DNA of 64,000 bases, from positions 21,396 to 85,395 of IMG/VR virus record IMGVR_UViG_3300020577_012390. One strand, 5' to 3'. A model generated the notes under the pieces. The model ran no database searches and was not told where the DNA came from. It worked only from the letters and a program-made list of their open reading frames with translations. Made by a program: the position numbers and the translations under genes. Below are positions 1 to 64,000 of this stretch, piece by piece. The stretch is from a virus (Duplodnaviria > Caudoviricetes). The number at the start of each line of letters is the position of its first letter. Position 1 is the first letter of the stretch.

Positions 1-1
1 T

Positions 2-526
2 ATGCCTAAACTCAAGACCCCAAAAACGGAAGAGAAGTCCGCGCTCCTCGACGAGACGGAGTTTCTGGCTGACCTGACCGCGAGGGCGCGGAAGGCACAC
101 CTCCCCCGGTTCGAGCGCCCGAAGTACGCGGACGGAACCCTCCTCGAACCGAGCCTTCCCCCTGACTTGACGATTTTGACCGACACTCAAATCGGTAAGC
201 TCTTCTCCGAGTTCGCGGCGATGGCTCAGTGGTCCCAGATGCGTCTGGCGGTCTACAACGTCGAGCAGGCCACGAAGAAACGGGTCGAGAAGATGACCCG
301 GGCGAAGGTTCGGCTGGAGAAGAGCGGTACGAACCAGGACAAGGACGCAAAGGTGGAGATCGACCCCCGCACCAGGGCGGCGGGTTACGAGGCGCTTTTG
401 GGAGAGGCGATATTCACGATGACGGATGCGGTGCTCCAGGGGTACCTGATCGGTCGTGATGCGTGTTCCCGGGAGCTAACTAGGCGGGGTTGGTCCCGCG
501 AGAACTTCGGAGCGCGCGGGCAATGA
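2..526 (+). CDS. hypothetical, possibly UvsY-like recombination mediator
   Basis: Helical protein ending in ACSRELTRR, upstream of a resolvase; ATGA overlap with next gene. Confidence 0.35.
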   Translation: MPKLKTPKTEEKSALLDETEFLADLTARARKAHLPRFERPKYADGTLLEPSLPPDLTILTDTQIGKLFSEFAAMAQWSQMRLAVYNVEQATKKRVEKMTRAKVRLEKSGTNQDKDAKVEIDPRTRAAGYEALLGEAIFTMTDAVLQGYLIGRDACSRELTRRGWSRENFGARGQ

Positions 527-810
527 CCACCGAAAACGTCCAGGAACTCCGTGTGGCCTTCAACACGGACATTCACAGTTTGGCCACCTCGATAATCCGT
601 AACCACGACGAGGGGCGCCGGATCTACCTGGCGTGTGTCGGGAGTACGGCGGTCCACCAGGCGATGAAGGCGGTCGCTTCGGTCAACGCGAAGAGCGATG
701 GTCAGGTGGCCGTGACCCCGTTCTTCGACGAGGTCCGGACCATCGACCGGGAGACGAAGAGGCCGATAGTTTTGACGGCCTTGAAATTCTGGGTTATCTT
801 CGAGAAATAA
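523..810 (+). CDS. spoVS: SpoVS-like (Alba-fold) small protein
   Basis: ELRVAFNT..SLATSI..IYLACVGSTAVHQAMKAVA..VTPFF..LTALKF resembles the SpoVS pattern (LKVS..SVAGAL..IQAIGAGALNQAVKAVA..IPAF..TAIKL). Confidence 0.6.
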   Translation: MTTENVQELRVAFNTDIHSLATSIIRNHDEGRRIYLACVGSTAVHQAMKAVASVNAKSDGQVAVTPFFDEVRTIDRETKRPIVLTALKFWVIFEK

Positions 811-811
811 G

Positions 812-1261
812 ATGGCCATAAACGGTAACAGGAAAGGGAAGGTCGGGGAACGTCTTACAGCTTTGGACGTTCGGGAGGCTTTCCCCTGGATCGCGGACCA
901 GGTCCGGAGAGGGTGGCAGGCGCGGAAGGGGTCCGACGATCCTGACGTTATTGGCCTCCCTAAAATCTGGTTGGAGTCCAAGAAGGGCCGCCAACCCAAT
1001 CCCAGGGGCGCGCTCGCCCAGGCGGCGAAGGACTCGAAGGGGCGCGGCCACTACCCGGTGGCGGTCATTCGGGACGACCGGAGCAAGCCCTTCGTGGTCC
1101 TCTATTGGGCCGACTTCCTGGAATTGATCCGTCCATTTGTGCTGAAAGAGACCGAGAGGAAAACCGATGGAACCGAGGCAAATTCTGTACGTGAAGGGCG
1201 AGGACGGCAGGATGTACGAGCAGATCCCGTCCCTGGACGAACCTGGCGAGTTCGTCTATGA
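812..1261 (+). CDS. Holliday junction resolvase, PD-(D/E)xK type
   Basis: N-terminal NRKGKVGER, PDV, WLESK motifs; C-terminal tail overlaps next gene by about 95 nt. Confidence 0.7.
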   Translation: MAINGNRKGKVGERLTALDVREAFPWIADQVRRGWQARKGSDDPDVIGLPKIWLESKKGRQPNPRGALAQAAKDSKGRGHYPVAVIRDDRSKPFVVLYWADFLELIRPFVLKETERKTDGTEANSVREGRGRQDVRADPVPGRTWRVRL

Positions 1262-2327
1262 GCCGGCCGAACCGGGTCTGACGTTCAAGGAGGCCCCGAC
1301 GCGGGACGGACGGTTTATCGCCGTTCGAGATGCGGCGGAACACGCGCGTCACGGGCACCACGTCCAGGCGAACGGGAGGGGTGTGTTCATCGCCTCCCCC
1401 ACCACCCACGCGGCCCACTTCGGGAAGGAGTTCACCGGGGAGGGCTTCGAGGAGGTGGACCCGGCGAAGGCGAAGCAGCACCTCAAGAAATTGAGCGTGC
1501 TCGAAAAACAGATGATGTCCATCCAGGCGGTCCGTCAGGACAGTGCGCCGGGGGCGGCGTCTGTCGAGGTCGTCACCGACGAGAAGTTCTTCGAGCTGCA
1601 CGAGACCTACAAGGCCGCGGCGGCGCGGGGGGAGCAGAACCTCGTCGACTTCACCCCGGTCGCGGTCTACTCCGCTCGCCTGATGAACAAGAAAACCGGG
1701 AAGATGATCCGGCCCCTGATGAGGGGGGAGGTCGGTATTCGGCCCAACGGAACCATCGTGGTTCTGGAGAAGGGGTTTGGCTCGGGAAACCTGATCGCGG
1801 TCCCCAAGGGTTTTCAGAGCGCCAAACCCGATATCATCATCACCGGGATCGACGCCGCCAAGGGCGGGGACGACAAAACCGTCGTCACCGAGTTCGCTGT
1901 CCGTCCCGATGGTGGGGTGGTCATCGCGCAGTCCTACACGCTCCCCAAGTTCGGGGTGAGCGAGGGCGACGAGGTCGAGCCGGAACCGGGTGTCGTCCTC
2001 GACGACCCCTTCCCCGAGCAGCCTCCCACCCACCAGCGGATCATCCGACCGGCGGCGAGGCCGGCTATCGTGGTCCCCCCGACCGTGGGGATCGCGGCCT
2101 CGGGTGAGGAGGACGAGGAAGAGGTGGCGGAATTCAAGCCCAGGAATTCCGATGGGGTGGAAGAGTACCATCCCCGGCCCGCGACCGACGTGGATGAGGC
2201 CGAAGCGGTCCACCCGACCGAGTACAACCCCAACGGCGGGCCCCGGCGTCTGGGCGGGTTCGGGCGGGGGAATGAGCCCCCCTCGGGCGGTAACCGGCGC
2301 TATACCGGGTTTTTCAACAAGGGATAA
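1167..2327 (+). CDS. hypothetical protein
   Basis: GAGAGG RBS, GC3-rich codons, TAA stop. Confidence 0.6.
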   Translation: MEPRQILYVKGEDGRMYEQIPSLDEPGEFVYEPAEPGLTFKEAPTRDGRFIAVRDAAEHARHGHHVQANGRGVFIASPTTHAAHFGKEFTGEGFEEVDPAKAKQHLKKLSVLEKQMMSIQAVRQDSAPGAASVEVVTDEKFFELHETYKAAAARGEQNLVDFTPVAVYSARLMNKKTGKMIRPLMRGEVGIRPNGTIVVLEKGFGSGNLIAVPKGFQSAKPDIIITGIDAAKGGDDKTVVTEFAVRPDGGVVIAQSYTLPKFGVSEGDEVEPEPGVVLDDPFPEQPPTHQRIIRPAARPAIVVPPTVGIAASGEEDEEEVAEFKPRNSDGVEEYHPRPATDVDEAEAVHPTEYNPNGGPRRLGGFGRGNEPPSGGNRRYTGFFNKG

Positions 2328-2332
2328 ACAAC

Positions 2333-2716
2333 ATGCTGGTAGCGGGTTCAGTCACGGTTTCCGGTCCCGATCCGCTCGGGGAGTCGGGTTCCGGTCTCGC
2401 GTGGGCGATCTACACCGCCGACAAGGCGACGTCGGCGATCCTGGACCCCGACGTACCCCCCGAGGGGTGGCCGTCTGGTCCGGAAGCGTGGGCGGTCAAA
2501 GCGAAAATCGGGCGCTACAATCTCCTCAAGGAACTCGCCCGTAAGGCGACGGCGTACGCGGCGGGTATGGTGGGGTACCTGACGGCGAACGCTGAGGTCG
2601 AAGTCAAGGTGACCACTTCCACCGGGGGCCTCCAGCGGACCCCCAACCCCAACAACCCCAACACCGACACGGTGGCGCCCTCGACGGAGAAGACCCTGAG
2701 CGGTACGATCTCCTGA
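2333..2716 (+). CDS. hypothetical protein
   Basis: Operon-like spacing; TGATG overlap with next gene. Confidence 0.6.
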   Translation: MLVAGSVTVSGPDPLGESGSGLAWAIYTADKATSAILDPDVPPEGWPSGPEAWAVKAKIGRYNLLKELARKATAYAAGMVGYLTANAEVEVKVTTSTGGLQRTPNPNNPNTDTVAPSTEKTLSGTIS

Positions 2717-2922
2717 TGCCCAGGAAGTACGCGAATGGTTCCGAGAGCCGCCTGTCCCGCGAGGGTTTGGGCGGCGCTGAGATCGATGGGAAGCGGGTCA
2801 AAGTCATCTACGCCCACGGGGAAAGGCGTAGGAAACGCACGGTCCATTTCGTTGATGGAACGGCGAAAAACATGAGCATCGATACCCTGGTGGGTCACCT
2901 CATCGAGAGCAGGGAGAAATGA
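2716..2922 (+). CDS. hypothetical protein
   Basis: Overlap-coupled to both neighbours. Confidence 0.5.
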   Translation: MPRKYANGSESRLSREGLGGAEIDGKRVKVIYAHGERRRKRTVHFVDGTAKNMSIDTLVGHLIESREK

Positions 2923-3158
2923 CCGACAAGAAACCTGGCTGTTGTGGGGACGCGGTAACCCGAATTGACATCGTCAAAAACGCTTGCAGGAACCTGTGGG
3001 CGGGTCACAAGGGGGTTGCCGAGTTGTACGAGACCATCGTGAAGGACCTGGAGCTGGCCGGCGTCGAGGCGGAGGAGATCGAGCCGTTCAAGGAGCGGGC
3101 GCGGGAACACTTCAAGATGGCCGAAGAGTCGTTGAAGGTTGCGGAATTGACGGAGTGA
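2919..3158 (+). CDS. hypothetical protein
   Basis: ATGA overlap, GC3-rich codons. Confidence 0.55.
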   Translation: MTDKKPGCCGDAVTRIDIVKNACRNLWAGHKGVAELYETIVKDLELAGVEAEEIEPFKERAREHFKMAEESLKVAELTE

Positions 3159-3163
3159 AAAGC

Positions 3164-3976
3164 ATGGCGAATCCAGAGCGTGTGTTGCGGTGCCGGTTTG
3201 CGGTTGTCCAGGCGGCGTTGACCTTCGTGGGGCTGGGCCCCGACCCGGGGGAGGACAAGGAGGGGTACCAGGCGCGGATCTGGCCCAACGACACCCCCTT
3301 CGACCGGCGGGAGATGGCCCTCGGTCCGAAGAAGCAATACTCGTGCGCGATGACGTACGAGCAGGCGTGTCGGAAGGCGGGGTTCCAGTGGCCGATGGCG
3401 TGGATGAAACACGACATCAAGGACGCGCTGGTCCTGTCGATGCGGGAGCGTCTGAACGGTTTCTCACCGCCGCTATATCCGGTGACGATGGGGAACGAGT
3501 TCTTCCGCCAGAAGGGGGGTTCGACCAACCTCACCCGGAAGACGTTCAGCCCTGCGGAGCGCGAGGAGTTCATCGCGAACGCGCTCCTGACGAAGGTTTT
3601 TCTGCCTGGGAATTTTCTCGTCCAGGGTCTCAAGCAGGGAGGACCTCCGGGGTCCGTCTGGGGGAAGAACACCTACAACGGCGAGCACGTCCAGATTTTC
3701 GAGGAACTCGTGGAAATCGAGACGCTCGAAAACGGTGAGATCCATATCACCGCCTGGGTCATCGAGGGCGGCCAGCCGGGCGTGAAGCGGAACCTACGGC
3801 ACTTCGTCATGACCCCGAGGGGCGAACTCTGGGCGACGAAAGACCGGCAGGACCTCGAAGGCGATGGTCGTCCCCATGTCGGCCGGCGTGTCTCGTTCAT
3901 CGGGGACCTGGGGAGCGGGGCCGTCTCGGACTGGTGGACCGACCTCTCCGGCGACGTGAGCCCCACGGGGGTTTTA
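3164..3976 (+). CDS. CHAP/NlpC-like cysteine amidase (putative); ends at TTA 3974-3976, otherwise reads into QueD
   Basis: YSCA (Cys), PGNFLV, GEHVQIFEE (His), VIEGG resemble the CHAP pattern C..PGD..GH.GIVE..IEGN. Confidence 0.5.
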
Positions 3977-3979
3977 CAG

Positions 3980-4351
3980 ATGGCGAAATACCGCATCGGG
4001 AAGACTCTGGAGTTCGCGGCGGCGCACCATATCGAGGGTCTTCCCCCCGACCACCCCTGCTCCAACGTCCATGGTCACTCCTACAAGATGACCATCGAGC
4101 TGGAGAGCGAAGCCGTCGATGACGTCGGTTTCGTCCTGGATTTCAACGTCCTGAAAACGCTCAGGAACCACCTCGACCACCAGGACCTCAACAAGGTCCT
4201 CCCCTGCAACCCGACATCGGAGAACATCGCGAAATGGGCCGCTCAAAAACTAAACGACCTGTTGTTCAGGATGGGCGAGCTGGATGTAAAGATCCTGCGG
4301 GTCCGGGTGTCGGAGAGCGAAACGAGCTGGGCGGAGTGGTCGTCCGTCTAG
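3980..4351 (+). CDS. queD: 6-carboxy-5,6,7,8-tetrahydropterin synthase
   Basis: FAAAHHI..HPCSNVHGHSY, DF..LDHQDLN, NPTSENIA, VSESETSWAE. Confidence 0.92.
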   Translation: MAKYRIGKTLEFAAAHHIEGLPPDHPCSNVHGHSYKMTIELESEAVDDVGFVLDFNVLKTLRNHLDHQDLNKVLPCNPTSENIAKWAAQKLNDLLFRMGELDVKILRVRVSESETSWAEWSSV

Positions 4352-4566
4352 TCCCGCCGAAGGTGAACCGGGACTCGATCAAGGTCCTGGAGCATCTCCT
4401 GGAGATGGCCGAGAAGGGGGAGATCGTCTCCCTGGTCTGCGTCGCAGAATGTACGGGCGATAGGAGCGCCACGAGTTTTGTGATAACCAATAACCGTACC
4501 TCGATGCCGAACATGATCTACGGACTCGAACAGATCAAACATCGGCTTCTGACCCGCGGCGACTAG
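4336..4566 (+). CDS. hypothetical protein
   Basis: GTG start overlapping the queD end, TAG stop. Confidence 0.45.
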   Translation: MVVRLVPPKVNRDSIKVLEHLLEMAEKGEIVSLVCVAECTGDRSATSFVITNNRTSMPNMIYGLEQIKHRLLTRGD

Positions 4567-4577
4567 GAGAACCGATT

Positions 4578-5288
4578 ATGAGCATGTTGAAACTCGTTGA
4601 CTTCGAGAACCCCGTCTGGCGCACCATCCAGGGGGAGGGGAAGCATGTCGGGACCCCCTCAACCTTTGTGCGCTTTTGGGGGTGCGATTTCTCATGCTCA
4701 TGGTGCGACACGAAGCGGTCCTGGGAGCCGGGGTCGAACTACACCGAAATCTCGAAGGAAGACCTGCTCCAGCGGATTCTCCAGGAGGCGGGAGACACCC
4801 GGCATGTCGTCTTGACGGGCGGCAATCCCTTCCTCCAGGGCGATGGGGTCTCCGCGATCATCGTCGCGCTCCAACAGGCGCGGAAGTACGTCACGGTCGA
4901 GACGCAGGGGAGCGTGTTCCACGAGAATATGGTCGCGCTCCCCAACCTCCTCTCCCTGTCCCCGAAGCTGCACGACTGGCGGGAAGAAGAGCTTGAACGG
5001 ATTTTGAGTCATCGTAAATATCGGTTTGCCGCGTCTGGGATCGCGGAGACCCAGATCAAGGTCGTCGTGGCCAACGACGTCGGCGCGGGTATGGCGGTTT
5101 CCAAGCTGCGAAAAATCTTTGAGAACTATCGACTCGGGCTCCTCCTCACGGAGGGGTTGATCCTCCAGCCCGAGTTCTCGTCGGGGAGGGTGGGTGTCGA
5201 AGCGGCGGTCAAGGCTGCCATCGACAACCCGGACGTTCCTCTGCGGGTCATTCCGCAGGCCCACAAGAAATCTCTTTTCGTGAGGTGA
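4578..5288 (+). CDS. queE: 7-carboxy-7-deazaguanine synthase (radical SAM)
   Basis: TIQGEG, FVRFWGCDFSCSWCDT (CxxxCxxC), VVLTGGNP, VETQG, LSPK. Confidence 0.9.
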   Translation: MSMLKLVDFENPVWRTIQGEGKHVGTPSTFVRFWGCDFSCSWCDTKRSWEPGSNYTEISKEDLLQRILQEAGDTRHVVLTGGNPFLQGDGVSAIIVALQQARKYVTVETQGSVFHENMVALPNLLSLSPKLHDWREEELERILSHRKYRFAASGIAETQIKVVVANDVGAGMAVSKLRKIFENYRLGLLLTEGLILQPEFSSGRVGVEAAVKAAIDNPDVPLRVIPQAHKKSLFVR

Positions 5289-5294
5289 AAAGCA

Positions 5295-5480
5295 ATGATA
5301 ACGGTGACCATCAGGAACACGGAGACCGGCCGAGAAGAGACCTTGTCCGGTGAAGATGCTGTCGTGATCGTTGAAGGTCGCGGCGAAGCTGACGTCTACT
5401 CGACGAAGGGAGAGAGCGCGTGCCTCGAAGTTCTAAACGAAACGGTCGACGTGATCCGGCAGCGGTCCTCGCTTCACTAG
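5295..5480 (+). CDS. hypothetical protein
   Basis: Short ORF between queE and folE. Confidence 0.45.
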   Translation: MITVTIRNTETGREETLSGEDAVVIVEGRGEADVYSTKGESACLEVLNETVDVIRQRSSLH

Positions 5481-6040
5481 AGGAACATTTCCGGAAGTTT
5501 CTGGAGGAAGTCGGGGCCTTCAAAAACAATAGCCCCGAACTCGATATCGAGGGTACCCCGGCGAGGGTGGCCAAGATGTACGCGAGGGAACTCCTCGCTT
5601 CCTACCAGGAGGGGGCGCGGGAAGAGTTTCTGGGGACGCTAAAATCCTTCAAACTCACGAAGGAGCCGGAGATGGTGGTGGTCCGCAAGATTCCCTTCAA
5701 TTCCTTGTGCGCCCACCACCTCCTCCCCTTCCACGGGGAAGCCCATATCGGGTACGTCCCCACGACCCATCTTGCGGGCCTTTCTAAGTTTGTTCGGATC
5801 GTGAATTACCATGCCGCGAAACTCCAGACCCAGGAATCCATGACCTCCGACATTGCTCAGGAGATCGAAGACTTCCTGAAGCCCGCAGGAGTGGGTGTGC
5901 GTCTGTCGGCGGTCCACCTGTGCATGTCCTGTCGGGGTGTCCGGGTGGCGGGTTCGGACACCCTGACGACGGCTCTCCGGGGAGTCTTCAAGGAGCCGAA
6001 CGTGAAACAGGAATTCTACTCGCAACTTCCGATTTTGTTA
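5420..6040 (+). CDS. folE: GTP cyclohydrolase I (TTA at 6038-6040; canonical TGA ends 6052)
   Basis: TPARVAKMY, SLCAHHLLPF, GLSK, LQTQE, HLCMSCRGV. Confidence 0.93.
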
Positions 6041-6048
6041 TTCAGGGG

Positions 6049-6078
6049 TTGACTTTCCGTATCAAGAGGGGGTAGACT
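6049..6078 (+). promoter_or_regulatory. sigma70-like promoter
   Basis: TTGACT-N18-TAGACT upstream of 6124. Confidence 0.5.
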
Positions 6079-6123
6079 GGAATTCCAGGGTGAGAGAGAT
6101 CCCTGGAAGGAGCATCCCCGACG

Positions 6124-6531
6124 ATGGAGGAGAAACCCGAGAAACGGCGCTCACTCCCCCTTTGGATCAGGTGTTGGTACTTCGAGCACATGAAACATCG
6201 GGAGGCGTGTGCGGCCCAGATGTATCCCCCGTGCGTGAAGTGCAGCCTCCCAAAGGACCTGCACTACGTCCTCGCGGACGTCGACAAGGAAGCGGTTGCC
6301 GCCGTGGAGGCGGTCGTGGACAAGGCAGAAGACAAATATGAAGATAGACAAAAACAGCGTGCTCGAAGGTCTCGTCCAGTTGGTCTCGTTGTTGGAGGCC
6401 AAGGTGATGGGGGAGGGGGAGGTAAGCGAAAGCGAGGCGGGCGAGTTGCTCCCCTGGGCGGAGGACTTGAAGACGAGCTTCGAGAACTTCGACTGGACGG
6501 GGTTCTCGTCGAAGACGACGCCGACTTCTGA
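6124..6531 (+). CDS. hypothetical Cys/His protein; real end probably near 6340
   Basis: CVKC motif; tail after the next start looks like off-frame reading. Confidence 0.45.
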   Translation: MEEKPEKRRSLPLWIRCWYFEHMKHREACAAQMYPPCVKCSLPKDLHYVLADVDKEAVAAVEAVVDKAEDKYEDRQKQRARRSRPVGLVVGGQGDGGGGGKRKRGGRVAPLGGGLEDELRELRLDGVLVEDDADF

Positions 6532-6898
6532 CGACTTCATCCCCGACGCCATCGGGATTTCCGGCGGTCAAAACCCCCGGTCGGTGACCGCCCCCGACAA
6601 CCCCGGACTGAAAATCCACCTCCGAGTTATGCAAGATCGGTTGACGGAGATTGTGGATGGTCATATACATGACCTCCAAGCCTCCTTGACCGAACTCGGG
6701 TGCGGAGGGGACTGCTACTCCTGTCCCAACCCCGAAGGCTTTTCCGAGACCCGATTTCAGGTGGGCGCCTGCCTGAAAACCGTGGTCGATTCCCTGGACC
6801 TGGACCGGCGCTACTACACCGACAACGAAGAGAACGAGGAAGACCATGCCGAAAGTGAAGACGAAGACCGCTCCGACGAAGAAGACGACGAAGGTTGA
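6338..6898 (+). CDS. hypothetical protein (CxxxCxxC, acidic tail)
   Basis: ATG 6338, GC3-rich codons. Confidence 0.55.
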   Translation: MKIDKNSVLEGLVQLVSLLEAKVMGEGEVSESEAGELLPWAEDLKTSFENFDWTGFSSKTTPTSDDFIPDAIGISGGQNPRSVTAPDNPGLKIHLRVMQDRLTEIVDGHIHDLQASLTELGCGGDCYSCPNPEGFSETRFQVGACLKTVVDSLDLDRRYYTDNEENEEDHAESEDEDRSDEEDDEG

Positions 6899-7658
6899 AG
6901 AGCCGCGGAAGCGGCGGGCGCGCGGGACGGCGCCTCCCCGTCACCCCATCGTCGCGGACCTGAGCGGGGCCCAGAAGAAGGCGTTGTCGGTCGTCGACCG
7001 CCTCCAGGCGACGATCAACGAGACCGAGGAGAAGCTCCAGGAGGCGATGGTCGGATTGGTCGAAGCCCTCGACCCCGCGCTCACCCTGGTCCACCCCGAG
7101 ACCGGCGAGTCCTGGACCGTCATGAACCGCTCCAGCGACCCCAAGAACCCGCGGTACTTCCTGCGGCCGAAACCCACGGGGCGGAAACCGAAGCCCGGGA
7201 AGAAGGTCAAGGAGAAGAAGGAGAAGGCGCCGCCGAAGATCAAGGCGAAGGGTCTGGCGGCGAAGAAGATCGCCGCGAGCGCGGCGACCCCGGCGAAGAA
7301 GGCGGGCCCCAAGGTCAAGGTGAAGGCGAAGGGGAAGTCGGCGCCCGAAAAACCCGTCGTCAAGGTGAAGGTCAAGTCCAAGGCCGCCCCCGCGAAGGCG
7401 GCGACCCCTCCCCCGGCGCCCAAGGCGAAGGTGAAAGTCAAGGCGGCGAAAACCGCGTCCGCGCCGGCCTCGAAGGTCAAAACCAAGGTCAAGGCGCCGG
7501 CTCCCCCGAAGGAGAAGGTCAAGGCCCCCAAGGTCGAGACGTCCACCGGGGCGAAGGACAAGCCCGCCCCCTCGGAACCGGCGATCCCGCCCCCTCCCGG
7601 GGCGAAGGACAAGCCCGCCCCCTCGGAACCGGCGATCCCGCCCCCTCCCGGGTCGTGA
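6846..7658 (+). CDS. Lys/Ala/Pro-rich histone-H1-like basic protein
   Basis: Repeated KVKVKAK/PAKK/APAK segments over about 150 aa. Confidence 0.55.
   Translation: MPKVKTKTAPTKKTTKVEEPRKRRARGTAPPRHPIVADLSGAQKKALSVVDRLQATINETEEKLQEAMVGLVEALDPALTLVHPETGESWTVMNRSSDPKNPRYFLRPKPTGRKPKPGKKVKEKKEKAPPKIKAKGLAAKKIAASAATPAKKAGPKVKVKAKGKSAPEKPVVKVKVKSKAAPAKAATPPPAPKAKVKVKAAKTASAPASKVKTKVKAPAPPKEKVKAPKVETSTGAKDKPAPSEPAIPPPPGAKDKPAPSEPAIPPPPGS
7548..7652 (+). repeat. perfect 51-bp tandem duplication (2 copies, in frame)
   Basis: GAKDKPAPSEPAIPPPP encoded twice by identical DNA. Confidence 0.95.
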
Positions 7659-7661
7659 CCG

Positions 7662-8030
7662 ATGGCGGCGCGTAAGGAGGTGCTGAGGACCCCCCACGCG
7701 ACCGCCCGAGATCGAAAGGTCAGTCTCCTGGTCATCCACGGGAAACTGGCCTTTCGGCGTTCGGTGGTCTACTGCGACCAGGACAAGATGGATTATCCAT
7801 CTGCTAAAAACGACGGGAAGGGGTTCTGCCTGGTTCACGAGAAACCTCTCTCGTGGGACCTCTGCTCGACGTGTCCGTTCAATCGTGGGTTCGCGTGGCT
7901 GTACTCCGACGAGTACCAGCAAGACGAAGATGGAGCCCCGAAAATCAGTTACAAACGCACCCGCGAGGTGGACAATGACCGTGTTCAGGCTGAAGTTCCA
8001 GAGGACGACGACTTTCGGGACGAGTGCTGA
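7662..8030 (+). CDS. hypothetical Cys/His-rich protein
   Basis: YCD, CLVH, CSTCP motifs. Confidence 0.55.
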   Translation: MAARKEVLRTPHATARDRKVSLLVIHGKLAFRRSVVYCDQDKMDYPSAKNDGKGFCLVHEKPLSWDLCSTCPFNRGFAWLYSDEYQQDEDGAPKISYKRTREVDNDRVQAEVPEDDDFRDEC

Positions 8031-8079
8031 TAAAAATACCGAAAATAAAACCTTGATTTTCGGTACGGGGGCGGGTAAG

Positions 8080-8361
8080 GTGGGTTTCACGTTGCGTTAC
8101 CGGAGGACGCGACGGGAACAGGAGGAAACGCCGGGTGAGTGGGTGAAGGCGGTAAGCCAAATTCACCCCGACAAAATCCTAAAGTTGAAGCGCCGGGGAG
8201 ACCTGGCGATCATCCTGATGGAAACGGTTTCAGACACGGCCCTGGAGGAGAAGTTCGACGGATTTTTCCTCATCTGGCTCAAGGTTGCGGTACCCTCGAA
8301 CCGCGGGGATCGGTGGGCTTTTGACACCTCCCTGGACGAACTCGGGATCGGGTTGCTCTGA
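8080..8361 (+). CDS. hypothetical protein (start uncertain)
   Basis: Open frame ending TGA 8361. Confidence 0.4.
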   Translation: MGFTLRYRRTRREQEETPGEWVKAVSQIHPDKILKLKRRGDLAIILMETVSDTALEEKFDGFFLIWLKVAVPSNRGDRWAFDTSLDELGIGLL

Positions 8362-8417
8362 CCCGGTCCTAAACGTAAGTGAACAGCAGACAAACGGTAA
8401 AAGAGAGAGAGAACACC

Positions 8418-9473
8418 ATGAAGAAGCCCAGCGAGATGTCTTTCGGTGAGTTGCGCAAGTTTGCGATGACCTTGAAGGTCGACACCTCGGGCGTGAAGCA
8501 GCCCGACCTCCTCCGGGCGGTCGAGAAGGCGATTGCCGCCCAGAGCGGGAAGGGGACCCCCGCGGACCCCAACCCGAAGGCGAAGGCGGCTGCTCCCTCC
8601 GCCCCCGCGACCACCCCGAAGGAGCGTCCGGCGCCGGCTGCGAAGGAGGACGCCCCCACCCCCGAGGGGCGTGCGAAGGCGGCTGCCCCCGCGGAGACCG
8701 GCGGGTCGATGGGGCCGGCGATCAAGAAGATCGACGAATTGACCGCCCTCATCGGCGGTTTCGAGGAGCGCGTCGAGAAGCTGGAGTCGTTCGGTGACGA
8801 GGTCCGCGGCATCATCGGCGGGTTCTCGAACATCATCACGCTCCTTGGCGGCGCGATCGTCGCCGTCGCGGAGGCGGTGGGCGAGGAGGGTTCCGAGGCC
8901 ATCACGAAGGTCAAGGACCTGGTCGCCGGGGGCGACGGGAGCGTGGGGAACGAGACCCTGGAGATCAGCGACGCCGCCCTCGACAAGATGGAAATCGAGG
9001 AGCTGAAAACCCTCGGCGCGACCCTGAACGCCAAGAAGAAGGCGGGGATCGACCTCGACGTCAAGAGCGCCCGGGTCCTCCGCGAGCGTATCAAGAAGTG
9101 GCTGGCGTCCCACGCGGAAGACCTGACGGTCGACGAAGCCAACCCCACGGCGGCGTCGGGGACGGCGCGCGAGTCCACGAAGAAGCCCGCTCCGGCGGGT
9201 GAGGTCGAGGAGGAGACGGAGGCCGAAGAGGAGGAAGAAGAAGAGGTCCTCCCCGAGTGCCCCTTCAAGGTCGATGAGGCCGTCGAGGTCGACTTCGGGG
9301 AAGAAGGGTGGAAGAAGGGCAAGGTCCTCGCGATCTACGTCGAGCAGGACGGCGAGAACGACGCGGAGAGCTGCGACGTCGAGATCGAGGAGGACGAGGC
9401 GGTGGTCGGCGCCGCCTGGACCGAGATGCGCGCGTTCAAGGCCAAGACCAAGGTGAAGGTCAAGGCGAAGTGA
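8418..9473 (+). CDS. acidic protein with two HeH/Rho-N-like segments and a C-terminal Tudor/SH3-like domain
   Basis: SEMSFGELRKFAM..KQPDLL; KMEIEELKTLG; FKVDEAVEVDFGEEGWKKGKV..CDVEIE. Confidence 0.5.
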   Translation: MKKPSEMSFGELRKFAMTLKVDTSGVKQPDLLRAVEKAIAAQSGKGTPADPNPKAKAAAPSAPATTPKERPAPAAKEDAPTPEGRAKAAAPAETGGSMGPAIKKIDELTALIGGFEERVEKLESFGDEVRGIIGGFSNIITLLGGAIVAVAEAVGEEGSEAITKVKDLVAGGDGSVGNETLEISDAALDKMEIEELKTLGATLNAKKKAGIDLDVKSARVLRERIKKWLASHAEDLTVDEANPTAASGTARESTKKPAPAGEVEEETEAEEEEEEEVLPECPFKVDEAVEVDFGEEGWKKGKVLAIYVEQDGENDAESCDVEIEEDEAVVGAAWTEMRAFKAKTKVKVKAK

Positions 9474-9511
9474 ACGCCTCGATTACCTTACACACCATCG
9501 GCGCCAGTGAG

Positions 9512-9550
9512 AACCCTCGGGGGAGCGATCCCTCGGGGGTTTTCTGCTTT
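9512..9550 (+). terminator. intrinsic terminator
   Basis: AACCCTCGGGGGA-GCGA-TCCCTCGGGGGTT hairpin (G-U pairs) followed by TTCTGCTTT. Confidence 0.7.
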
Positions 9551-9567
9551 CTAAAAACGGAGGAACC

Positions 9568-10200
9568 ATGGAAGAGAAGTTCGGCAAGGATTACTACAAG
9601 ACTTTCTACCCGGTCGCGACGATTGGGCCTCGGAAGCGTACCGCGGTCGAGGTCTTCCGGATCACCAGGAACATCAGCCAGATGGTGTTCCAGGCGGACC
9701 TGCGGAGCGTGGCCGACGTGGGGGCGGGGATGGGTCTCTGGAAGGAGGCCATCGTTGCGGATAACCCGGACCTCTTTGGGATCAAGCCACCCGTACCCTT
9801 CGACACGTTCGACGCGAGCAGCTACGCGACTTCAACCTTCGGTTGCAAGAAGATGGATATCGTTTTTCAGGAGCCCAAAGACGTTGACGGGAGGATCAGG
9901 TATGACCTGGTCATCTGCAACGGGGTCTTCGGGTACCTGGCGGACGACCAGCTCCAGAAGGCGATCCAGCGTCTCCGCAAGTACGCGAGTCGTTTCCTGT
10001 ACGTGGGCGAACTCTACTGCAAAGAGGATATTCAAGCCGGGAAATACGACATGAGGGGGACCGACGCCATGCAGAAGGTCCGGTCCATCCAGGACTACTG
10101 GAAGGCCCTCCGCGATGGCGGGTTCTTCTTCGTCGGGATGGGCTTGTGGGCGAACGGAAACCACAAGAATCTCTTCATGGCTTCCGAGGTCGGGGCGTAG
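9568..10200 (+). CDS. class I SAM-dependent methyltransferase
   Basis: VADVGAGMG motif I; acidic FDTFDAS; YDLVICNGVFGYL. Confidence 0.8.
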   Translation: MEEKFGKDYYKTFYPVATIGPRKRTAVEVFRITRNISQMVFQADLRSVADVGAGMGLWKEAIVADNPDLFGIKPPVPFDTFDASSYATSTFGCKKMDIVFQEPKDVDGRIRYDLVICNGVFGYLADDQLQKAIQRLRKYASRFLYVGELYCKEDIQAGKYDMRGTDAMQKVRSIQDYWKALRDGGFFFVGMGLWANGNHKNLFMASEVGA

Positions 10201-10307
10201 GAACCTCCTAAAACGCGATATGGCGCGTTTTCGCGGTCTGGACGGGTCAAACCCCCACCCTACCCCCGAAAACGCGCGCCAGACCCCTTTCTGTTCGAGG
10301 AAACGGT

Positions 10308-10661
10308 ATGCCGAAGCGAGAGAATTGGAAGGATCTAACGGGGCGGGTCTTCGGGTCCCTCCGGGTGGTGCGCCCCTACATCGATCCCCGAGGGCGGGCG
10401 TCATGGTGGTGCGATTGCCTGGCGTGCGGGCGGATCACCATCATTGTGAAAACGTGGCATCTCGAAAACGGTAAATCGACCCGGTGTAACCAGTGCAAGG
10501 GGAAGGTCTACCGGAAGCTCACCGAGGACCAGGTGAGGGAAATTCGGGACCTGCATAAGCGTAAACAAGCGGGGTACGAGACCCTGGCCCGGAGGTATGG
10601 GGTGTCCAAGGGAGTCATCACCTCGCTGATGAGCGGGAAGACATACGAGGACGTGGTCTTA
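10308..10661 (+). CDS. homing-endonuclease-derived DNA-binding protein without nuclease domain; ends at TTA 10659-10661
   Basis: DLTGRVFGSLRV..WWCDCLACG plus KLTEDQVREIR..LARRYGVS HTH; no HNH motif. Confidence 0.65.
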
Positions 10662-11038
10662 TGCCACCGCGTAGGGACTTGACGGGTCAGGTGTTCGGGC
10701 AGCTAACCGTTATTCGCTACTCCAGAAGCGATAAGGGCGGTACCCGTAGGAGCTACTGGTGGTGCGAGTGCTCCTGCGGTCGGGTCTGCGTCGAGGTTCA
10801 ACTTTCCGCCATCGTCAGCGGGAACACGAAGCGATGCGCGGCCTGTCGAATCGACATGGGGGCGGGCCACAAGTTGGCCCTGACCGAGGATCAGGTGAGG
10901 GAGATTCGGCGCCTGTATTCCGAAAAGAAGACCACCTACCAGGAGCTTTCCGACATCTTCAAAGTCTCCCCTCCGGTCATAGCGCACGCCCTCGGGAAGG
11001 GGACCAAGCGCGTCAGGCGCTACGATGCGGTAAAGTGA
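10661..11038 (+). CDS. paralogous homing-endonuclease-derived DNA-binding protein without nuclease domain
   Basis: DLTGQVFGQLTV..WWCECSCG plus LTEDQVREIR HTH. Confidence 0.65.
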   Translation: MPPRRDLTGQVFGQLTVIRYSRSDKGGTRRSYWWCECSCGRVCVEVQLSAIVSGNTKRCAACRIDMGAGHKLALTEDQVREIRRLYSEKKTTYQELSDIFKVSPPVIAHALGKGTKRVRRYDAVK

Positions 11039-11099
11039 AGTCATGACGGGTTACTAGCTAGAGTTGAAGTGCGGGTCATGTCGTGATATGAAGTAAAAC

Positions 11100-11765
11100 A
11101 TGCGAATGATCGACATGACCGGGAACCGCTACGGAAGGCTTCTAGTGATCCGGAGGGATGGGTCAAACCATCGTGGAGAGAAACTCTGGCTATGTAATTG
11201 CGATTGTGGAAAAGCGATTACCCTGCCGGGGTACCCTCTTCGATCCGGGCATACATCTTCCTGCGGGTGCGGAGAGCACGAGATCAAGACCCCTCTCGAT
11301 CATCGCTTCTGGTCCAAAGTAAGCACCCGAGGCGATGACGACTGCTGGCCGTGGGAAGGGGCCCCCAACAACAAGGGATATGGGCAGTTCTCGATCCCTT
11401 CGGGGTTGGGAGGGAAGCTCCGGACTCGATTTGTCTTGTCTCACAGGATGGCTTTCAAACTTTGGTACGGGCGAGACCCAACGGAAAATTTGCTTCATAC
11501 TTGTGACACCCCTCTTTGCTGCAACCCAACTCATCTAATTGAGGGGACTCAAAAGCAGAACTTGGAAGACATGCGGAAGAAGAATCGGGATGCCCACGGA
11601 GAGCGACATCCTCAGTCGAAACTTACAGATGCCCAAGTCGAAGAGATTCGTGTGTGCGGTGATAGTGCTGCGGAACTTTCTTCTAGGTATGGGGTTTCCC
11701 TCACCTTGATCCGGCTCATTAGGAGAAACAAAAGGAGGATGCGCGATGGTAAATACAGCAAATGA
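11100..11765 (+). CDS. HNH homing endonuclease
   Basis: DMTGNRYGRL..WLCNCDCG; CWPWEG; SHRMA..LLHTCDTPLCCNPTHLIEGTQKQN; KLTDAQV HTH; more AT-rich than neighbours. Confidence 0.88.
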   Translation: MRMIDMTGNRYGRLLVIRRDGSNHRGEKLWLCNCDCGKAITLPGYPLRSGHTSSCGCGEHEIKTPLDHRFWSKVSTRGDDDCWPWEGAPNNKGYGQFSIPSGLGGKLRTRFVLSHRMAFKLWYGRDPTENLLHTCDTPLCCNPTHLIEGTQKQNLEDMRKKNRDAHGERHPQSKLTDAQVEEIRVCGDSAAELSSRYGVSLTLIRLIRRNKRRMRDGKYSK

Positions 11766-12939
11766 ACCGATAGTGTTTATCGGAGCCTTGATTTCTACCG
11801 TAATTTTTTTGGCCGGTGGCGAAGTGGAGACCTTGACGAGGGCCCTTGTGGAAAATGGGGTCCGTCATATCCTCTACAGCTTCCACTACATCCACCAGAT
11901 GCGGAAAGAGAGGTTTATCGCCAACGTGATAAGCCAGAACCCCCAGATCCAGTTCTTCCTGGACTCTGGGGCTTTCACGTACTGGACCATGGGACAGACC
12001 CAGCCCGAGCGTCTGATCCCCTTTAGGGAATATATCCGGCGCTATTTCCAATACATCGAAGAGTACGGGGAACTCTTCTGCCGGGTGACCGAGCCCGACT
12101 TCGACGGGACCTTCGAGGAAATCACGCTCTCTATGGTTTATGACTGGCGCGAAGAGATGTTGACGCGCTGGCCCCACCTGAACGTCATCCCCGTGTGGCA
12201 CCTGTGGCGCGGGACGGCAGAGTGGACGATGTATTGCGAGGACCCGAGGATCAAGGCGCTGGCCCTCGGTCGGTGTATCGGTCCCCCTGGGCTCCACCGT
12301 CGTCTGGTGATGGAGGCGCATCGACACGGGAAACCCGTCCATGGGTTCGCGATGACGAAGATGCAGACCGAGTTGAAGTGGGTGCCCTTCGATTCGGTGG
12401 ACTCGACCTCGTGGGTAATGGGCCAGAAGTACGGGACGACGTACATATTCAAGGCCAACAAATTCGTTGTGATGGCGAAGGACGCGGGGGGTAAGGACAA
12501 GCGCCGGCTCTACCGGGACTACTACAAGGGGATCGGCTGCGACCCCGACCTGGTCATCGCTGACAACGTAGCGGAAGTCAGGAAGTCCAATATCATCGCC
12601 TGGAGGAACCTGTCCGCGCGCTTCGAGGAGATGAGGAAACGGCAGAACCTCACTCACCACGACTTCCCTGACCTGCTGGGGAAGGACCCTGCGGAACCCG
12701 TCCCCGTGCCGAAGGAGCGCGAGGAGGGTATCGTAAGTAAGCTGTTCAAAAACGAGAAAGATCATCACGCGACCAGCGTGAACGCCTGGAGGACCCATGA
12801 CAACGACCCGCCGCCAGTACCTCGACCCCGTGACCCTTCTCACCCAGCTCAGGGACCTAAACCCCGACCTCTACCGGGAAGCCTTGGAAGTGGAGAACCG
12901 AGCGAGGGAATTGTCGAGCGCCCTCGACAGCGTGAGTAG
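11746..12939 (+). CDS. dpdA: DpdA-like DNA deazaguanine transglycosylase (TGT fold); true end probably near 12781
   Basis: FFLDSGAFT, IPVWH, VHGFAMT, FDSVDSTSW motifs; co-occurs with Que genes. Confidence 0.8.
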   Translation: MVNTANEPIVFIGALISTVIFLAGGEVETLTRALVENGVRHILYSFHYIHQMRKERFIANVISQNPQIQFFLDSGAFTYWTMGQTQPERLIPFREYIRRYFQYIEEYGELFCRVTEPDFDGTFEEITLSMVYDWREEMLTRWPHLNVIPVWHLWRGTAEWTMYCEDPRIKALALGRCIGPPGLHRRLVMEAHRHGKPVHGFAMTKMQTELKWVPFDSVDSTSWVMGQKYGTTYIFKANKFVVMAKDAGGKDKRRLYRDYYKGIGCDPDLVIADNVAEVRKSNIIAWRNLSARFEEMRKRQNLTHHDFPDLLGKDPAEPVPVPKEREEGIVSKLFKNEKDHHATSVNAWRTHDNDPPPVPRPRDPSHPAQGPKPRPLPGSLGSGEPSEGIVERPRQRE

Positions 12940-13111
12940 GGATAGTGGAGCCCTGAATAAAACGACCGAGGATCGTAAAGAACCTCTTTACAAGGGGGCG
13001 AACCCTGGTAACATTGTTGAAGGTTCCAAAAACGGAACGATCCTAGACGCGGCCCTCAAGATGGCCGCGGCGACCCGTAACAAGGAAAAAGAAGATGGGC
13101 ATAAACCTTAG
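12797..13111 (+). CDS. hypothetical protein
   Basis: GGAGG RBS before ATG. Confidence 0.55.
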   Translation: MTTTRRQYLDPVTLLTQLRDLNPDLYREALEVENRARELSSALDSVSRDSGALNKTTEDRKEPLYKGANPGNIVEGSKNGTILDAALKMAAATRNKEKEDGHKP

Positions 13112-13532
13112 TCCGAAACACGGCGTCAACCTTGTCCTCCTGAGCTGCTTCTTCTGCGGCGGTGACGCGGGCCTGATGATGATGGGGAAGGTCTCACGGT
13201 CGAAGCTGGAGAAGATGGGGATCGACCCCTCGATGATCGACGGCTACAGGGACGACGCCACCATCCGGGGGAAAATCTGCAACGGGTCGATCTGCTCCGA
13301 GTGCGAGAAGGTCAAGGACCAGGCGATCTTCATCGTGCAGGTCCGCGACGGGGAGGAGGGGTCGAATCCCTACCGCACGGGGAAGATGGTCGCGATCAAG
13401 GAGGAGGCAGCCGAGAGGATGTTCCAACCGGAGTTTTTCGAGAGCGTCAAAAAGTCTCGGATGGCGTACTGCCCCGAGTCCGCGTGGAAGAACCTCGGGC
13501 TCGACGAGGCGACCAAGGGGATGGACGGGTGA
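13095..13532 (+). CDS. hypothetical Zn-binding protein
   Basis: CFFCG and CSEC pairs. Confidence 0.6.
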   Translation: MGINLSPKHGVNLVLLSCFFCGGDAGLMMMGKVSRSKLEKMGIDPSMIDGYRDDATIRGKICNGSICSECEKVKDQAIFIVQVRDGEEGSNPYRTGKMVAIKEEAAERMFQPEFFESVKKSRMAYCPESAWKNLGLDEATKGMDG

Positions 13533-13834
13533 AGCGATCCGAGAACGGCCTCACGAGCGAGGAGCGCCGGGAGATCGGGGTCCTGATGAGTCATTGGCAC
13601 TCGTCCCAGGGTGACCCCATCTACGCGGTGGGCTCGTTCTTCGTGGACGGGAAGCGGTACCCCGACCGCGAGCAGGTCTCGTCCGCGCTCTACTGGATCG
13701 AGAAAGACCTCGGACAGGCGAGGGAGCGGAAGCACGGGTGGGGGCGCAAGGAGGTGGGGGAACTCCTCAAAATCTCGAAGGCGCTCAAGCGCGAACTCTG
13801 GACGTATCCGAAGCCGAAAGAAGAGGACGAATTA
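13529..13834 (+). CDS. hypothetical protein (TTA-TGA end)
   Basis: GTGA overlap at start. Confidence 0.55.
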
Positions 13835-14268
13835 TGAAAACGGTGAAAATCCTTCGTGGCATCCCCGGTAGCGGGAAGTCGACGCTGGCGCGTGAGATGG
13901 GCGAGGTAACGGTGTCCGCCGATGACTATTTCACGGTCGACGGCGTCTACAGCTTCAACCCTCGCGAACTCCCCAACGCCCACCAGGCGTGTTGGCGTCG
14001 GTTCTACCGCGAGGCGGAAGCCGGTACCGAAGTTATCGTCGTCGATAACACGAACATCACCGCCGCCGAGATCGCGCCCTACGTTCTCCCCGCGGAAGCG
14101 AACGGGTACAAAATCCAGATCATCACCATCCAGGCCGACCCCGTTCAGGCGTTCAACCGCAACGTCCACGGGGTCCCCTTCGAGGTCGTCTTGAGGATGG
14201 CCGAGCGTCTGAACAGCGAAGTTCTCCCCCCGTGGTGGGAGCATATCCGCGAGGACGGGGGTTCCTGA
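13834..14268 (+). CDS. P-loop nucleotide/polynucleotide kinase (AAA_33/N4BP2-like)
   Basis: LRGIPGSGKST, SADDYF, IVVDNTN, RNVHGVP. Confidence 0.85.
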   Translation: MKTVKILRGIPGSGKSTLAREMGEVTVSADDYFTVDGVYSFNPRELPNAHQACWRRFYREAEAGTEVIVVDNTNITAAEIAPYVLPAEANGYKIQIITIQADPVQAFNRNVHGVPFEVVLRMAERLNSEVLPPWWEHIREDGGS

Positions 14269-14270
14269 CC

Positions 14271-14525
14271 ATGGCGAGGTGCGAAGACTGGCCGGCGTGC
14301 GGTCACGAGTTGGGTCTCTGCCCCGACTTCGATGACGAAACTGGCGAGCAGATAAACATGAAGTGCGTCTGCGGGGCGGTCCTGCCTGTGGACCATCATT
14401 CATCCTGTTGCGACCGTTGCCTCCACGACCCCGACTGCCCGGGGTGCGACTCCCGGTTCTGCGCGAATCGGCTCGAAGACTACGGCGGCGACGAGTACGA
14501 AGACGACGAGGAGCCCGAGGAGTTA
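14271..14525 (+). CDS. Cys-rich hypothetical protein; ends at TTA
   Basis: Many Cys; TTATG overlap with next gene. Confidence 0.5.
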
Positions 14526-14872
14526 TGGCGAAGAAGAAAGCCGTCACGGACCGGAAACCTCTCCAGTGGCACCCGGGGGGTCTGGATAACGAGTTCGACG
14601 ACGAAGACCGCATCACCTACACCGATTGGTTTTTCAACGTCCGGACTCACTCCGGCATCGTCATGACGGTGTACCTGACGCGAGAGTACACGGCGGAGCA
14701 GACCGACTTCGCGGTGACGTGCGAACAGATGGGCCTGGACCGGAAGATGGACCTGCCCAAGGGGGCGACCGTCGCGGACGCGAAGCGTCAGGCCCTACGG
14801 GAATTCATGCGGGAGAATAACGACATCGGTGTCGCGCTTCTCCAATACCTCATCGACACCGCCAAGTTCTAA
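14525..14872 (+). CDS. hypothetical protein
   Basis: MAKKKAV start, TAA stop. Confidence 0.55.
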   Translation: MAKKKAVTDRKPLQWHPGGLDNEFDDEDRITYTDWFFNVRTHSGIVMTVYLTREYTAEQTDFAVTCEQMGLDRKMDLPKGATVADAKRQALREFMRENNDIGVALLQYLIDTAKF

Positions 14873-14885
14873 GAAAGAACCGAAA

Positions 14886-15236
14886 ATGGACGAGCTGAAT
14901 AAACTCATTCAACCCAAGATCACCTCCGTCAGCCTGGAGAAGGTCGAGATCACCTACCCGCCCAACGACCAGGTCGTCAGCGAGATGAGGGCGCTCATCG
15001 ACGAACTCCCCGCGTGCCACACCACCGAGGACGCGGAGAAGGTCGAGCGGAAGTACAAGCACCTCATGTTCTGGTTGGGGACCATCCAGCGGATCATCGA
15101 GCTGTTCCCCTCGGAGGTGACCACCGAGTTCGAGCTGGGGAAGGAGGGGGAGTGGTTCTTCCGGCGCATGGGCGTCGAGGTGACGAAGCTGGAGAAGCGG
15201 ACCAACCTCCACAAGATGCTGACCATCTTCAAGTTA
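14886..15236 (+). CDS. hypothetical protein; ends at TTA
   Basis: GC3-rich until TTA 15234-15236. Confidence 0.55.
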
Positions 15237-15316
15237 GCGTCCTCGAAAAACCGTACTAGCCCCAGAGGTGAGGTGACTCGCCCTGGGGTATAGGCGTTTG
15301 AAGGAGTCAAAAACAC

Positions 15317-15511
15317 TTGGCAAGGAAGAAAAGTAAAGACACGCACATGACCTACTTCCGGGCGGGGTCGTCGATGTACTCCACGCTCGTAGCGATCCAG
15401 AAGGAGTTCGCGCTCCTGGAGGGCGTCGAACCCTCCATGTCCGAGGTGGTCCGCCGTATGGTTTCTATCGGTATCGAAAAACACGAGAAGAACGCAGGGG
15501 TGAAGCGATGA
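15317..15511 (+). CDS. ribbon-helix-helix-like regulator
   Basis: Short; PSMSEVVRRMV helix pattern. Confidence 0.45.
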   Translation: MARKKSKDTHMTYFRAGSSMYSTLVAIQKEFALLEGVEPSMSEVVRRMVSIGIEKHEKNAGVKR

Positions 15512-15915
15512 CGAAGCCGGTGTGGTCGGATGGTCCCAGGTCTCAATCGATGGCCCTGAACGGGATCATCACCTCGGTCCTGTCCTTTGCTGACGACAAG
15601 TTCACGGCGGTTTTGAAGGTCCGCGAATTCAAGGCCGAGTTCGCGGGTCCGAAGACCTACACGGGATCGGTTGCCATCCTCGAAGGTGACACGCGGATCT
15701 ACCGCGCGATCCTGACGTGCCCCGAGGGCGTGCAGGCGAGGATGAAGGAGTCCGAGATCGTGAAGGCGTTCAAGCTGAACGCGACGATGGCGATCCGCGA
15801 GTGGGTGAAGAGCATCGACCGGGGGCTGAACGACATCGAGATCGAGCTGCGTCACGGGAAGGCGGTGCTCGCGAGGGCGAAGGCGGGCGGTAACAAGCCG
15901 AAAATCCTCCGTTGA
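15508..15915 (+). CDS. hypothetical protein
   Basis: ATGA overlap. Confidence 0.55.
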   Translation: MTKPVWSDGPRSQSMALNGIITSVLSFADDKFTAVLKVREFKAEFAGPKTYTGSVAILEGDTRIYRAILTCPEGVQARMKESEIVKAFKLNATMAIREWVKSIDRGLNDIEIELRHGKAVLARAKAGGNKPKILR

Positions 15916-15975
15916 AAAACGGTTGACAGGGGGCGGGGACGATGTAAAGATGGTCTTTACAAGGAGGAATTGAGG

Positions 15976-16737
15976 ATGAGCAAAAACCATAAGGAGATCG
16001 CGGTCGAGACGATGGGCTGGATCAAGGGGGTCGGTTCCATCGTCTTCCTGGGCAACAGCGAGGAGTACACCCTCGGTCTGCTGGAGCGCGCGTCGGAAGG
16101 GGCGAATCTCTTCCCCGAGAAGAAGAGGCTCTACGGGGTCGAGGCCATCCAGTACGCGAGGGATCACCTGGTCTCCGAAGAGGAGGCCAAAGGGGTCACC
16201 ACCGAAGTTCGCGAGCTGTATTACATTCGGAACGGTAGCGGGGGTTCCCTCCGCGAAGCCATCGAGCGGACGACAGCGGCGTCCCCCACCGACGCCGAAG
16301 AGGTCCGGTCCTCGTCTGACCTCGAACTCCTGCGCTCCCTCTACACCGCCAGGATGCGGTACTTCTACCGCGACGTCCTGGTGGCCAAGAGGACCGACGA
16401 GGACACCGCGATGACGAAGCCCGAGCGGTATTCGGGGATCTTCATCGACGTGCCCGACTTCAAACAGAAGCGGCGCGAGTTCGATTTTCTGGGCCAGATT
16501 TTCGACAGGTTCATCATCATGTCGGATGGGCTCCAAGCGAAAAAGAAGAACATCACCGAGCGCCGTCGCGTCCTCGTGTCCACCCCCCTGTTCGTGGGCA
16601 AGGACGACAACATGAACCTGGAGTTCTGCCTCCAGACCTTCGATGGGCGTGACTGGCGTACGCACTTCAACGGGGGCGCGATCTTCCACAAGGATTCGGA
16701 CCAGCCCTTTGACCAGGGTTGGTCTCTCCACACCTGA
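15976..16737 (+). CDS. hypothetical protein
   Basis: AAGGAGG RBS; TTGACA at about 15925. Confidence 0.6.
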   Translation: MSKNHKEIAVETMGWIKGVGSIVFLGNSEEYTLGLLERASEGANLFPEKKRLYGVEAIQYARDHLVSEEEAKGVTTEVRELYYIRNGSGGSLREAIERTTAASPTDAEEVRSSSDLELLRSLYTARMRYFYRDVLVAKRTDEDTAMTKPERYSGIFIDVPDFKQKRREFDFLGQIFDRFIIMSDGLQAKKKNITERRRVLVSTPLFVGKDDNMNLEFCLQTFDGRDWRTHFNGGAIFHKDSDQPFDQGWSLHT

Positions 16738-16777
16738 TTATCAGCTACCGAAAAACAGAAAGAACAAGGACAAGAAC

Positions 16778-17581
16778 ATGCGCTACAACCACCCTGACAC
16801 CCTCAAGGCCGGCGACGAGGTCAAGTTCCGTCGCGTCTCCGTCGAAGCCATGCGGGGGACCATGAACGTCCTCGCGTCCGCGGCTTTCAAACAGGTGAAA
16901 AGCGGAGAGATTCCCCATGGCTACTACCTCGCGGTCGATGGCGGGGTCGGCACCGTCAAGGCGTACATGGCGCCGGAGAAGGACCAGGAGATCGAGGTCT
17001 TCGGCGGGCCGCGTACCCCCGCGAAGGACGTGGAATACCTGGAGGACCTGGCCCCGGGGTGCGGTAACCCCGCCTGCACGGGTCAGTGCGGGACCATGGC
17101 GAAGTACCTCAAGAACCACGCCGAGTTCCAGGAATTCGTGCTGGGGAAAAACGTCGAAGGTCTCAACCACGGCTGCGAGTTCGTGATCTCCCTGTACGTC
17201 CTCTCGCGCAACCCCGACGAGAAACAGATCGAGGTCATCAAGAGCCGGTTCCAGACCCTCTCCTTCGAGAAGGACGGTCCGAAGCTGGCCGACCTCAAGG
17301 ACGTCGAGGTGAAGCCCGTCTTGATGGTCCTCTTTGGCCAACACAAAAACGGCGAGAAGGCCATCCTCGTGTCCTACCTCAACGAGGTCCAGACCCCCTA
17401 CGGCAAGATGATGTTCGGGGACCTGACCGACAAGCTCCCCGACTGCCTGGAGATGGGGTGGAGCCCCCTGGTCGATGACGGCGAGAAGAACCCCGGCCCG
17501 GATGGGGTCCCCAGGACCCTCATGGAGGCGCTCCAGAACAACTGCGGGATTGTCCCGTTCAAGTTCCCCGAGCTGAACTGA
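16778..17581 (+). CDS. hypothetical protein
   Basis: GC3-rich ORF with CxxxxCxxxC. Confidence 0.6.
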   Translation: MRYNHPDTLKAGDEVKFRRVSVEAMRGTMNVLASAAFKQVKSGEIPHGYYLAVDGGVGTVKAYMAPEKDQEIEVFGGPRTPAKDVEYLEDLAPGCGNPACTGQCGTMAKYLKNHAEFQEFVLGKNVEGLNHGCEFVISLYVLSRNPDEKQIEVIKSRFQTLSFEKDGPKLADLKDVEVKPVLMVLFGQHKNGEKAILVSYLNEVQTPYGKMMFGDLTDKLPDCLEMGWSPLVDDGEKNPGPDGVPRTLMEALQNNCGIVPFKFPELN

Positions 17582-17704
17582 ACCATAACTGACCGCGAGA
17601 AAAGCGGTCGCTGAGGTTCCGGAGAAAGGGCGATTCCCATAAGGGGGTCGCTCTTTTGACGTTTCTGATAAACGAAGCTAGAAATAGAGGAGAGGTGAAG
17701 GACC

Positions 17705-17959
17705 ATGTGGTGTGTCGTGATGATGCCCGACAGGGAAAAGAAGACCCTTACATTCCTTGTGGAGCCCGACGAGGTGACGAAGGCGAGGGAGGGGTACCGG
17801 CTTCAAGCGATGGGGATCGTGATAGGTGGGAGGAAAGCTACCCATGTGGACGAGTGGAAGCTGGTAGGGGGGCCTTTCCGTTCCCTCGCGGCGGCGTATG
17901 GTTGCCTCTCCACCGAAACGGCGGAGATGGCGGAGCTTCTGCTGGGGGATGGGAAGTAA
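17705..17959 (+). CDS. hypothetical protein
   Basis: Short ORF, TAA stop. Confidence 0.45.
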   Translation: MWCVVMMPDREKKTLTFLVEPDEVTKAREGYRLQAMGIVIGGRKATHVDEWKLVGGPFRSLAAAYGCLSTETAEMAELLLGDGK

Positions 17960-17976
17960 GAGATAAGGAAAATCGG

Positions 17977-19068
17977 ATGCCCAAAATCAAGAAAGAAGGG
18001 AAGGGGAACGGCCCCGACCTCTCGGACAAGATCAGCGAAGCCCTCCAAGGGAAGGACAAGAACCCCACCACCAAGAAGCTCTCCCTCAAGGACCTCAAAG
18101 CCCTCGGGGACAACAAGAAGACCAACCAGCTCCAGAAAGGGGGGCGGCGCGAAAAGGGCGCGTCAGCGCCCCAAGAAGGGGGGAGAAAAGAAAAGGAGAA
18201 TAACGCTAACAGTAACGCTATCCCTTTCACTGATGAGGAGGAGAAGGACTCCGTAGAGAGCAGGGAAGGGGAAGACGGAGGGGAGAACACACAACAGGAA
18301 GAAGACCCCCTGAACCCCACGGGCTACGTCCCACCCTCTCAAGTAGCTGAAATCGTTGAGGTTTCCCCGGAGGCTAATGGGAACTCAGAGCCCTCAGAAT
18401 CGGTATCCGTGGCTGTGGAGACCAGGGCCCCCCTCCCCATCCTGTCGGGTGCTGAACCCCCGGCCCATGTGAAGAAGGAGATGGCCAAGAGGAAGTCCCT
18501 CCCGGTCCTGGGATGCTCCTCCTGTCACATTGGTCAGTCCTGCCCCGAGTACAAGGAGGGGTATGTCTGCGCTTACAACGATGCTTTTGCGGCGTTTCCT
18601 GCGCGGGACGTGGACTCCGTGCTAACGGAAATGGCGGGTATAGTTTCGACAAACAAGGGCCGTCTGATGCGGGCGTACTACGCGGAGCAGCAGGTAAACG
18701 GCGGGGCTTTGGATATGAACGTCACCAGGCAGTCCCAGGTGGTGATGGACCAGATGAACCTCCTCCTGGCTCTCCATCAGGAGCAGAGGAAGGTCACGGT
18801 CACCGTCCACGGGCAGGGAGTGGCGAAACAACAAGGTCCAGGCATCCTTTCGCGTCTTTTCGCGAAGAATCCGGCCAATACACCCCCCTCCCCCACCCTG
18901 GAACTGAACGCTTCTCAGTCCGCGAACAACGGTACTGGACCTCTCCCACAGCAAGAGATCCCCGGTCTGTCCCCGGAGGCGATGGCTGAGATCAAAAAAC
19001 TTGAGGACAGCCCTCCCCAGGACCCAGTTTCCGCGATCCCCGGGGGCCAGGCGGGCGGGTCCCCGTTA
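17977..19068 (+). CDS. Cys-cluster protein, candidate terminase small subunit; ends at TTA
   Basis: Disordered N-terminus; CSSC-x5-CP-x7-C; helical core then beta strand; abuts large non-coding block. Confidence 0.35.
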
Positions 19069-20245
19069 TCTATCTCCGGCCTTATGGGAAGGTCGATACT
19101 TTTCTCGGGAAAATGGCTCTGGGTTGAAGAGGGGTCCCCCCGTCCGATCACCCGCTTTTAGCGGAAAGTCAAAACCCGAATTACCTACATCCGGGGAGGG
19201 AGGGGGCGGGTTGTCCTACCTGGTAGGATAAGGTGCGAGTTTCTGCCCGGGTAACCCTCTCCCTGGTAGAGGGGCGGGGGCGTTATCCGGATAGCGTTTA
19301 TCAGATAGCGAATAACGTTATCCGGATAGCGGGTTTCCTATCCGGATTGACTATCAGGATAAACGTTTATCAATCGTTGATAAACATTACAAGAACCCAC
19401 CTTGTCCTACAGGGTGCGAGTTTCTACTTGGTACCCCGGCGAGGGGGGTGTGGACCCTTGACCAGGTAAAGGTGTCTCGTGTGACCCTACCAGGGACCTC
19501 CGGGGAAGGGTCAACCCCCAGAACCGTTATTAGCGGGGCGTAAAACGGTACAGAACTCGTTTTAGGGGTCGGATGGGGGGTAGGGTGCGGAACGGTCCCG
19601 CGAAGCGTTTTAGGGTCGGTTATATTCGATTACCGAGAATCCATCCCACACTATCCTACCTAAAATTAGAAAGTTTCTAAAACCTATTGCGAGACGTGTC
19701 CGGGGGGTTTAGGTTCTGGTCTACCGAAGTTCAAGCGATTGAATAACGGTACTTGATCCTTCTCAACTAGACGCGGTTTCCACCCTTCGGGGTGGCGCGT
19801 CTCATACTGCGACCGGGGTAAGACCGAAACGGACACCACCCCAACCCAGAAACGTAACTGAACGGTACCCCCTTTCACTAGGGGGGCGAGTAAGTAACCA
19901 GGTACGACCACGCGCGAAACCTGATACTGGGGAATCTCCTATCAAGAGTAGGTTATCGGATATGAGAGTCCGATAAACGAAAGAAAAGATAGGCGCGGTT
20001 TGATCATTGACAACTAAAACGGAAGTAACGGGGTCTAATCTCAATTACCCCAGAGTGTTCCCCTCTATGAGGGCGTCACACGATAGGAATCACCCTATCA
20101 GGGACACACTTCCACCCCACCCATCGGGGTCAGCAGAAGACTAGAGCGGACAGATGGGGGTACCGGGTAAGACCCGGCCAAGCGTAAACGGTAGAGTCTC
20201 CTGTTAGGGGTGCGAAACCACCCCCTGACGTAACGGAGATTCAAA
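19069..20245. other. repeat- and palindrome-rich non-coding region
   Basis: No credible ORF; TATCCGGATA units, inverted repeats, duplicated TTGTCCTAC..GGTGCGAGTTTCT. Confidence 0.7.
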
Positions 20246-20563
20246 ATGGCTAAAAACAAGATTGTTTGTACCTGCGGCGGTTGGGAAAACAGCAAGGAAC
20301 ACACGGATTCCTGCCCGATTCGATACGTGACGATGTCCCCCTGGGAGATCGCTCGCGTCATCAAGGCGGACTGGAAAAAGCCGTACTTCGGTGCGGTTCC
20401 TTACATCGAGGCGCTCGCGGCGATCAACGAGTGGGGCGACGCATACCTGTGCGAAACCTCGAACGACATCGCCATCGGGTTCCTCTCAAACGCCGCCACC
20501 TGGCGCGGTCCGGTCGCGAAAGCGGCCAAGATTGTGCTCGACGGGATTGTGGTGGCGTGGTGA
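20246..20563 (+). CDS. conserved phage hypothetical protein
   Basis: EIARVIKADWKKPYFGAVPY..FLSNAATWRG, a motif set I recall from small phage proteins. Confidence 0.65.
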   Translation: MAKNKIVCTCGGWENSKEHTDSCPIRYVTMSPWEIARVIKADWKKPYFGAVPYIEALAAINEWGDAYLCETSNDIAIGFLSNAATWRGPVAKAAKIVLDGIVVAW

Positions 20564-20859
20564 AGCGGCACCCCCTCCTGTCCTATGCGTGTTCGGTCCT
20601 CGACTGCCCCGGAATCTCCGATTCCGATGGCGGTTACTGCGACCGCCATGTCGTCCGGAAGACCCGCAAGGTCTGTGTCCGGATGATCGTCCAGTTCGCC
20701 AACGGCGACGAGGTCTTCTTCCTCGCGCCGACGACCACGAAGACCTCCAAGGTCCTCGGGATCGCTCGGGGGATGAACCCCCTGAGTCGGCTTGAGAGTA
20801 TCGCGACCGATGGTTCCTGTGTGAACGTCGACATCGCTGACTTCAGAATCAAAAAGTTA
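20560..20859 (+). CDS. hypothetical protein; ends at TTA
   Basis: GTGA overlap; CSVLDC..CDRH. Confidence 0.5.
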
Positions 20860-20929
20860 GAAAACCCTTCGCACCCCTACCAGGGGACTCTACCGTAACC
20901 CAGGATGCAGCGAAGTTACGGAGATTCAA

Positions 20930-22342
20930 ATGCCCAAGAACAAGAAGAACAACGGCTCCAAGAACGTCAACACCTCCAACAAGGTCGCGACCCCGGCCAC
21001 CACGGAGACCCTCAAGGTCCCCCAGGTGATCCAGCCGGACGCGGGAAAGGAGGTGACGACGGAGAAGGCGCCGGAAGTGGTGGCGGTCCCTGCGGACCCG
21101 CCCAAGGCGGAGGTCGTCGCTGACCTGACTGCAACCTGGGTGGTGGATCTGAAGGCGTCGACTCTGAAGCCCGAGGACCTGGTGGCCGATAAGGAATATG
21201 TGATCGTGAAATGCGTTCACCTGTCCCCTCCCGGCCATTTCCCGGATATCGACCGGGACCTCTACACGGACGCGCCCGTCAAGGCGAAGTTCCTCCGCTG
21301 GGAGGAACTCTACATGGCGGGTACGGTGGGTATGACGCTCGACGGTGCGACCGAAGAGCAGAAGAAGACCATCGAGTCCGCGTACTCGAAGAGCCAGGTC
21401 GCGGTCTTCAACGATGGGAGGGCGGGTTACGCCATCCCGGCGTACGCGACCGTCCCTGCGTGCGACATCTCACTGCTCGTGTACCCCAACAACGAAGAGG
21501 GTCACAAGCTCGCGTTCGACGCGGCGACCTTCTTCTCGGCGCGCAGCTTTTCCCTGGGTTGGACTGAGGAAATCAGCAACCTGAAACGCGAGATGTTGTT
21601 GTCCTCGGCCAACGTCCCCGAGATGACCGCGTGGTTGGGTAACCAGCCGATCTCGGTCCTCCGGAAGGCGTGTTCGGTCTGGGGCGGCAAGGTCAAGGAG
21701 GTCTTCAAGGAGGGGGTGACGAAAGAAGCCGCCCTCCCCATCGTTCTCGCTCTCCGGAACGAGATCACGAAGGACCCGAAGAAGGTGGAAGCCCTCGCTA
21801 AGAGGTACACCGAGACTAGGGCGGCCTGGGAGGCGTCGCGGAAGGCGTTCGATCAGCACCAGGTCGTTGCGATCTGGCGCGAGCGGGCGAAAGCCGCGGG
21901 GCGGAACCTCAACCTCGCCAAGATGGAGGAAGAGGTCCGGATCGATGCGGTGAAAGCTGCCTCGGTCAAACTCGCGAAAGCGGCGGCGAAAACGCCCAAA
22001 GAGACCGCGGTGAAAACCAACGGTCTGAACATCACGAACTTGCCCTCGGGCGAGGTTGCGGTGTCGGTCAAGGGCGGGAAGCTGACCATCGACCAGATGA
22101 AGGCGATGATCCAAGCAGCGGACGCGAAGGTCGCGGCGGACAAGGCCAAGGAAGACGAGGCGAAGCGCGTCGCGGAGGCTGAGAAAGCGGCGGCGGAAGT
22201 CGCTCGGGTTGCGAAGGAGAAGGAAATCGAGGCGGCCAAAAACCCCGCGGTTCCCCCCGTCCTCGTGACCGACAACAGCCCGAAGAATGGGTCCACCACC
22301 CAGGCGAAGCCGAAGGTCAAGAACAAGACCGCGGCGAAGTTA
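20930..22342 (+). CDS. large Ala/Lys-rich hypothetical protein; ends at TTA
   Basis: Followed immediately by a 13-bp hairpin. Confidence 0.6.
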
Positions 22343-22358
22343 GCTAGGGTTCGGGGCG

Positions 22359-22389
22359 GCGAGGGTCGGATTCGACATCCGGCCTTCGC
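22359..22389 (+). other. 13-bp stem-loop without U tract (processing or termination site)
   Basis: GCGAGGGTCGGAT-TCGAC-ATCCGGCCTTCGC. Confidence 0.6.
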
Positions 22390-22437
22390 TTCCCCCCACC
22401 CCTGCGGTTCCAACGACGACGTAACGGAGATTGAAGC

Positions 22438-22758
22438 ATGGAAAACCTGATGAAAGTGTTCGCGTTCTGGCCGTCCAAGGCGTTCCCCGATGGGCCCGGT
22501 TGGACGTACATCCCCGACCTCTTCACGGAGGCCGACTGTCAGAAGTTCGAGGCGGAGGGGTGGCCGGAAGAGACGTGTGGGTGCGTGTGGTGGGCGGGCG
22601 ATCTGGACGAATTGGACGCCTACATTTCCGATAGCGGCGACCCTGAAGCTATCGAGATGTGGTCGTGGGTCCAATACGACATGGGGCGCGGTCCTGCACC
22701 TGCGCGGTGGGACGAAAACGCTCACTATCGCGCGTGTGAGGCGGTTTACAATGGCTGA
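22438..22758 (+). CDS. hypothetical Trp-rich protein
   Basis: Shared leader motif with GGAGA RBS. Confidence 0.55.
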   Translation: MENLMKVFAFWPSKAFPDGPGWTYIPDLFTEADCQKFEAEGWPEETCGCVWWAGDLDELDAYISDSGDPEAIEMWSWVQYDMGRGPAPARWDENAHYRACEAVYNG

Positions 22759-22960
22759 AAAACCTCACTTTACGGTGAAGGTCAAGGTGAGGGGGCTCAC
22801 GGGATGGGGGGTCTATAGCGGACCCCATACCAGGGAGACCGCGGATAGGGTGGCGCGGCGTTTGCGTGCGAGGGGTTGGTATGGTGCGGTTAGGGTGATC
22901 GATGATAATGAATGGTTGAAAAGCCTTTCGTTCTACATCGCGAGCGGAAAGCGTAAGTAG
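22751..22960 (+). CDS. hypothetical basic protein
   Basis: Overlap-coupled; followed by a terminator. Confidence 0.5.
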   Translation: MAEKPHFTVKVKVRGLTGWGVYSGPHTRETADRVARRLRARGWYGAVRVIDDNEWLKSLSFYIASGKRK

Positions 22961-23016
22961 CTCCCGGTGGTGGCGGTTGGGGTACCCCCTGACCCCACCC
23001 CGGGGGTTATTTTTTT
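22961..23016 (+). terminator. intrinsic terminator
   Basis: Long GC hairpin CCCGG..GGGGTACCCC..CCGGG followed by TTATTTTTTT. Confidence 0.75.
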
Positions 23017-23188
23017 GTCTGCTGTCCGGGGCGTGGGGAGTAACACCTACTGCGCTCAGATTTTCCCTGTGCCTTATGTGCCTCTTTTTGTCGATTTTGT
23101 GCCTCTGAAAAACGGCGGGACTCTTGCCCTCGCGCGCGGTGCCATATACGCATCTATTATCGAAGTTGTAGCTCTGATAAACGTGTGA

Positions 23189-23386
23189 TACCCGTGCAAG
23201 ACCTACGACATCCACTTCGAGCCGGTGTACGCGGGGCCCAAGGCGAGCGAGGAGGACAAGGCTTACTGGGAGGCGACCCCGGCGGGGGAGTTCCGGCTGG
23301 GGCAGGTCAAGGAGTCGGTGGCTGCTCTCTACGAGACGGGGGCGTGCTACTACATCGAGACGTCCCCCGTCCCGGCGTCAGCCTTA
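23189..23386 (+). pseudogene. 5'-truncated remnant of a small phage gene
   Basis: GC3-rich frame FEPVY..SEEDKAYWEATPAG..YYIE preceded by in-frame TGA 23186-23188; no start codon. Confidence 0.45.
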
Positions 23387-23389
23387 CCG

Positions 23390-23944
23390 TAATTCGAGAC
23401 CTGGAATCAGGGTGAACCTGCCGGTGGGGAGACGGTCCAGGTTCCCGCCGACCACCTCCCCGGTCTCGTGGGACATGCCGTTGGAGGAGAAGACGACGGC
23501 GGTGATGAGGGGGCCATCGGGACCTTGGAAGGCGTCCTGGGTGACGAGGCCGGGGTAACAACAGGAGGCGCCCACGCGGTCCCTGGTCCACCAGAGGACT
23601 CGGGCACCCTTCTGGAGCTTGTCCGTATGGGGGTGCGGAAACGAGGCCAGGACCTCGCGGGGAGGGACGGGGGGCGGCTTGGCCACCTCGGAGACGGTGA
23701 TCGGGGGCGTAGGGGCCGGCTGCGGGGCGTGGGAGGTGGCTTCCATGACGGTGGCGAGGACGCGGAGGGCTATGGCGTTCCAGACGGGGTCGGAACGGAG
23801 GATGGCCTCGGGGTTGTGGTCGTAGGGGGCGAAGAGGGCCCAGAGGGGGTGGCCGGCGTAGGACTCTGCGACCGCGGCGGAGACGATGGCCAGGGCGACC
23901 GTGTGAATGGTCGCGTCCGGGTGGAGGGCTGGCTTGGTGGTCAT
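23390..23944 (-). CDS. hypothetical protein; ends at TTA
   Basis: MTTKP start after GGAG. Confidence 0.55.
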
Positions 23945-23961
23945 AGCGTTTATCAGGCTCC

Positions 23962-24609
23962 TAAATTCTTGGTCTTGTCGGGGGCGACCCAGGGCCCCTG
24001 AATGATCTCGCCGCCGGGGGCGGGCGGGACCGCGGGGGGAGGAGTGCCGTTCTTGGCGACGGCGTCTGCGGCGATCTGGAAGAGCCCACGGATAGCGCCG
24101 AGGACTTCCGGGGGGACGACGTTCTGAAGTTCCCGCTGCATCTCGGGCCACTCGTCGAGGGCGATGATGTTGTCGTGGCTCATGTCGTTCTCGTAGACGA
24201 AGGCGACGCTCTCCAGGGCGATAGTGTTTATGCCGCCGTTCAAATTCCCATACGGAAGGGTGATCGCCTCCGTGATGGGGCTGAAACGGTGGACCCGGAG
24301 GGAGACCCTGGGGGTGCCCACCGCGTCGGGGGCGTAGAGGGCGGGGATGTAGAGCACGATCTCGGTGGGGACCGGGTAGAACGCGATCTGATCGAGGCTC
24401 TTCCTCCCGGCGGCCTCGGACTCCGGGGTGTTGGGGACGATGGCGCGGGTCAGGACACAGGCCAGCCCCTTGATGCCGATGGTCGTGTGGAAGGAGTGGC
24501 ACGGGACGAGTTCGAGGTTCCCGCGGGTCATGGGGCCGTTATCGTTTATCAGCTTCCGATAAACCATGAAGCGGAAGGCGGGGTACCCGATGAGCTGGCT
24601 CTGTTCCAT
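23962..24609 (-). CDS. hypothetical protein; ends at TTA
   Basis: MEQSQ start in a TTATG overlap. Confidence 0.55.
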
Positions 24610-25241
24610 AACCGCTTCCCCGGGTGGGTGGACGCGACTCCGGTGCTCGACTTGTAGAGCTGGGTGGACCGGATGAGGACCTCCAGCCAAGCCGACTTGT
24701 CCATCTTACCGAATTTCCCGGCCTCGATTTTCATCAAGGTTTCGTCGGCCCCTTCGGGGATCTGAATGTGGTACATGGCGTCGTTGTCCAGCCACTCTTC
24801 AGCCACCTCGACCTGGGCGTAGGGGATGGCCCAGGACTCGGTGGTGTGCTGGTCGTTGGCGGTGTCGAGGAGATCCAGGGGGAAGAGGAGGATCTGCTCG
24901 GGCTCGTCGAACCCCAAGCACTTCGTCCAGTAAGTGAACTTGCGAATAACCAGACTCGGGCGCTGGCCGGTCCACCCGGCGTAGGTGTAGACCCGGATCT
25001 TCTGGCAGCTCTCCAGGACCTTGCGCAGGGCCTTCTCCCTCGTCTCTGGGGTGCAGCACTGGTCCCCCATGGCGTTCATCCCCACGTACTGCTGGCTCGT
25101 GAGCTTCAGGTACCGGCGGTTCCCGAACCAGATGGCCTCCAGGCGGTTGACTCCGAGGTCGGTCGTGGTCCCCGCGCCATCGTCAGCGACGATCTGGAAA
25201 CGGAACGTCGAAAATCCGGCTTTCATTTCTGCGATCTTCAC
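24609..25241 (-). CDS. hypothetical protein; ends at TTA
   Basis: GC3-rich minus-strand frame. Confidence 0.55.
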
Positions 25242-25255
25242 GGCTTCTCTCCTTG

Positions 25256-25942
25256 TCAGCAGCGGCGGTCACAGAAGATCCGGAGGCGATCCTCGTTGCC
25301 GCGGAAACGGTTCACGTCCACGTCCCCGACGATGCCGGGGACCTTCCCCGTCCTCGAAAACTGCCAGAAGTCCCACCCCTCGGGTTGAGACATCGGGCGC
25401 TTCCACGCGGCGGGGAGCAGCGGGGAAGGTTCCTGCGTGTGATGGGCGACCCAGAGCGGGCACTCGTCGAAGGACCGGCTCTTGACGTAGGTGTCCCAGG
25501 TGCCGACGTTCGTGTAAATGATCGGCGGAATTCCGATAGCCCCCCGAATGATCGACACCCACTCGTAGATTTTGGCCACCATCTCGACGGGGGTGAGCAT
25601 CGTGCGGGAGTCTTCGTACTTCTCGACGTCGAGCACCGGAGGGAGGGTGCGACCATCGGCGGAGGAGGCGGGGTCCCCGATGGCTTCGAGGACCATCCGG
25701 GCCTGGGCGGCGACGTCCTGGTGAACGTCGAAGTATTGGTAAATGCCGGTGGTGAATTTCGGGTCCGCTGCCCTGGCGTTGATCCAGTTCTCCTCGAAGA
25801 GCTTGTCCCTCCTTAGCCCATCGGAGATCCGGATGAAGGCGAACTTGATTTCGCCGCCCGAAATTACCCGTTTCCAGTCGATGATCCGCTGCCAGACCGA
25901 AACGTCGATGCCCTTGACGAAGTCGTTGCTCATACCGGACAT
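25256..25942 (-). CDS. GH25 muramidase (endolysin), catalytic domain only
   Basis: KGIDVSVWQ, FAFIRISDG, GIYQYF, PPVLDVE, PIIYT, LWVAH, FWQFSRTGKVPGI.GDVD. Confidence 0.92.
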   Translation of the reverse strand: MSGMSNDFVKGIDVSVWQRIIDWKRVISGGEIKFAFIRISDGLRRDKLFEENWINARAADPKFTTGIYQYFDVHQDVAAQARMVLEAIGDPASSADGRTLPPVLDVEKYEDSRTMLTPVEMVAKIYEWVSIIRGAIGIPPIIYTNVGTWDTYVKSRSFDECPLWVAHHTQEPSPLLPAAWKRPMSQPEGWDFWQFSRTGKVPGIVGDVDVNRFRGNEDRLRIFCDRRC

Positions 25943-25978
25943 CGTACCACCCCATCCCTTCAGCTCCCCAGCGGGGGG

Positions 25979-26404
25979 TAAGCGGCCGCTCTTCTTCGCG
26001 CGGTCCCTCTCGGTCTTCCCCGGGTGCCTCGGAGGACCACCTCGACCCCCACCCTGAGCCAGGCTTGCGCGGCGTTCGTCCATCGCGGCGCGGGTCTCCA
26101 GCCATTCGGCCTGATCAGCGCGACCTGCGGCGACGACCCACTCCTTCGCCTCGGTCAACATCTCGATGGCCATGTCGAGGGTTTCGGAGTTCATCTCCGC
26201 GGGGATGTTGCCCTGGAACTTCACCTCGATGAAGCTGGAAATATCTCCGGTGACTTTCTTGTAACCCATCCGGAAGCTGTACTTCCGGCGAGAGGGGAGT
26301 TCGAGACGCTGGACCGTCACCACCAGCTCGCCCCTCTCTACCCGATGGACCTCCTCCCAGTTCAGCCGGGGTTTACCATCAGGGGTCATGTTATTTGTCG
26401 ACAT
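25979..26404 (-). CDS. hypothetical protein; ends at TTA, otherwise reads into GH25
   Basis: GC3-rich; GGGGAG RBS of the lysin follows the TTA. Confidence 0.55.
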
Positions 26405-26514
26405 CGCTTCTTTCTCCGTTTCTGTTTATCGAAACGCCGATAAACTCAAGCCATCCTAACATCGGTTTTACGGACCGTCAAAAGTTGCCATATTCCCCGC
26501 ACAAAACCGTACTT

Positions 26515-26543
26515 TTGACTTTCCCTTTTTCTTCATATACAAT
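26515..26543 (+). promoter_or_regulatory. sigma70-like promoter at divergent junction
   Basis: TTGACT-N17-TACAAT. Confidence 0.75.
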
Positions 26544-26697
26544 AAGGGCGGGTTGGTTGGGAGCAAGGAAGAGAAGAGAGTTCGTCTTCGACGAAGAAAG
26601 GCCCTTCGGGCCTTGCTCACCAAATAGAAGAAGAGAATTTCAGAGAGAGAAGAGACGCGCCCGCGTGGGTGCGCCTGCACGCGCGAGGATACGGATT

Positions 26698-27018
26698 ATG
26701 GAAAAGCCTAAATACAACATCGAGGGCCTACTCCCCCTTCATCCCCCGCACGGGGACCCAAACACGAAGAAGGTCTGGTGGTACATGCACCGGGAAAACC
26801 CCTCGGTCGAAGGGTTGATCCTCGCCTCCACGGCGTATTGGGCGAAGTGCGGGGCGTCGAGGCTGTCTTCTGGCGTTTATGAACCTGGTCAATTCGAGGT
26901 TCAGGAAGCCAAGGAGGACGTCATCTCTCGTCTGTATGCTCGGTCCCGGGTCGTTGACGAAACCCCGGCGATGGTGGATAATAAGACTCCGAAAAACGGA
27001 AAGAAGGGCAGGAAGTTA
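26698..27018 (+). CDS. hypothetical protein; ends at TTA
   Basis: GAGG RBS; TTATG overlap. Confidence 0.5.
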
Positions 27019-27389
27019 TGGCACGTTTCACGGTATGGGTTTTGTTCGCGCCAAATGCGGAGATGTTCCCGAAGCTGCGGGTGTTCGTCCCCCCGGACTA
27101 CGACATGCGGGCCCCGGCGGTCTCTGATGCGTTCCCCCGGGTGAAGCCCGGGACGGACGCGGACGTCATGGGGAGGGTCTGCGCGAACATTGCTCGGGAG
27201 TTCTTCAAGGGCGAGTGCGAGGTCCGGCTGGCCGTCTTCCACGAACCCCCGGAGGACCCTGGAGAGCTGGCCCAGATCCCCGAGGCGGATCGGATGGGCT
27301 GGTGGTGGGACATGGAGGCGGATCGGCGGGCGGTTTTGCCGCCCTGGATCAACGATGACCTGACCGGGGCCGTCATCCCGGTACGTTTA
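27018..27389 (+). CDS. hypothetical protein; ends at TTA
   Basis: GC3-rich. Confidence 0.55.
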
Positions 27390-27420
27390 TCAGGGCCCGA
27401 AGAACGTTACGGAGAACAGC

Positions 27421-27948
27421 ATGAACCTCGTGATCCTGGACGATGACCCGCGGAAAGCAGCCTCGTATTTCTGTGATTCCCACCTGTACTCGCAAATCCC
27501 GGCGGTCGTCCGGGTGATGAGGAGCGCCCTTTCCGTAATGGAGGTGGGCATAAACGTTACCTTCCACGACCCCGGACAGATCACCAACCCGCCGGATCGG
27601 GAACCCGACCCCACCCACCCCTGGGCGGTATGGGCGGCTGCTACGAGGGAGAACTACCTCTGGCTGGCGGACTACTCGGAAGGGCTCATTGACGAGTATT
27701 TCAAGCGGGTCAAAAACCGCCATTGTGATGATATGGCGGTCAAGGTCCTGGTGAAGATGAGCCACCACTTCCCCGAGGGGAAGCTCCAGGAGTTCTGTCA
27801 GGAGCCTCTTCCGATGGAATTCAGGCGGAAGAATGACGCTATCAAGGCGTATCGCGACTGGTACGCGAACAAGGCCAGCCACCTCCCCACCCCCTTCTGG
27901 CCGGGGAGCGGTCAACCCCCGGGGTGGTACTTCGACCACCAGCACTGA
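27421..27948 (+). CDS. denV: pyrimidine-dimer DNA glycosylase (T4 endonuclease V-like)
   Basis: MNLVILDDDP..YFCDSH, THPWAVW..RENYLWL, AYRDWY. Confidence 0.75.
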   Translation: MNLVILDDDPRKAASYFCDSHLYSQIPAVVRVMRSALSVMEVGINVTFHDPGQITNPPDREPDPTHPWAVWAAATRENYLWLADYSEGLIDEYFKRVKNRHCDDMAVKVLVKMSHHFPEGKLQEFCQEPLPMEFRRKNDAIKAYRDWYANKASHLPTPFWPGSGQPPGWYFDHQH

Positions 27949-28008
27949 TTCGACAGGGGGGAGTGCGGCATGGTAGGACGTAAACTCCAAGGAAAAGGAG
28001 TTCCTGCC

Positions 28009-28365
28009 ATGTCAGATTTCACGGTGGAAGAGGTTGCGGCTGAGATCGAGGCGCTGTGCTTCGAGATGTCGGATTTTCTGAAAGAGAAAAACGCTGGATA
28101 CGGGAACTCGGTCTTCGATCCCGTGGCCGTTTTCTCGACCGCGACGGCGGTGGACCGCATCAAGGTCCGGATCGACGACAAGCTGAGCCGGATCAAGCGG
28201 GGGAAGGGCCCAGACGACCTCTCCAGCGAGGACACGAAGAAGGACCTCGCCGGCTACCTGATCCTCTGGTCGGTCTTCGACCGTCTGGAGGCTCGCAAGG
28301 CGGCGATGGAAGACGAGGAGGTCCGGAAGGCCGAGTCGGTGGTCGCTGCGAAGAAGAAGCGTTTA
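28009..28365 (+). CDS. nucleotide modification associated domain 1 (Nmad1/DUF1599); ends at TTA
   Basis: KEKNAGYGNS, IKVRIDDKLSRI, EDT..DLAGYLIL. Confidence 0.8.
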
Positions 28366-28382
28366 GGGGAGCCTGAAAAACC

Positions 28383-28790
28383 ATGCGCGAAGCTACCTGG
28401 GAAGCGATCCGGAAGCTGGCGAGGGAGGGGAAGGTCCCCGTCATCGAGATCAAGGAAGCCGAGCGCGTGGTGACCCCGCCGCGCAAGCGCGGGCGACCTC
28501 GTGTGGTGGGACCCAAGGGGGAAGTTTACCACTACAAGATGCACACCCCGAACGGTCAACCCATGCAATGCAGGGCGTTTGGGTGCAATTATAAATTCAG
28601 GAAGGATGAAATCGGTATCGTATGCAGCAACCCGAGCTGCAAGGCGATGTTGATCGAGTATTGCCAGGCCGTTCTGGACGTTTTCTCGGGGAAGATGTCC
28701 GCCCTGGACTTCCCGATGGCGTTCAGGTCTCGCCATGGTAAGAGGATGGCGTCAGGGAAACCGAAACCTCCGCCGAAGAAAAAGAAATGA
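28383..28790 (+). CDS. hypothetical Zn-binding protein
   Basis: CRAFGC, CSNPSC. Confidence 0.55.
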   Translation: MREATWEAIRKLAREGKVPVIEIKEAERVVTPPRKRGRPRVVGPKGEVYHYKMHTPNGQPMQCRAFGCNYKFRKDEIGIVCSNPSCKAMLIEYCQAVLDVFSGKMSALDFPMAFRSRHGKRMASGKPKPPPKKKK

Positions 28791-29092
28791 AACTCGGTGA
28801 TTTCGTTGCAAGGCTTACGAAGACGGTGGGGATCGAACCCTGCGATGCCTGCAAGAAACGACAGGAGACGCTAAATGAACTCGGGCGAAAACTCTCAGAA
28901 GCCTTTGGAGGGGGAAGTGGTGCCGGAGTACCGGACCAGGGAGGAGATGGAGTCGCACGCTCCGGAGGGTCCCCGGGCGTTCATGGCCCGCCAGGAGGCG
29001 GAGTACGAGGAGATGATGCGCCAGCAGATGAAGGACCACGAAGCCCAAGTGACGGGTCAGACGGAGGCTTCGTTTATCCGATTCGCGAATAA
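28787..29092 (+). CDS. small Cys-motif protein; real end probably near 28915
   Basis: LGD.VA.LT..GIEPCDACKKRQE.LN. Confidence 0.5.
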   Translation: MKLGDFVARLTKTVGIEPCDACKKRQETLNELGRKLSEAFGGGSGAGVPDQGGDGVARSGGSPGVHGPPGGGVRGDDAPADEGPRSPSDGSDGGFVYPIRE

Positions 29093-29228
29093 CGGTGACG
29101 CTCTCTCTCCAGCCCTCAGCGACTTCTCCAAAAATGTCTCTGAGCGCAAGCTGGGGAGAATTGGAACGAGTCATAAGGGTTATGGCTTCCGGATCGACCC
29201 CAGCGGTAGGAAGCCTGAAAAGCGTTGA
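28917..29228 (+). CDS. hypothetical protein
   Basis: GGAGG RBS, GTG start. Confidence 0.5.
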   Translation: MVPEYRTREEMESHAPEGPRAFMARQEAEYEEMMRQQMKDHEAQVTGQTEASFIRFANNGDALSPALSDFSKNVSERKLGRIGTSHKGYGFRIDPSGRKPEKR

Positions 29229-29304
29229 CGGGTACCTAACCGCCTATCATCCTTTGTGGGTCTGAAACTGCCCCTTCGGGGGCCCCCACACAGGAGAACA
29301 CCAC

Positions 29305-29532
29305 ATGGCAGCGGCAGCGGGGCGCGGTGCGCCCGATCTCGAAACCTCGAAGAACGTGATGGCCCGGATGCGCGAGATGGCCAACCGCGGCGAGTCCTTC
29401 GCCCGTGGTCAGCGCGGCTTCGCCCGTCAGATGGCTCGTGGCGCGGCCCGCGGTCTCCGCGGCGCGGGCGACAAGGCGAACGCCGCCCTCGTGCGCGACC
29501 TCGCCGCCGCGACCGGCGCGGGCGGCTCCTTA
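29305..29532 (+). CDS. small Arg/Ala/Gly-rich protein; ends at TTA
   Basis: AGGAG RBS; very GC3-rich. Confidence 0.55.
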
Positions 29533-29711
29533 CCCTTCGGGTAGGGCGTCGGCGTTCGGTTTTCCTCATCGGCACGTTCCTCTCCTGTAATTCAGTGGGC
29601 TAAAAGCGACACCCCACACGGCTACCGAAACCCACTTGACAACCAAGGGGCCGGGGTATCGCGATTCTCGCGGAGTCGATCTTACGCCGAAGACGGTGTA
29701 TCCTCCTGGGA

Positions 29712-30521
29712 ATGGCGACGGTCTTTTTCTCGGGCGGCATCGACTCCACCACGCTCGCTTTTGACGTGGCGAAAAACCCCTGGAGGTACGGCATCTCTCC
29801 GAAGACGGAGGATTTCCGCCTCCTGACCGCGTACATGGGGAAGGAGAAGCCGGCCCACCTCGGCAGGCTGGCGACGAAGATCCGCGAAGAGGCCGAGTGG
29901 ACGGAGTTCGCCGGGTTCTCCCACGAGTTCGTGGACGCCACGAGTCTATTCGATTTTCAAAAGTCGGATATCCCGCATGGGGGCGCGGGGACGATGACTC
30001 CCCTGTCGACGAAGTACCAGCCGGATCTCCAGTCGATCTCCTACGCGCCGGGCCTCCACACCCTGCTGGCCACCGTGGCGTACAACCGCGAATGGTTCGG
30101 TAGGAGTCTGTCCGCCTTCAGCGACCCCCAGGCGTTTTTCGGGTTCCAATACGACGGCCCGATCTGGAACGAGGTGGACAAGGGGACCGTGACGCCGAAC
30201 GACGTCTCCCCCGATTATATCGCGGCCCTGAATACCCTGGTGAGGGTGTCCGGACCCCGTCCGGGGGTGCGGTTCCGTGCGCCGTTCCTGGAGAACCGGA
30301 TGGATCGGGTTCATATCCTGGAATTGGCCATCACAATTGGCGTTCCGCTCACCTGGACGAGTTCCTGTGAGCAGGGGTGGATGGTGAACTGCGGGTACTG
30401 CGGACAGTGCCTCCGGAGGATGAAGGCGAGTTCGTACCTGGAAGACGCCATGAAGACGTTCTTGAAGAAGCTGGAAGACAAGAAAGCGGCGGAGAAAGCC
30501 GCGAAGAAGGGTAAGAAGTTA
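29712..30521 (+). CDS. divergent QueC-family PP-loop ATPase
   Basis: FFSGGIDSTT PP-loop; APFL; TSSC..CGYCGQC..R Zn site; lacks PxRN and YPDC. Confidence 0.75.
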
Positions 30522-31189
30522 TGAAGCCGAAATACACTGTGGTCCTCTCCGGGGGACAGGACTCGACCACCTGCCTGTATTGGGCGCTCGACAAGGGCGT
30601 CGATGTTCAGGCCGTGACTTTCCACTACGACCAGCGCCACGACACCGAGGTCGAGGCGGCGAAGCGGATCGCTGCTCACGCGGGGGTCCCCCACACCGTC
30701 CTGGAGGTCCCCGGCCTCGGGGTTGCGGGGAAGGGGTCGTCCCTCACGCGGGACTTGCCGCTGGACCTCGATGGGGGGTTCCAGGGGCTCCCGTCGTCCT
30801 TCCTCCCTGGCCGGAACCTGGTCTTCCTGTCCCTGGCGGCGGCGTTCGCCATCCCCCGGAACTCCTTCTACCTCGTCACCGGGGTCTGCCAGACGGACTA
30901 CTCGGGGTATCCGGACTGCCGGCGGTCGACCATCGACGCGATGGAGAAGGCCATCAACCTCGGTAACGATCTTCACGGCTTCAAAATCGATACCCCCTTG
31001 ATGCACCTGACGAAGGCGGAGACGGTCCGCCTCATGAGGGGGTTCGGGAACCAGGCGTGGGAGGCGCTAGGGATGTCGATCACCTGTTACGAGGGGAAGC
31101 ACCCGGGGTGCGGCGCGTGCGCGGCGTGCGTGCTGCGAAAAAAAGGTTTTTCGGAAGCTGGACTTGGTGACCCTGCGGAGGACAACTGA
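30521..31189 (+). CDS. queC: 7-cyano-7-deazaguanine synthase
   Basis: SGGQDSTT, PGRNLVF, DYSGYPDCR, TPLM, TCY..CGACAAC..R. Confidence 0.95.
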   Translation: MKPKYTVVLSGGQDSTTCLYWALDKGVDVQAVTFHYDQRHDTEVEAAKRIAAHAGVPHTVLEVPGLGVAGKGSSLTRDLPLDLDGGFQGLPSSFLPGRNLVFLSLAAAFAIPRNSFYLVTGVCQTDYSGYPDCRRSTIDAMEKAINLGNDLHGFKIDTPLMHLTKAETVRLMRGFGNQAWEALGMSITCYEGKHPGCGACAACVLRKKGFSEAGLGDPAEDN

Positions 31190-31191
31190 TT

Positions 31192-31773
31192 ATGAAAAGC
31201 TACGAATCTCTTACGTTCAAGGGTGAGAAGGAAGTCAACGGCCCGGAGGGGTCTTTCGTCATCGTCGAGGGCGAGGACGGCAAGAAGTACAAGATGGTGA
31301 GGGAGGCGCTTCAGTCTCTCGTCGAGGAGACTCAGCCCACGAAACCCCACGGGGCGCGCGGGCTCGACACCTTTCCGGCTCCCTCGAACATGCAGGTGAT
31401 CGATTTTCACCTCCCCGAATTCACCTGTCTCTGCCCCAAGACCGGGCAGCCTGACTTCGCGAGTTTCAAGCTCCGCTACATCCCCGACGAGAAGGCGGTC
31501 GAGTCGAAGTCGCTGAAGCTGTACCTCTGGTCGTTCCGCGACAAGGGCTGCTTCCACGAGAAGGTGACGGAGACGATCTACCAGGACCTCCTGACCGCGC
31601 TCGCCCCTCGATGGTTGCAGCTCATCGGGGAGTTCAACGTCCGGGGCGGCATCTACGAGAAGGTGGCGCGGGAGTGGCTGTCCACCGAGCTTCTTTTCGC
31701 GGGGTCGAATGGGCACTCGACCAATTCGCGGACACTCGAACGCCTCGTCGCGAGCTACCGTATCCAGTTTTTA
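31192..31773 (+). CDS. queF: preQ0 reductase with N-terminal extension; ends at TTA, otherwise reads into TerL
   Basis: EFTCLCPKTGQPDFA, VESKSLKLY (QueF motif), FHE, FNVRGGI. Confidence 0.92.
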
Positions 31774-31788
31774 GGGGAGCGAAAAACA

Positions 31789-33621
31789 ATGACGATGCCA
31801 GCACTGAGTCCGGCGCCTGAAGAGGTCTTGGAAGGGGAAGGCGCCTGCGATCTGACGAACGAAGAGGTCGCGGACAAGGTGCTGGCCTTCGCGGAAATCT
31901 TCTCCGCGATCAAGCTCTATACCTATCAAAGGCTTTTCGCGTTCCGAATTGTGATGTCTGTGCTCGACAACGACGGCGCCATCATCACCGGACTCTGGGC
32001 GCGTCAGTGCGGGAAGACGGAGACGGTCGCCGCCCTTGCGTTGGCGATGGCTGTCCTCCTCCCCTCCCTGGCGAAGGCGTTTCCGGGGGATTCGAGGTTC
32101 CGCCGCTTCTATAAGGGATTTCTGATCGGGATTTACGCTCCGATTGAGAAGCAGTCCCTCCTCTCGTTCGACCGTATGCGGAAGACCGTCAACCGGCCCA
32201 CTTCGGACGATGGGATGGTCCCTGGGGCCAAGGAGATCATGGAAGATCCGGAGCTTGATATCCGGGTTATCTCCTCTCGCGGCGACACGCTCTCGTTCTC
32301 GAACGGGTCGGTCATCATCGCCCGAACGGCGTCCCCCCAGAGCCAGATCGAGGGCGAAACCCACCACATTGTCATTTGTGAAGAGGCTCAAAAACTCTTG
32401 CGCTCGAAGGTCGAAAAGGAAATTCGACCGATGTTGGCCTCGACGAACGGGACGATGGTGAAGATCGGGACCGCCTGGGAATCCCGCGGAGGGTTCCACC
32501 AGTCGATCCAGCAGAACGTGGATATCCAGAAGACCCTGGGAATCCGCAACCACTTCGAGTTCCCGTACGATATTGTATGCGCTGAAAAACAGCGTTGTTA
32601 CAACGAAGAGGCGAAAGCCTACAAGGCGAACCCGGCGGAGAACCCGGCGCCCAACCCGTTCCACCTGAACTACCGCAAGTTCGTGGACAGCGAGATCACC
32701 CGCCTGGGCGGACCCGGGATCGGGACCGAGACGCTGGAGTTCAAGATGAACTTCCGGTGCCTCTGGAACGAGTCCCGGGTCATCGCCATCACCCCCGACG
32801 TTCTGCGGTCGATGGAGGCGAACGACGTCGAGGCTGGGCCGAGGATCGGCGGGTTCATGGTGGCGGGCCTGGATATCGCGAAGACCAGCGACCGGACGGT
32901 TCTAACGCTTATGGAGGTGGATAAATCCACTCCGCACTTGAACCGGAACTATCTCCCTGGAGCTGACGAAGATAAACAGCTCTATTACTCTAAGACCATC
33001 ACCGATTGGGTGGAGCTGCAAGGGACGTTCGAGGGGAACTCTGGGCAGTATGCGACCCTCTTGAATTACCTTCGCCAGGTGACGATCCAGGTCCTCGTGG
33101 TGGACATCACCGGCATGGGCGATCCTGTGTTCGAGCGCATACAGGAGATGGTCGGGGGTGATATCACCTGCGTCCCCTTCCGCTTCTCGAACGCGGCGGT
33201 GAAAAGTCAGCTCTACAAATACTATATGCAGGAGATCCACGCGGGTCGTCTGCGGTTCGCGAATGGGCCGAACACCCGTGCGACCAGGTACGAGCACGCC
33301 CGATTCGTGAAGGAACACCTCGACCTGGACCGGCAGCTCCACGCGGGTTCCGTCGTGTATTTGGCTCCGGAGGGGGAACACGACGATTACCCAGACAGCG
33401 CGGCCCTTGCCTGCTGGGGAGAGAAGGTGTCAGAATCCTCCTCGATGCCTGTTATCCAGAGTTCGTCGGCGCCCCAGGGATGGGGCGGCGCTTCCCGCCG
33501 CACGGCGAGGAGCGGCGACGTATTCTCGTCCTCGTCTTCGATGCCCACCGTCGAGGTCTCAGGGGGCGCGGGTCCGTTGCCGTCTTCTTCGCGTGCCGCT
33601 CGGTACGCGAGGCGATGGTAA
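31789..33621 (+). CDS. terL: terminase large subunit
   Basis: ARQCGKT Walker A, IVICEEAQ Walker B, GLDIAK..D, VDITGMG, HDDYPDS nuclease motifs; own GGGGAG RBS. Confidence 0.92.
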   Translation: MTMPALSPAPEEVLEGEGACDLTNEEVADKVLAFAEIFSAIKLYTYQRLFAFRIVMSVLDNDGAIITGLWARQCGKTETVAALALAMAVLLPSLAKAFPGDSRFRRFYKGFLIGIYAPIEKQSLLSFDRMRKTVNRPTSDDGMVPGAKEIMEDPELDIRVISSRGDTLSFSNGSVIIARTASPQSQIEGETHHIVICEEAQKLLRSKVEKEIRPMLASTNGTMVKIGTAWESRGGFHQSIQQNVDIQKTLGIRNHFEFPYDIVCAEKQRCYNEEAKAYKANPAENPAPNPFHLNYRKFVDSEITRLGGPGIGTETLEFKMNFRCLWNESRVIAITPDVLRSMEANDVEAGPRIGGFMVAGLDIAKTSDRTVLTLMEVDKSTPHLNRNYLPGADEDKQLYYSKTITDWVELQGTFEGNSGQYATLLNYLRQVTIQVLVVDITGMGDPVFERIQEMVGGDITCVPFRFSNAAVKSQLYKYYMQEIHAGRLRFANGPNTRATRYEHARFVKEHLDLDRQLHAGSVVYLAPEGEHDDYPDSAALACWGEKVSESSSMPVIQSSSAPQGWGGASRRTARSGDVFSSSSSMPTVEVSGGAGPLPSSSRAARYARRW

Positions 33622-33687
33622 ACAGCTTTTCAACGGACCAAAAACGTTTCTGATTAGCTCCCCAGAAAGGAGCTACTGGAGAACTCC

Positions 33688-34137
33688 ATGCGCGACACCG
33701 TGACCCTGAAGCAGTTCCACACCCCCTTCAACAGCGCGTCGATCCGGAAGCTGCTTGGTCAGCTCTTCCGCGCGTCGTCCGAGCAGGAGACGGCCGCCTC
33801 CGGTTCCCTGGCGATCATGGCGGGTGGCATCGCGCGTCACAAGGGGACGGTCCAGGACATCTGGCTCGTTTCCGGCGCGGCGTGCGCGGCCGGCGAGTCG
33901 ATGACTTTTGACGTCCTGAAAAACGGCACGTCGATCCTCATCGGGGTCTACACCCTGGACTCGACGAAGCCCAACAAGGAGCCGATCTCCCTTCTGTCCC
34001 TCCTCGACCCGACGAAGGCCGACATCACCTGGGGCGACAAGCTGGAGGTCACCCGCGTCTATACCGCGGGCGGCGGCCCCACCCCCCTGGTGAACACCCG
34101 TCTCGACGTCGAGTGGGCGCCGAACCAGGACAGTTTA
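33688..34137 (+). CDS. putative virion protein; ends at TTA
   Basis: Beta-rich; late-region position. Confidence 0.45.
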
Positions 34138-34172
34138 TCGGAGCCTGATAATCGGTAAAGAAGGAGTCCAAG

Positions 34173-34397
34173 ATGGCAGATCCAGCGAACCCCGGAACCC
34201 AGCCCCAAGGGAACACCCTCTGGGGTCTGATCCGGGTTGGCGGTAACAGCAGCCAATTCTCGTTCCCCCGGGAGCAGATGTCCCTCGCGGACTCCTTCGC
34301 CCAGGGTGTCGGGAAGGCCCACAACGGGGTCCAGTACGCGCATTTCGACATGCGAAATTACGCGCGGACCGCCGGAACCCCCAGCGGGAGGAAGTTA
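34173..34397 (+). CDS. hypothetical protein; ends at TTA
   Basis: AAGGAG RBS. Confidence 0.45.
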
Positions 34398-34399
34398 CC

Positions 34400-34858
34400 G
34401 TGTTTCGGGTACGCTATTACGATAAGGTATTTCACCCTGACGAGTTCAAGGGTGGCCTCGGATGGTGTATCCGCGCGGTGAATTGGGTCCGCTGGAGAGT
34501 CGAAGTGGTCGTCCAGTACCTCGTGCTCCGGTACCTGGCGGGTCAGGACAAGACCTTGCCGAAGACCGAAGTGAGCAAGCTCCTCCAGTCGTTCAGGCGC
34601 GACGTTCGGATCGAGACGCTCCAAAGGGAGACCACCTCACCCCTCCTGGCGCCCCCAAACGAACCTGTTTTTCAGGGCGGTAAAATCGCTCCGTCGGTCA
34701 TCGCGGAGCCTCTTCCCGTGGACAGCGGAAGGCCGTCACCCATCCTCGGTCTCGTCGAGAGGTACGGCCATGGGTCCAGGTCGAAGCGATACTCCCGAGG
34801 CCGCAACTTCTCAGTCGGTAACCCGGATGGGGATTTTGAGCCGGTCGATAAACAATGA
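34400..34858 (+). CDS. hypothetical protein
   Basis: GTG start 3 nt after TTA. Confidence 0.45.
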   Translation: MFRVRYYDKVFHPDEFKGGLGWCIRAVNWVRWRVEVVVQYLVLRYLAGQDKTLPKTEVSKLLQSFRRDVRIETLQRETTSPLLAPPNEPVFQGGKIAPSVIAEPLPVDSGRPSPILGLVERYGHGSRSKRYSRGRNFSVGNPDGDFEPVDKQ

Positions 34859-35139
34859 ACTCGAACGACGTCACAGGTATCGGCACATGGGCCCTCGAAC
34901 ACGGTGTTTCGGGAGTTCTATTTGTCTCTAACGCGCTCTGGGTCTACCTCTATCTGCGCGAGCGCGGCATCACGAATAAGACATTTCAAGAGCTTCAAAA
35001 GAGCCAGAAAGAGCGTCTCTCCGCTGAGCAGGCGAACTCCGCCGCTCTTCTTCGCGTCCACGGGGAGGTCGGGAAGACGGTCGCTACGCTGGGGAAGATG
35101 GTCGATTTTCTCGACAAGAACGTTGAGAGGTTCACATGA
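34855..35139 (+). CDS. single-TM coiled-coil membrane protein (holin-like)
   Basis: GVSGVLFVSNALWVYLYL TM segment then coiled coil. Confidence 0.45.
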   Translation: MNSNDVTGIGTWALEHGVSGVLFVSNALWVYLYLRERGITNKTFQELQKSQKERLSAEQANSAALLRVHGEVGKTVATLGKMVDFLDKNVERFT

Positions 35140-35408
35140 GCTTGACCATGACCAGGCCGGCTCTCCTATCGCGGGAGGAAGTCAAGGGCACAAAAACTCT
35201 CCGCGAAGCAGACCAGGAGGCGGTAGCCATGGAACGGAGCGCGCGACAGCGCCTCGAAGAGGTCTCGGGTAAGGCGATCCGAGACAAGGCCCGGGGGATC
35301 ATCAAGAAGATCGACCCGGAGTTCGAGGACGAACACGCTACCTCCCCGGATATGCAAATCTCCGAGGTGGTGGTCCGGAAGGATGAGAGGAAGAATGGCC
35401 CTCCTTGA
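35136..35408 (+). CDS. hypothetical protein
   Basis: ATGA overlap. Confidence 0.5.
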   Translation: MSLTMTRPALLSREEVKGTKTLREADQEAVAMERSARQRLEEVSGKAIRDKARGIIKKIDPEFEDEHATSPDMQISEVVVRKDERKNGPP

Positions 35409-35673
35409 AGGAATTCAAGACCCGACTCTCCGTAAGCTCGTCGATGCCCTGAAGGACTCGACGCTTCTACCGGATGATTCCGTCCCGGCCGGGTTCCTCG
35501 ATGGGGGTTCCCGGCTGACGACCATTTCGGCGGACGAGGTCGAGATCCGCATCCACGTCCTCCCCGGCGGGGTAGCGGCTAGGATCTCTATCGAGCCCAG
35601 GGGTTCCACCAAGGGTGTGAAGGGTATTCAAGGCTTGATAAACCTCTCTGTTCTCTCAACGAAACTGGTGTGA
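35395..35673 (+). CDS. hypothetical protein
   Basis: GAGG RBS. Confidence 0.5.
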   Translation: MALLEGIQDPTLRKLVDALKDSTLLPDDSVPAGFLDGGSRLTTISADEVEIRIHVLPGGVAARISIEPRGSTKGVKGIQGLINLSVLSTKLV

Positions 35674-35674
35674 C

Positions 35675-35962
35675 ATGCCCGCAGCGACCTTCGCAGGAAC
35701 CATCGACGAGAAAACGGTACCCACCTCGACCGCTGAGGCGATCTACACCGGAGGCGGAGGGATCACCGCGACCGATGGCGTTCTCGTGCAAGCCCCTTCG
35801 GGGAACACGGCCTCGATCTACGTTGGTCCCTCGGGGGTGACCATCCAGAACGGCATCGAGATCACCCCCGGAGCGGCGATCTTCTTGCCGATCACAAATC
35901 CAGCCGCGATTTACGTCATATCGGTGTCCGGAAGCCAGAAGGCGAGGGCGGTGGCCATATGA
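35675..35962 (+). CDS. small beta-rich virion protein, paralog of 39220-39498
   Basis: VLVQAPSGNTASIYVG vs VVVQANPSNTAVIYIV. Confidence 0.55.
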   Translation: MPAATFAGTIDEKTVPTSTAEAIYTGGGGITATDGVLVQAPSGNTASIYVGPSGVTIQNGIEITPGAAIFLPITNPAAIYVISVSGSQKARAVAI

Positions 35963-36480
35963 TCGTCTTCTATCCGAAACCGATCCCCGGCCGCCCTGGA
36001 CCTCGGGGAGATTCGGTGGTGGTCCCTGGAGGCCCGCCCGGTACCCCCGGAACCAACCTGGTCCCCTTCCGCCTGGTCTACCCGGCGAGCGCCATCGTCG
36101 TCGTGGACGGGCTCTCGGGGTTCACCCGGGTCGGGGCGATCCCCTTCGACCCTTCGGTGCTCTATCAAGGAGCAACCGTTGTTCGGCGTCTGAAATTCCA
36201 AACGGCAGCCGAGGTGACGTTTGGGGTGACGGCGGAGATCACGCTCTACGATCCTGCGGCGGGGGCATACATCGCGGGAAGCACCGTCACGGTGACCTCG
36301 ACTACCCCGGTCGTGCAAGAGACGTCGGAACTTGTCCCTGGCGGAGCCTCTACGTCGGTCAAACTCTCCGCAAAAATCTACGAAGTCCACGCGCGAATTA
36401 CGGTTCCGGGGAGCCCTGTCCCTGGGGATCTCGTGCGGGTCTTTAGCCACAACATCATCGCGGATTTCACCGCTTCATTA
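35959..36480 (+). CDS. putative virion protein; ends at TTA
   Basis: Short GPPG collagen-like stretch, beta-rich. Confidence 0.5.
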
Positions 36481-36493
36481 GAAGGATAAAGAG

Positions 36494-37678
36494 ATGGCCG
36501 GGACTCCTCATGGTTACGTGGATGGCGGTGGTACGAGCCAGGAGAACTGGAAGCACGACCACGACTTGTTCACCAGGCTCTACAAGTTCTTCTCCACCTC
36601 CTCACGCCACGCGGTCATCGCCTACAACAAGGGTCTGACCGGCGGTAACGTCGCGGCGGCGACGCCGGGGACCGACTTCTGGGATGGAGCGAACCCCTTC
36701 GGGAGGCAAGCATGGTTTTTGGTGCGTTTCACAAACGCTGCCAAGGTGTTTTACATCCTCTTCGAGTATTACGACGGCTCCTTGGTGACCGCGCAGTACG
36801 GAGGGGTTATCAGGGGCTCGACCTTTGTAACCTCCTCCGGTGTCGCGTTCCAGTGCGTTGCGGCTCTCGATTCCGGGGGCGTGGCGGCGAACCCTTTCCA
36901 GGGCACCATGGTCAACACCGGGTCGGACACCCGGCCGACTGGTGTGTGGTGGGCTCCCCCTGGTGGCGGGAAGCTGTTCATGACCCCGAGGTCGAACGCC
37001 CTTGGCGGGACCTGGGCGACGAACAAGAACAACATGCGGTTCCTGCCGCAGAACTCTTCTCCGACCTCCGTGGCGGTGAACCGCTGGTCCTTCGGGGCGA
37101 CCGACGACGCCTTCTGGATGACTTACGACGCGGGCGACAACGGCCTCGACCACTTCACCTACATGGGCCTGTACGCCCCGAGGTCCGACGTCACGAGCGA
37201 CATGCCACTCTGTATGGTGTCGGAGTATAACGCGAGTGACGCCTTCAATTTCAACGGGATGTCCAACGCCAGTCCCACGATCTTCGGAGGCGCCACCACG
37301 GGGGACCCCTATGACGATGGCGGGGTTCACGGCTCGACACCGATGGTGGGCGCGTCTTCGAGCCTGGTCTACGACTGCGTCGTAGGCGGGAACCTCATGC
37401 CGTTTGTCACGAACGCGAATCTCCTCCAGAACAAGGCGCTAGCCGTCCCCTCGAACGAAGAATGGCCGATCTTCATCGGGGCGTACGAGTCTTCGGCGGC
37501 CTTCGGGATGTTGGGGTACCTCGAACAGGTCCGCATCGTGACCGGGGTGAACAACAAGGATACGAACCAGGGAAAAACGCGAGCCTACTTCATGGGGGCG
37601 GGTCCTCACGCGCACGCGATCCCCTGGGATGGGGTGACCACCCCCGGGACCTCGGTGGGCCGCGGCGTGGCGTTCTGA
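36494..37678 (+). CDS. putative fibre/receptor-binding or decoration protein
   Basis: 394 aa, G/A/T/N and aromatic-rich. Confidence 0.45.
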   Translation: MAGTPHGYVDGGGTSQENWKHDHDLFTRLYKFFSTSSRHAVIAYNKGLTGGNVAAATPGTDFWDGANPFGRQAWFLVRFTNAAKVFYILFEYYDGSLVTAQYGGVIRGSTFVTSSGVAFQCVAALDSGGVAANPFQGTMVNTGSDTRPTGVWWAPPGGGKLFMTPRSNALGGTWATNKNNMRFLPQNSSPTSVAVNRWSFGATDDAFWMTYDAGDNGLDHFTYMGLYAPRSDVTSDMPLCMVSEYNASDAFNFNGMSNASPTIFGGATTGDPYDDGGVHGSTPMVGASSSLVYDCVVGGNLMPFVTNANLLQNKALAVPSNEEWPIFIGAYESSAAFGMLGYLEQVRIVTGVNNKDTNQGKTRAYFMGAGPHAHAIPWDGVTTPGTSVGRGVAF

Positions 37679-37688
37679 GAGGTTTATC

Positions 37689-37964
37689 ATGGCCCTAAAA
37701 GACGTAAACCAGATCCCTATCGGGGCCTTCCCTCAACCGGCCCTTTCGGTCGTTCGTCTTCGGGCGGTCCCCGTGGCGACCTCTCCTGCGCAGCCCTCAA
37801 TCCCAACCCCGGCCACCTACAAGATGAGGGGTCGTGATGTTGATTGTGGAACGCTGACTTACCGTTACTGGACCGCTACCGGGTCCCCCGACTATACGGG
37901 CGCTCAGTACGCGGGCGCGAAGTGCGGCGCGAGCCCCCTCGCGGACATAATTCGGATCACTTTA
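37689..37964 (+). CDS. small virion-associated protein; ends at TTA
   Basis: GAGG RBS. Confidence 0.45.
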
Positions 37965-37993
37965 GAAACGCTCAAAAACGAAAGAGAACCACG

Positions 37994-38713
37994 ATGGCGA
38001 ACCTGTTCCACACCAGCATGAGCGCGAAGGCGGCGACCTTCTTCTCCACGCTCTTCCAGATGATCGGAGTTTCGACCGCCGATATGTCCAGGTCCAAGGG
38101 GGTGGGGGTCACCCTGAAGTGCCTGGACGGCGACGCGATCACCGCAGAGATTCAGCCCCTCGACCAGGGGAACATGATCCGCAAGCTCGTCGAGTCCGGG
38201 TCCCTGGTGGTCCCCTCGGGCGGGGCTGCCGATCTCGATGGCGACGTCGGGACCGCAACCCTGGTGGCCTCGACGGTGGACGTCACGGTCCCCGGGGGAG
38301 TCCCCGTGGGGTCGCTGGTCTACGCGATTGCGACCACCCCGGCGGGGGTCCAGAAGCCCCTCGCGGCGGTCCGTAAATCGGCCACCGAAATCACGATCTC
38401 CTCCGCGGGGTCCGGGTTCGGTGCCCTGCTGGACAGCGCGGGGGTGAGCGGGGCCCTGACGGCGGGGGTGAACGCGGCGATTGCCCTGGAGAACGTTGCT
38501 GGGGACCTCCTCGCGGTGAAGGAGACCGCGGCGGCGGGTTCGGCTGCCGACCACTTCTCGGTCGTCCGGGTCGACAACAGCAACGTGAAAGTTCAGGCGC
38601 ACAACTCCGCGGGCGCCCTCGTCGCGGGGAACACCTCGACGGTCAAGGTTTACAACCTCGGCCAGGCCGGTCACGATACCTCCCTGGTCCGTTGGGCGGT
38701 CGTCCGCCCCTTA
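37994..38713 (+). CDS. putative decoration/fibre protein; ends at TTA
   Basis: Paralogous to next gene (TAGV..GD.L..AD....RVDNSNV.V..G.TSTV.V.NL). Confidence 0.55.
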
Positions 38714-38739
38714 TTCGGTTTTTAGAAAGGCCAAAAACG

Positions 38740-39201
38740 ATGATCCACAAGTTCAACTCCTCCTTCTTCGCCACCCGCGTCCAGCGGACCCTCGCCCTCA
38801 TCGCGGGGCTCTTCAACCTCGACCTGAACCTGAAGAACGCCCGCAACGTCAAGATCACCATCGAGACGCGCGACGGCCAGGGGATGTACTGCCAGGTCGA
38901 CTCCGACGATGGGTGCGCGCGGTCCACCCCCGACTTCGCGCCGGCTGTCCCCGTCACCTGGACCCCGGGGGCGCTCACGGCGGGCGTGAAGAGCGACTTC
39001 TCCGTCAGCAACGCCGCGGGGGACCGTCTGGTGGCCCGCCTCGTCACCCCCGGAGGCAACCCGGCGGACTACTACGTGGCGACCCGCGTGGACAACAGCA
39101 ACGTGGCGGTGACCGCCTACAAGCGGACCTCCCCCGGCGCGGCTGCTGTCGTCGAGACCGGGGACACCTCGACGGTCGAGGTCGCGAACCTCAAGCAGTT
39201 A
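38740..39201 (+). CDS. paralog of preceding gene; ends at TTA, otherwise reads into 39220
   Basis: Shared RVDNSNV motif. Confidence 0.55.
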
Positions 39202-39219
39202 TTCAGAAGGCCAAAAACG

Positions 39220-39498
39220 ATGAAACTCCTCAAAAGCCAGGGCGTCTCGGTGACCACTTCCGCTGCGGCGGCGTGTGCAGCTTCGGACGTCCAGGCGGAC
39301 ACGAAGAGCGTGGTCGTGCAGGCCAACCCCTCGAACACCGCCGTCATCTACATCGTCAACGCCTCTTCGGTGGCGAAGACCGAGGGGATCATCGTCGCGG
39401 CCGGCGCGTCGGTCACCCTGGACGTCGCGGACCCCTCCGCGCTGTTCTTGATCTCGGACAGCGGAACCCAGAACGCGCGTATCGCCCAGCTCGGTTGA
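39220..39498 (+). CDS. small beta-rich virion protein, paralog of 35675-35962
   Basis: Own AGAAGG RBS with same leader as 38740. Confidence 0.55.
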   Translation: MKLLKSQGVSVTTSAAAACAASDVQADTKSVVVQANPSNTAVIYIVNASSVAKTEGIIVAAGASVTLDVADPSALFLISDSGTQNARIAQLG

Positions 39499-39505
39499 GG
39501 TTATT

Positions 39506-40915
39506 ATGGCCCCCAGAATCCTTCGTCCCGGTAGCAAAGACATCCTGGTTTCCGGTCGTCAGCGCAGGATCGAGATACCGAATGGGGGTTCTTGGGGCCT
39601 GAATAACCTCCCCTCTGGGGTCCTGGTGTTCGCGCACGAACTCAGGACAGCGAACGATATCGGAGGGGTGGCGGACGGAGCCCGGGTTTCCACCTGGACG
39701 GACAGGGGACCGGCGAACGACCCGCTGACTTCCACCCTCACGAATCGACCGATTTACAGGGCGCCATTTTTCAACGGGCGGCCCATCCTCGAATTTGACG
39801 CTGATCTGGAAGATCGATTCATGGTCGGTCTGGTGAACAGGTCGATCACGCATCTGGTTGCGATAGCGAAAGTCAGAAAGCCAAATACGAATCTGGGGAA
39901 CACGACCATCCCCGCTATTTTCGACAACTATCGAGGTCTAGCCGGCCTGAACGGGTACGACGGGGCCGCCCCTTTGGGCCATGCGAGTTTGATTTTGACC
40001 GGGGAAAGCGGCCTTTCTCGGTTTTCCAATATCTATTCGGTGAGCACCTACCGGAAGGACGGGGTGGACGGGTCCCCTTCGGCCATGGATGCGAACGTCG
40101 AACGGATGACCCACCGATACCAGGTGAGCCGGTCCTTGTTCGATGGGTATCCTCTTGTTATTGGCCGAGACAGAAACGTTGCGGGGGCTGCTTTTCGGTG
40201 GCGCGGGTCTGCTCAGGCGTTCTTCGGACTCAACGCGCCTTCAGCGGGGGACCTGGCGAACCTGGAGGCGTACACGGCCTGGTACAGTAGGGGCGACATC
40301 TGTTGCTTCACCGGGGACTCCCTGGCGTTCTCCTACGGGGTGAACGGGAACGAGAGCATAAGCGCGTTGCTGGATGCGGCGTGGAACGGGACAATTGACG
40401 TCCCCAATTACGCTATACCTGGTCAGGGTGTTGGTCACAGCAACTCGGGCGTTTTCACCACGATGATTGCCGATGATCCGGCGAAAATCGGTTCGCTGCC
40501 ACGCGGTCGACCTCACGCGGCTCTATTCATTATCGCCGGAACAAATGACCTGGCGAACGGGGACTCCGCGGCCACCGTCGAGGCGAACATCTGGACCTAC
40601 GTGGATGCCCGCGTGGCGGAAGGGTGGACCGTCTACGTCTGCACCGTCATCGATAGGACGGATGCGGCGGTCTCCGCGGGGCAGGCGGCGTTCGATGCGA
40701 AGAGGGCCACCCTGAACACAGGTCTCCGGACGAACGCGGCGGCTCACCGGGCGACGATCATCGACCTCGCGGCGGACGCTCGGCTGGGGGCGAACGGGGC
40801 GTCCGCCGGCCTTACCTGGTTCCAGTCGGATAAAGTGCATTTGAAGGCGGTGACTTACAGCACGATCATCTACCCCCTGGTCAAGACTGCCGTAGAGACC
40901 CTTTTCGCGGCGTGA
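39506..40915 (+). CDS. LamG/concanavalin-like plus SGNH/GDSL hydrolase
   Basis: FTGDSL, AIPG, AGTND, DKVH catalytic blocks; HELR..W.D..RP N-terminus. Confidence 0.75.
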   Translation: MAPRILRPGSKDILVSGRQRRIEIPNGGSWGLNNLPSGVLVFAHELRTANDIGGVADGARVSTWTDRGPANDPLTSTLTNRPIYRAPFFNGRPILEFDADLEDRFMVGLVNRSITHLVAIAKVRKPNTNLGNTTIPAIFDNYRGLAGLNGYDGAAPLGHASLILTGESGLSRFSNIYSVSTYRKDGVDGSPSAMDANVERMTHRYQVSRSLFDGYPLVIGRDRNVAGAAFRWRGSAQAFFGLNAPSAGDLANLEAYTAWYSRGDICCFTGDSLAFSYGVNGNESISALLDAAWNGTIDVPNYAIPGQGVGHSNSGVFTTMIADDPAKIGSLPRGRPHAALFIIAGTNDLANGDSAATVEANIWTYVDARVAEGWTVYVCTVIDRTDAAVSAGQAAFDAKRATLNTGLRTNAAAHRATIIDLAADARLGANGASAGLTWFQSDKVHLKAVTYSTIIYPLVKTAVETLFAA

Positions 40916-40964
40916 TATGGTGTAGAAGCAGGCCGGACAACAAAGATCGGACGGAGATAAACAA

Positions 40965-43118
40965 GTGCCTCTTTCATTCTTCACGAACGCGGGGAACTCG
41001 TACGGCAGCCAGGTCCCTTTCCAGAGGATCGTAGAACCCGCTCAGCTCGGGATGTTTTTGAATTTGGAGCAGGCGGAACTCCTCCGAATCCAGCGTTATA
41101 ACGAAGGTTGGCGCTTCTATTTCGGTAAACAGTGGCTCTTCAAGAGGGAGGACGGGGAGCCGTTGGTCACGCGGAACTACTTCCGCAAGATCATCGACAA
41201 GTGCGCCGCCTTCCTGGCGGGGAAGGGGTTCAACATCCAGACCCCCGAGGTGCTGGAAGAGATCACCCTGCCGTTCCTGAACGAGGTATGGAAATCAAAC
41301 CGCAAAAAACAGTTCGCGTGGGACGCCGCCCTGATGGGAGGGGTGACCGGAGACGTTTTTGCGCTGGTGACTTTCGAGACCCCGACCCCCATGCAAAGGC
41401 AGATCAACCCCTACACCCAGGGTCAGATCCGCGTGCAGCTCCTCGGGTCGGAGCAGGTCTATCCCACCTGGGACCCCCTCAACGTCCAGAACCTCCTGGC
41501 CGTCCGGATCGAGACCATCTTCTACGCGGACAGGGGTATGCACACCCTCGACCGTGACGACCGGACGAACCACCAGGGGCGGCAGCTCCAGACGAAGAGG
41601 TTCACACAGATTATCACGCCTTCTCAAATCGTTGAGCAGGCCCACGGGGAGATGCCAGTCATCAAACCGAACACCCTGGGGGAAATCCCGCTCGTTCATA
41701 TCGCGAATATGAGCGTGCCAAAAGAGTATTATGGTCTCCCCGATGGTCAGGACCTCATTGATCTCCAGCGCGAGCTGAACGAGAAGAGCACCGACGTCTC
41801 AGACATCATCAACTATCACGCCTCCCCGGTGACCATCATCTTCGGGGCGAAGGCGAAGCAGCTCGAACGCGGACCCCGACAGATTTGGAGCGGCCTCCCC
41901 CCCGACGCGAAGGTCCAGAACCTCGCCCTGGATGGGGACCTGAACGCCTCTGTAGGGTATATCGACTCCGTCAAAAAGACTATGCACGACCTGAGCGACG
42001 TCCCCGCGACGGCGCTGGGTGACGAGTCCCCGATCTCGAACACCTCCGGGGTGGCGCTGCACATGCGGTTCCAACCCCTCGTCGAGCGGACGGAGCGCAA
42101 GAAGGACCAGTACGAACCTGGAATTGAGCAGATCAATTACTTCATCCTGCGCATCGGCGTCGTGATGGGGATGCTCAACATCCCGTTCGACCTCTGCTCG
42201 AACTGCGGGGGGCGGATCGTCGAGATCGACACCGGGAAGATGCGCCGGGTCTGGAATCCGGAAAGTCAACGCTACGATATCGTTCCGATGAAGGCGAAGC
42301 GTTGCTACCATGTGAACAAGGAAACGCTGGAATTTGAAGATCCCGAAAAGATGCGGATCACGTTCTGGCGCCAGTACGGGTTCGGGAAGCAGCTCCGCGA
42401 GGCGCCCCTCGACCAGATCGAGCGCGAACTCAAGGAGGGGAAGCCGTCTTTTTGGGACTACACAGTCATCAAGAAGCAGCTTCAGGAAAAACATCGCGCT
42501 GAAAATCCTCCACCGGAACCGGAGGAGAAGGCGCCCGAGGTCCAGATGGAGGCGGATCTGGCGGAAGCTCGCCGTCCGCCTCCCGAGGAGCCCGAGAAGG
42601 ACTCCGACCTCCCCGAAGAGCTGAAGATCATCCCCATCCCCGAGGAGGAGATCGACTTCCCCGAGGAGCCAGAAGAGGTCGAGATCACGCAGCGGTGGGT
42701 CCACCCCCAGACTCAGCAGCTTCTCGAAGAGGAGAAGATGGTCCGGATGCTGGTCCCTACGGGTTGTAACCGGCCTCAATATCTCAACCCGTACGATACC
42801 AAGGTCGAGTTCCCTGACCCGCTGCCCAAGGATGAGGCGCTGCGGGCGACCCTCTATGAGCAGTACCAGCGGAACCAGTGGGTCGACCCCGAGTGGTGCC
42901 AGGATCGGATACCGGAAATCGCGGTCGATAAAACCGCTATCCAGCGGAGGATCAAGAAGAACGGGGCTCCCCCGGGTACCGCTCCGGGGGCGAAAGAGGA
43001 AGATCCCTCGGCGGGGAAGCGGCAGGCGAACGTCATGGGTGCGGACGCGGGACCGAGGATGCAGAATAAGGTTCCCGGGAAGGGTGGTAACCCCGTCAAG
43101 CCGGGCAAGGAGGCGTGA
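40965..43118 (+). CDS. portal protein (SPP1-like) with internal insertion
   Basis: NYFRKIID..FL.GKGF, G.VTGDVF, PLVHI.N..YG.PD, SNTSGVAL; GTG start. Confidence 0.85.
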   Translation: MPLSFFTNAGNSYGSQVPFQRIVEPAQLGMFLNLEQAELLRIQRYNEGWRFYFGKQWLFKREDGEPLVTRNYFRKIIDKCAAFLAGKGFNIQTPEVLEEITLPFLNEVWKSNRKKQFAWDAALMGGVTGDVFALVTFETPTPMQRQINPYTQGQIRVQLLGSEQVYPTWDPLNVQNLLAVRIETIFYADRGMHTLDRDDRTNHQGRQLQTKRFTQIITPSQIVEQAHGEMPVIKPNTLGEIPLVHIANMSVPKEYYGLPDGQDLIDLQRELNEKSTDVSDIINYHASPVTIIFGAKAKQLERGPRQIWSGLPPDAKVQNLALDGDLNASVGYIDSVKKTMHDLSDVPATALGDESPISNTSGVALHMRFQPLVERTERKKDQYEPGIEQINYFILRIGVVMGMLNIPFDLCSNCGGRIVEIDTGKMRRVWNPESQRYDIVPMKAKRCYHVNKETLEFEDPEKMRITFWRQYGFGKQLREAPLDQIERELKEGKPSFWDYTVIKKQLQEKHRAENPPPEPEEKAPEVQMEADLAEARRPPPEEPEKDSDLPEELKIIPIPEEEIDFPEEPEEVEITQRWVHPQTQQLLEEEKMVRMLVPTGCNRPQYLNPYDTKVEFPDPLPKDEALRATLYEQYQRNQWVDPEWCQDRIPEIAVDKTAIQRRIKKNGAPPGTAPGAKEEDPSAGKRQANVMGADAGPRMQNKVPGKGGNPVKPGKEA

Positions 43119-43507
43119 TGTTCATCCCCAGCCAGTACGTCCCGAGTATGGTTTCTCGAAAGCTGACTTACGACAGCGAAGGTCGGCTGCGGGTCGAAGA
43201 CCGGGTGAACCAGGGGAAGTGGCCCGCCGGGATGGCGGACGCGAACTCGATGTACCCCACGGACGCCGAGAGGTTCGACGCGATTGCGCCGCATATCAAG
43301 AAGAACAAGGAGAAGGACGCGCCCCGGAGGAACTACGTCATCCAGCCGGGCGGAAACATCGTGTATTTCGACGGCGACAAAAACCTTTACGAGGCCATTT
43401 ACGGGACCCCGTCGACCGCTCATATCCCCCAGGAGAAGGACTCCTTCGGGAAGGCCCTGAGCGAGCGGGTTCCCATGGCGACGGCCAGGTCCACCGGAGA
43501 AAGGTTA
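43118..43507 (+). CDS. hypothetical protein; ends at TTA
   Basis: TGATG start, TTATG end. Confidence 0.55.
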
Positions 43508-43710
43508 TGTTGAACTACCCCAAGGCCAAAACCCCGGACGTGCAGAACAGTAAATCGGGGCTGGATATCCCTGAACCTTCTACTCCGGCACAAGGGAGGG
43601 AGACTCGAAGGGCGTACGCTCTGACCCACGAAGGGGTGGCTGCTACGGGGAAACTCATCTACCTTGATGGCGAGCCTTTCCGGTGGCGTTGTCGTCACGA
43701 TGGAGTCTGA
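43507..43710 (+). CDS. hypothetical protein
   Basis: Starts in TTATG overlap. Confidence 0.4.
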   Translation: MLNYPKAKTPDVQNSKSGLDIPEPSTPAQGRETRRAYALTHEGVAATGKLIYLDGEPFRWRCRHDGV

Positions 43711-43712
43711 AA

Positions 43713-43913
43713 ATGGCGCGGCCAAAAAAGTACGCTGACGGGGTAGACAACGGCACGGGTGACGAGGACGGCGACCGGAACGAAGACGGTTACGAGTCCT
43801 GTTGCCGGCAGGGGTACGGGGGCGTCATCGTCCGTTCCTTCGGGAACGGCTACCAGGAAACTCTCCCGGCTCAGCCGGGGAAACTCCGCGGGCAGGAAAC
43901 CCGTTCGCGGTAA
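43713..43913 (+). CDS. hypothetical protein
   Basis: GGAG RBS. Confidence 0.4.
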   Translation: MARPKKYADGVDNGTGDEDGDRNEDGYESCCRQGYGGVIVRSFGNGYQETLPAQPGKLRGQETRSR

Positions 43914-43931
43914 ATCAGAAGGAGAAAAACC

Positions 43932-44231
43932 ATGAACAGCAATTACGCGGGTCCTCTGGGCCCGGCTCAGTATGGTCCGATGGGCGTGGGCAACGCGAGC
44001 GAGAACTTCCGCGAGGCCACCATGGGCGGGAAGGGGATCGGCCCCATCGGCGGCGACCGGAGCCAGGGCGAGACCCCCGGTGTCGGCGCGGTCTACGGCG
44101 CGACCCTCAACGAGCGCCCCAACCTGTCGAACCCCCGCAACCAGGGTCCCACCCGGGCCCCCTCCGCGAGCGGCGCCTCCTCGATCCCCGTCGTCTCGAC
44201 GTCGGCGCGGTCCACCGGCCGCGTCCGTTTA
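43932..44231 (+). CDS. Gly/Pro-rich small protein; ends at TTA
   Basis: AAGGAG RBS; very GC3-rich until TTA. Confidence 0.5.
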
Positions 44232-44284
44232 GCGGATATCGGCGCTAGAAAAAACTCAGACAAGAAAGACACGAGACAAAAGCT

Positions 44285-45421
44285 ATGGACCCCATCACGC
44301 GAATCCGGAACCTGCTCCAGAACCCCGCCCTCACCCCCGAGACCCGTGCGGAGCTGGAGGCGACCCTGAACCACCTCCTTGCGACGAAAGCCCAGGCGGA
44401 CGCGGCGGCGGAGCAGGCGCGCGTCCAGGCCCTCCAACCGGGGGACCGGGCGATCCAGCAGGGTTTCACCGAGCTTCGGTCGTCGATGACCACCGAAATC
44501 CAGTCGTTGAATAACGCCTGGTCCGCGAAGTTCGCGGCGTCGGAGGCGGCCCGGAAGAAGGAGATGCTCGATGCGTACCGCGTCAGCGCGCTCCGGGCGG
44601 CGGGCGACGAACTCATCCTGGAGATGGTGGCTTCGGGTCCCGAGATCGCGGATATCGACGCTTCAATTGCGGCGTCGAAGGCGAAGTACAAGGAGATCCA
44701 GGCGAGGGTGGCACCACCCCCTCCCCCGGCACCTCCCACCCCTGCGGCTCCGCCCCCTCCCCCGGCGGTGGTCCAGCAGCAGTTCGGTCCCACGGGTCAA
44801 CCGATCAACCCCCAGGCGGCGGCTGGCTTCCCCCAGGCGACGAACCCCGCGCCGGTTTACAACGACCCGAATAACGGTACCGGGTTCCAGGCCCCCGAGG
44901 TCTTCCAGCAGATGACCACCGAGGAGGCCGTCCGGTCGGGGGCGTACGGGAAGGTGCGGCAGGACACCATCAACCGTCTCCGCGGGGTGACGACGATGGG
45001 CGGTGCTCCCCTGGGGACGGCCCCCCGGTACATCACCCACCCGTCCCAGCATGTCCAACTCCCGGGCGGGGTCTCCCATCCGGCGACCCAGCCGATGAAC
45101 CCGGGGAACCCTCAACCCTCGGTTCAGCAGCAACAGGTTTATCAGGCCCCCCAAAACGTCCAGGCCGCCCCTCCCCCGGCGGCGCCTCCTCCCCAACCCC
45201 AGAACCCTCCCCCGGCGGGCGCGAACGGTTACCCGGCCGCCCCTGACGCGGCGGCGGCGATGGCAGCGGTGGCGAGGACCCACGCGAACGCGAACCCCGT
45301 GGCCGGCCAAAACCCGGGGGGAGCGGCGGCGGCGGCGGACGCGGCACGTCTCGCGGCGGCGGGGGTCAACCCCCAGGCCGCCTACAATCAGCGGTTCACC
45401 CACACCCCGCCCGTCTCCTGA
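44285..45421 (+). CDS. capsid scaffolding protein (putative)
   Basis: Coiled-coil N-terminus, P/A/Q-rich C-terminus, directly upstream of MCP. Confidence 0.6.
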   Translation: MDPITRIRNLLQNPALTPETRAELEATLNHLLATKAQADAAAEQARVQALQPGDRAIQQGFTELRSSMTTEIQSLNNAWSAKFAASEAARKKEMLDAYRVSALRAAGDELILEMVASGPEIADIDASIAASKAKYKEIQARVAPPPPPAPPTPAAPPPPPAVVQQQFGPTGQPINPQAAAGFPQATNPAPVYNDPNNGTGFQAPEVFQQMTTEEAVRSGAYGKVRQDTINRLRGVTTMGGAPLGTAPRYITHPSQHVQLPGGVSHPATQPMNPGNPQPSVQQQQVYQAPQNVQAAPPPAAPPPQPQNPPPAGANGYPAAPDAAAAMAAVARTHANANPVAGQNPGGAAAAADAARLAAAGVNPQAAYNQRFTHTPPVS

Positions 45422-45455
45422 CGCGGCGGTGAAAATCAAGTAGGAGAAAAACATC

Positions 45456-46439
45456 ATGAGCAGCGTTCTCAATGCGGCAGTCCAGACGGGTGGTGGTTTC
45501 CAGCAGCAGGCGATGGCCGTTCGAGACGTGTTCTCGGCGGAAATCTGGTTCGCCGCCCTCCCCGTGATGAAGTTCGACTTCTTCAGCACGAAGAAGACCG
45601 AGCTGGGCGTCCAGGCGGGTCGGACGATCAACATGCCGAAGTACGGCAACATCAAGCGCGGCGGGCGTCTCACCGAGGGCGTCCGCCTCCGGACCCGCGG
45701 GATGTCGATGTCGAACGCCAGCGTCACCGTCTACGAGAACGGGAACGCGCTCGCCTTCACCGAGTATCTGCTCCAGACCGCGTTCTACGACCAGCTCTCG
45801 GCGGCGAGCCTGCTCCTCGGTCGCGACATGGCGTTGGTCCTCGACGCCCAGATCCGCGACACCATCCTCCTCGGCACCTCGACGGTTTTTGGCGGTTCCA
45901 AATCCGCCCGCTCGACCCTGACCGCGAGCGACAAGTTCGACACCCGCGCCATCAAGGACGCGGTCGAGCTGCTGGAGACCTACAACGCGCCGAAGTGGGG
46001 CGGAGACCACTACATCTGCTTCCTCCACCCCCACCAGGCGCGCGGCCTCCGCGACGACAACGACTGGCAGCAGGCGTCGCTGTACTCGGGCGCGACCCAG
46101 ATTTATACAGGGGAAATTGGCCGCTACGAGGACGTCCGGTTCGTCTCGACGACCGTGATGCCCAACGGGTACAACAACGCCGTCGACCCCGACACCGGGG
46201 ACTACGTGGACGTCGGCTACAACGCGAACCTCCGCACCGGGGTCAGCGGGAACCAGGTCAACGTTTATCAGGCCGTGATGTTCGGGGAGTATTCTTGCGC
46301 CCACGCGACCGCGCTCCCCGTCGAGCTGCGCGACTCGGGCGTGGAAGACTTTGGCCGGGAACACGGCCTGGCCTGGTACTCCATCTGGGGCTCCAACATC
46401 CTGGAGAACCAGAACATCGTCGTCATCGAGACGGCCTGA
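45456..46439 (+). CDS. major capsid protein, N4-gp56 family
   Basis: FSAEIWF.ALP..KF..F..KKTELGV..G.TIN; FLHPHQAR.LRDD.DW; GEIGRYE.VRF; DFGREH.LAWY. Confidence 0.9.
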   Translation: MSSVLNAAVQTGGGFQQQAMAVRDVFSAEIWFAALPVMKFDFFSTKKTELGVQAGRTINMPKYGNIKRGGRLTEGVRLRTRGMSMSNASVTVYENGNALAFTEYLLQTAFYDQLSAASLLLGRDMALVLDAQIRDTILLGTSTVFGGSKSARSTLTASDKFDTRAIKDAVELLETYNAPKWGGDHYICFLHPHQARGLRDDNDWQQASLYSGATQIYTGEIGRYEDVRFVSTTVMPNGYNNAVDPDTGDYVDVGYNANLRTGVSGNQVNVYQAVMFGEYSCAHATALPVELRDSGVEDFGREHGLAWYSIWGSNILENQNIVVIETA

Positions 46440-46511
46440 TCCACCCACCTGCGACGAGTCTGCCCGATGGATAATCGGGCTCTGAAAAACCACTAAGAAA
46501 GAGAAGAGAAA

Positions 46512-46826
46512 ATGGCCGCAACGACTTCGACCGGCAAGTACCACCCGAAGGGGTACAACGATGGCAACCACTTCTTCGTCGAGGCGAACGTGGACACCGC
46601 CCTCGCGAACACCGACACCCTGGACGTCGTGCTCCCCGAGGGCGTGGACGACGACTGCCTCCCGGTGTCCCTGACCATCTGGGGGCCCGTCAGCGGGACC
46701 ACCCGGACCATCGACACCGACGCCGCCCTGACGTCCCACGACAGCAGCACCCGGAAGACCCGCCTGACCGCGACCGGCGCGGTCGCCCAGAACTCGACGG
46801 TCATCATCGAGTACCTCAGCCGCTTA
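46512..46826 (+). CDS. putative head decoration protein; ends at TTA
   Basis: Directly after MCP, Thr-rich. Confidence 0.5.
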
Positions 46827-46871
46827 TCGGGCGGCGAATAACAGCAAAAAGACAAGAAAGACCACAAGACA

Positions 46872-47210
46872 ATGAGCCAGTCAGGAACGAGCGTCACGGT
46901 CAGCACCTTCGAGAAGGCCCCCAAGGCGAAGGTCCCCGGGGGTTTCCAGTCCACGGAGGCGGAGAAGAGGGCGGCGGAGCCGAAGCGGAACCCGAACGCC
47001 GACGACACCGAAAGCGCGGAGATCGGGGGAGGGTCTTCGGAGCCGGTTCCCGTCAAGGTCGAGGACCTGAGCCGCCGCGTCAGCGTCACCCCGCGACAGA
47101 GCATCCCCCGGACCTCCATCGGCGGGGTGACCTACTCGTTCACCGCCGGGAAGAAGGTCACCGTCCCCCTCCACGTCGCGCAGCTCCTCGACGAAAAGGG
47201 CGTGCTGTGA
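46872..47210 (+). CDS. head-associated hypothetical protein
   Basis: Y.F..G..V.VP..VA..L.EKG motif. Confidence 0.45.
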   Translation: MSQSGTSVTVSTFEKAPKAKVPGGFQSTEAEKRAAEPKRNPNADDTESAEIGGGSSEPVPVKVEDLSRRVSVTPRQSIPRTSIGGVTYSFTAGKKVTVPLHVAQLLDEKGVL

Positions 47211-48628
47211 AAACCACCCTCCTCGATCAATTCAGGCGCCGAATTCACGACGTCCGGTATTCGAGGAGGGCGTTCGGCCTTTCCGTGAACGATCCGGGGA
47301 CGGGGTCCCCAAACGCCCTCGCGGAGATCACCTCCGGGCGCCTGATCGTCACCGTGATGGGCATCGCTGGCGTCCCCAGCGTGGATATCGATCTTAGCAA
47401 TCCCAATTTCGATACGGTCGCGAAGCTCCGGTCCCATCTGGACCGGACCAACGGGTACCGCTGCTCCCCGGACGAGGACATCTATGGGGAGCACCCTTCT
47501 CTGGATTTGGAGCCTTTTGGACCCACCCCCATCGTGGGTACTGGTATTGATTTCAAGCACCGGAATTTCAGTGATTTGGAGCTTCAGGAGATCCTGACCA
47601 CCGCGGTCAGGCGCCACAACCCTTCCCTGGTCGTCCAGAACCTTCCCCCGGGGGAAGAGCCCTTCGTGATGGCGCTGGCCCATGCGGAGGTCTGTCGGGT
47701 GATGGCGTACGACGCCTCGAAGAGGAAGGGGACCGAGGCGACGGTCGAGTCCCTGATTGCCCTCGCGGACTCGATGGAGGGCTCCTATCGGGAGGACGTC
47801 AAACGGATTATGAAGGCCCTGACTCCCGCGAAGGAGTCAGACCCCGCCACCATGCGGGAAGGCGACGTAATTTCGGGAATGTCATTTCGGGCAAGCCCTA
47901 GGACCGGGTTCCGGTCACCCCTTAGCCAGAACACCCCTCCCGACCCGGCGGTCCTTTTCAACCCCGGCCAACTGGATATTGAAGACGACAATATCCGTGT
48001 GAACTGGCAGCGGAACCGGACCCCGGACTTCTACGCCTATGAACTCTGGATGGACACCCGGCCGGAGGTTCAGCGGGCGAAGGAGGGCCAGGTGTTCGTG
48101 TCCACCCCGTTCAGCGACAAGAACGAGGCCAGGAAGACGACCTCGAAGATGATCTTCCGCTCTTTTGGCGGAAATTCAAACTTCGATTTGGCTCAATTCG
48201 CGACCTTCGTGGAGCAGCTCGGACAAGGGATTGTCTCCTTCGTTATCGGAAGTCTGGAGCCTGAATTCGAGTATTTCTTCCGGCTCTACGTGATGGACCT
48301 GAACTACGAAGGGGTCTCGTCGCAGGTCGTGAGCGCGAGGACCAAGCCCCTCCGGGTGAAGTTCAACAAGATCGATTGGGCCTCGACGACCTGGGGACCG
48401 GCGGGGACCTCGGTGGTGCTCAAGTTCGATTCCCGGTACGGGGTCTTCACGAGCGGGCACAAGATCGAGATCGGTGGTAAACCTGTGACCCCATCGGCTT
48501 TCTCGGACTACCAGGCGACGATCACCATCCCCAGCTTCTTCCAATTGAATGACTCGAAAAACGTTACGGTGACTAGCCCGAACGGGTTGATCGACACGAA
48601 GCTGGAGGGTTTCAAGGTCACGACATGA
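47207..48628 (+). CDS. head-tail adaptor-like protein with FN3 and IPT/TIG-like domains
   Basis: VNWQRN..FYAYEL..LEPEFEYFFRL FN3 pattern; GPAGTSV..G..V C-terminus. Confidence 0.5.
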   Translation: MKTTLLDQFRRRIHDVRYSRRAFGLSVNDPGTGSPNALAEITSGRLIVTVMGIAGVPSVDIDLSNPNFDTVAKLRSHLDRTNGYRCSPDEDIYGEHPSLDLEPFGPTPIVGTGIDFKHRNFSDLELQEILTTAVRRHNPSLVVQNLPPGEEPFVMALAHAEVCRVMAYDASKRKGTEATVESLIALADSMEGSYREDVKRIMKALTPAKESDPATMREGDVISGMSFRASPRTGFRSPLSQNTPPDPAVLFNPGQLDIEDDNIRVNWQRNRTPDFYAYELWMDTRPEVQRAKEGQVFVSTPFSDKNEARKTTSKMIFRSFGGNSNFDLAQFATFVEQLGQGIVSFVIGSLEPEFEYFFRLYVMDLNYEGVSSQVVSARTKPLRVKFNKIDWASTTWGPAGTSVVLKFDSRYGVFTSGHKIEIGGKPVTPSAFSDYQATITIPSFFQLNDSKNVTVTSPNGLIDTKLEGFKVTT

Positions 48629-49056
48629 AACCGACGTTCCGCATCCTCAACAACGGGGCCCATGTCCGGGTCCAGAAGTTCATCAAAGGCTTCCCTGAAG
48701 CCTCTACGGGTGCGGCGCGTGTCCTGGGTGAAGCGTTTTTGAAGACGCTAAAATCGTCTATCGAGACTCAATCCCTGGGTCTTGCTCCTCTGAGCGAGTC
48801 CTGGACCCGCACCAAGGCGGCGCGAGGTCTGGACCCACGGATTTTGATGGCCACAAAAGAGTATATCTCTTCGATGGTCCTGACCCCTGTAGGCCAGGGT
48901 AAGTTCGCGGTCGAAGCGGACGGGGAGCGGTTCAAGCTCCTGGAGTACGGAACCCGGTCGATGCCTGCCCGACCCCACTTCAGGCCGGCTGTGAAGGCGG
49001 CGAGGGCGGCGAAACCCCAGGCTATCGAGGTGTTCCGTGATCTTCTTGGCCGTTGA
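48625..49056 (+). CDS. neck/tail-completion protein (HK97 gp10-like)
   Basis: LEYGTRSMPARPHFRPA. Confidence 0.7.
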   Translation: MKPTFRILNNGAHVRVQKFIKGFPEASTGAARVLGEAFLKTLKSSIETQSLGLAPLSESWTRTKAARGLDPRILMATKEYISSMVLTPVGQGKFAVEADGERFKLLEYGTRSMPARPHFRPAVKAARAAKPQAIEVFRDLLGR

Positions 49057-49933
49057 ATGGGCGATCTATAAGCGGTTGACCGGCTGGCCTGTTGACTCCA
49101 AGGGAAGGCCGCAGGTCGGAGCGGATAATAAGCCGCTGAATTCCCTTATCATCGGACCCCCGGAAACGGGGCGCAAGCCGTCGTATGGGGTGCGGATTCC
49201 CCAACTGAAGGCGCCGTATGACCTCTCCCATCCCTTGACCAGCAAGACCCCGGACGCGATCCGGCTCTTCGAGAAGGGGGCGGAATCCCAGGGATTCCGC
49301 AACATCCCGGTCTTTTTTGAGGGAATTGACGGCCGGAGTTACGAAGACATCTGGCCCTGCGTCACCTTCCGCTGCTCGGGGTTCGACCAGAACGAGGCCA
49401 CCTTCGTCTACTTCGACCCGTTCGAGGACGGATCGGGGGACGACGCCGATATCTTGAACCAGAACGGGGAGGTCGTGCAGAGCGGGAAGAGCGAGGTCAC
49501 CGTCCGGAAGCATCCGGAAAGTTGGGACCTTGAATATACGATTACCTGCTACGCGAAGACCCCTCACGAGATCGGTCTCGTTATTGAGAGCCTGATTTAC
49601 CTCTTCCCTCAGAGGGGTGTCCTCGAAGTCGAGCAGATGGATGGGTCGGTCCTTGCGCTCGACATGATCCTCCAAAGGGTCCAGGACGTCGGCGCGAGGG
49701 CGGGTTCCTTGGCCCTTCAGATCGAGAAGGACCAGAGCGAGTATTATGGCCGGGCCTTCACGTATAAGGTCGAGGGTTATTTCGATAACACGGCCAACAA
49801 GTTCGGGGTGTCGGACACGTACAGCGTCCCGGCCATCCTCAAGAGAATCGTAGAGCTTTCCGAAACTCAGGAGAGCCTGGCGAAACCTACGGATTATAAC
49901 CTGCTCGAACTTGAGCAGATAACAGGAGAATGA
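49037..49933 (+). CDS. tail terminator-like protein
   Basis: Upstream of sheath; WPCVT..W.L.Y.I motifs. Confidence 0.5.
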   Translation: MIFLAVEWAIYKRLTGWPVDSKGRPQVGADNKPLNSLIIGPPETGRKPSYGVRIPQLKAPYDLSHPLTSKTPDAIRLFEKGAESQGFRNIPVFFEGIDGRSYEDIWPCVTFRCSGFDQNEATFVYFDPFEDGSGDDADILNQNGEVVQSGKSEVTVRKHPESWDLEYTITCYAKTPHEIGLVIESLIYLFPQRGVLEVEQMDGSVLALDMILQRVQDVGARAGSLALQIEKDQSEYYGRAFTYKVEGYFDNTANKFGVSDTYSVPAILKRIVELSETQESLAKPTDYNLLELEQITGE

Positions 49934-52329
49934 CCATCATGGCGCGTCGAAGCCCGGGTACCGATGTCACGGAAGTTCGCAAGGGTCCCATCACCGCTAT
50001 CGCCATCGCGACGGCGATTGGCGGGTTCCTCGGCCTCTTCGAGAAAGGGGAATTGAACAAGCCAATTCTCGTCACCAGCCCCTCCGACGCGAAGGAGGTC
50101 GTGGGGGACTCGCCGCCGGATACGGACAAGTTCACCCAGAACGCCCTGATCGACTTCTTCACCCACGGCGGGCAGAGCGCGTACCTGGTCCGGGTCCTCG
50201 GGTCGGGGTACGCGAGCGCGTCCAGGATGCTCCAGACCATCGCCACGGGGTCGTCCTCGGGGTCCCTGTCGTCCAACGTCGGGGCGTTCCCGGTGGCTCT
50301 GGTGAACGGCGAGACCTTCATCGGCAAGGTCGACGGGGGCGGGGCGGTGACGGCAACCGTCGTTGCCAACCGGGCGCGGGTCACGGGAGCGGGTGCGACC
50401 TACGCGGCGGTAACCGCCGCCCACGTCCTCAACCTCCTGATCCAGGGTGTCGCCCGCCAAGTGGTTTTTGACGGCACCGAAAACACTCAGGCGAAGTTCC
50501 TGACCGCCATCAACACCCAGCTCGTCGGGGCGACGGCGGTGGACTCCAGCGGCCAGATCCGGATCATCAGCGACCGCGAGGGTTCGTCCTCGTCGGGCTC
50601 GGTGGTCAACACAACCTCCGCGGACGTCCTGACCTCGCTGGGCCTCACGGCGGGCGCGTTCACCCTGGCGGGCGGCTCGAACGTGTCCGACGTCTCGGCG
50701 GTCACCGCGGCCGAACTCCTCGCGATCTTCAACACGTCCTTCGTGGGCTCCACCTCGACGGCGCCGGTCGCGACCCAGCTCACCTGGACGACCAACACCG
50801 TGGGCGCGCTCGGGTCGGTCCAGCTCTCGGGCGGTACCGGCGTGTCGAAAATCGCGGGTTTCGATAACGCTGTCCACGCGGGCGCGGGGACGACCCCTGT
50901 GAACGCCCTCCAGATCACCGCGTCGAGCCCCGGCGCGTGGGGGAACAAGTACCGGGTGAAGTCGCTGCGGTCGGACACCACCGTCGCGAAGGTGGCGGCC
51001 TCCCATGCGACGGGGGAGGTGGTGGATACTCTGGCCCTGAATACCACCTCGAAGGTCAGCGTCGGGGACACGCTCCGGATCACGGATGCCGGCGGGAACA
51101 TCGTCCGCGGGGTGGTCGAGTCCCTTGATGGCAACAACGTCACCTTCGTCGATTCGGTCACGGTGACGGCCTCCGGGTGGACCAGCTCTACCAACGTCGT
51201 GAACGAGACGTTTACCGTTTATGTGTACGACAAAAACGGCAAGCTGGAGCGGACATTCTCGAATCTTCGCACCTCGTCCCTGGCCGGCGCGAATTACGTC
51301 GAGAACGCGATCAACAACGCCTCCAGGACCCCGATCACCGCGACCATCCAGGTGAACGTGGCCCTCGACAAGCGACCGAGCGACGACGCCTCCCCGGCGT
51401 ACCTGTCCGGCGGGTCCGAGGGCGCCGCCCTGGTCGACGCGGACTACATCGGGGCGCTGGGGTCCCCGAAGACGGGTCTCTACGCCTTCGATTACGCGGG
51501 CGACGTGAACATGATTTCGGTGCCTGGAAATACCTCCACCGACGTCGTGAAGGCCCTGGAGACCTACGGCGAGTATCGCCAGGACGTCGTGATGTTCGGG
51601 GAGACCCCGGTGGGCTACGACCGGGACACCGCGAAGACCTGGATCGAGTCCACGGTCAACGCCGCCTCGTCGTTCTCCTCCTTCTGGTTCCCGTGGGTGA
51701 AGCGCCGGGACCCGGTCACCCTGGGCCTGAAGAAGTACCCCAACAGCGGGATCATCCAGGGTATCGTTGCTCGCACCCACAAAAACCGTGGGTTCGGGAA
51801 GGCGCCCGCCGGGATCGTCGATGGTCTGGTCCTCGGGGTGCTGGACCTGGAATTCAACATCGACGACAACGATTACGAGGTGCTGTACCCCGCGAAGATC
51901 AACGCCATCCGGAACTTCCCGGGCGAGGGGATCTGCGCGTTCGGCAACACCACGAGCGATGCGACGGGCGAATTTGGGAGCCTGAACAAGCGCATCATCT
52001 TCAACATCGTGAAGCGCGAGATCAAGAAGCGGACCCGCTGGGTGAACTTCGAGCCCAACACGAAGAAGACCCGCGACCGGGTGGTCCGCACCATCAAGGC
52101 GTACCTGCGCAGCCTCAAGGACAACGGCGGCTCCGGTCCTGGGGTCCTGGTGGGCGAGAACGACGACGACGCCTTCTTCATCCAGTGCGACGACAACAAC
52201 AACACCCCGCTGGTGGTCTCCCAGAAGAAACTGGTGTGCCGGATCGGTCTCGCGACCCAGACCGCCGCCGAGTTCCAGGAGTACACCCTCGAAGAAGACA
52301 CCCGCGCCATCGACGCTTCGCTGGCGTTA
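49930..52329 (+). CDS. contractile tail sheath; ends at TTA (canonical TAA ends 52338)
   Basis: SPGTDVTEV, FF.HGG..AYLVRV, SPGAWGN, WFPWV..DP, G..ARTH..RGF.KAPAG, INAIR.FPG.G, W..FEPN. Confidence 0.93.
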
Positions 52330-52363
52330 GATCCCTAACGGAATAGAGCAGGAGAAAAACCAC

Positions 52364-52843
52364 ATGGCGCGTGCATCAGTCGAAGATCCGCTGAAGGTCT
52401 TCCGGTTCCGGGTCCTCATCGACAACGTCGCGAGGGCCGGCTTCTCGGAAGTCAACGGTCTGAAAAAGCAGACCGAGAAGTCCGAATACCGCGAAGGCGG
52501 CATGAACGAGACCAAGCAGAAGAGCGCGGGTCTCACCACCTACCCCGACGTCACCCTGGTCCGTGGCCAGATCCTCGGGTCCACCCGCGGCGGCGACACC
52601 GACCTGATCGATTGGGCCAAGGAGGTCCACCAGGTTGCGGTCCAAGGCAACGCGGCGAACTACCGGCGCGAGGTCACCATCGAGCAGTACACCTCGGTCA
52701 ACACCAGGGCTTGCTACTGGACCCTGACCGAGTGCTGGGTGTGCGAGAGCGTCCCCATGTCGGATCTCAAGGCCGTGAGTTCCGATAACTCTTACGAGAC
52801 CGTCACCCTCTGCCACGAGGGTTACGACTTCGTCCAGGGCTGA
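52364..52843 (+). CDS. tail tube protein (T4 gp19-like)
   Basis: DPL..FRFRV.ID..GFSEV.GL..EYREGG..L.RG. Confidence 0.9.
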   Translation: MARASVEDPLKVFRFRVLIDNVARAGFSEVNGLKKQTEKSEYREGGMNETKQKSAGLTTYPDVTLVRGQILGSTRGGDTDLIDWAKEVHQVAVQGNAANYRREVTIEQYTSVNTRACYWTLTECWVCESVPMSDLKAVSSDNSYETVTLCHEGYDFVQG

Positions 52844-52903
52844 GCTAGAATAACCACGGGGTCCAACAGGCCCCGGACAACGATTTAGAAAAGGACAAAA
52901 ACG

Positions 52904-53743
52904 ATGTCAACCGCAACGATCCTCCTCCCGAACGCCATCAAAACCCCCGGCGGGGTCTGGACCCGCAGGGTGGTCCTCGAAGAGATGACCGGCCGGGAGG
53001 AGGATATCCTCCAGGACCAGACCATCGCGCCGGGCGGGAAAGGGAAGCTCCTGAAGACCCCCGGGCAGCGGATCACCGAGATCCTGTCCCGCTGCACCGC
53101 GACGATGGGCGACGAGGGGGTGGAGGAGAGCCGCCCGGAGGGGAAGAACCGGAAGACCGACCCGAACTTCTTCGCCTCTTCCTGGCGGCGGGCGTACAAC
53201 AACGACCGGGGTTTCTCGGTTATTCAGCTCCGTCAATTGTCGCTGGGCCCAGTGTTCGAGTTCTCGGATACCTGTCCCCGGTGCAAGAAGGAGATCGTCA
53301 ACATCTCGACCCGTCTCGACGAGCTGGAAGTCAAGATGGCCGATTTCAAGACGATGGCGACCGAGGAGGTGATGGAGGTCCGCACGCCGTCCGGTCTGAC
53401 GGTGGGGTGGCGACCCTTCACCGGCATGGAGGAGGACAAGGTCGACGAGATCAAGGAGCAGCACAAGACCGATCTCCCTTCGGCGCTGCTCCGTATCCGT
53501 CTCCGGTCCATCGACGGGAACGCCGTCACCGCGGACAGCGTCAAGGACATGACTGCCGGCGACCGGCGGTTCCTCCAAGGCCACTTCGAGGCGGTGGAAG
53601 GCGGGATCGACACGAAGCTGGAGATCACCTGCGACAACATCGATTGCTCGCACAAGTTCTCGAAGAAGATGAATGTCGGGCACCCAAATTTTTTCTTCCC
53701 CTCGGTTCGCCCTTCGGAATCGAGGGAGACATCGGATGGCTAG
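52904..53743 (+). CDS. tail assembly chaperone
   Basis: Between tube and TMP; EEMTGREED, GDRRFL..GGID..C..C..NFF. Confidence 0.7.
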   Translation: MSTATILLPNAIKTPGGVWTRRVVLEEMTGREEDILQDQTIAPGGKGKLLKTPGQRITEILSRCTATMGDEGVEESRPEGKNRKTDPNFFASSWRRAYNNDRGFSVIQLRQLSLGPVFEFSDTCPRCKKEIVNISTRLDELEVKMADFKTMATEEVMEVRTPSGLTVGWRPFTGMEEDKVDEIKEQHKTDLPSALLRIRLRSIDGNAVTADSVKDMTAGDRRFLQGHFEAVEGGIDTKLEITCDNIDCSHKFSKKMNVGHPNFFFPSVRPSESRETSDG

Positions 53744-53970
53744 CCGAAGCGTGGAACTGGAGTGCTGATAAAACCCTCGACCTCCCCTGCGGGAGGCGAA
53801 GGCGCCTGGTAAAGTGGAAAGAAATTCACGCCAGAAAAATCCGTGAGAACCAGGACAAGGAGAAGAAAACCTCGGTCATCTGCTTCGACACGGACGATCT
53901 GATAGAGATTTGGGGCGCTCATATCGCGCAGGCACTCTTGACAGAGAAGGACGACGAAGACGATGGCTGA
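53686..53970 (+). CDS. -1 frameshift extension of the tail chaperone
   Basis: A AAT TTT / T TTT TTC heptamers; -1 frame encodes WLAEAWNWS..LDLP..RRRLV. Confidence 0.7.
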   Translation, partial: KFFLPLGSPFGIEGDIGWLAEAWNWSADKTLDLPCGRRRRLVKWKEIHARKIRENQDKEKKTSVICFDTDDLIEIWGAHIAQALLTEKDDEDDG

Positions 53971-56485
53971 CAGCGACAAGTTCTCGATGCTCTTCGAGGT
54001 GGTGGGGGAAGGGGTCGAGACCCTGTCGAGCATCAACTCGGCCATGGACAACATCGCGTCCAAGGCGGGGGCCATCGGGAACGTGTCGATGGATGGGATC
54101 ATCTCTGGCTTCAAGGACATCGCCCACGAGGCGGCGACCTTCCAGGATATCGAGTCCTCGCTCCAGTTTTCCTTCGGCAAGGACAAGTGGAAAGGCGTTT
54201 ATGAGGACGTGAAAAAAGACGCCGCCCAACTCACCTTCACCCTTCAGGAGGTGAGCGAGCTGGCTTCGTCCCTCGGGAAAATGCACATAAACCCCTTCGG
54301 GGGCGAGGACGCGGCGAGCCAGACCTTCCTGGCGAGGACCGGCGAGCGTATCCGGGCGCTCGAAGTCCTCCAGGACACGGCGGACGCGGCAGGGAAGTCC
54401 ACCTCCGACTTGACCATCGCTATCCGGAACGCGATGTCGGGTCAGTGGATTTCGCTGGCTACTCGTTTCGATATTCCGAAGGAGAAAATCAATAGCTGGA
54501 AGAAGGAGATCGACAAGCTCTCCACCTCCCAGGAAAAGTACAACATGCTCGTGAGTAAGCTCGCCCTGGACTACGGCGGCGCGGGCAAGCTCAAGGACAT
54601 GAACTGGAACAAGGTCGCGGCTCAGCTCCCCGACCTGGTCCAGCAGCTCAAGGGCGGGGCGGGCGCGGAGGGCCTGAAGATCCTCACAGCGTCTTTGAAG
54701 GAGTTCATAAACGCTCTGACGGGTATGGCCAAGGACGCGGACTTCCTGAAGGCGCTTTCGGATGCGTTCCTTCTCCTGGCGAAGGGGGCGGCCTTCCTGA
54801 TCGATATCGGGACCCGGCTGGTCCACGTCCTCCGGGGGATCGTGACAGCGTTCCCAGCCCTCCCCCAGGTCCTCCTGGTGGCGGCTGGCCTGTCCATCGT
54901 GACGGCGTCGGTCCTGGCGTTGACCGCGGCTTTCGTGGGTATGGGCGTGGCGTTGTCCACAATTGGACTGCCGGTAATCCTTACCTTCCTGGCGGCGAGC
55001 GTCATCGGCCTGGTGGTGGCGGTCACCTCGATTGCGGCGATCATCATGCTCGCCTCGACGGCGTTCGATATCTGGGGGGACAAGACCAACGGGGTTGCCA
55101 GCACTTTTGAGCGGTTCAAAATCGTTCTTGAAGCTGTGCAGGAGGCGTTGAACAATTGGGCCGGGGAGACCACGGAGATCAGCGAGGAGACGAAGAATCG
55201 CCTGGACGACATCGGCATGGCCGACACGTTCCTGGAGATCATCGGGGCGCTCCAGAGGGTGAAGACGTTCTTCGACGAGTTCGCCACGGGTTTCGCGAAC
55301 GAATGGAAGGTGATCGGGGAGCCGGTGAAGGTCTCGATGCTGGCCCTGGTGGATGCGGTCCGGATGTTGGGGACCGCTCTCGGTATGTCTTTTGGCGGCG
55401 CTAAAACCGATATCAACGGGGCGAAGACCGAGGGACAGGCGTTCGGGGCTGCCATGGCGGACTCCATCGGGTTCGTGGCGGGGGCGCTGACCTGGGTGAT
55501 GGGGATCGTGATCGACCTCATTGCAGACATCGGGGCGGCGGCGAGCACCTTCGCGGACTGGTATTTCTACGTGGCCTATTTCTGGAACACCCTTCAGATG
55601 GTCGGGGACCTGCTGGGGGCGTCCGTGGTCGTCAGCGCGTCCGTGGTGCTCTCGGTGTTCGAGAACATCCTCCAGGCCGTCGAGGGGATCGTGACCATGT
55701 TGAAGGCCGCTGCGGCGGTCATGACGGGCGACTTCGCGGGCGCTGCGAAGGAATGGGAGAAGGGAGGGGCGATCATCGACCGGATGAAGCAGTCCTGGAC
55801 CGAGACCGGCAAGACCTACGACAAGTGGGAGAGCAAATTCGCGGAGGACCGGAAGGACGTCGATAAGGCTTTTGACGTCTCCCAAAAGATCGCCAACTTC
55901 GGGGCGAAGGTCGACGGGAACATGGCTGCGGCGAAGGCGAGGAACGAGGAGTACGCCCGGTCGAAGGTCTCTTCCCAGGGGATCTCGTTTGCCGAGATGA
56001 CCCCCGAGGAAATTCAAGAGCTGGATAAGCGGTCAAAGTACGACACCCAACTGGCCCAACCGAACATGAGCGTGGACCGTCTGGGGGATGCCGGCTACGA
56101 GAGCTACCTCAAGCGTCAGATGGACATGGAGGCGTTGTCGCAGCAGAATTCAAAGTATGATTATAACTACGACCCGTACTTGCAGGACCGGAACCAGAGC
56201 ACGGACTACTACCAGAAGGAGGCGTATTCCAGCCTCATGAGCGGTCGCGGTCCCCAGATGAGCCAGCCTCTCCCGGTCTCCAAGGCGCCTCTCACCCCCG
56301 AGAAGTCCTCCGCGGAAGACCGCAAGGTGAGCGAAGAGGGACCCCAGATGAGTTCCGTTGTGCAGCCCCCGATTCAATTCCAGAGTAAGGTTGTTCTGGA
56401 GCTGGATAAACGGATCATCGCAGAGTCGGTCGAAGAGTATCTGGAAGAAGAGAAGCGTCGGACAGGCACCGGGGCCCCCTACTTA
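53963..56485 (+). CDS. tape measure protein; ends at TTA
   Basis: Long helical protein with hydrophobic core region after the chaperone. Confidence 0.85.
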
Positions 56486-56497
56486 GAGGAATTCAAA

Positions 56498-57016
56498 ATG
56501 CCAAAACCCACCCCACTTCGCGGCAGGTTCACCATCGTCGAGCGCGGCACCACGAAGGTCTTCATGTTCAACCCCGCCGAGGTAGGCGACGAGAAGGGGG
56601 TGAATTGGGGCGAGGGTGACGTGCCCGGAGCGAGTGCGCCCGTGGTCCAATTCGGGTCAGGGAAGGCGCGGATCATCTCCTTTGAGCTGTTCCTGGACGG
56701 GGACCGGGGGCAGGTTGGGAGGGGCGGCAACTCCCTGGATATCAGCGAGGAGATAAACTTTTACCGCAGCCTCGAATACCCCTCGGCGTACGGGAAGGGT
56801 CCCGCGTCGGTGGCGCCCTGGATCGTCCTCTTCACGATGGGACCCCTGTACCAGCAGCTCCCTTGTCTCATCGTAAAAGCATCCCCGAAAATCATTTACT
56901 GGACCCCAAAGATGGAGCCGGTCCGGGCGACCATTTCGATCTCTCTTCGGGAGGAGCTGTCCAGGTCCCAAACCTCACTTGACGTCTTCCCGCAGCCCGG
57001 GTTCGGTACGATTTTA
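56498..57016 (+). CDS. CIS-tube-like baseplate/tube initiator; ends at TTA
   Basis: FMFNP.E..KG.NW, VQFGSG..R.ISFELFLD, LFT.G; own GAGG RBS. Confidence 0.75.
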
Positions 57017-57336
57017 TGGCCCAGAATAACGTTGTTCGAGCCCCGGTCACGGTCATCGTCCCCCTGAACGCGCTGGGGAGGACTTCGGCCCCCGCGTACC
57101 TGGACCTCCGAGTCCCCTTCTCGGTGGCCGGCGAGGACGACCGTTTCGCGGACGTGAAGCTGAGCGACTCCTGGGGGTCCTTGGCTTTCAAGTACCTGGG
57201 GGACGCGCGGGCGTGGTGGGTGATTGCCGACCTGAGCGAGGTGATCGACCCATTCGACGAATTCATCCCGGGAAAAACGCTTCGGATTCCCTCGGTGAAT
57301 CGGTTCTACTTTGACCTGCTCGATGGAGAGGTTTTA
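57016..57336 (+). CDS. tail X / LysM-like baseplate protein; ends at TTA
   Basis: DSWGSLAFKYLGDARAWWVIAD..G..LRIPS. Confidence 0.75.
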
Positions 57337-58568
57337 TGGCGCGTCCAATTTCGAGCTACAGGGAGACGGTGTCACCCCGCGTCTTCCTGGAAGCGGACGG
57401 GGAATTCGCGCAGGACCTCCTCGACGACATGCAGAAGTTCGAGTTCTCGGACGACGAGAAGAAGCCGAACGAGGTCACCCTCACGATCAACAACCCTGGC
57501 TTCAAGTACACGGACGACAAACGCTTCCTGGAGGGGGTGCGGTTCAAGGTCCGGTGGGGGTTTGCCGGGGACTTTTCGGGGATTTTCGCGGTCTCAATAT
57601 CGAAAGCCGCCCCTGACTTCCCCAAGTCTGGTTCGATGCCCACCATCATCATGAAGGCGTGGGACATTCGGGCGGACATGGGCAGGATTTCCAACCCGAC
57701 CAACCACGGCTCCGTACCGTCAAGTCGGGTGGCGAAAAACATCGCCAAACGGTACAACATGGACGAGGACATCGAGGAGTCCAACGATGCCAGGACGAAG
57801 ATGCGTGTCCAGCCGGCCGGGACTAACGACATTCAGTACCTCATGTCGCTCGCCTCGAAGTTGAATTGGGACTGCTATATCGAAGGTAAGACCCTTCACT
57901 TCCACAAGAAGCGCCTGGAGCGCGACCCGGTCCTGACCTTCCGCTACTTCGACGACGCGGTCGGGACGGTGATGGAATTCAAGCCGGACGTGAAACTCCA
58001 GAAGCCCAGCGGGGTGAAGAAGGCGGGCTCGAACCCGAAGGACGCGAAGGGGGCGGGGGGTTCCGCGGGCTCGAACCCGGCGGGGGATACGGCGCTGGCG
58101 AAGTGGCGGGTAAACACCAACCAAGCGAAATTCACCGAGCTGATTCGCGGTACGAACGTGCGGAGCCCTGGGGGTTCCTCCAGCACGTCCTCCACCCCAG
58201 AGAACGACAAGAAGGTGGCCAACATCCAGGCGGGGGCGGCGAAGCAGAAGATCGACCTCTCCGCGGTCACGGCCACCCTGAAGGTCATCGGGACTCCACG
58301 GCTTTTGGCGCGTACGAATATCCGTATGGAGGGGGTGGGGAAAGCCTACTCGGGGAACTGGCGGGTCTCCTCGACGAAGCACACCATCACGAAAGACGGC
58401 TACTACGTCGAGGCGAAACTCTCCCGAAACGCCCTGAACAAGGGTAAAACCGCGGCTTCAAAAACGAATGACAAGACCGGGTCGGGGGCGGGGGGAGACG
58501 GCGGCCAGAAGAAAGTGGTAGAAGTCAGCGGTACGAACGCCAGCTTCGGAGGCACGAAGTTCAAATGA
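57336..58568 (+). CDS. baseplate hub (late control D / gp27-like)
   Basis: TNDIQYL..LA..W..YI.G.TLHF; IG.P.L..G.G..YSG.W.V....H. Confidence 0.85.
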   Translation: MARPISSYRETVSPRVFLEADGEFAQDLLDDMQKFEFSDDEKKPNEVTLTINNPGFKYTDDKRFLEGVRFKVRWGFAGDFSGIFAVSISKAAPDFPKSGSMPTIIMKAWDIRADMGRISNPTNHGSVPSSRVAKNIAKRYNMDEDIEESNDARTKMRVQPAGTNDIQYLMSLASKLNWDCYIEGKTLHFHKKRLERDPVLTFRYFDDAVGTVMEFKPDVKLQKPSGVKKAGSNPKDAKGAGGSAGSNPAGDTALAKWRVNTNQAKFTELIRGTNVRSPGGSSSTSSTPENDKKVANIQAGAAKQKIDLSAVTATLKVIGTPRLLARTNIRMEGVGKAYSGNWRVSSTKHTITKDGYYVEAKLSRNALNKGKTAASKTNDKTGSGAGGDGGQKKVVEVSGTNASFGGTKFK

Positions 58569-59176
58569 GCGACGAAGACCTGTTTGCCACAAAATACTTC
58601 GGTAAATTCAAGGGCTATGTACGCGATAACGTGGACCCCGAGGGAAGGGGTCGTTTGCGCGTCTACTGCCCGCAGGTGATGGGGGAGGACAGCGACAACC
58701 CGAACGGGTGGCTGGGCTGGGCGGAAGCGTGTTTTCCTTGGATGGGCGGTCTGAGCACCCTGGACTTCGGCGTCCCCTACACGAAGCAAGAAAACGGCGG
58801 GGAAGACGTCGGGGTGTGGGTCGAGTTCGAGGCCGGGGAGGTCGATCACCCGATATGGGTGGGAACGTTTATCGTGGCCCCCATAAACGACAAGGTGAGG
58901 TCTCTCTTGCCCGCTTCGGAGATCGCGGGGACGACCGGGGGGAGCCTGCTCGACAACCCCCCTACGGGGTCGGCGGTAGCGGATATCAATCCGCCAAAAC
59001 CGATACCGAAGAACAGGGAGGTCCGGTTGCTGGCTAAACCGGGGGTGGACATCGTCATCGGCTCCTCGAAGGGCGGTTTCATCATCATCGGCCCATCGGG
59101 GGTGAACATGGAGGGCATCTTCGTCCGGGCGAATGGGCGGGTCATCGAAGCCAGCCTCCAGGAGATTTCCGGTTTA
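58565..59176 (+). CDS. baseplate spike OB-fold protein (gpV/gp5-like); ends at TTA
   Basis: YFGKFKG.V.DN.DPEGRGRLRV; VWVEFEAG..DHP.W.G. Confidence 0.85.
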
Positions 59177-59991
59177 TGGCCTCTCGAATTGTATGTATCA
59201 ACCCCTGCAAGTCCACGAGCGATAACGTCCTCGACATCACCGTGCCCTTCGGCGGGAAGATGAAGTCGGGTGGTAGCCTCACCCTGAAGGGTGGATGCTC
59301 CGATTGTGAGGCGGTGGGGAACCTCCTCCTCCAGCTCCAACCCCTCTTCGGGGCGTTGGGTATCCCCCTCTGCCTCATCAAGTGCGGCGCGGCGGTCGTG
59401 GGGATGGCGACTGCTCTTGGAGACGTCGTGACGGGTCTCCCGGCGCCGGACGTGACGGCGATCCTGACGGCCATCGAGAAGGTGGTCACGAACTGCTCCT
59501 GCGTCCTCGAACTCGTGGACCCCACGGGGGTCTGCTCCTTCACCCGGATGGTGCGGGACTTCCTGAAACTGGCCATTTCAATTTGCGAGTGCGTCCTCGG
59601 TCTCCTGTCGCATCTTCTGGTCCTGAACCTGAAGGCGACGGCGTTGCAGCTCGGGGTGGACGACAGCGGGAAGCCGTTCGACGTCTCGATCATCGAGAGC
59701 GGGAAGTGCCTGGGGAACTACACGGCGGTCACCCAGAACAACGTGCTCCTGAAGTTCGAGATTCTGAGCGTGATATTCGCTCTGCTCGAAGGGGTATTTA
59801 CCTTCATCGAGGCGGTGGCCGGGCCCCTCCCCGTGAGTTTTGGGGAGATCAAGGACGCCTTCACCTCGTTCACGGATTCAACCTCGGTCCCGAACGTGCT
59901 CCCAGGGGAAGTTATCGGGTATTTGAACACGCTGAAAAACTATCTCCAGGGCGCGTATGACCTGCTCGACCTCCCGGGGTGTACCACATGA
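59176..59991 (+). CDS. Cys-rich hydrophobic baseplate-region protein
   Basis: About 11 Cys and long hydrophobic helices; between spike and gp25. Confidence 0.55.
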   Translation: MASRIVCINPCKSTSDNVLDITVPFGGKMKSGGSLTLKGGCSDCEAVGNLLLQLQPLFGALGIPLCLIKCGAAVVGMATALGDVVTGLPAPDVTAILTAIEKVVTNCSCVLELVDPTGVCSFTRMVRDFLKLAISICECVLGLLSHLLVLNLKATALQLGVDDSGKPFDVSIIESGKCLGNYTAVTQNNVLLKFEILSVIFALLEGVFTFIEAVAGPLPVSFGEIKDAFTSFTDSTSVPNVLPGEVIGYLNTLKNYLQGAYDLLDLPGCTT

Positions 59992-60386
59992 AAAAAGCGC
60001 CATCGATTCTCGGTACCGGGCTCGCTTTCCCTTTCCAGGAGGGCGGGAACGGTCCTGCTGTTGTCAGCGAAGAGGTTCTGGTGAAGGCGAGCATCTCCCA
60101 GATCCTCGGGACCAGGGTGGGGGAGAGGCCGTTTTGCGTGAGGAGCGGACGTCTTTTCGGGGTGCGAATTGCCGATGGTCTCTTCGAGTCCATGGTCACC
60201 GCCAAGGACATCATCCCCTACGAGGTCGCGGAGGCGCTGGCTATCTGGGAGCCCCGGATCTTCGTGAACTCGGTCACCGCGGTCGAGCTGTCCCCTGATG
60301 CGGTAGCCGCGCGAGTCGAGTACAGATTGCGGTCCACCAACAGGGCCGATAACTTCGTGAAACCGTATCGTATCCGGAGGGCATGA
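59988..60386 (+). CDS. baseplate wedge gp25/GpW-like
   Basis: G.GL.FPF; SI.QILGT..GER; AL..WEPRI. Confidence 0.88.
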   Translation: MKKAPSILGTGLAFPFQEGGNGPAVVSEEVLVKASISQILGTRVGERPFCVRSGRLFGVRIADGLFESMVTAKDIIPYEVAEALAIWEPRIFVNSVTAVELSPDAVAARVEYRLRSTNRADNFVKPYRIRRA

Positions 60387-62572
60387 TGGGAACCCCAGGT
60401 CTGAGCACTCTTGTTGAGGATTATACAGCTCTCGATTTCGAGACTCTCCGTGATGGGCTGATCGCGTTCGCGCAGCGCAGGTTCCCGAACGAAAAATGGA
60501 CGGATTTCAACGACGCCAATTTCGGTACCTTCCTGATCGAGCTTCTGGCGGAGATCGGGGAGCGGTTGGCGTACACCCAGAACGCCCGCTTCCTGGAGAC
60601 CATCCCCATCCTCGCTCGGAGGGAGGGGAACTTTATTCGGCTGGCCAAATCCCTCAGTTTCGCGATGAAGGAGGCGACCTCGGGCTCGGTCTCCCTCCGG
60701 ATCTACAACCTGACCGACCCCTCGACGCCGTACTCGTTCCCCATCTCCTCCCACCAGCAGTTCGGGTCGGACGACGGGACGATCTTCCAGCCGCTCACGG
60801 ACCTGGTCATCAGCTCGGCTTCTCTCGTTTTTGACCCGGTCAAATATGGCTATTACGTCGACATCGACGTCACGAGTGGCCAGGAAATCTACCAGGAAAA
60901 CCTGGCGACCTCTGATGGGAAGCCCAGCCAGGTGTACCCCCTCTCCTCGGGCCCTCTCCTCGAAGGAACCCTCCTGGTCCTGGTCAACGGCGCCGAGTAC
61001 ACCGAGGTCTCCAGCCTGGTCGAGTACGGGACCGGGGATAAGGTTTTCACCAGAGCCATTTCCGAAGACGGGGACACGGTGCTGACCTTCGGGGATGGAG
61101 TCTACGGAGTCATCCCGCCCACCGGATCAACGATTCTCGCCACCTACAAAATCGGTACCGGGACGGATGCCCAACTCCCCCCGGAGGCGGTCAACCAGAT
61201 CCTCAGCACCTCGGACGGGTCGGAGGTTTCGGGGTACCTCACGGGGGCGGCCTGCTTGAACCTGGCGAAGGTTTCGGGTGCGGGACCCCGGCAGACCCTC
61301 GACAACGCGAAGCAAAGCCTTCCTGCGGCGGTTGCGGCGAACAATCGAGGGGTGTCCCTGGACGACTATGCCGCCCTGGTCGTCAAGAACGTTCCCGGGG
61401 TCCTCCGAGCCTCTTCGATGGCGGGTAGGTACATCGGAGGGGTCAGCACCATCATTCTCCTGATCGTCCCCCAAGGTCTCGGGGAGGTGACGGCCAGCCT
61501 CTACAATCAGGTGGTCATCGCGCTCAGGGGGAAGAAATCGGCGGGGAGGCGGCCCATCCCCACCACGGCGGTCTACGTCTCTCTGAAGCTGGAGGTAGAC
61601 GTTTTTATCCGCTCGAACTACGCGAGCGGTTCGGTGGTTCAGGCCGTGAAGACGTCGATCCTGGACCTCTTCGACCCATCGAAGGTGGACTTCGCCCCGC
61701 AGTTTGCGCTCCAGACCCTCTACGATTTCGTCACCCCCGACGCCATCTCCGGGGTTTTGCGGATTTTCGTGCGCCGGTTTTCTATCGACCCATACATGGG
61801 CCGGTACGTCACCCTGGGAACCACAGGGAATGGCGTTGCTGTGGGTTTGAAAACCAATAAGTTGATCGCCCAGAGGAGGGAATGGAACGTGCGGATCGTC
61901 ACCCCACAGGCCCCCTTCTCCTGCCGGCAGTTCGAGGTCCGACAGCGACAGATGGGCACCATCTCGATGATCTCGGACACGACCGTCACCGATGAGCAGG
62001 GAAACTACGTCGAGAATTCCCTGGTCGGGTGGAGCCTGGTGGTCCGACCCTTGGAAGGGACGACCCCGAAAGCCGTGGTTTCTAACACCCAGAATTCCAT
62101 TACCGTGGCGGGCGGCCTTCTTCTCCTGGGTGGACCCGATGAGCCCTATGTGGTCGAGTTCCTGGAGGCGAGGGGGAAGGTGCTCACCTCGATCCTGTCC
62201 TCCGCGGCGGCCGGCTCGAACGTGGTCCAGGTCGATTCGGTGGCTGACTGGACGGTGGGCGACAACGCGATCCTGGTTGACGCCAGCGGTAACGAAATTG
62301 CCAGGGTGAAAATCACCATCGTCGGCGGTTCCAGCCTCACCCTGGACACGGTCGTCACGGCGGCGTCCGGCAGCAAGATCCACTACCTCTGGAAGAGCGC
62401 GGACGGCCAGATCGAGGTCGCGTTCCCCGATGGGGCTACCGCCTGGGTGGTCGGAGACGAGTTCTACGTGGACACCTACCCCGAGGCCGGTGACCTTCTT
62501 TTGAGGCCGGAGAATTACGTTACGTTCGACGAGGCGGACCTCGTGCTAAACTCCATCGGAGGGATCAAGTTA
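60383..62572 (+). CDS. baseplate J-like protein; ends at TTA
   Basis: DYT..DFE; WTDFN...G; SDG.P.Q.Y; FGDG..G.IP; NRGVS..DY. Confidence 0.9.
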
Positions 62573-63342
62573 TGGTTGCTTCGGCTCTCAAATTCACTCA
62601 GGGGATCTACACCGATTCGCCGGGAAAGGCGGTCCAGGGGCGTCCTTCGGTGGCGGTCACGCTCTCGAACGGGGACAACACCGGAGTCACCAAATGGACC
62701 TACGAGCTGCTCGACGTCCCCAAGTTGAGCGCCGTGGCGGTGGCGGTCCTCTCTTCGGGCGGGACGGCTACCACGACCTTCACCCCCGACGTCCCCGGAT
62801 GCTACCGGGTCCGCGTCGTGGTCGAGGACGCGAACGGCCTCCAGGCGTCCGATACCCGGATGTTCGTCGCGCTGGACCACAACCGTCTGATTGCGCTCCC
62901 CGGGTTCAACAACGCGACAGATCAAGAGTACAATTACGGCTCGAATACGCGGGGGTGGACAGACCTTCTGGAGAGGTTCAGCGCCGAACTCATGGCGAAT
63001 ATGCCGTACGTGACAATCGGTATCGAGATGTCCTCGGCCGCGGTCGTCTCCGCGAAATCAGGCCGAAGCGACATCCTGGCGGACGGGAGCCAGTTCACCT
63101 ACACCCCCGAGAACACGGGCTCCTGTCTCATCTCGTGGGCCCCGACTCTGTTTCCCACCCTGTCGAGCTTCAACCCGAGGGGGTACGCGATCAACGGCAC
63201 CTCGGACCCTCCGGGGGTGTCGAATATCAAGGTCGTCAACTGCACTCAAGTTTCCGCTACGTCCATGCGGGTGAACGTGATGGACATGGGCGGCAACCCG
63301 ATTGACGAAGACGGCGTCTACCTGGAGATCATGCCTCGATGA
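62572..63342 (+). CDS. putative tail/baseplate protein
   Basis: PKD/Ig-like N-terminus (FTPDVPG.Y.V..VV). Confidence 0.5.
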   Translation: MVASALKFTQGIYTDSPGKAVQGRPSVAVTLSNGDNTGVTKWTYELLDVPKLSAVAVAVLSSGGTATTTFTPDVPGCYRVRVVVEDANGLQASDTRMFVALDHNRLIALPGFNNATDQEYNYGSNTRGWTDLLERFSAELMANMPYVTIGIEMSSAAVVSAKSGRSDILADGSQFTYTPENTGSCLISWAPTLFPTLSSFNPRGYAINGTSDPPGVSNIKVVNCTQVSATSMRVNVMDMGGNPIDEDGVYLEIMPR

Positions 63343-64000
63343 GCGGCGCGGGAGTGATGGGTTTCGGGTCGGGTCCCTTCGGAGGGCCTGTTTCCGGTTT
63401 TGCGGTCCTACCTACCTCGACGGCGGCCTCCGGGTCATCCGTCGATCTGGAATTCACGGAGCCATATCTCGTAACCATCGCTCTCCTGAACCCGTCGAGT
63501 TATTCGATTGATGGGGGTCTGAAGGTGCTCGCGGTCGGATTCGTCTCTTCGACGAAGATTCGGCTCTACACCTCCCCTCAAATCGCGGGGAAGAGCTACC
63601 AAATAACGGTAATTGGGGCGGTCGTAAACCTCAGCAACCAGTCTCTCACCTCGAAGGTGAGCACATTCGTCGGTCTTGACCCCTCGGATGCGAAGTTCGT
63701 CGTCTCCGCCCTGAAGGGGGAGACCCTTTGCGAAGGGAACAGCGTCAAGCTCACCTGGACGAATCCGCTATTTGGAGTTCAGAACGTGAAAATCGTTCGC
63801 AAGCTCCGAGGGTGGGTGTTCGACCCTGCCAGCGATCCGGGCGACGTCCTCTACAATGGGGCGGCCATCTCGGAGTTCACCGACACCGGACGCGTAGATG
63901 GCCATTTCTATTACTACACGGAGCCCATCTCGACGAGCGGCGTTCCCACGTCCTACGACGTCAGCGATGCCTCGCGGGTGATGGTTCTCTCGGTGAAACC
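63339..64000 (+). CDS. FN3-like tail protein, truncated by window edge
   Basis: Open to 64000; VKLTWTNP..FTDTG...FYYY. Confidence 0.6.
   Translation, partial: MSGAGVMGFGSGPFGGPVSGFAVLPTSTAASGSSVDLEFTEPYLVTIALLNPSSYSIDGGLKVLAVGFVSSTKIRLYTSPQIAGKSYQITVIGAVVNLSNQSLTSKVSTFVGLDPSDAKFVVSALKGETLCEGNSVKLTWTNPLFGVQNVKIVRKLRGWVFDPASDPGDVLYNGAAISEFTDTGRVDGHFYYYTEPISTSGVPTSYDVSDASRVMVLSVK

Follow-up and report, generated by a model that had tools for sequence, protein, structure and literature searches.

UUA as a probable fourth stop codon in a high-GC tailed phage and several of its relatives

Results

The locus and its TTA-ended genes

The window, which is the whole 64,000-nucleotide stretch of DNA analysed here, belongs to the 85,395-bp genome of an uncultured tailed phage; the genome has 61% GC, is ~92% complete and carries many genes without an assigned function. 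On the plus strand, QueD and QueE (assigned by motif) and FolE (5576-6040, TTA end) lie between positions 3980 and 6040. Two DpdA/TGT-like genes follow at 11848-12939 and 17977-19068 (phrog_887, E 2.7e-31 and 3.9e-18 respectively), the second closed by TTA and both with homologs in relatives G008 and G011. A divergent QueC, ending in TTATG at 30519, and a canonical QueC occupy 29712-31189. QueF (31192-31773; Pfam QueF) ends with the TTA at 31771, and the terminase large subunit gene (31789-33621) has its own GGGGAG site and ATG and a TAA end. Among the virion genes, the small gene after the capsid gene (46512-46826), the tail sheath gene (49930-52329) and the probable tape measure gene (53963-56485, assigned by size and position) all end in TTA. 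A CIS-tube-like gene and a small gene (56498-57336) show TTATG overlaps at 57014 and 57334, and the probable baseplate J-like gene (60383-62572), with homologs in G008, G010 and G011, also ends in TTATG. The minus strand carries a five-gene cassette (23390-26404) that includes a GH25 lysin (25256-25942) and in which four of the five genes are TTA-ended.

An earlier sequence-only reading had listed 35 in-frame TTA codons between 3974 and 62572, all at gene ends. Each listed position, 31 on the plus strand and 4 on the minus strand, is TTA when the sequence is checked directly. A codon-model gene caller, run independently over the whole 85,395-bp genome with TTA permitted as a stop, arrived at the identical 35 positions within the window, and placed a further 7 TTA ends elsewhere in the genome. 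Stop usage over the 115 genes of the genome is TGA 55, TTA 42, TAA 12 and TAG 6; the three standard stops are thus also in use, as had been claimed, and TTA closes about one third of the genes (36%). The eleven TTATG overlaps counted earlier in the window were reproduced, with 13 found genome-wide. Helicase, primase, modification, lysis and virion genes are all among those closed by TTA. When ten candidate extra stops were compared, TTA gave the best model (score 7060, coding cover 0.91), against 6380 and 0.873 for the table 11 model and 6670 and 0.887 for AGA, the next best; AGA as a further stop was ruled out by its presence inside aligned regions. The tetranucleotide TTAA is banned genome-wide, and A follows none of the 42 TTA stops compared with 22 of the 55 TGA stops (p 6e-7). 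In 35/42 cases TTA is followed by T or G, which would be expected of efficient termination, though the trend is weak (p 0.04).

TTA is absent from gene interiors and coincides with the ends of homologs

Alignments to relatives cover 17,847 codons, in which none of the 1,417 Leu codons is TTA, each gene being counted only up to its TTA. The number expected from sibling-codon ratios is ~7-16 (P ~1e-3 or lower), and the claim that real genes contain no internal TTA holds for the homology-covered sequence. In a check that does not depend on gene calls, alignments running across a TTA either joined in frame genes that relatives keep apart or met a stop in the relative.

Reading TTA as leucine would extend the 42 TTA-ending genes by a median of 19.5 aa. 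The gain would be just 1-5 residues in 13 of them, and 17 of the 42 would run >30 nt into the following gene. Five in-frame gene fusions would also arise, although the fused genes carry their own start signals. QueF would be joined to TerL (+616 aa), from which it is separate in L078, L079 and L292; the tape measure gene would be joined to the next gene (+194 aa), and the first gene of the minus-strand cassette to the GH25 lysin. TTA thus splits apparent fusions, as the sequence-only reading had noted.

Alignment to related phages, which had been proposed as a check, showed that standard-code homologs terminate at most a few codons from the TTA. Homologs of the baseplate J-like gene end in TGA at 0 (G008), +1 (G010) and −1 (G011) codons. 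The small post-capsid gene ends at the same codon throughout, with TTA in L089 and TGA in L088, L090, G008 and G011. The sheath gene is also TTA-ended in L088, and ends in TGA 1-5 codons off in L089, L090 and G008; the tape measure homolog of L088 has a TGA 4 codons away. Where read-through would add 17-241 aa, homologs end at the TTA and not at the read-through end, as seen for the helicase (+161), the primase (+166) and genes 90, 96, 108, 109, 111 and 114. In this phage, UUA is missing from coding interiors and stands at the termination positions of homologs, as in a code of the table 23 type with UUA as a stop.

TTA-ended genes recur in related phages

At least five related phages have TTA-ended genes, at different genes. 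L088, L089, L090/L292 and G006 end genes in TTA other than those of the phage described here, and L087 probably also uses TTA ends. In G006, no internal TTA occurs in 16,298 codons, against ~66 expected. Several high-GC relatives have 0-3 internal TTA in 12,000-24,000 codons. JGI 3300033066 contains three TTA-ending phages, and a contig of JGI 3300076239 also belongs to a phage of this kind. The TTA users are interleaved with the standard-code relatives G008, G011, L003 and L010; a single clade of TTA users is rejected (p-AU 4e-37), with three changes on the tree. The closest cultured phage, Bacillus phage BCD7 (capsid identity 49.5%), is uninformative on the host. TTA interchanges with TGA, TAG and TAA among relatives. 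Homolog ends, the interchange of TTA, TGA and TAG at orthologous ends and the recurrence in relatives strongly support the first of two readings offered earlier, that UUA is a termination signal. Judged from these sequence comparisons, UUA almost certainly serves this phage and several of its relatives as a fourth stop.

Translation factors and the search for a host

The phage genome gave no RF-1 match in six frames, no Rfam match and no tRNA or tmRNA, tRNA-Leu(UAA) included. For the phage, the scan for tRNA-Leu(TAA) and release-factor genes suggested by the sequence-only reading thus returned neither, and the suppressor tRNA or release factor that marks phage-encoded recoding systems was not found in the genome. 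SP[FY] is conserved in each of the 55 viral RF2-like genes found, and none is altered at the SPF serine.

No TTA-ending bacterium emerged when 400 Myxococcota and 200 Armatimonadota genomes, some of them incomplete, were screened by sequence pattern. All outliers with a TTATG excess in these genomes use TTA as Leu or not at all. TTA remains an internal Leu codon in bacteria with an altered RF2, be it SPF>GPF together with HTSF>HTAF (Armatimonadia), QTAF (several Myxococcota) or QTGF. Most bacteria with such RF2 changes keep tRNA-Leu(UAA). RF2 serine substitutions alone do not abolish leucine use of TTA. Armatimonadia, with GPF/HTAF in RF2, were rejected as hosts owing to internal TTA in G001, G002 and G004. 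A tRNA-Leu(UAA) pattern matched in 341 of 401 Myxococcota genomes, a tally that includes the unpublished G211, a genome used for no other result. In the [HQ]TAF Myxococcota cluster that seemingly lacks this tRNA, a divergent copy is mostly present and TTA is used internally. TTA is absent from ~92,000 codons of G084, which has a divergent tRNA-Leu(UAA), and from 57,635 codons of G287; G079 has no credible in-frame TTA in ~42,000 codons. Although both avoid TTA, neither G084 nor G079 closes genes with this codon. No prophage relatives were found in GTDB with the capsid protein as query, and Atlas searches with the lysin and SpoVS gave no host clue.

Discussion

Thraustochytrium mitochondria use the code listed as NCBI table 23. 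UUA is a stop in these labyrinthulean mitochondria, and UUA and UCA are stops in peDinoflagellate plastids, the plastid case having been called the first outside mitochondria (PMC12574857). As in the phage, UUA in these organelles occurs only at gene 3′ ends, fusions are resolved when UUA is taken as a stop, UAA, UAG and UGA are still in use, and there is no local cognate tRNA gene. Unlike the organelles, the phage would depend on a free-living bacterial host, has a GC content of 61% and keeps UCA and UUG as sense codons. A code of this type has been linked to an RF2 in which Ser204, presumably the HTSF serine in T. thermophilus numbering, is changed to Ala, Gly or Cys; for the phage, such a link is a candidate, and bacteria altered at either candidate serine still read TTA as Leu.

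Phages that recode stop codons read TAG as Gln or TGA as Trp (PMC10607447, PMC7886860) and resemble the present phage in having a non-standard code distributed patchily among close relatives. However, the TTA change runs in the opposite direction, from sense to stop, it is not limited to late genes, and this phage has no suppressor tRNA or release factor. In Streptomyces, as in the phage, UUA is the rarest codon at high GC and has a special role, but there it is an internal Leu codon gated by the supply of bldA tRNA (PMC10732093), whereas in the phage it is never internal and lies at orthologous stop positions. Internal UUA Leu codons in selected genes, as in bldA-type control, were not found in the phage.

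We favour the view that UUA is a real termination codon read by the translation machinery of the host, with a probability of about 0.6 on the sequence evidence. Host decoding appears the most likely mechanism because the phage has neither release factor nor tRNA, and because TTA ends all gene classes. High GC would first have emptied TTA from coding sequence. In one host lineage, a class I release factor would then read UUA and face hardly any, or no, competition from tRNA-Leu(UAA). The most plausible candidate is an RF2 whose codon-reading region is altered, a change proposed for both labyrinthulean mitochondria and peDinoflagellate plastids. The phages infecting this lineage would drift between UGA/UAA and UUA via single substitutions, and UUA may show some partial leakiness to Leu. 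That an uncultured free-living bacterial lineage reassigned UUA from Leu to stop through an altered release factor, with many unrelated phages adapting to it, seems to us slightly better than an even bet.

Alternatively, a phage factor of unrecognised fold (a modifier of the release factor, a tRNA-Leu(UAA) nuclease or similar) could turn UUA into a stop while the phage infects a host with the standard code. The 600 screened genomes without a TTA-ending bacterium would fit this, as would ~40 phage genes without homologs in standard-code relatives and the Ser>Ala change already present in myxobacterial RF2s, which might be permissive. We nevertheless consider it unlikely: the phage has no recognisable translation gene, no unknown gene is specifically common to it and the TTA-using G006 (80% complete), and replication and putative early genes, whose translation would precede the build-up of any such factor, are TTA-ended as well. 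The retention of SP[FY] by viral RF2-like genes argues in the same direction.

A shade less probable is that the host leaves UUA unassigned or starved, the tRNA for it being absent or scarce as with bldA, and that release follows from stalling and rescue without codon specificity. The complete avoidance of TTA in some high-GC Myxococcota (G084, G079, G287) is compatible with this, although G084 has its tRNA-Leu(UAA) all the same. Rescue would be needed for 36% of genes, sheath and tape measure included, and the thirteen TTATG overlaps resemble normal termination-reinitiation. Furthermore, tmRNA tagging leads to degradation of the products and Arf-type rescue prefers truncated mRNA, which disfavours stalling.

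That TTA is ordinary Leu, terminal by chance or by tolerated read-through, is very improbable. The 13 short extensions and the near-absence of internal TTA in high-GC relatives would suit it, but the median extension, the overlaps with next genes, the five fusions and the relatives' stops at the TTA position all oppose it.

The earlier reading had rated a sequencing artefact, with a hypermodified G of TGA misread as T, at least as likely as termination. The phage has the FolE/QueD/QueE/QueC/QueF/DpdA set of 7-deazaguanine-modified phages (PMC6884629, PMC7544227, PMC10516641), with two QueC and two DpdA-like genes. However, standard-code relatives have this set too, including QueD, QueE and FolE, and it leaves the TTA ends unexplained; G008, with the same modification genes, has normal stops. 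In substance, the sequence data refute this explanation. The same TTAs recur in a JGI assembly, in SRR32380193 and in a strain of 96.4% identity from SRR18715511, the substitution spectrum being ordinary; two assemblies give an identical L090 phage; 651+242 out-of-frame TGA persist; 111 GAR codons preceded by T and 66 TCA sites, all breakable by a G>T miscall, are intact without internal stops; TAY preceded by T aligns to Tyr (57%), with Asp absent from the top residues; and the TTA stops respect the TTAA ban. The G>T synonymous pattern reported earlier in GA context was not seen, T at fourfold sites being rarest before A, and G>T calls tied to a sequence motif regardless of frame, as miscalling would produce, were not found in the phage genome.

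Our literature search turned up no sense-to-stop reassignment in a bacterium or phage, the published cases being confined to mitochondria and plastids, and Codetta-type screens cannot detect such a change (PMC9825746). If UUA is a stop here, standard gene callers mis-annotate TTA-ending phages, with false QueF-TerL and tape-measure fusions, and public databases would hold over-extended proteins such as P0122. A bacterial translation system, native or phage-altered, would then read a fourth stop codon, a natural test both of codon-capture evolution and of RF2 discrimination at the second codon position. The host could be traced with TTA-ending phages as a marker. Should a bacterial lineage indeed have reassigned UUA, it would be the first case beyond organelles of a sense codon turned into a stop.

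TTA as a gene end

The window covers bases 21,396-85,395 of a phage contig of 85,395 bp (61% GC), from a phage whose tail is contractile and whose capsid protein is a distant relative of that of Bacillus phage BCD7. Genes were called over the whole genome with a codon-model caller in which TTA was permitted as a stop. The result was 116 genes that together occupy 91% of the genome and end in TGA (55), TTA (42), TAA (12) or TAG (6). The 35 triplets that a sequence-only reading had named as gene ends all read TTA and are exactly the caller's TTA ends within the window; 11 of them form TTATG overlaps and the standard stops are used as well, as it had also claimed. When ten codons were compared as candidates for an additional stop, score and coding cover were both highest with TTA. 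Reading TTA as Leu would extend genes by a median of 19.5 residues, make 17 genes overrun a neighbour by more than 30 nt and join five gene pairs, including QueF-TerL and tape measure-CIS tube. Rates of TTA ending are similar in replication, modification, lysis and virion genes. AGA is also very rare (10 compared to 265 AGG) yet found inside aligned regions, and was rejected as a further stop: it is a sense codon.

Homologs at the TTA codons

Genes were translated past the TTA as far as the following standard stop, and the products were compared by alignment with standard-code relatives. The reported lack of TTA inside genes was borne out (0 TTA among 1,417 Leu codons in 17,847 covered codons); since this count ends at each gene's TTA, the independent check is what the alignments do at the TTA itself. 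Wherever an alignment runs across a TTA, it either spans two genes that lie apart in the relatives or reaches a stop codon of the relative. In 17 of the 24 testable TTA-ended genes, the stop of a relative is at most 3 codons from the TTA. The spread of stop positions resembles that at ordinary stops, and three outliers stem from in-frame fusions. For the helicase, the primase, a baseplate J-like gene and others, to which read-through would add 17-241 residues, the end that matches is in every case the TTA. Overall, UUA very probably ends proteins of this phage by some route.

Distribution among related phages

The nearest phages, L088 and L089 (85% and 81% identity over the capsid segments compared), both end genes in TTA; the same holds for phages further away, namely L090/L292, G006 and probably L087. 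The TTA-ended genes differ between these phages and ours, and at the same orthologous codon TTA, TGA, TAG and TAA interchange among relatives. G006 has 0 internal TTA in 16,298 codons compared to ~66 expected. In other relatives TTA is Leu, with 3 internal TTA in G008 and 64 in G011. L076, L028 and L031 each carry one or two in-frame TTA, some near gene ends, in little sequence for classing. On a quick LG+G4 tree of three proteins, at which the AU test rules against grouping the TTA users in one clade (p-AU 4e-37), their distribution requires three changes. Repeated gain and loss of TTA ending is possible. A patchy trait without a shared gene fits a host property.

Reader of UUA

Searches of the ~92% complete phage genome for release factors, tRNAs, tmRNA and Rfam families found none. 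Together with TTA ends across gene classes, this makes the host the most likely reader of UUA, which would be decoded as a stop by a host release factor (probability about 0.6). Organellar UUA termination has been linked to Ser204 substitution in RF2 (PMC12574857). A cryptic phage factor that makes UUA a stop is a doubtful alternative, and stalling at UUA followed by rescue is unlikely.

A GTDB-wide pattern search for variants of the RF2 codon-reading motifs matched Armatimonadia RF2 with GPF and HTAF. Both SPF>GPF and HTSF>HTAF occur in the prfB genes of L040, L043, L048 and L049, from genomes in which TAG is the favoured stop; Armatimonadia were rejected as host because TTA is still Leu. QTAF RF2 was found in Myxococcaceae. 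A QTGF myxobacterium was rejected, with internal TTA in use, as were the QTAF genomes G084 and G079, where TTA is avoided in ~134,000 codons and not used as a stop. Occurrence of these variants without TTA stop use indicates that a single serine change is insufficient. No TTA-ending bacterium emerged when 400 Myxococcota and 200 Armatimonadota genomes were screened, the signs sought being an excess of TTATG or loss of the tRNA.

Myxococcus landrumensis retains tRNA-Leu(UAA); G084 combines QTAF RF2 with a divergent one, and searches of G079 and G287 turned up no such tRNA. The high-GC Myxococcota genomes G084, G079 (L229-L254, L260-L289) and G287 (L200-L209) show no credible in-frame TTA in 42,000-92,000 codons each. 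A 112-aa phage mini-RF2 (L119:2007-2345, minus strand; also L160) comprises the codon-reading part only, without GGQ, and in L119 has HTCF where HTSF is usual.

Leucine, chance and miscalled bases

That TTA is Leu, or placed at gene ends by chance, is very improbable beside the alignments at the TTA. The sequence-only reading had rated TGA miscalled as TTA through a modified G at least as likely as a true stop, and genes for a 7-deazaguanine pathway, with two DpdA-like genes, are indeed present in the phage. However, the same TTAs occur in a JGI assembly and in SRR32380193 (possibly one shared sample), and again in a strain of 96.4% identity from SRR18715511. A chemistry error would be blind to reading frame, yet 893 out-of-frame TGA persist, no internal stop arises from 111 T|GAR junctions or 66 TCA codons, and the residues aligned with T|TAY, ATT|A and TTT|A are Tyr, Ile and Phe. 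G008 has the same modification genes and normal gene ends. The G>T synonymous pattern claimed for GA contexts is reversed, T being rarest before A at fourfold sites. Finally, A never follows TTA stops, in line with the total lack of TTAA in the genome, as would be expected of real DNA under selection. On these sequence comparisons the artefact is directly refuted, and we consider it scarcely credible.

Modification genes and other genome features

TTAA is absent from the 85 kb (~47 expected) and from several relatives. Many 6-bp palindromes, among them CTCGAG, GGATCC, TTCGAA, AGATCT and ACCGGT, are wholly absent despite the 7-deazaguanine pathway, and GpC is depleted (0.73). Two DpdA/TGT-like paralogs (window 11848-12939 and 17977-19068) have counterparts in G008 and G011, and two QueC paralogs in G008 and the relative G009; with these pairs, guanine derivatives of more than one kind may be installed. 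Of three HNH/AP2-like ORFs, those at 10308-10661 and 10661-11038 show TTATG coupling, and that at 11100-11765 has only 53% GC, yet 0 TTA in 21 Leu codons. A 1.2-kb non-coding stretch (19068-20246) with repeated GATA/TTATC motifs and no Rfam match is a possible origin or early promoter region; genes 3′ of it have the common leader TAACGGAGATT. At the contig ends, an imperfect ~95-nt repeat within the same tail gene (L001:1-95 and window 63900-64000) suggests that the genome is circular and was opened at a site that varies.

Comparison with known codes

The phage shows two sequence-level hallmarks of a UUA-to-stop code. It resembles table 23, the labyrinthulean mitochondrial code, and the peDinoflagellate plastid code, a likeness seen here at the level of sequence. 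Our literature search found no bacterial or phage case of UUA-to-stop; Codetta is blind to sense-to-stop changes (PMC9825746). New here are the negative outcomes for RF2 variants and for a proposed myxobacterial host, the direct refutation of a modified-base artefact, and the interleaving of TTA-ending phages with standard-code relatives.
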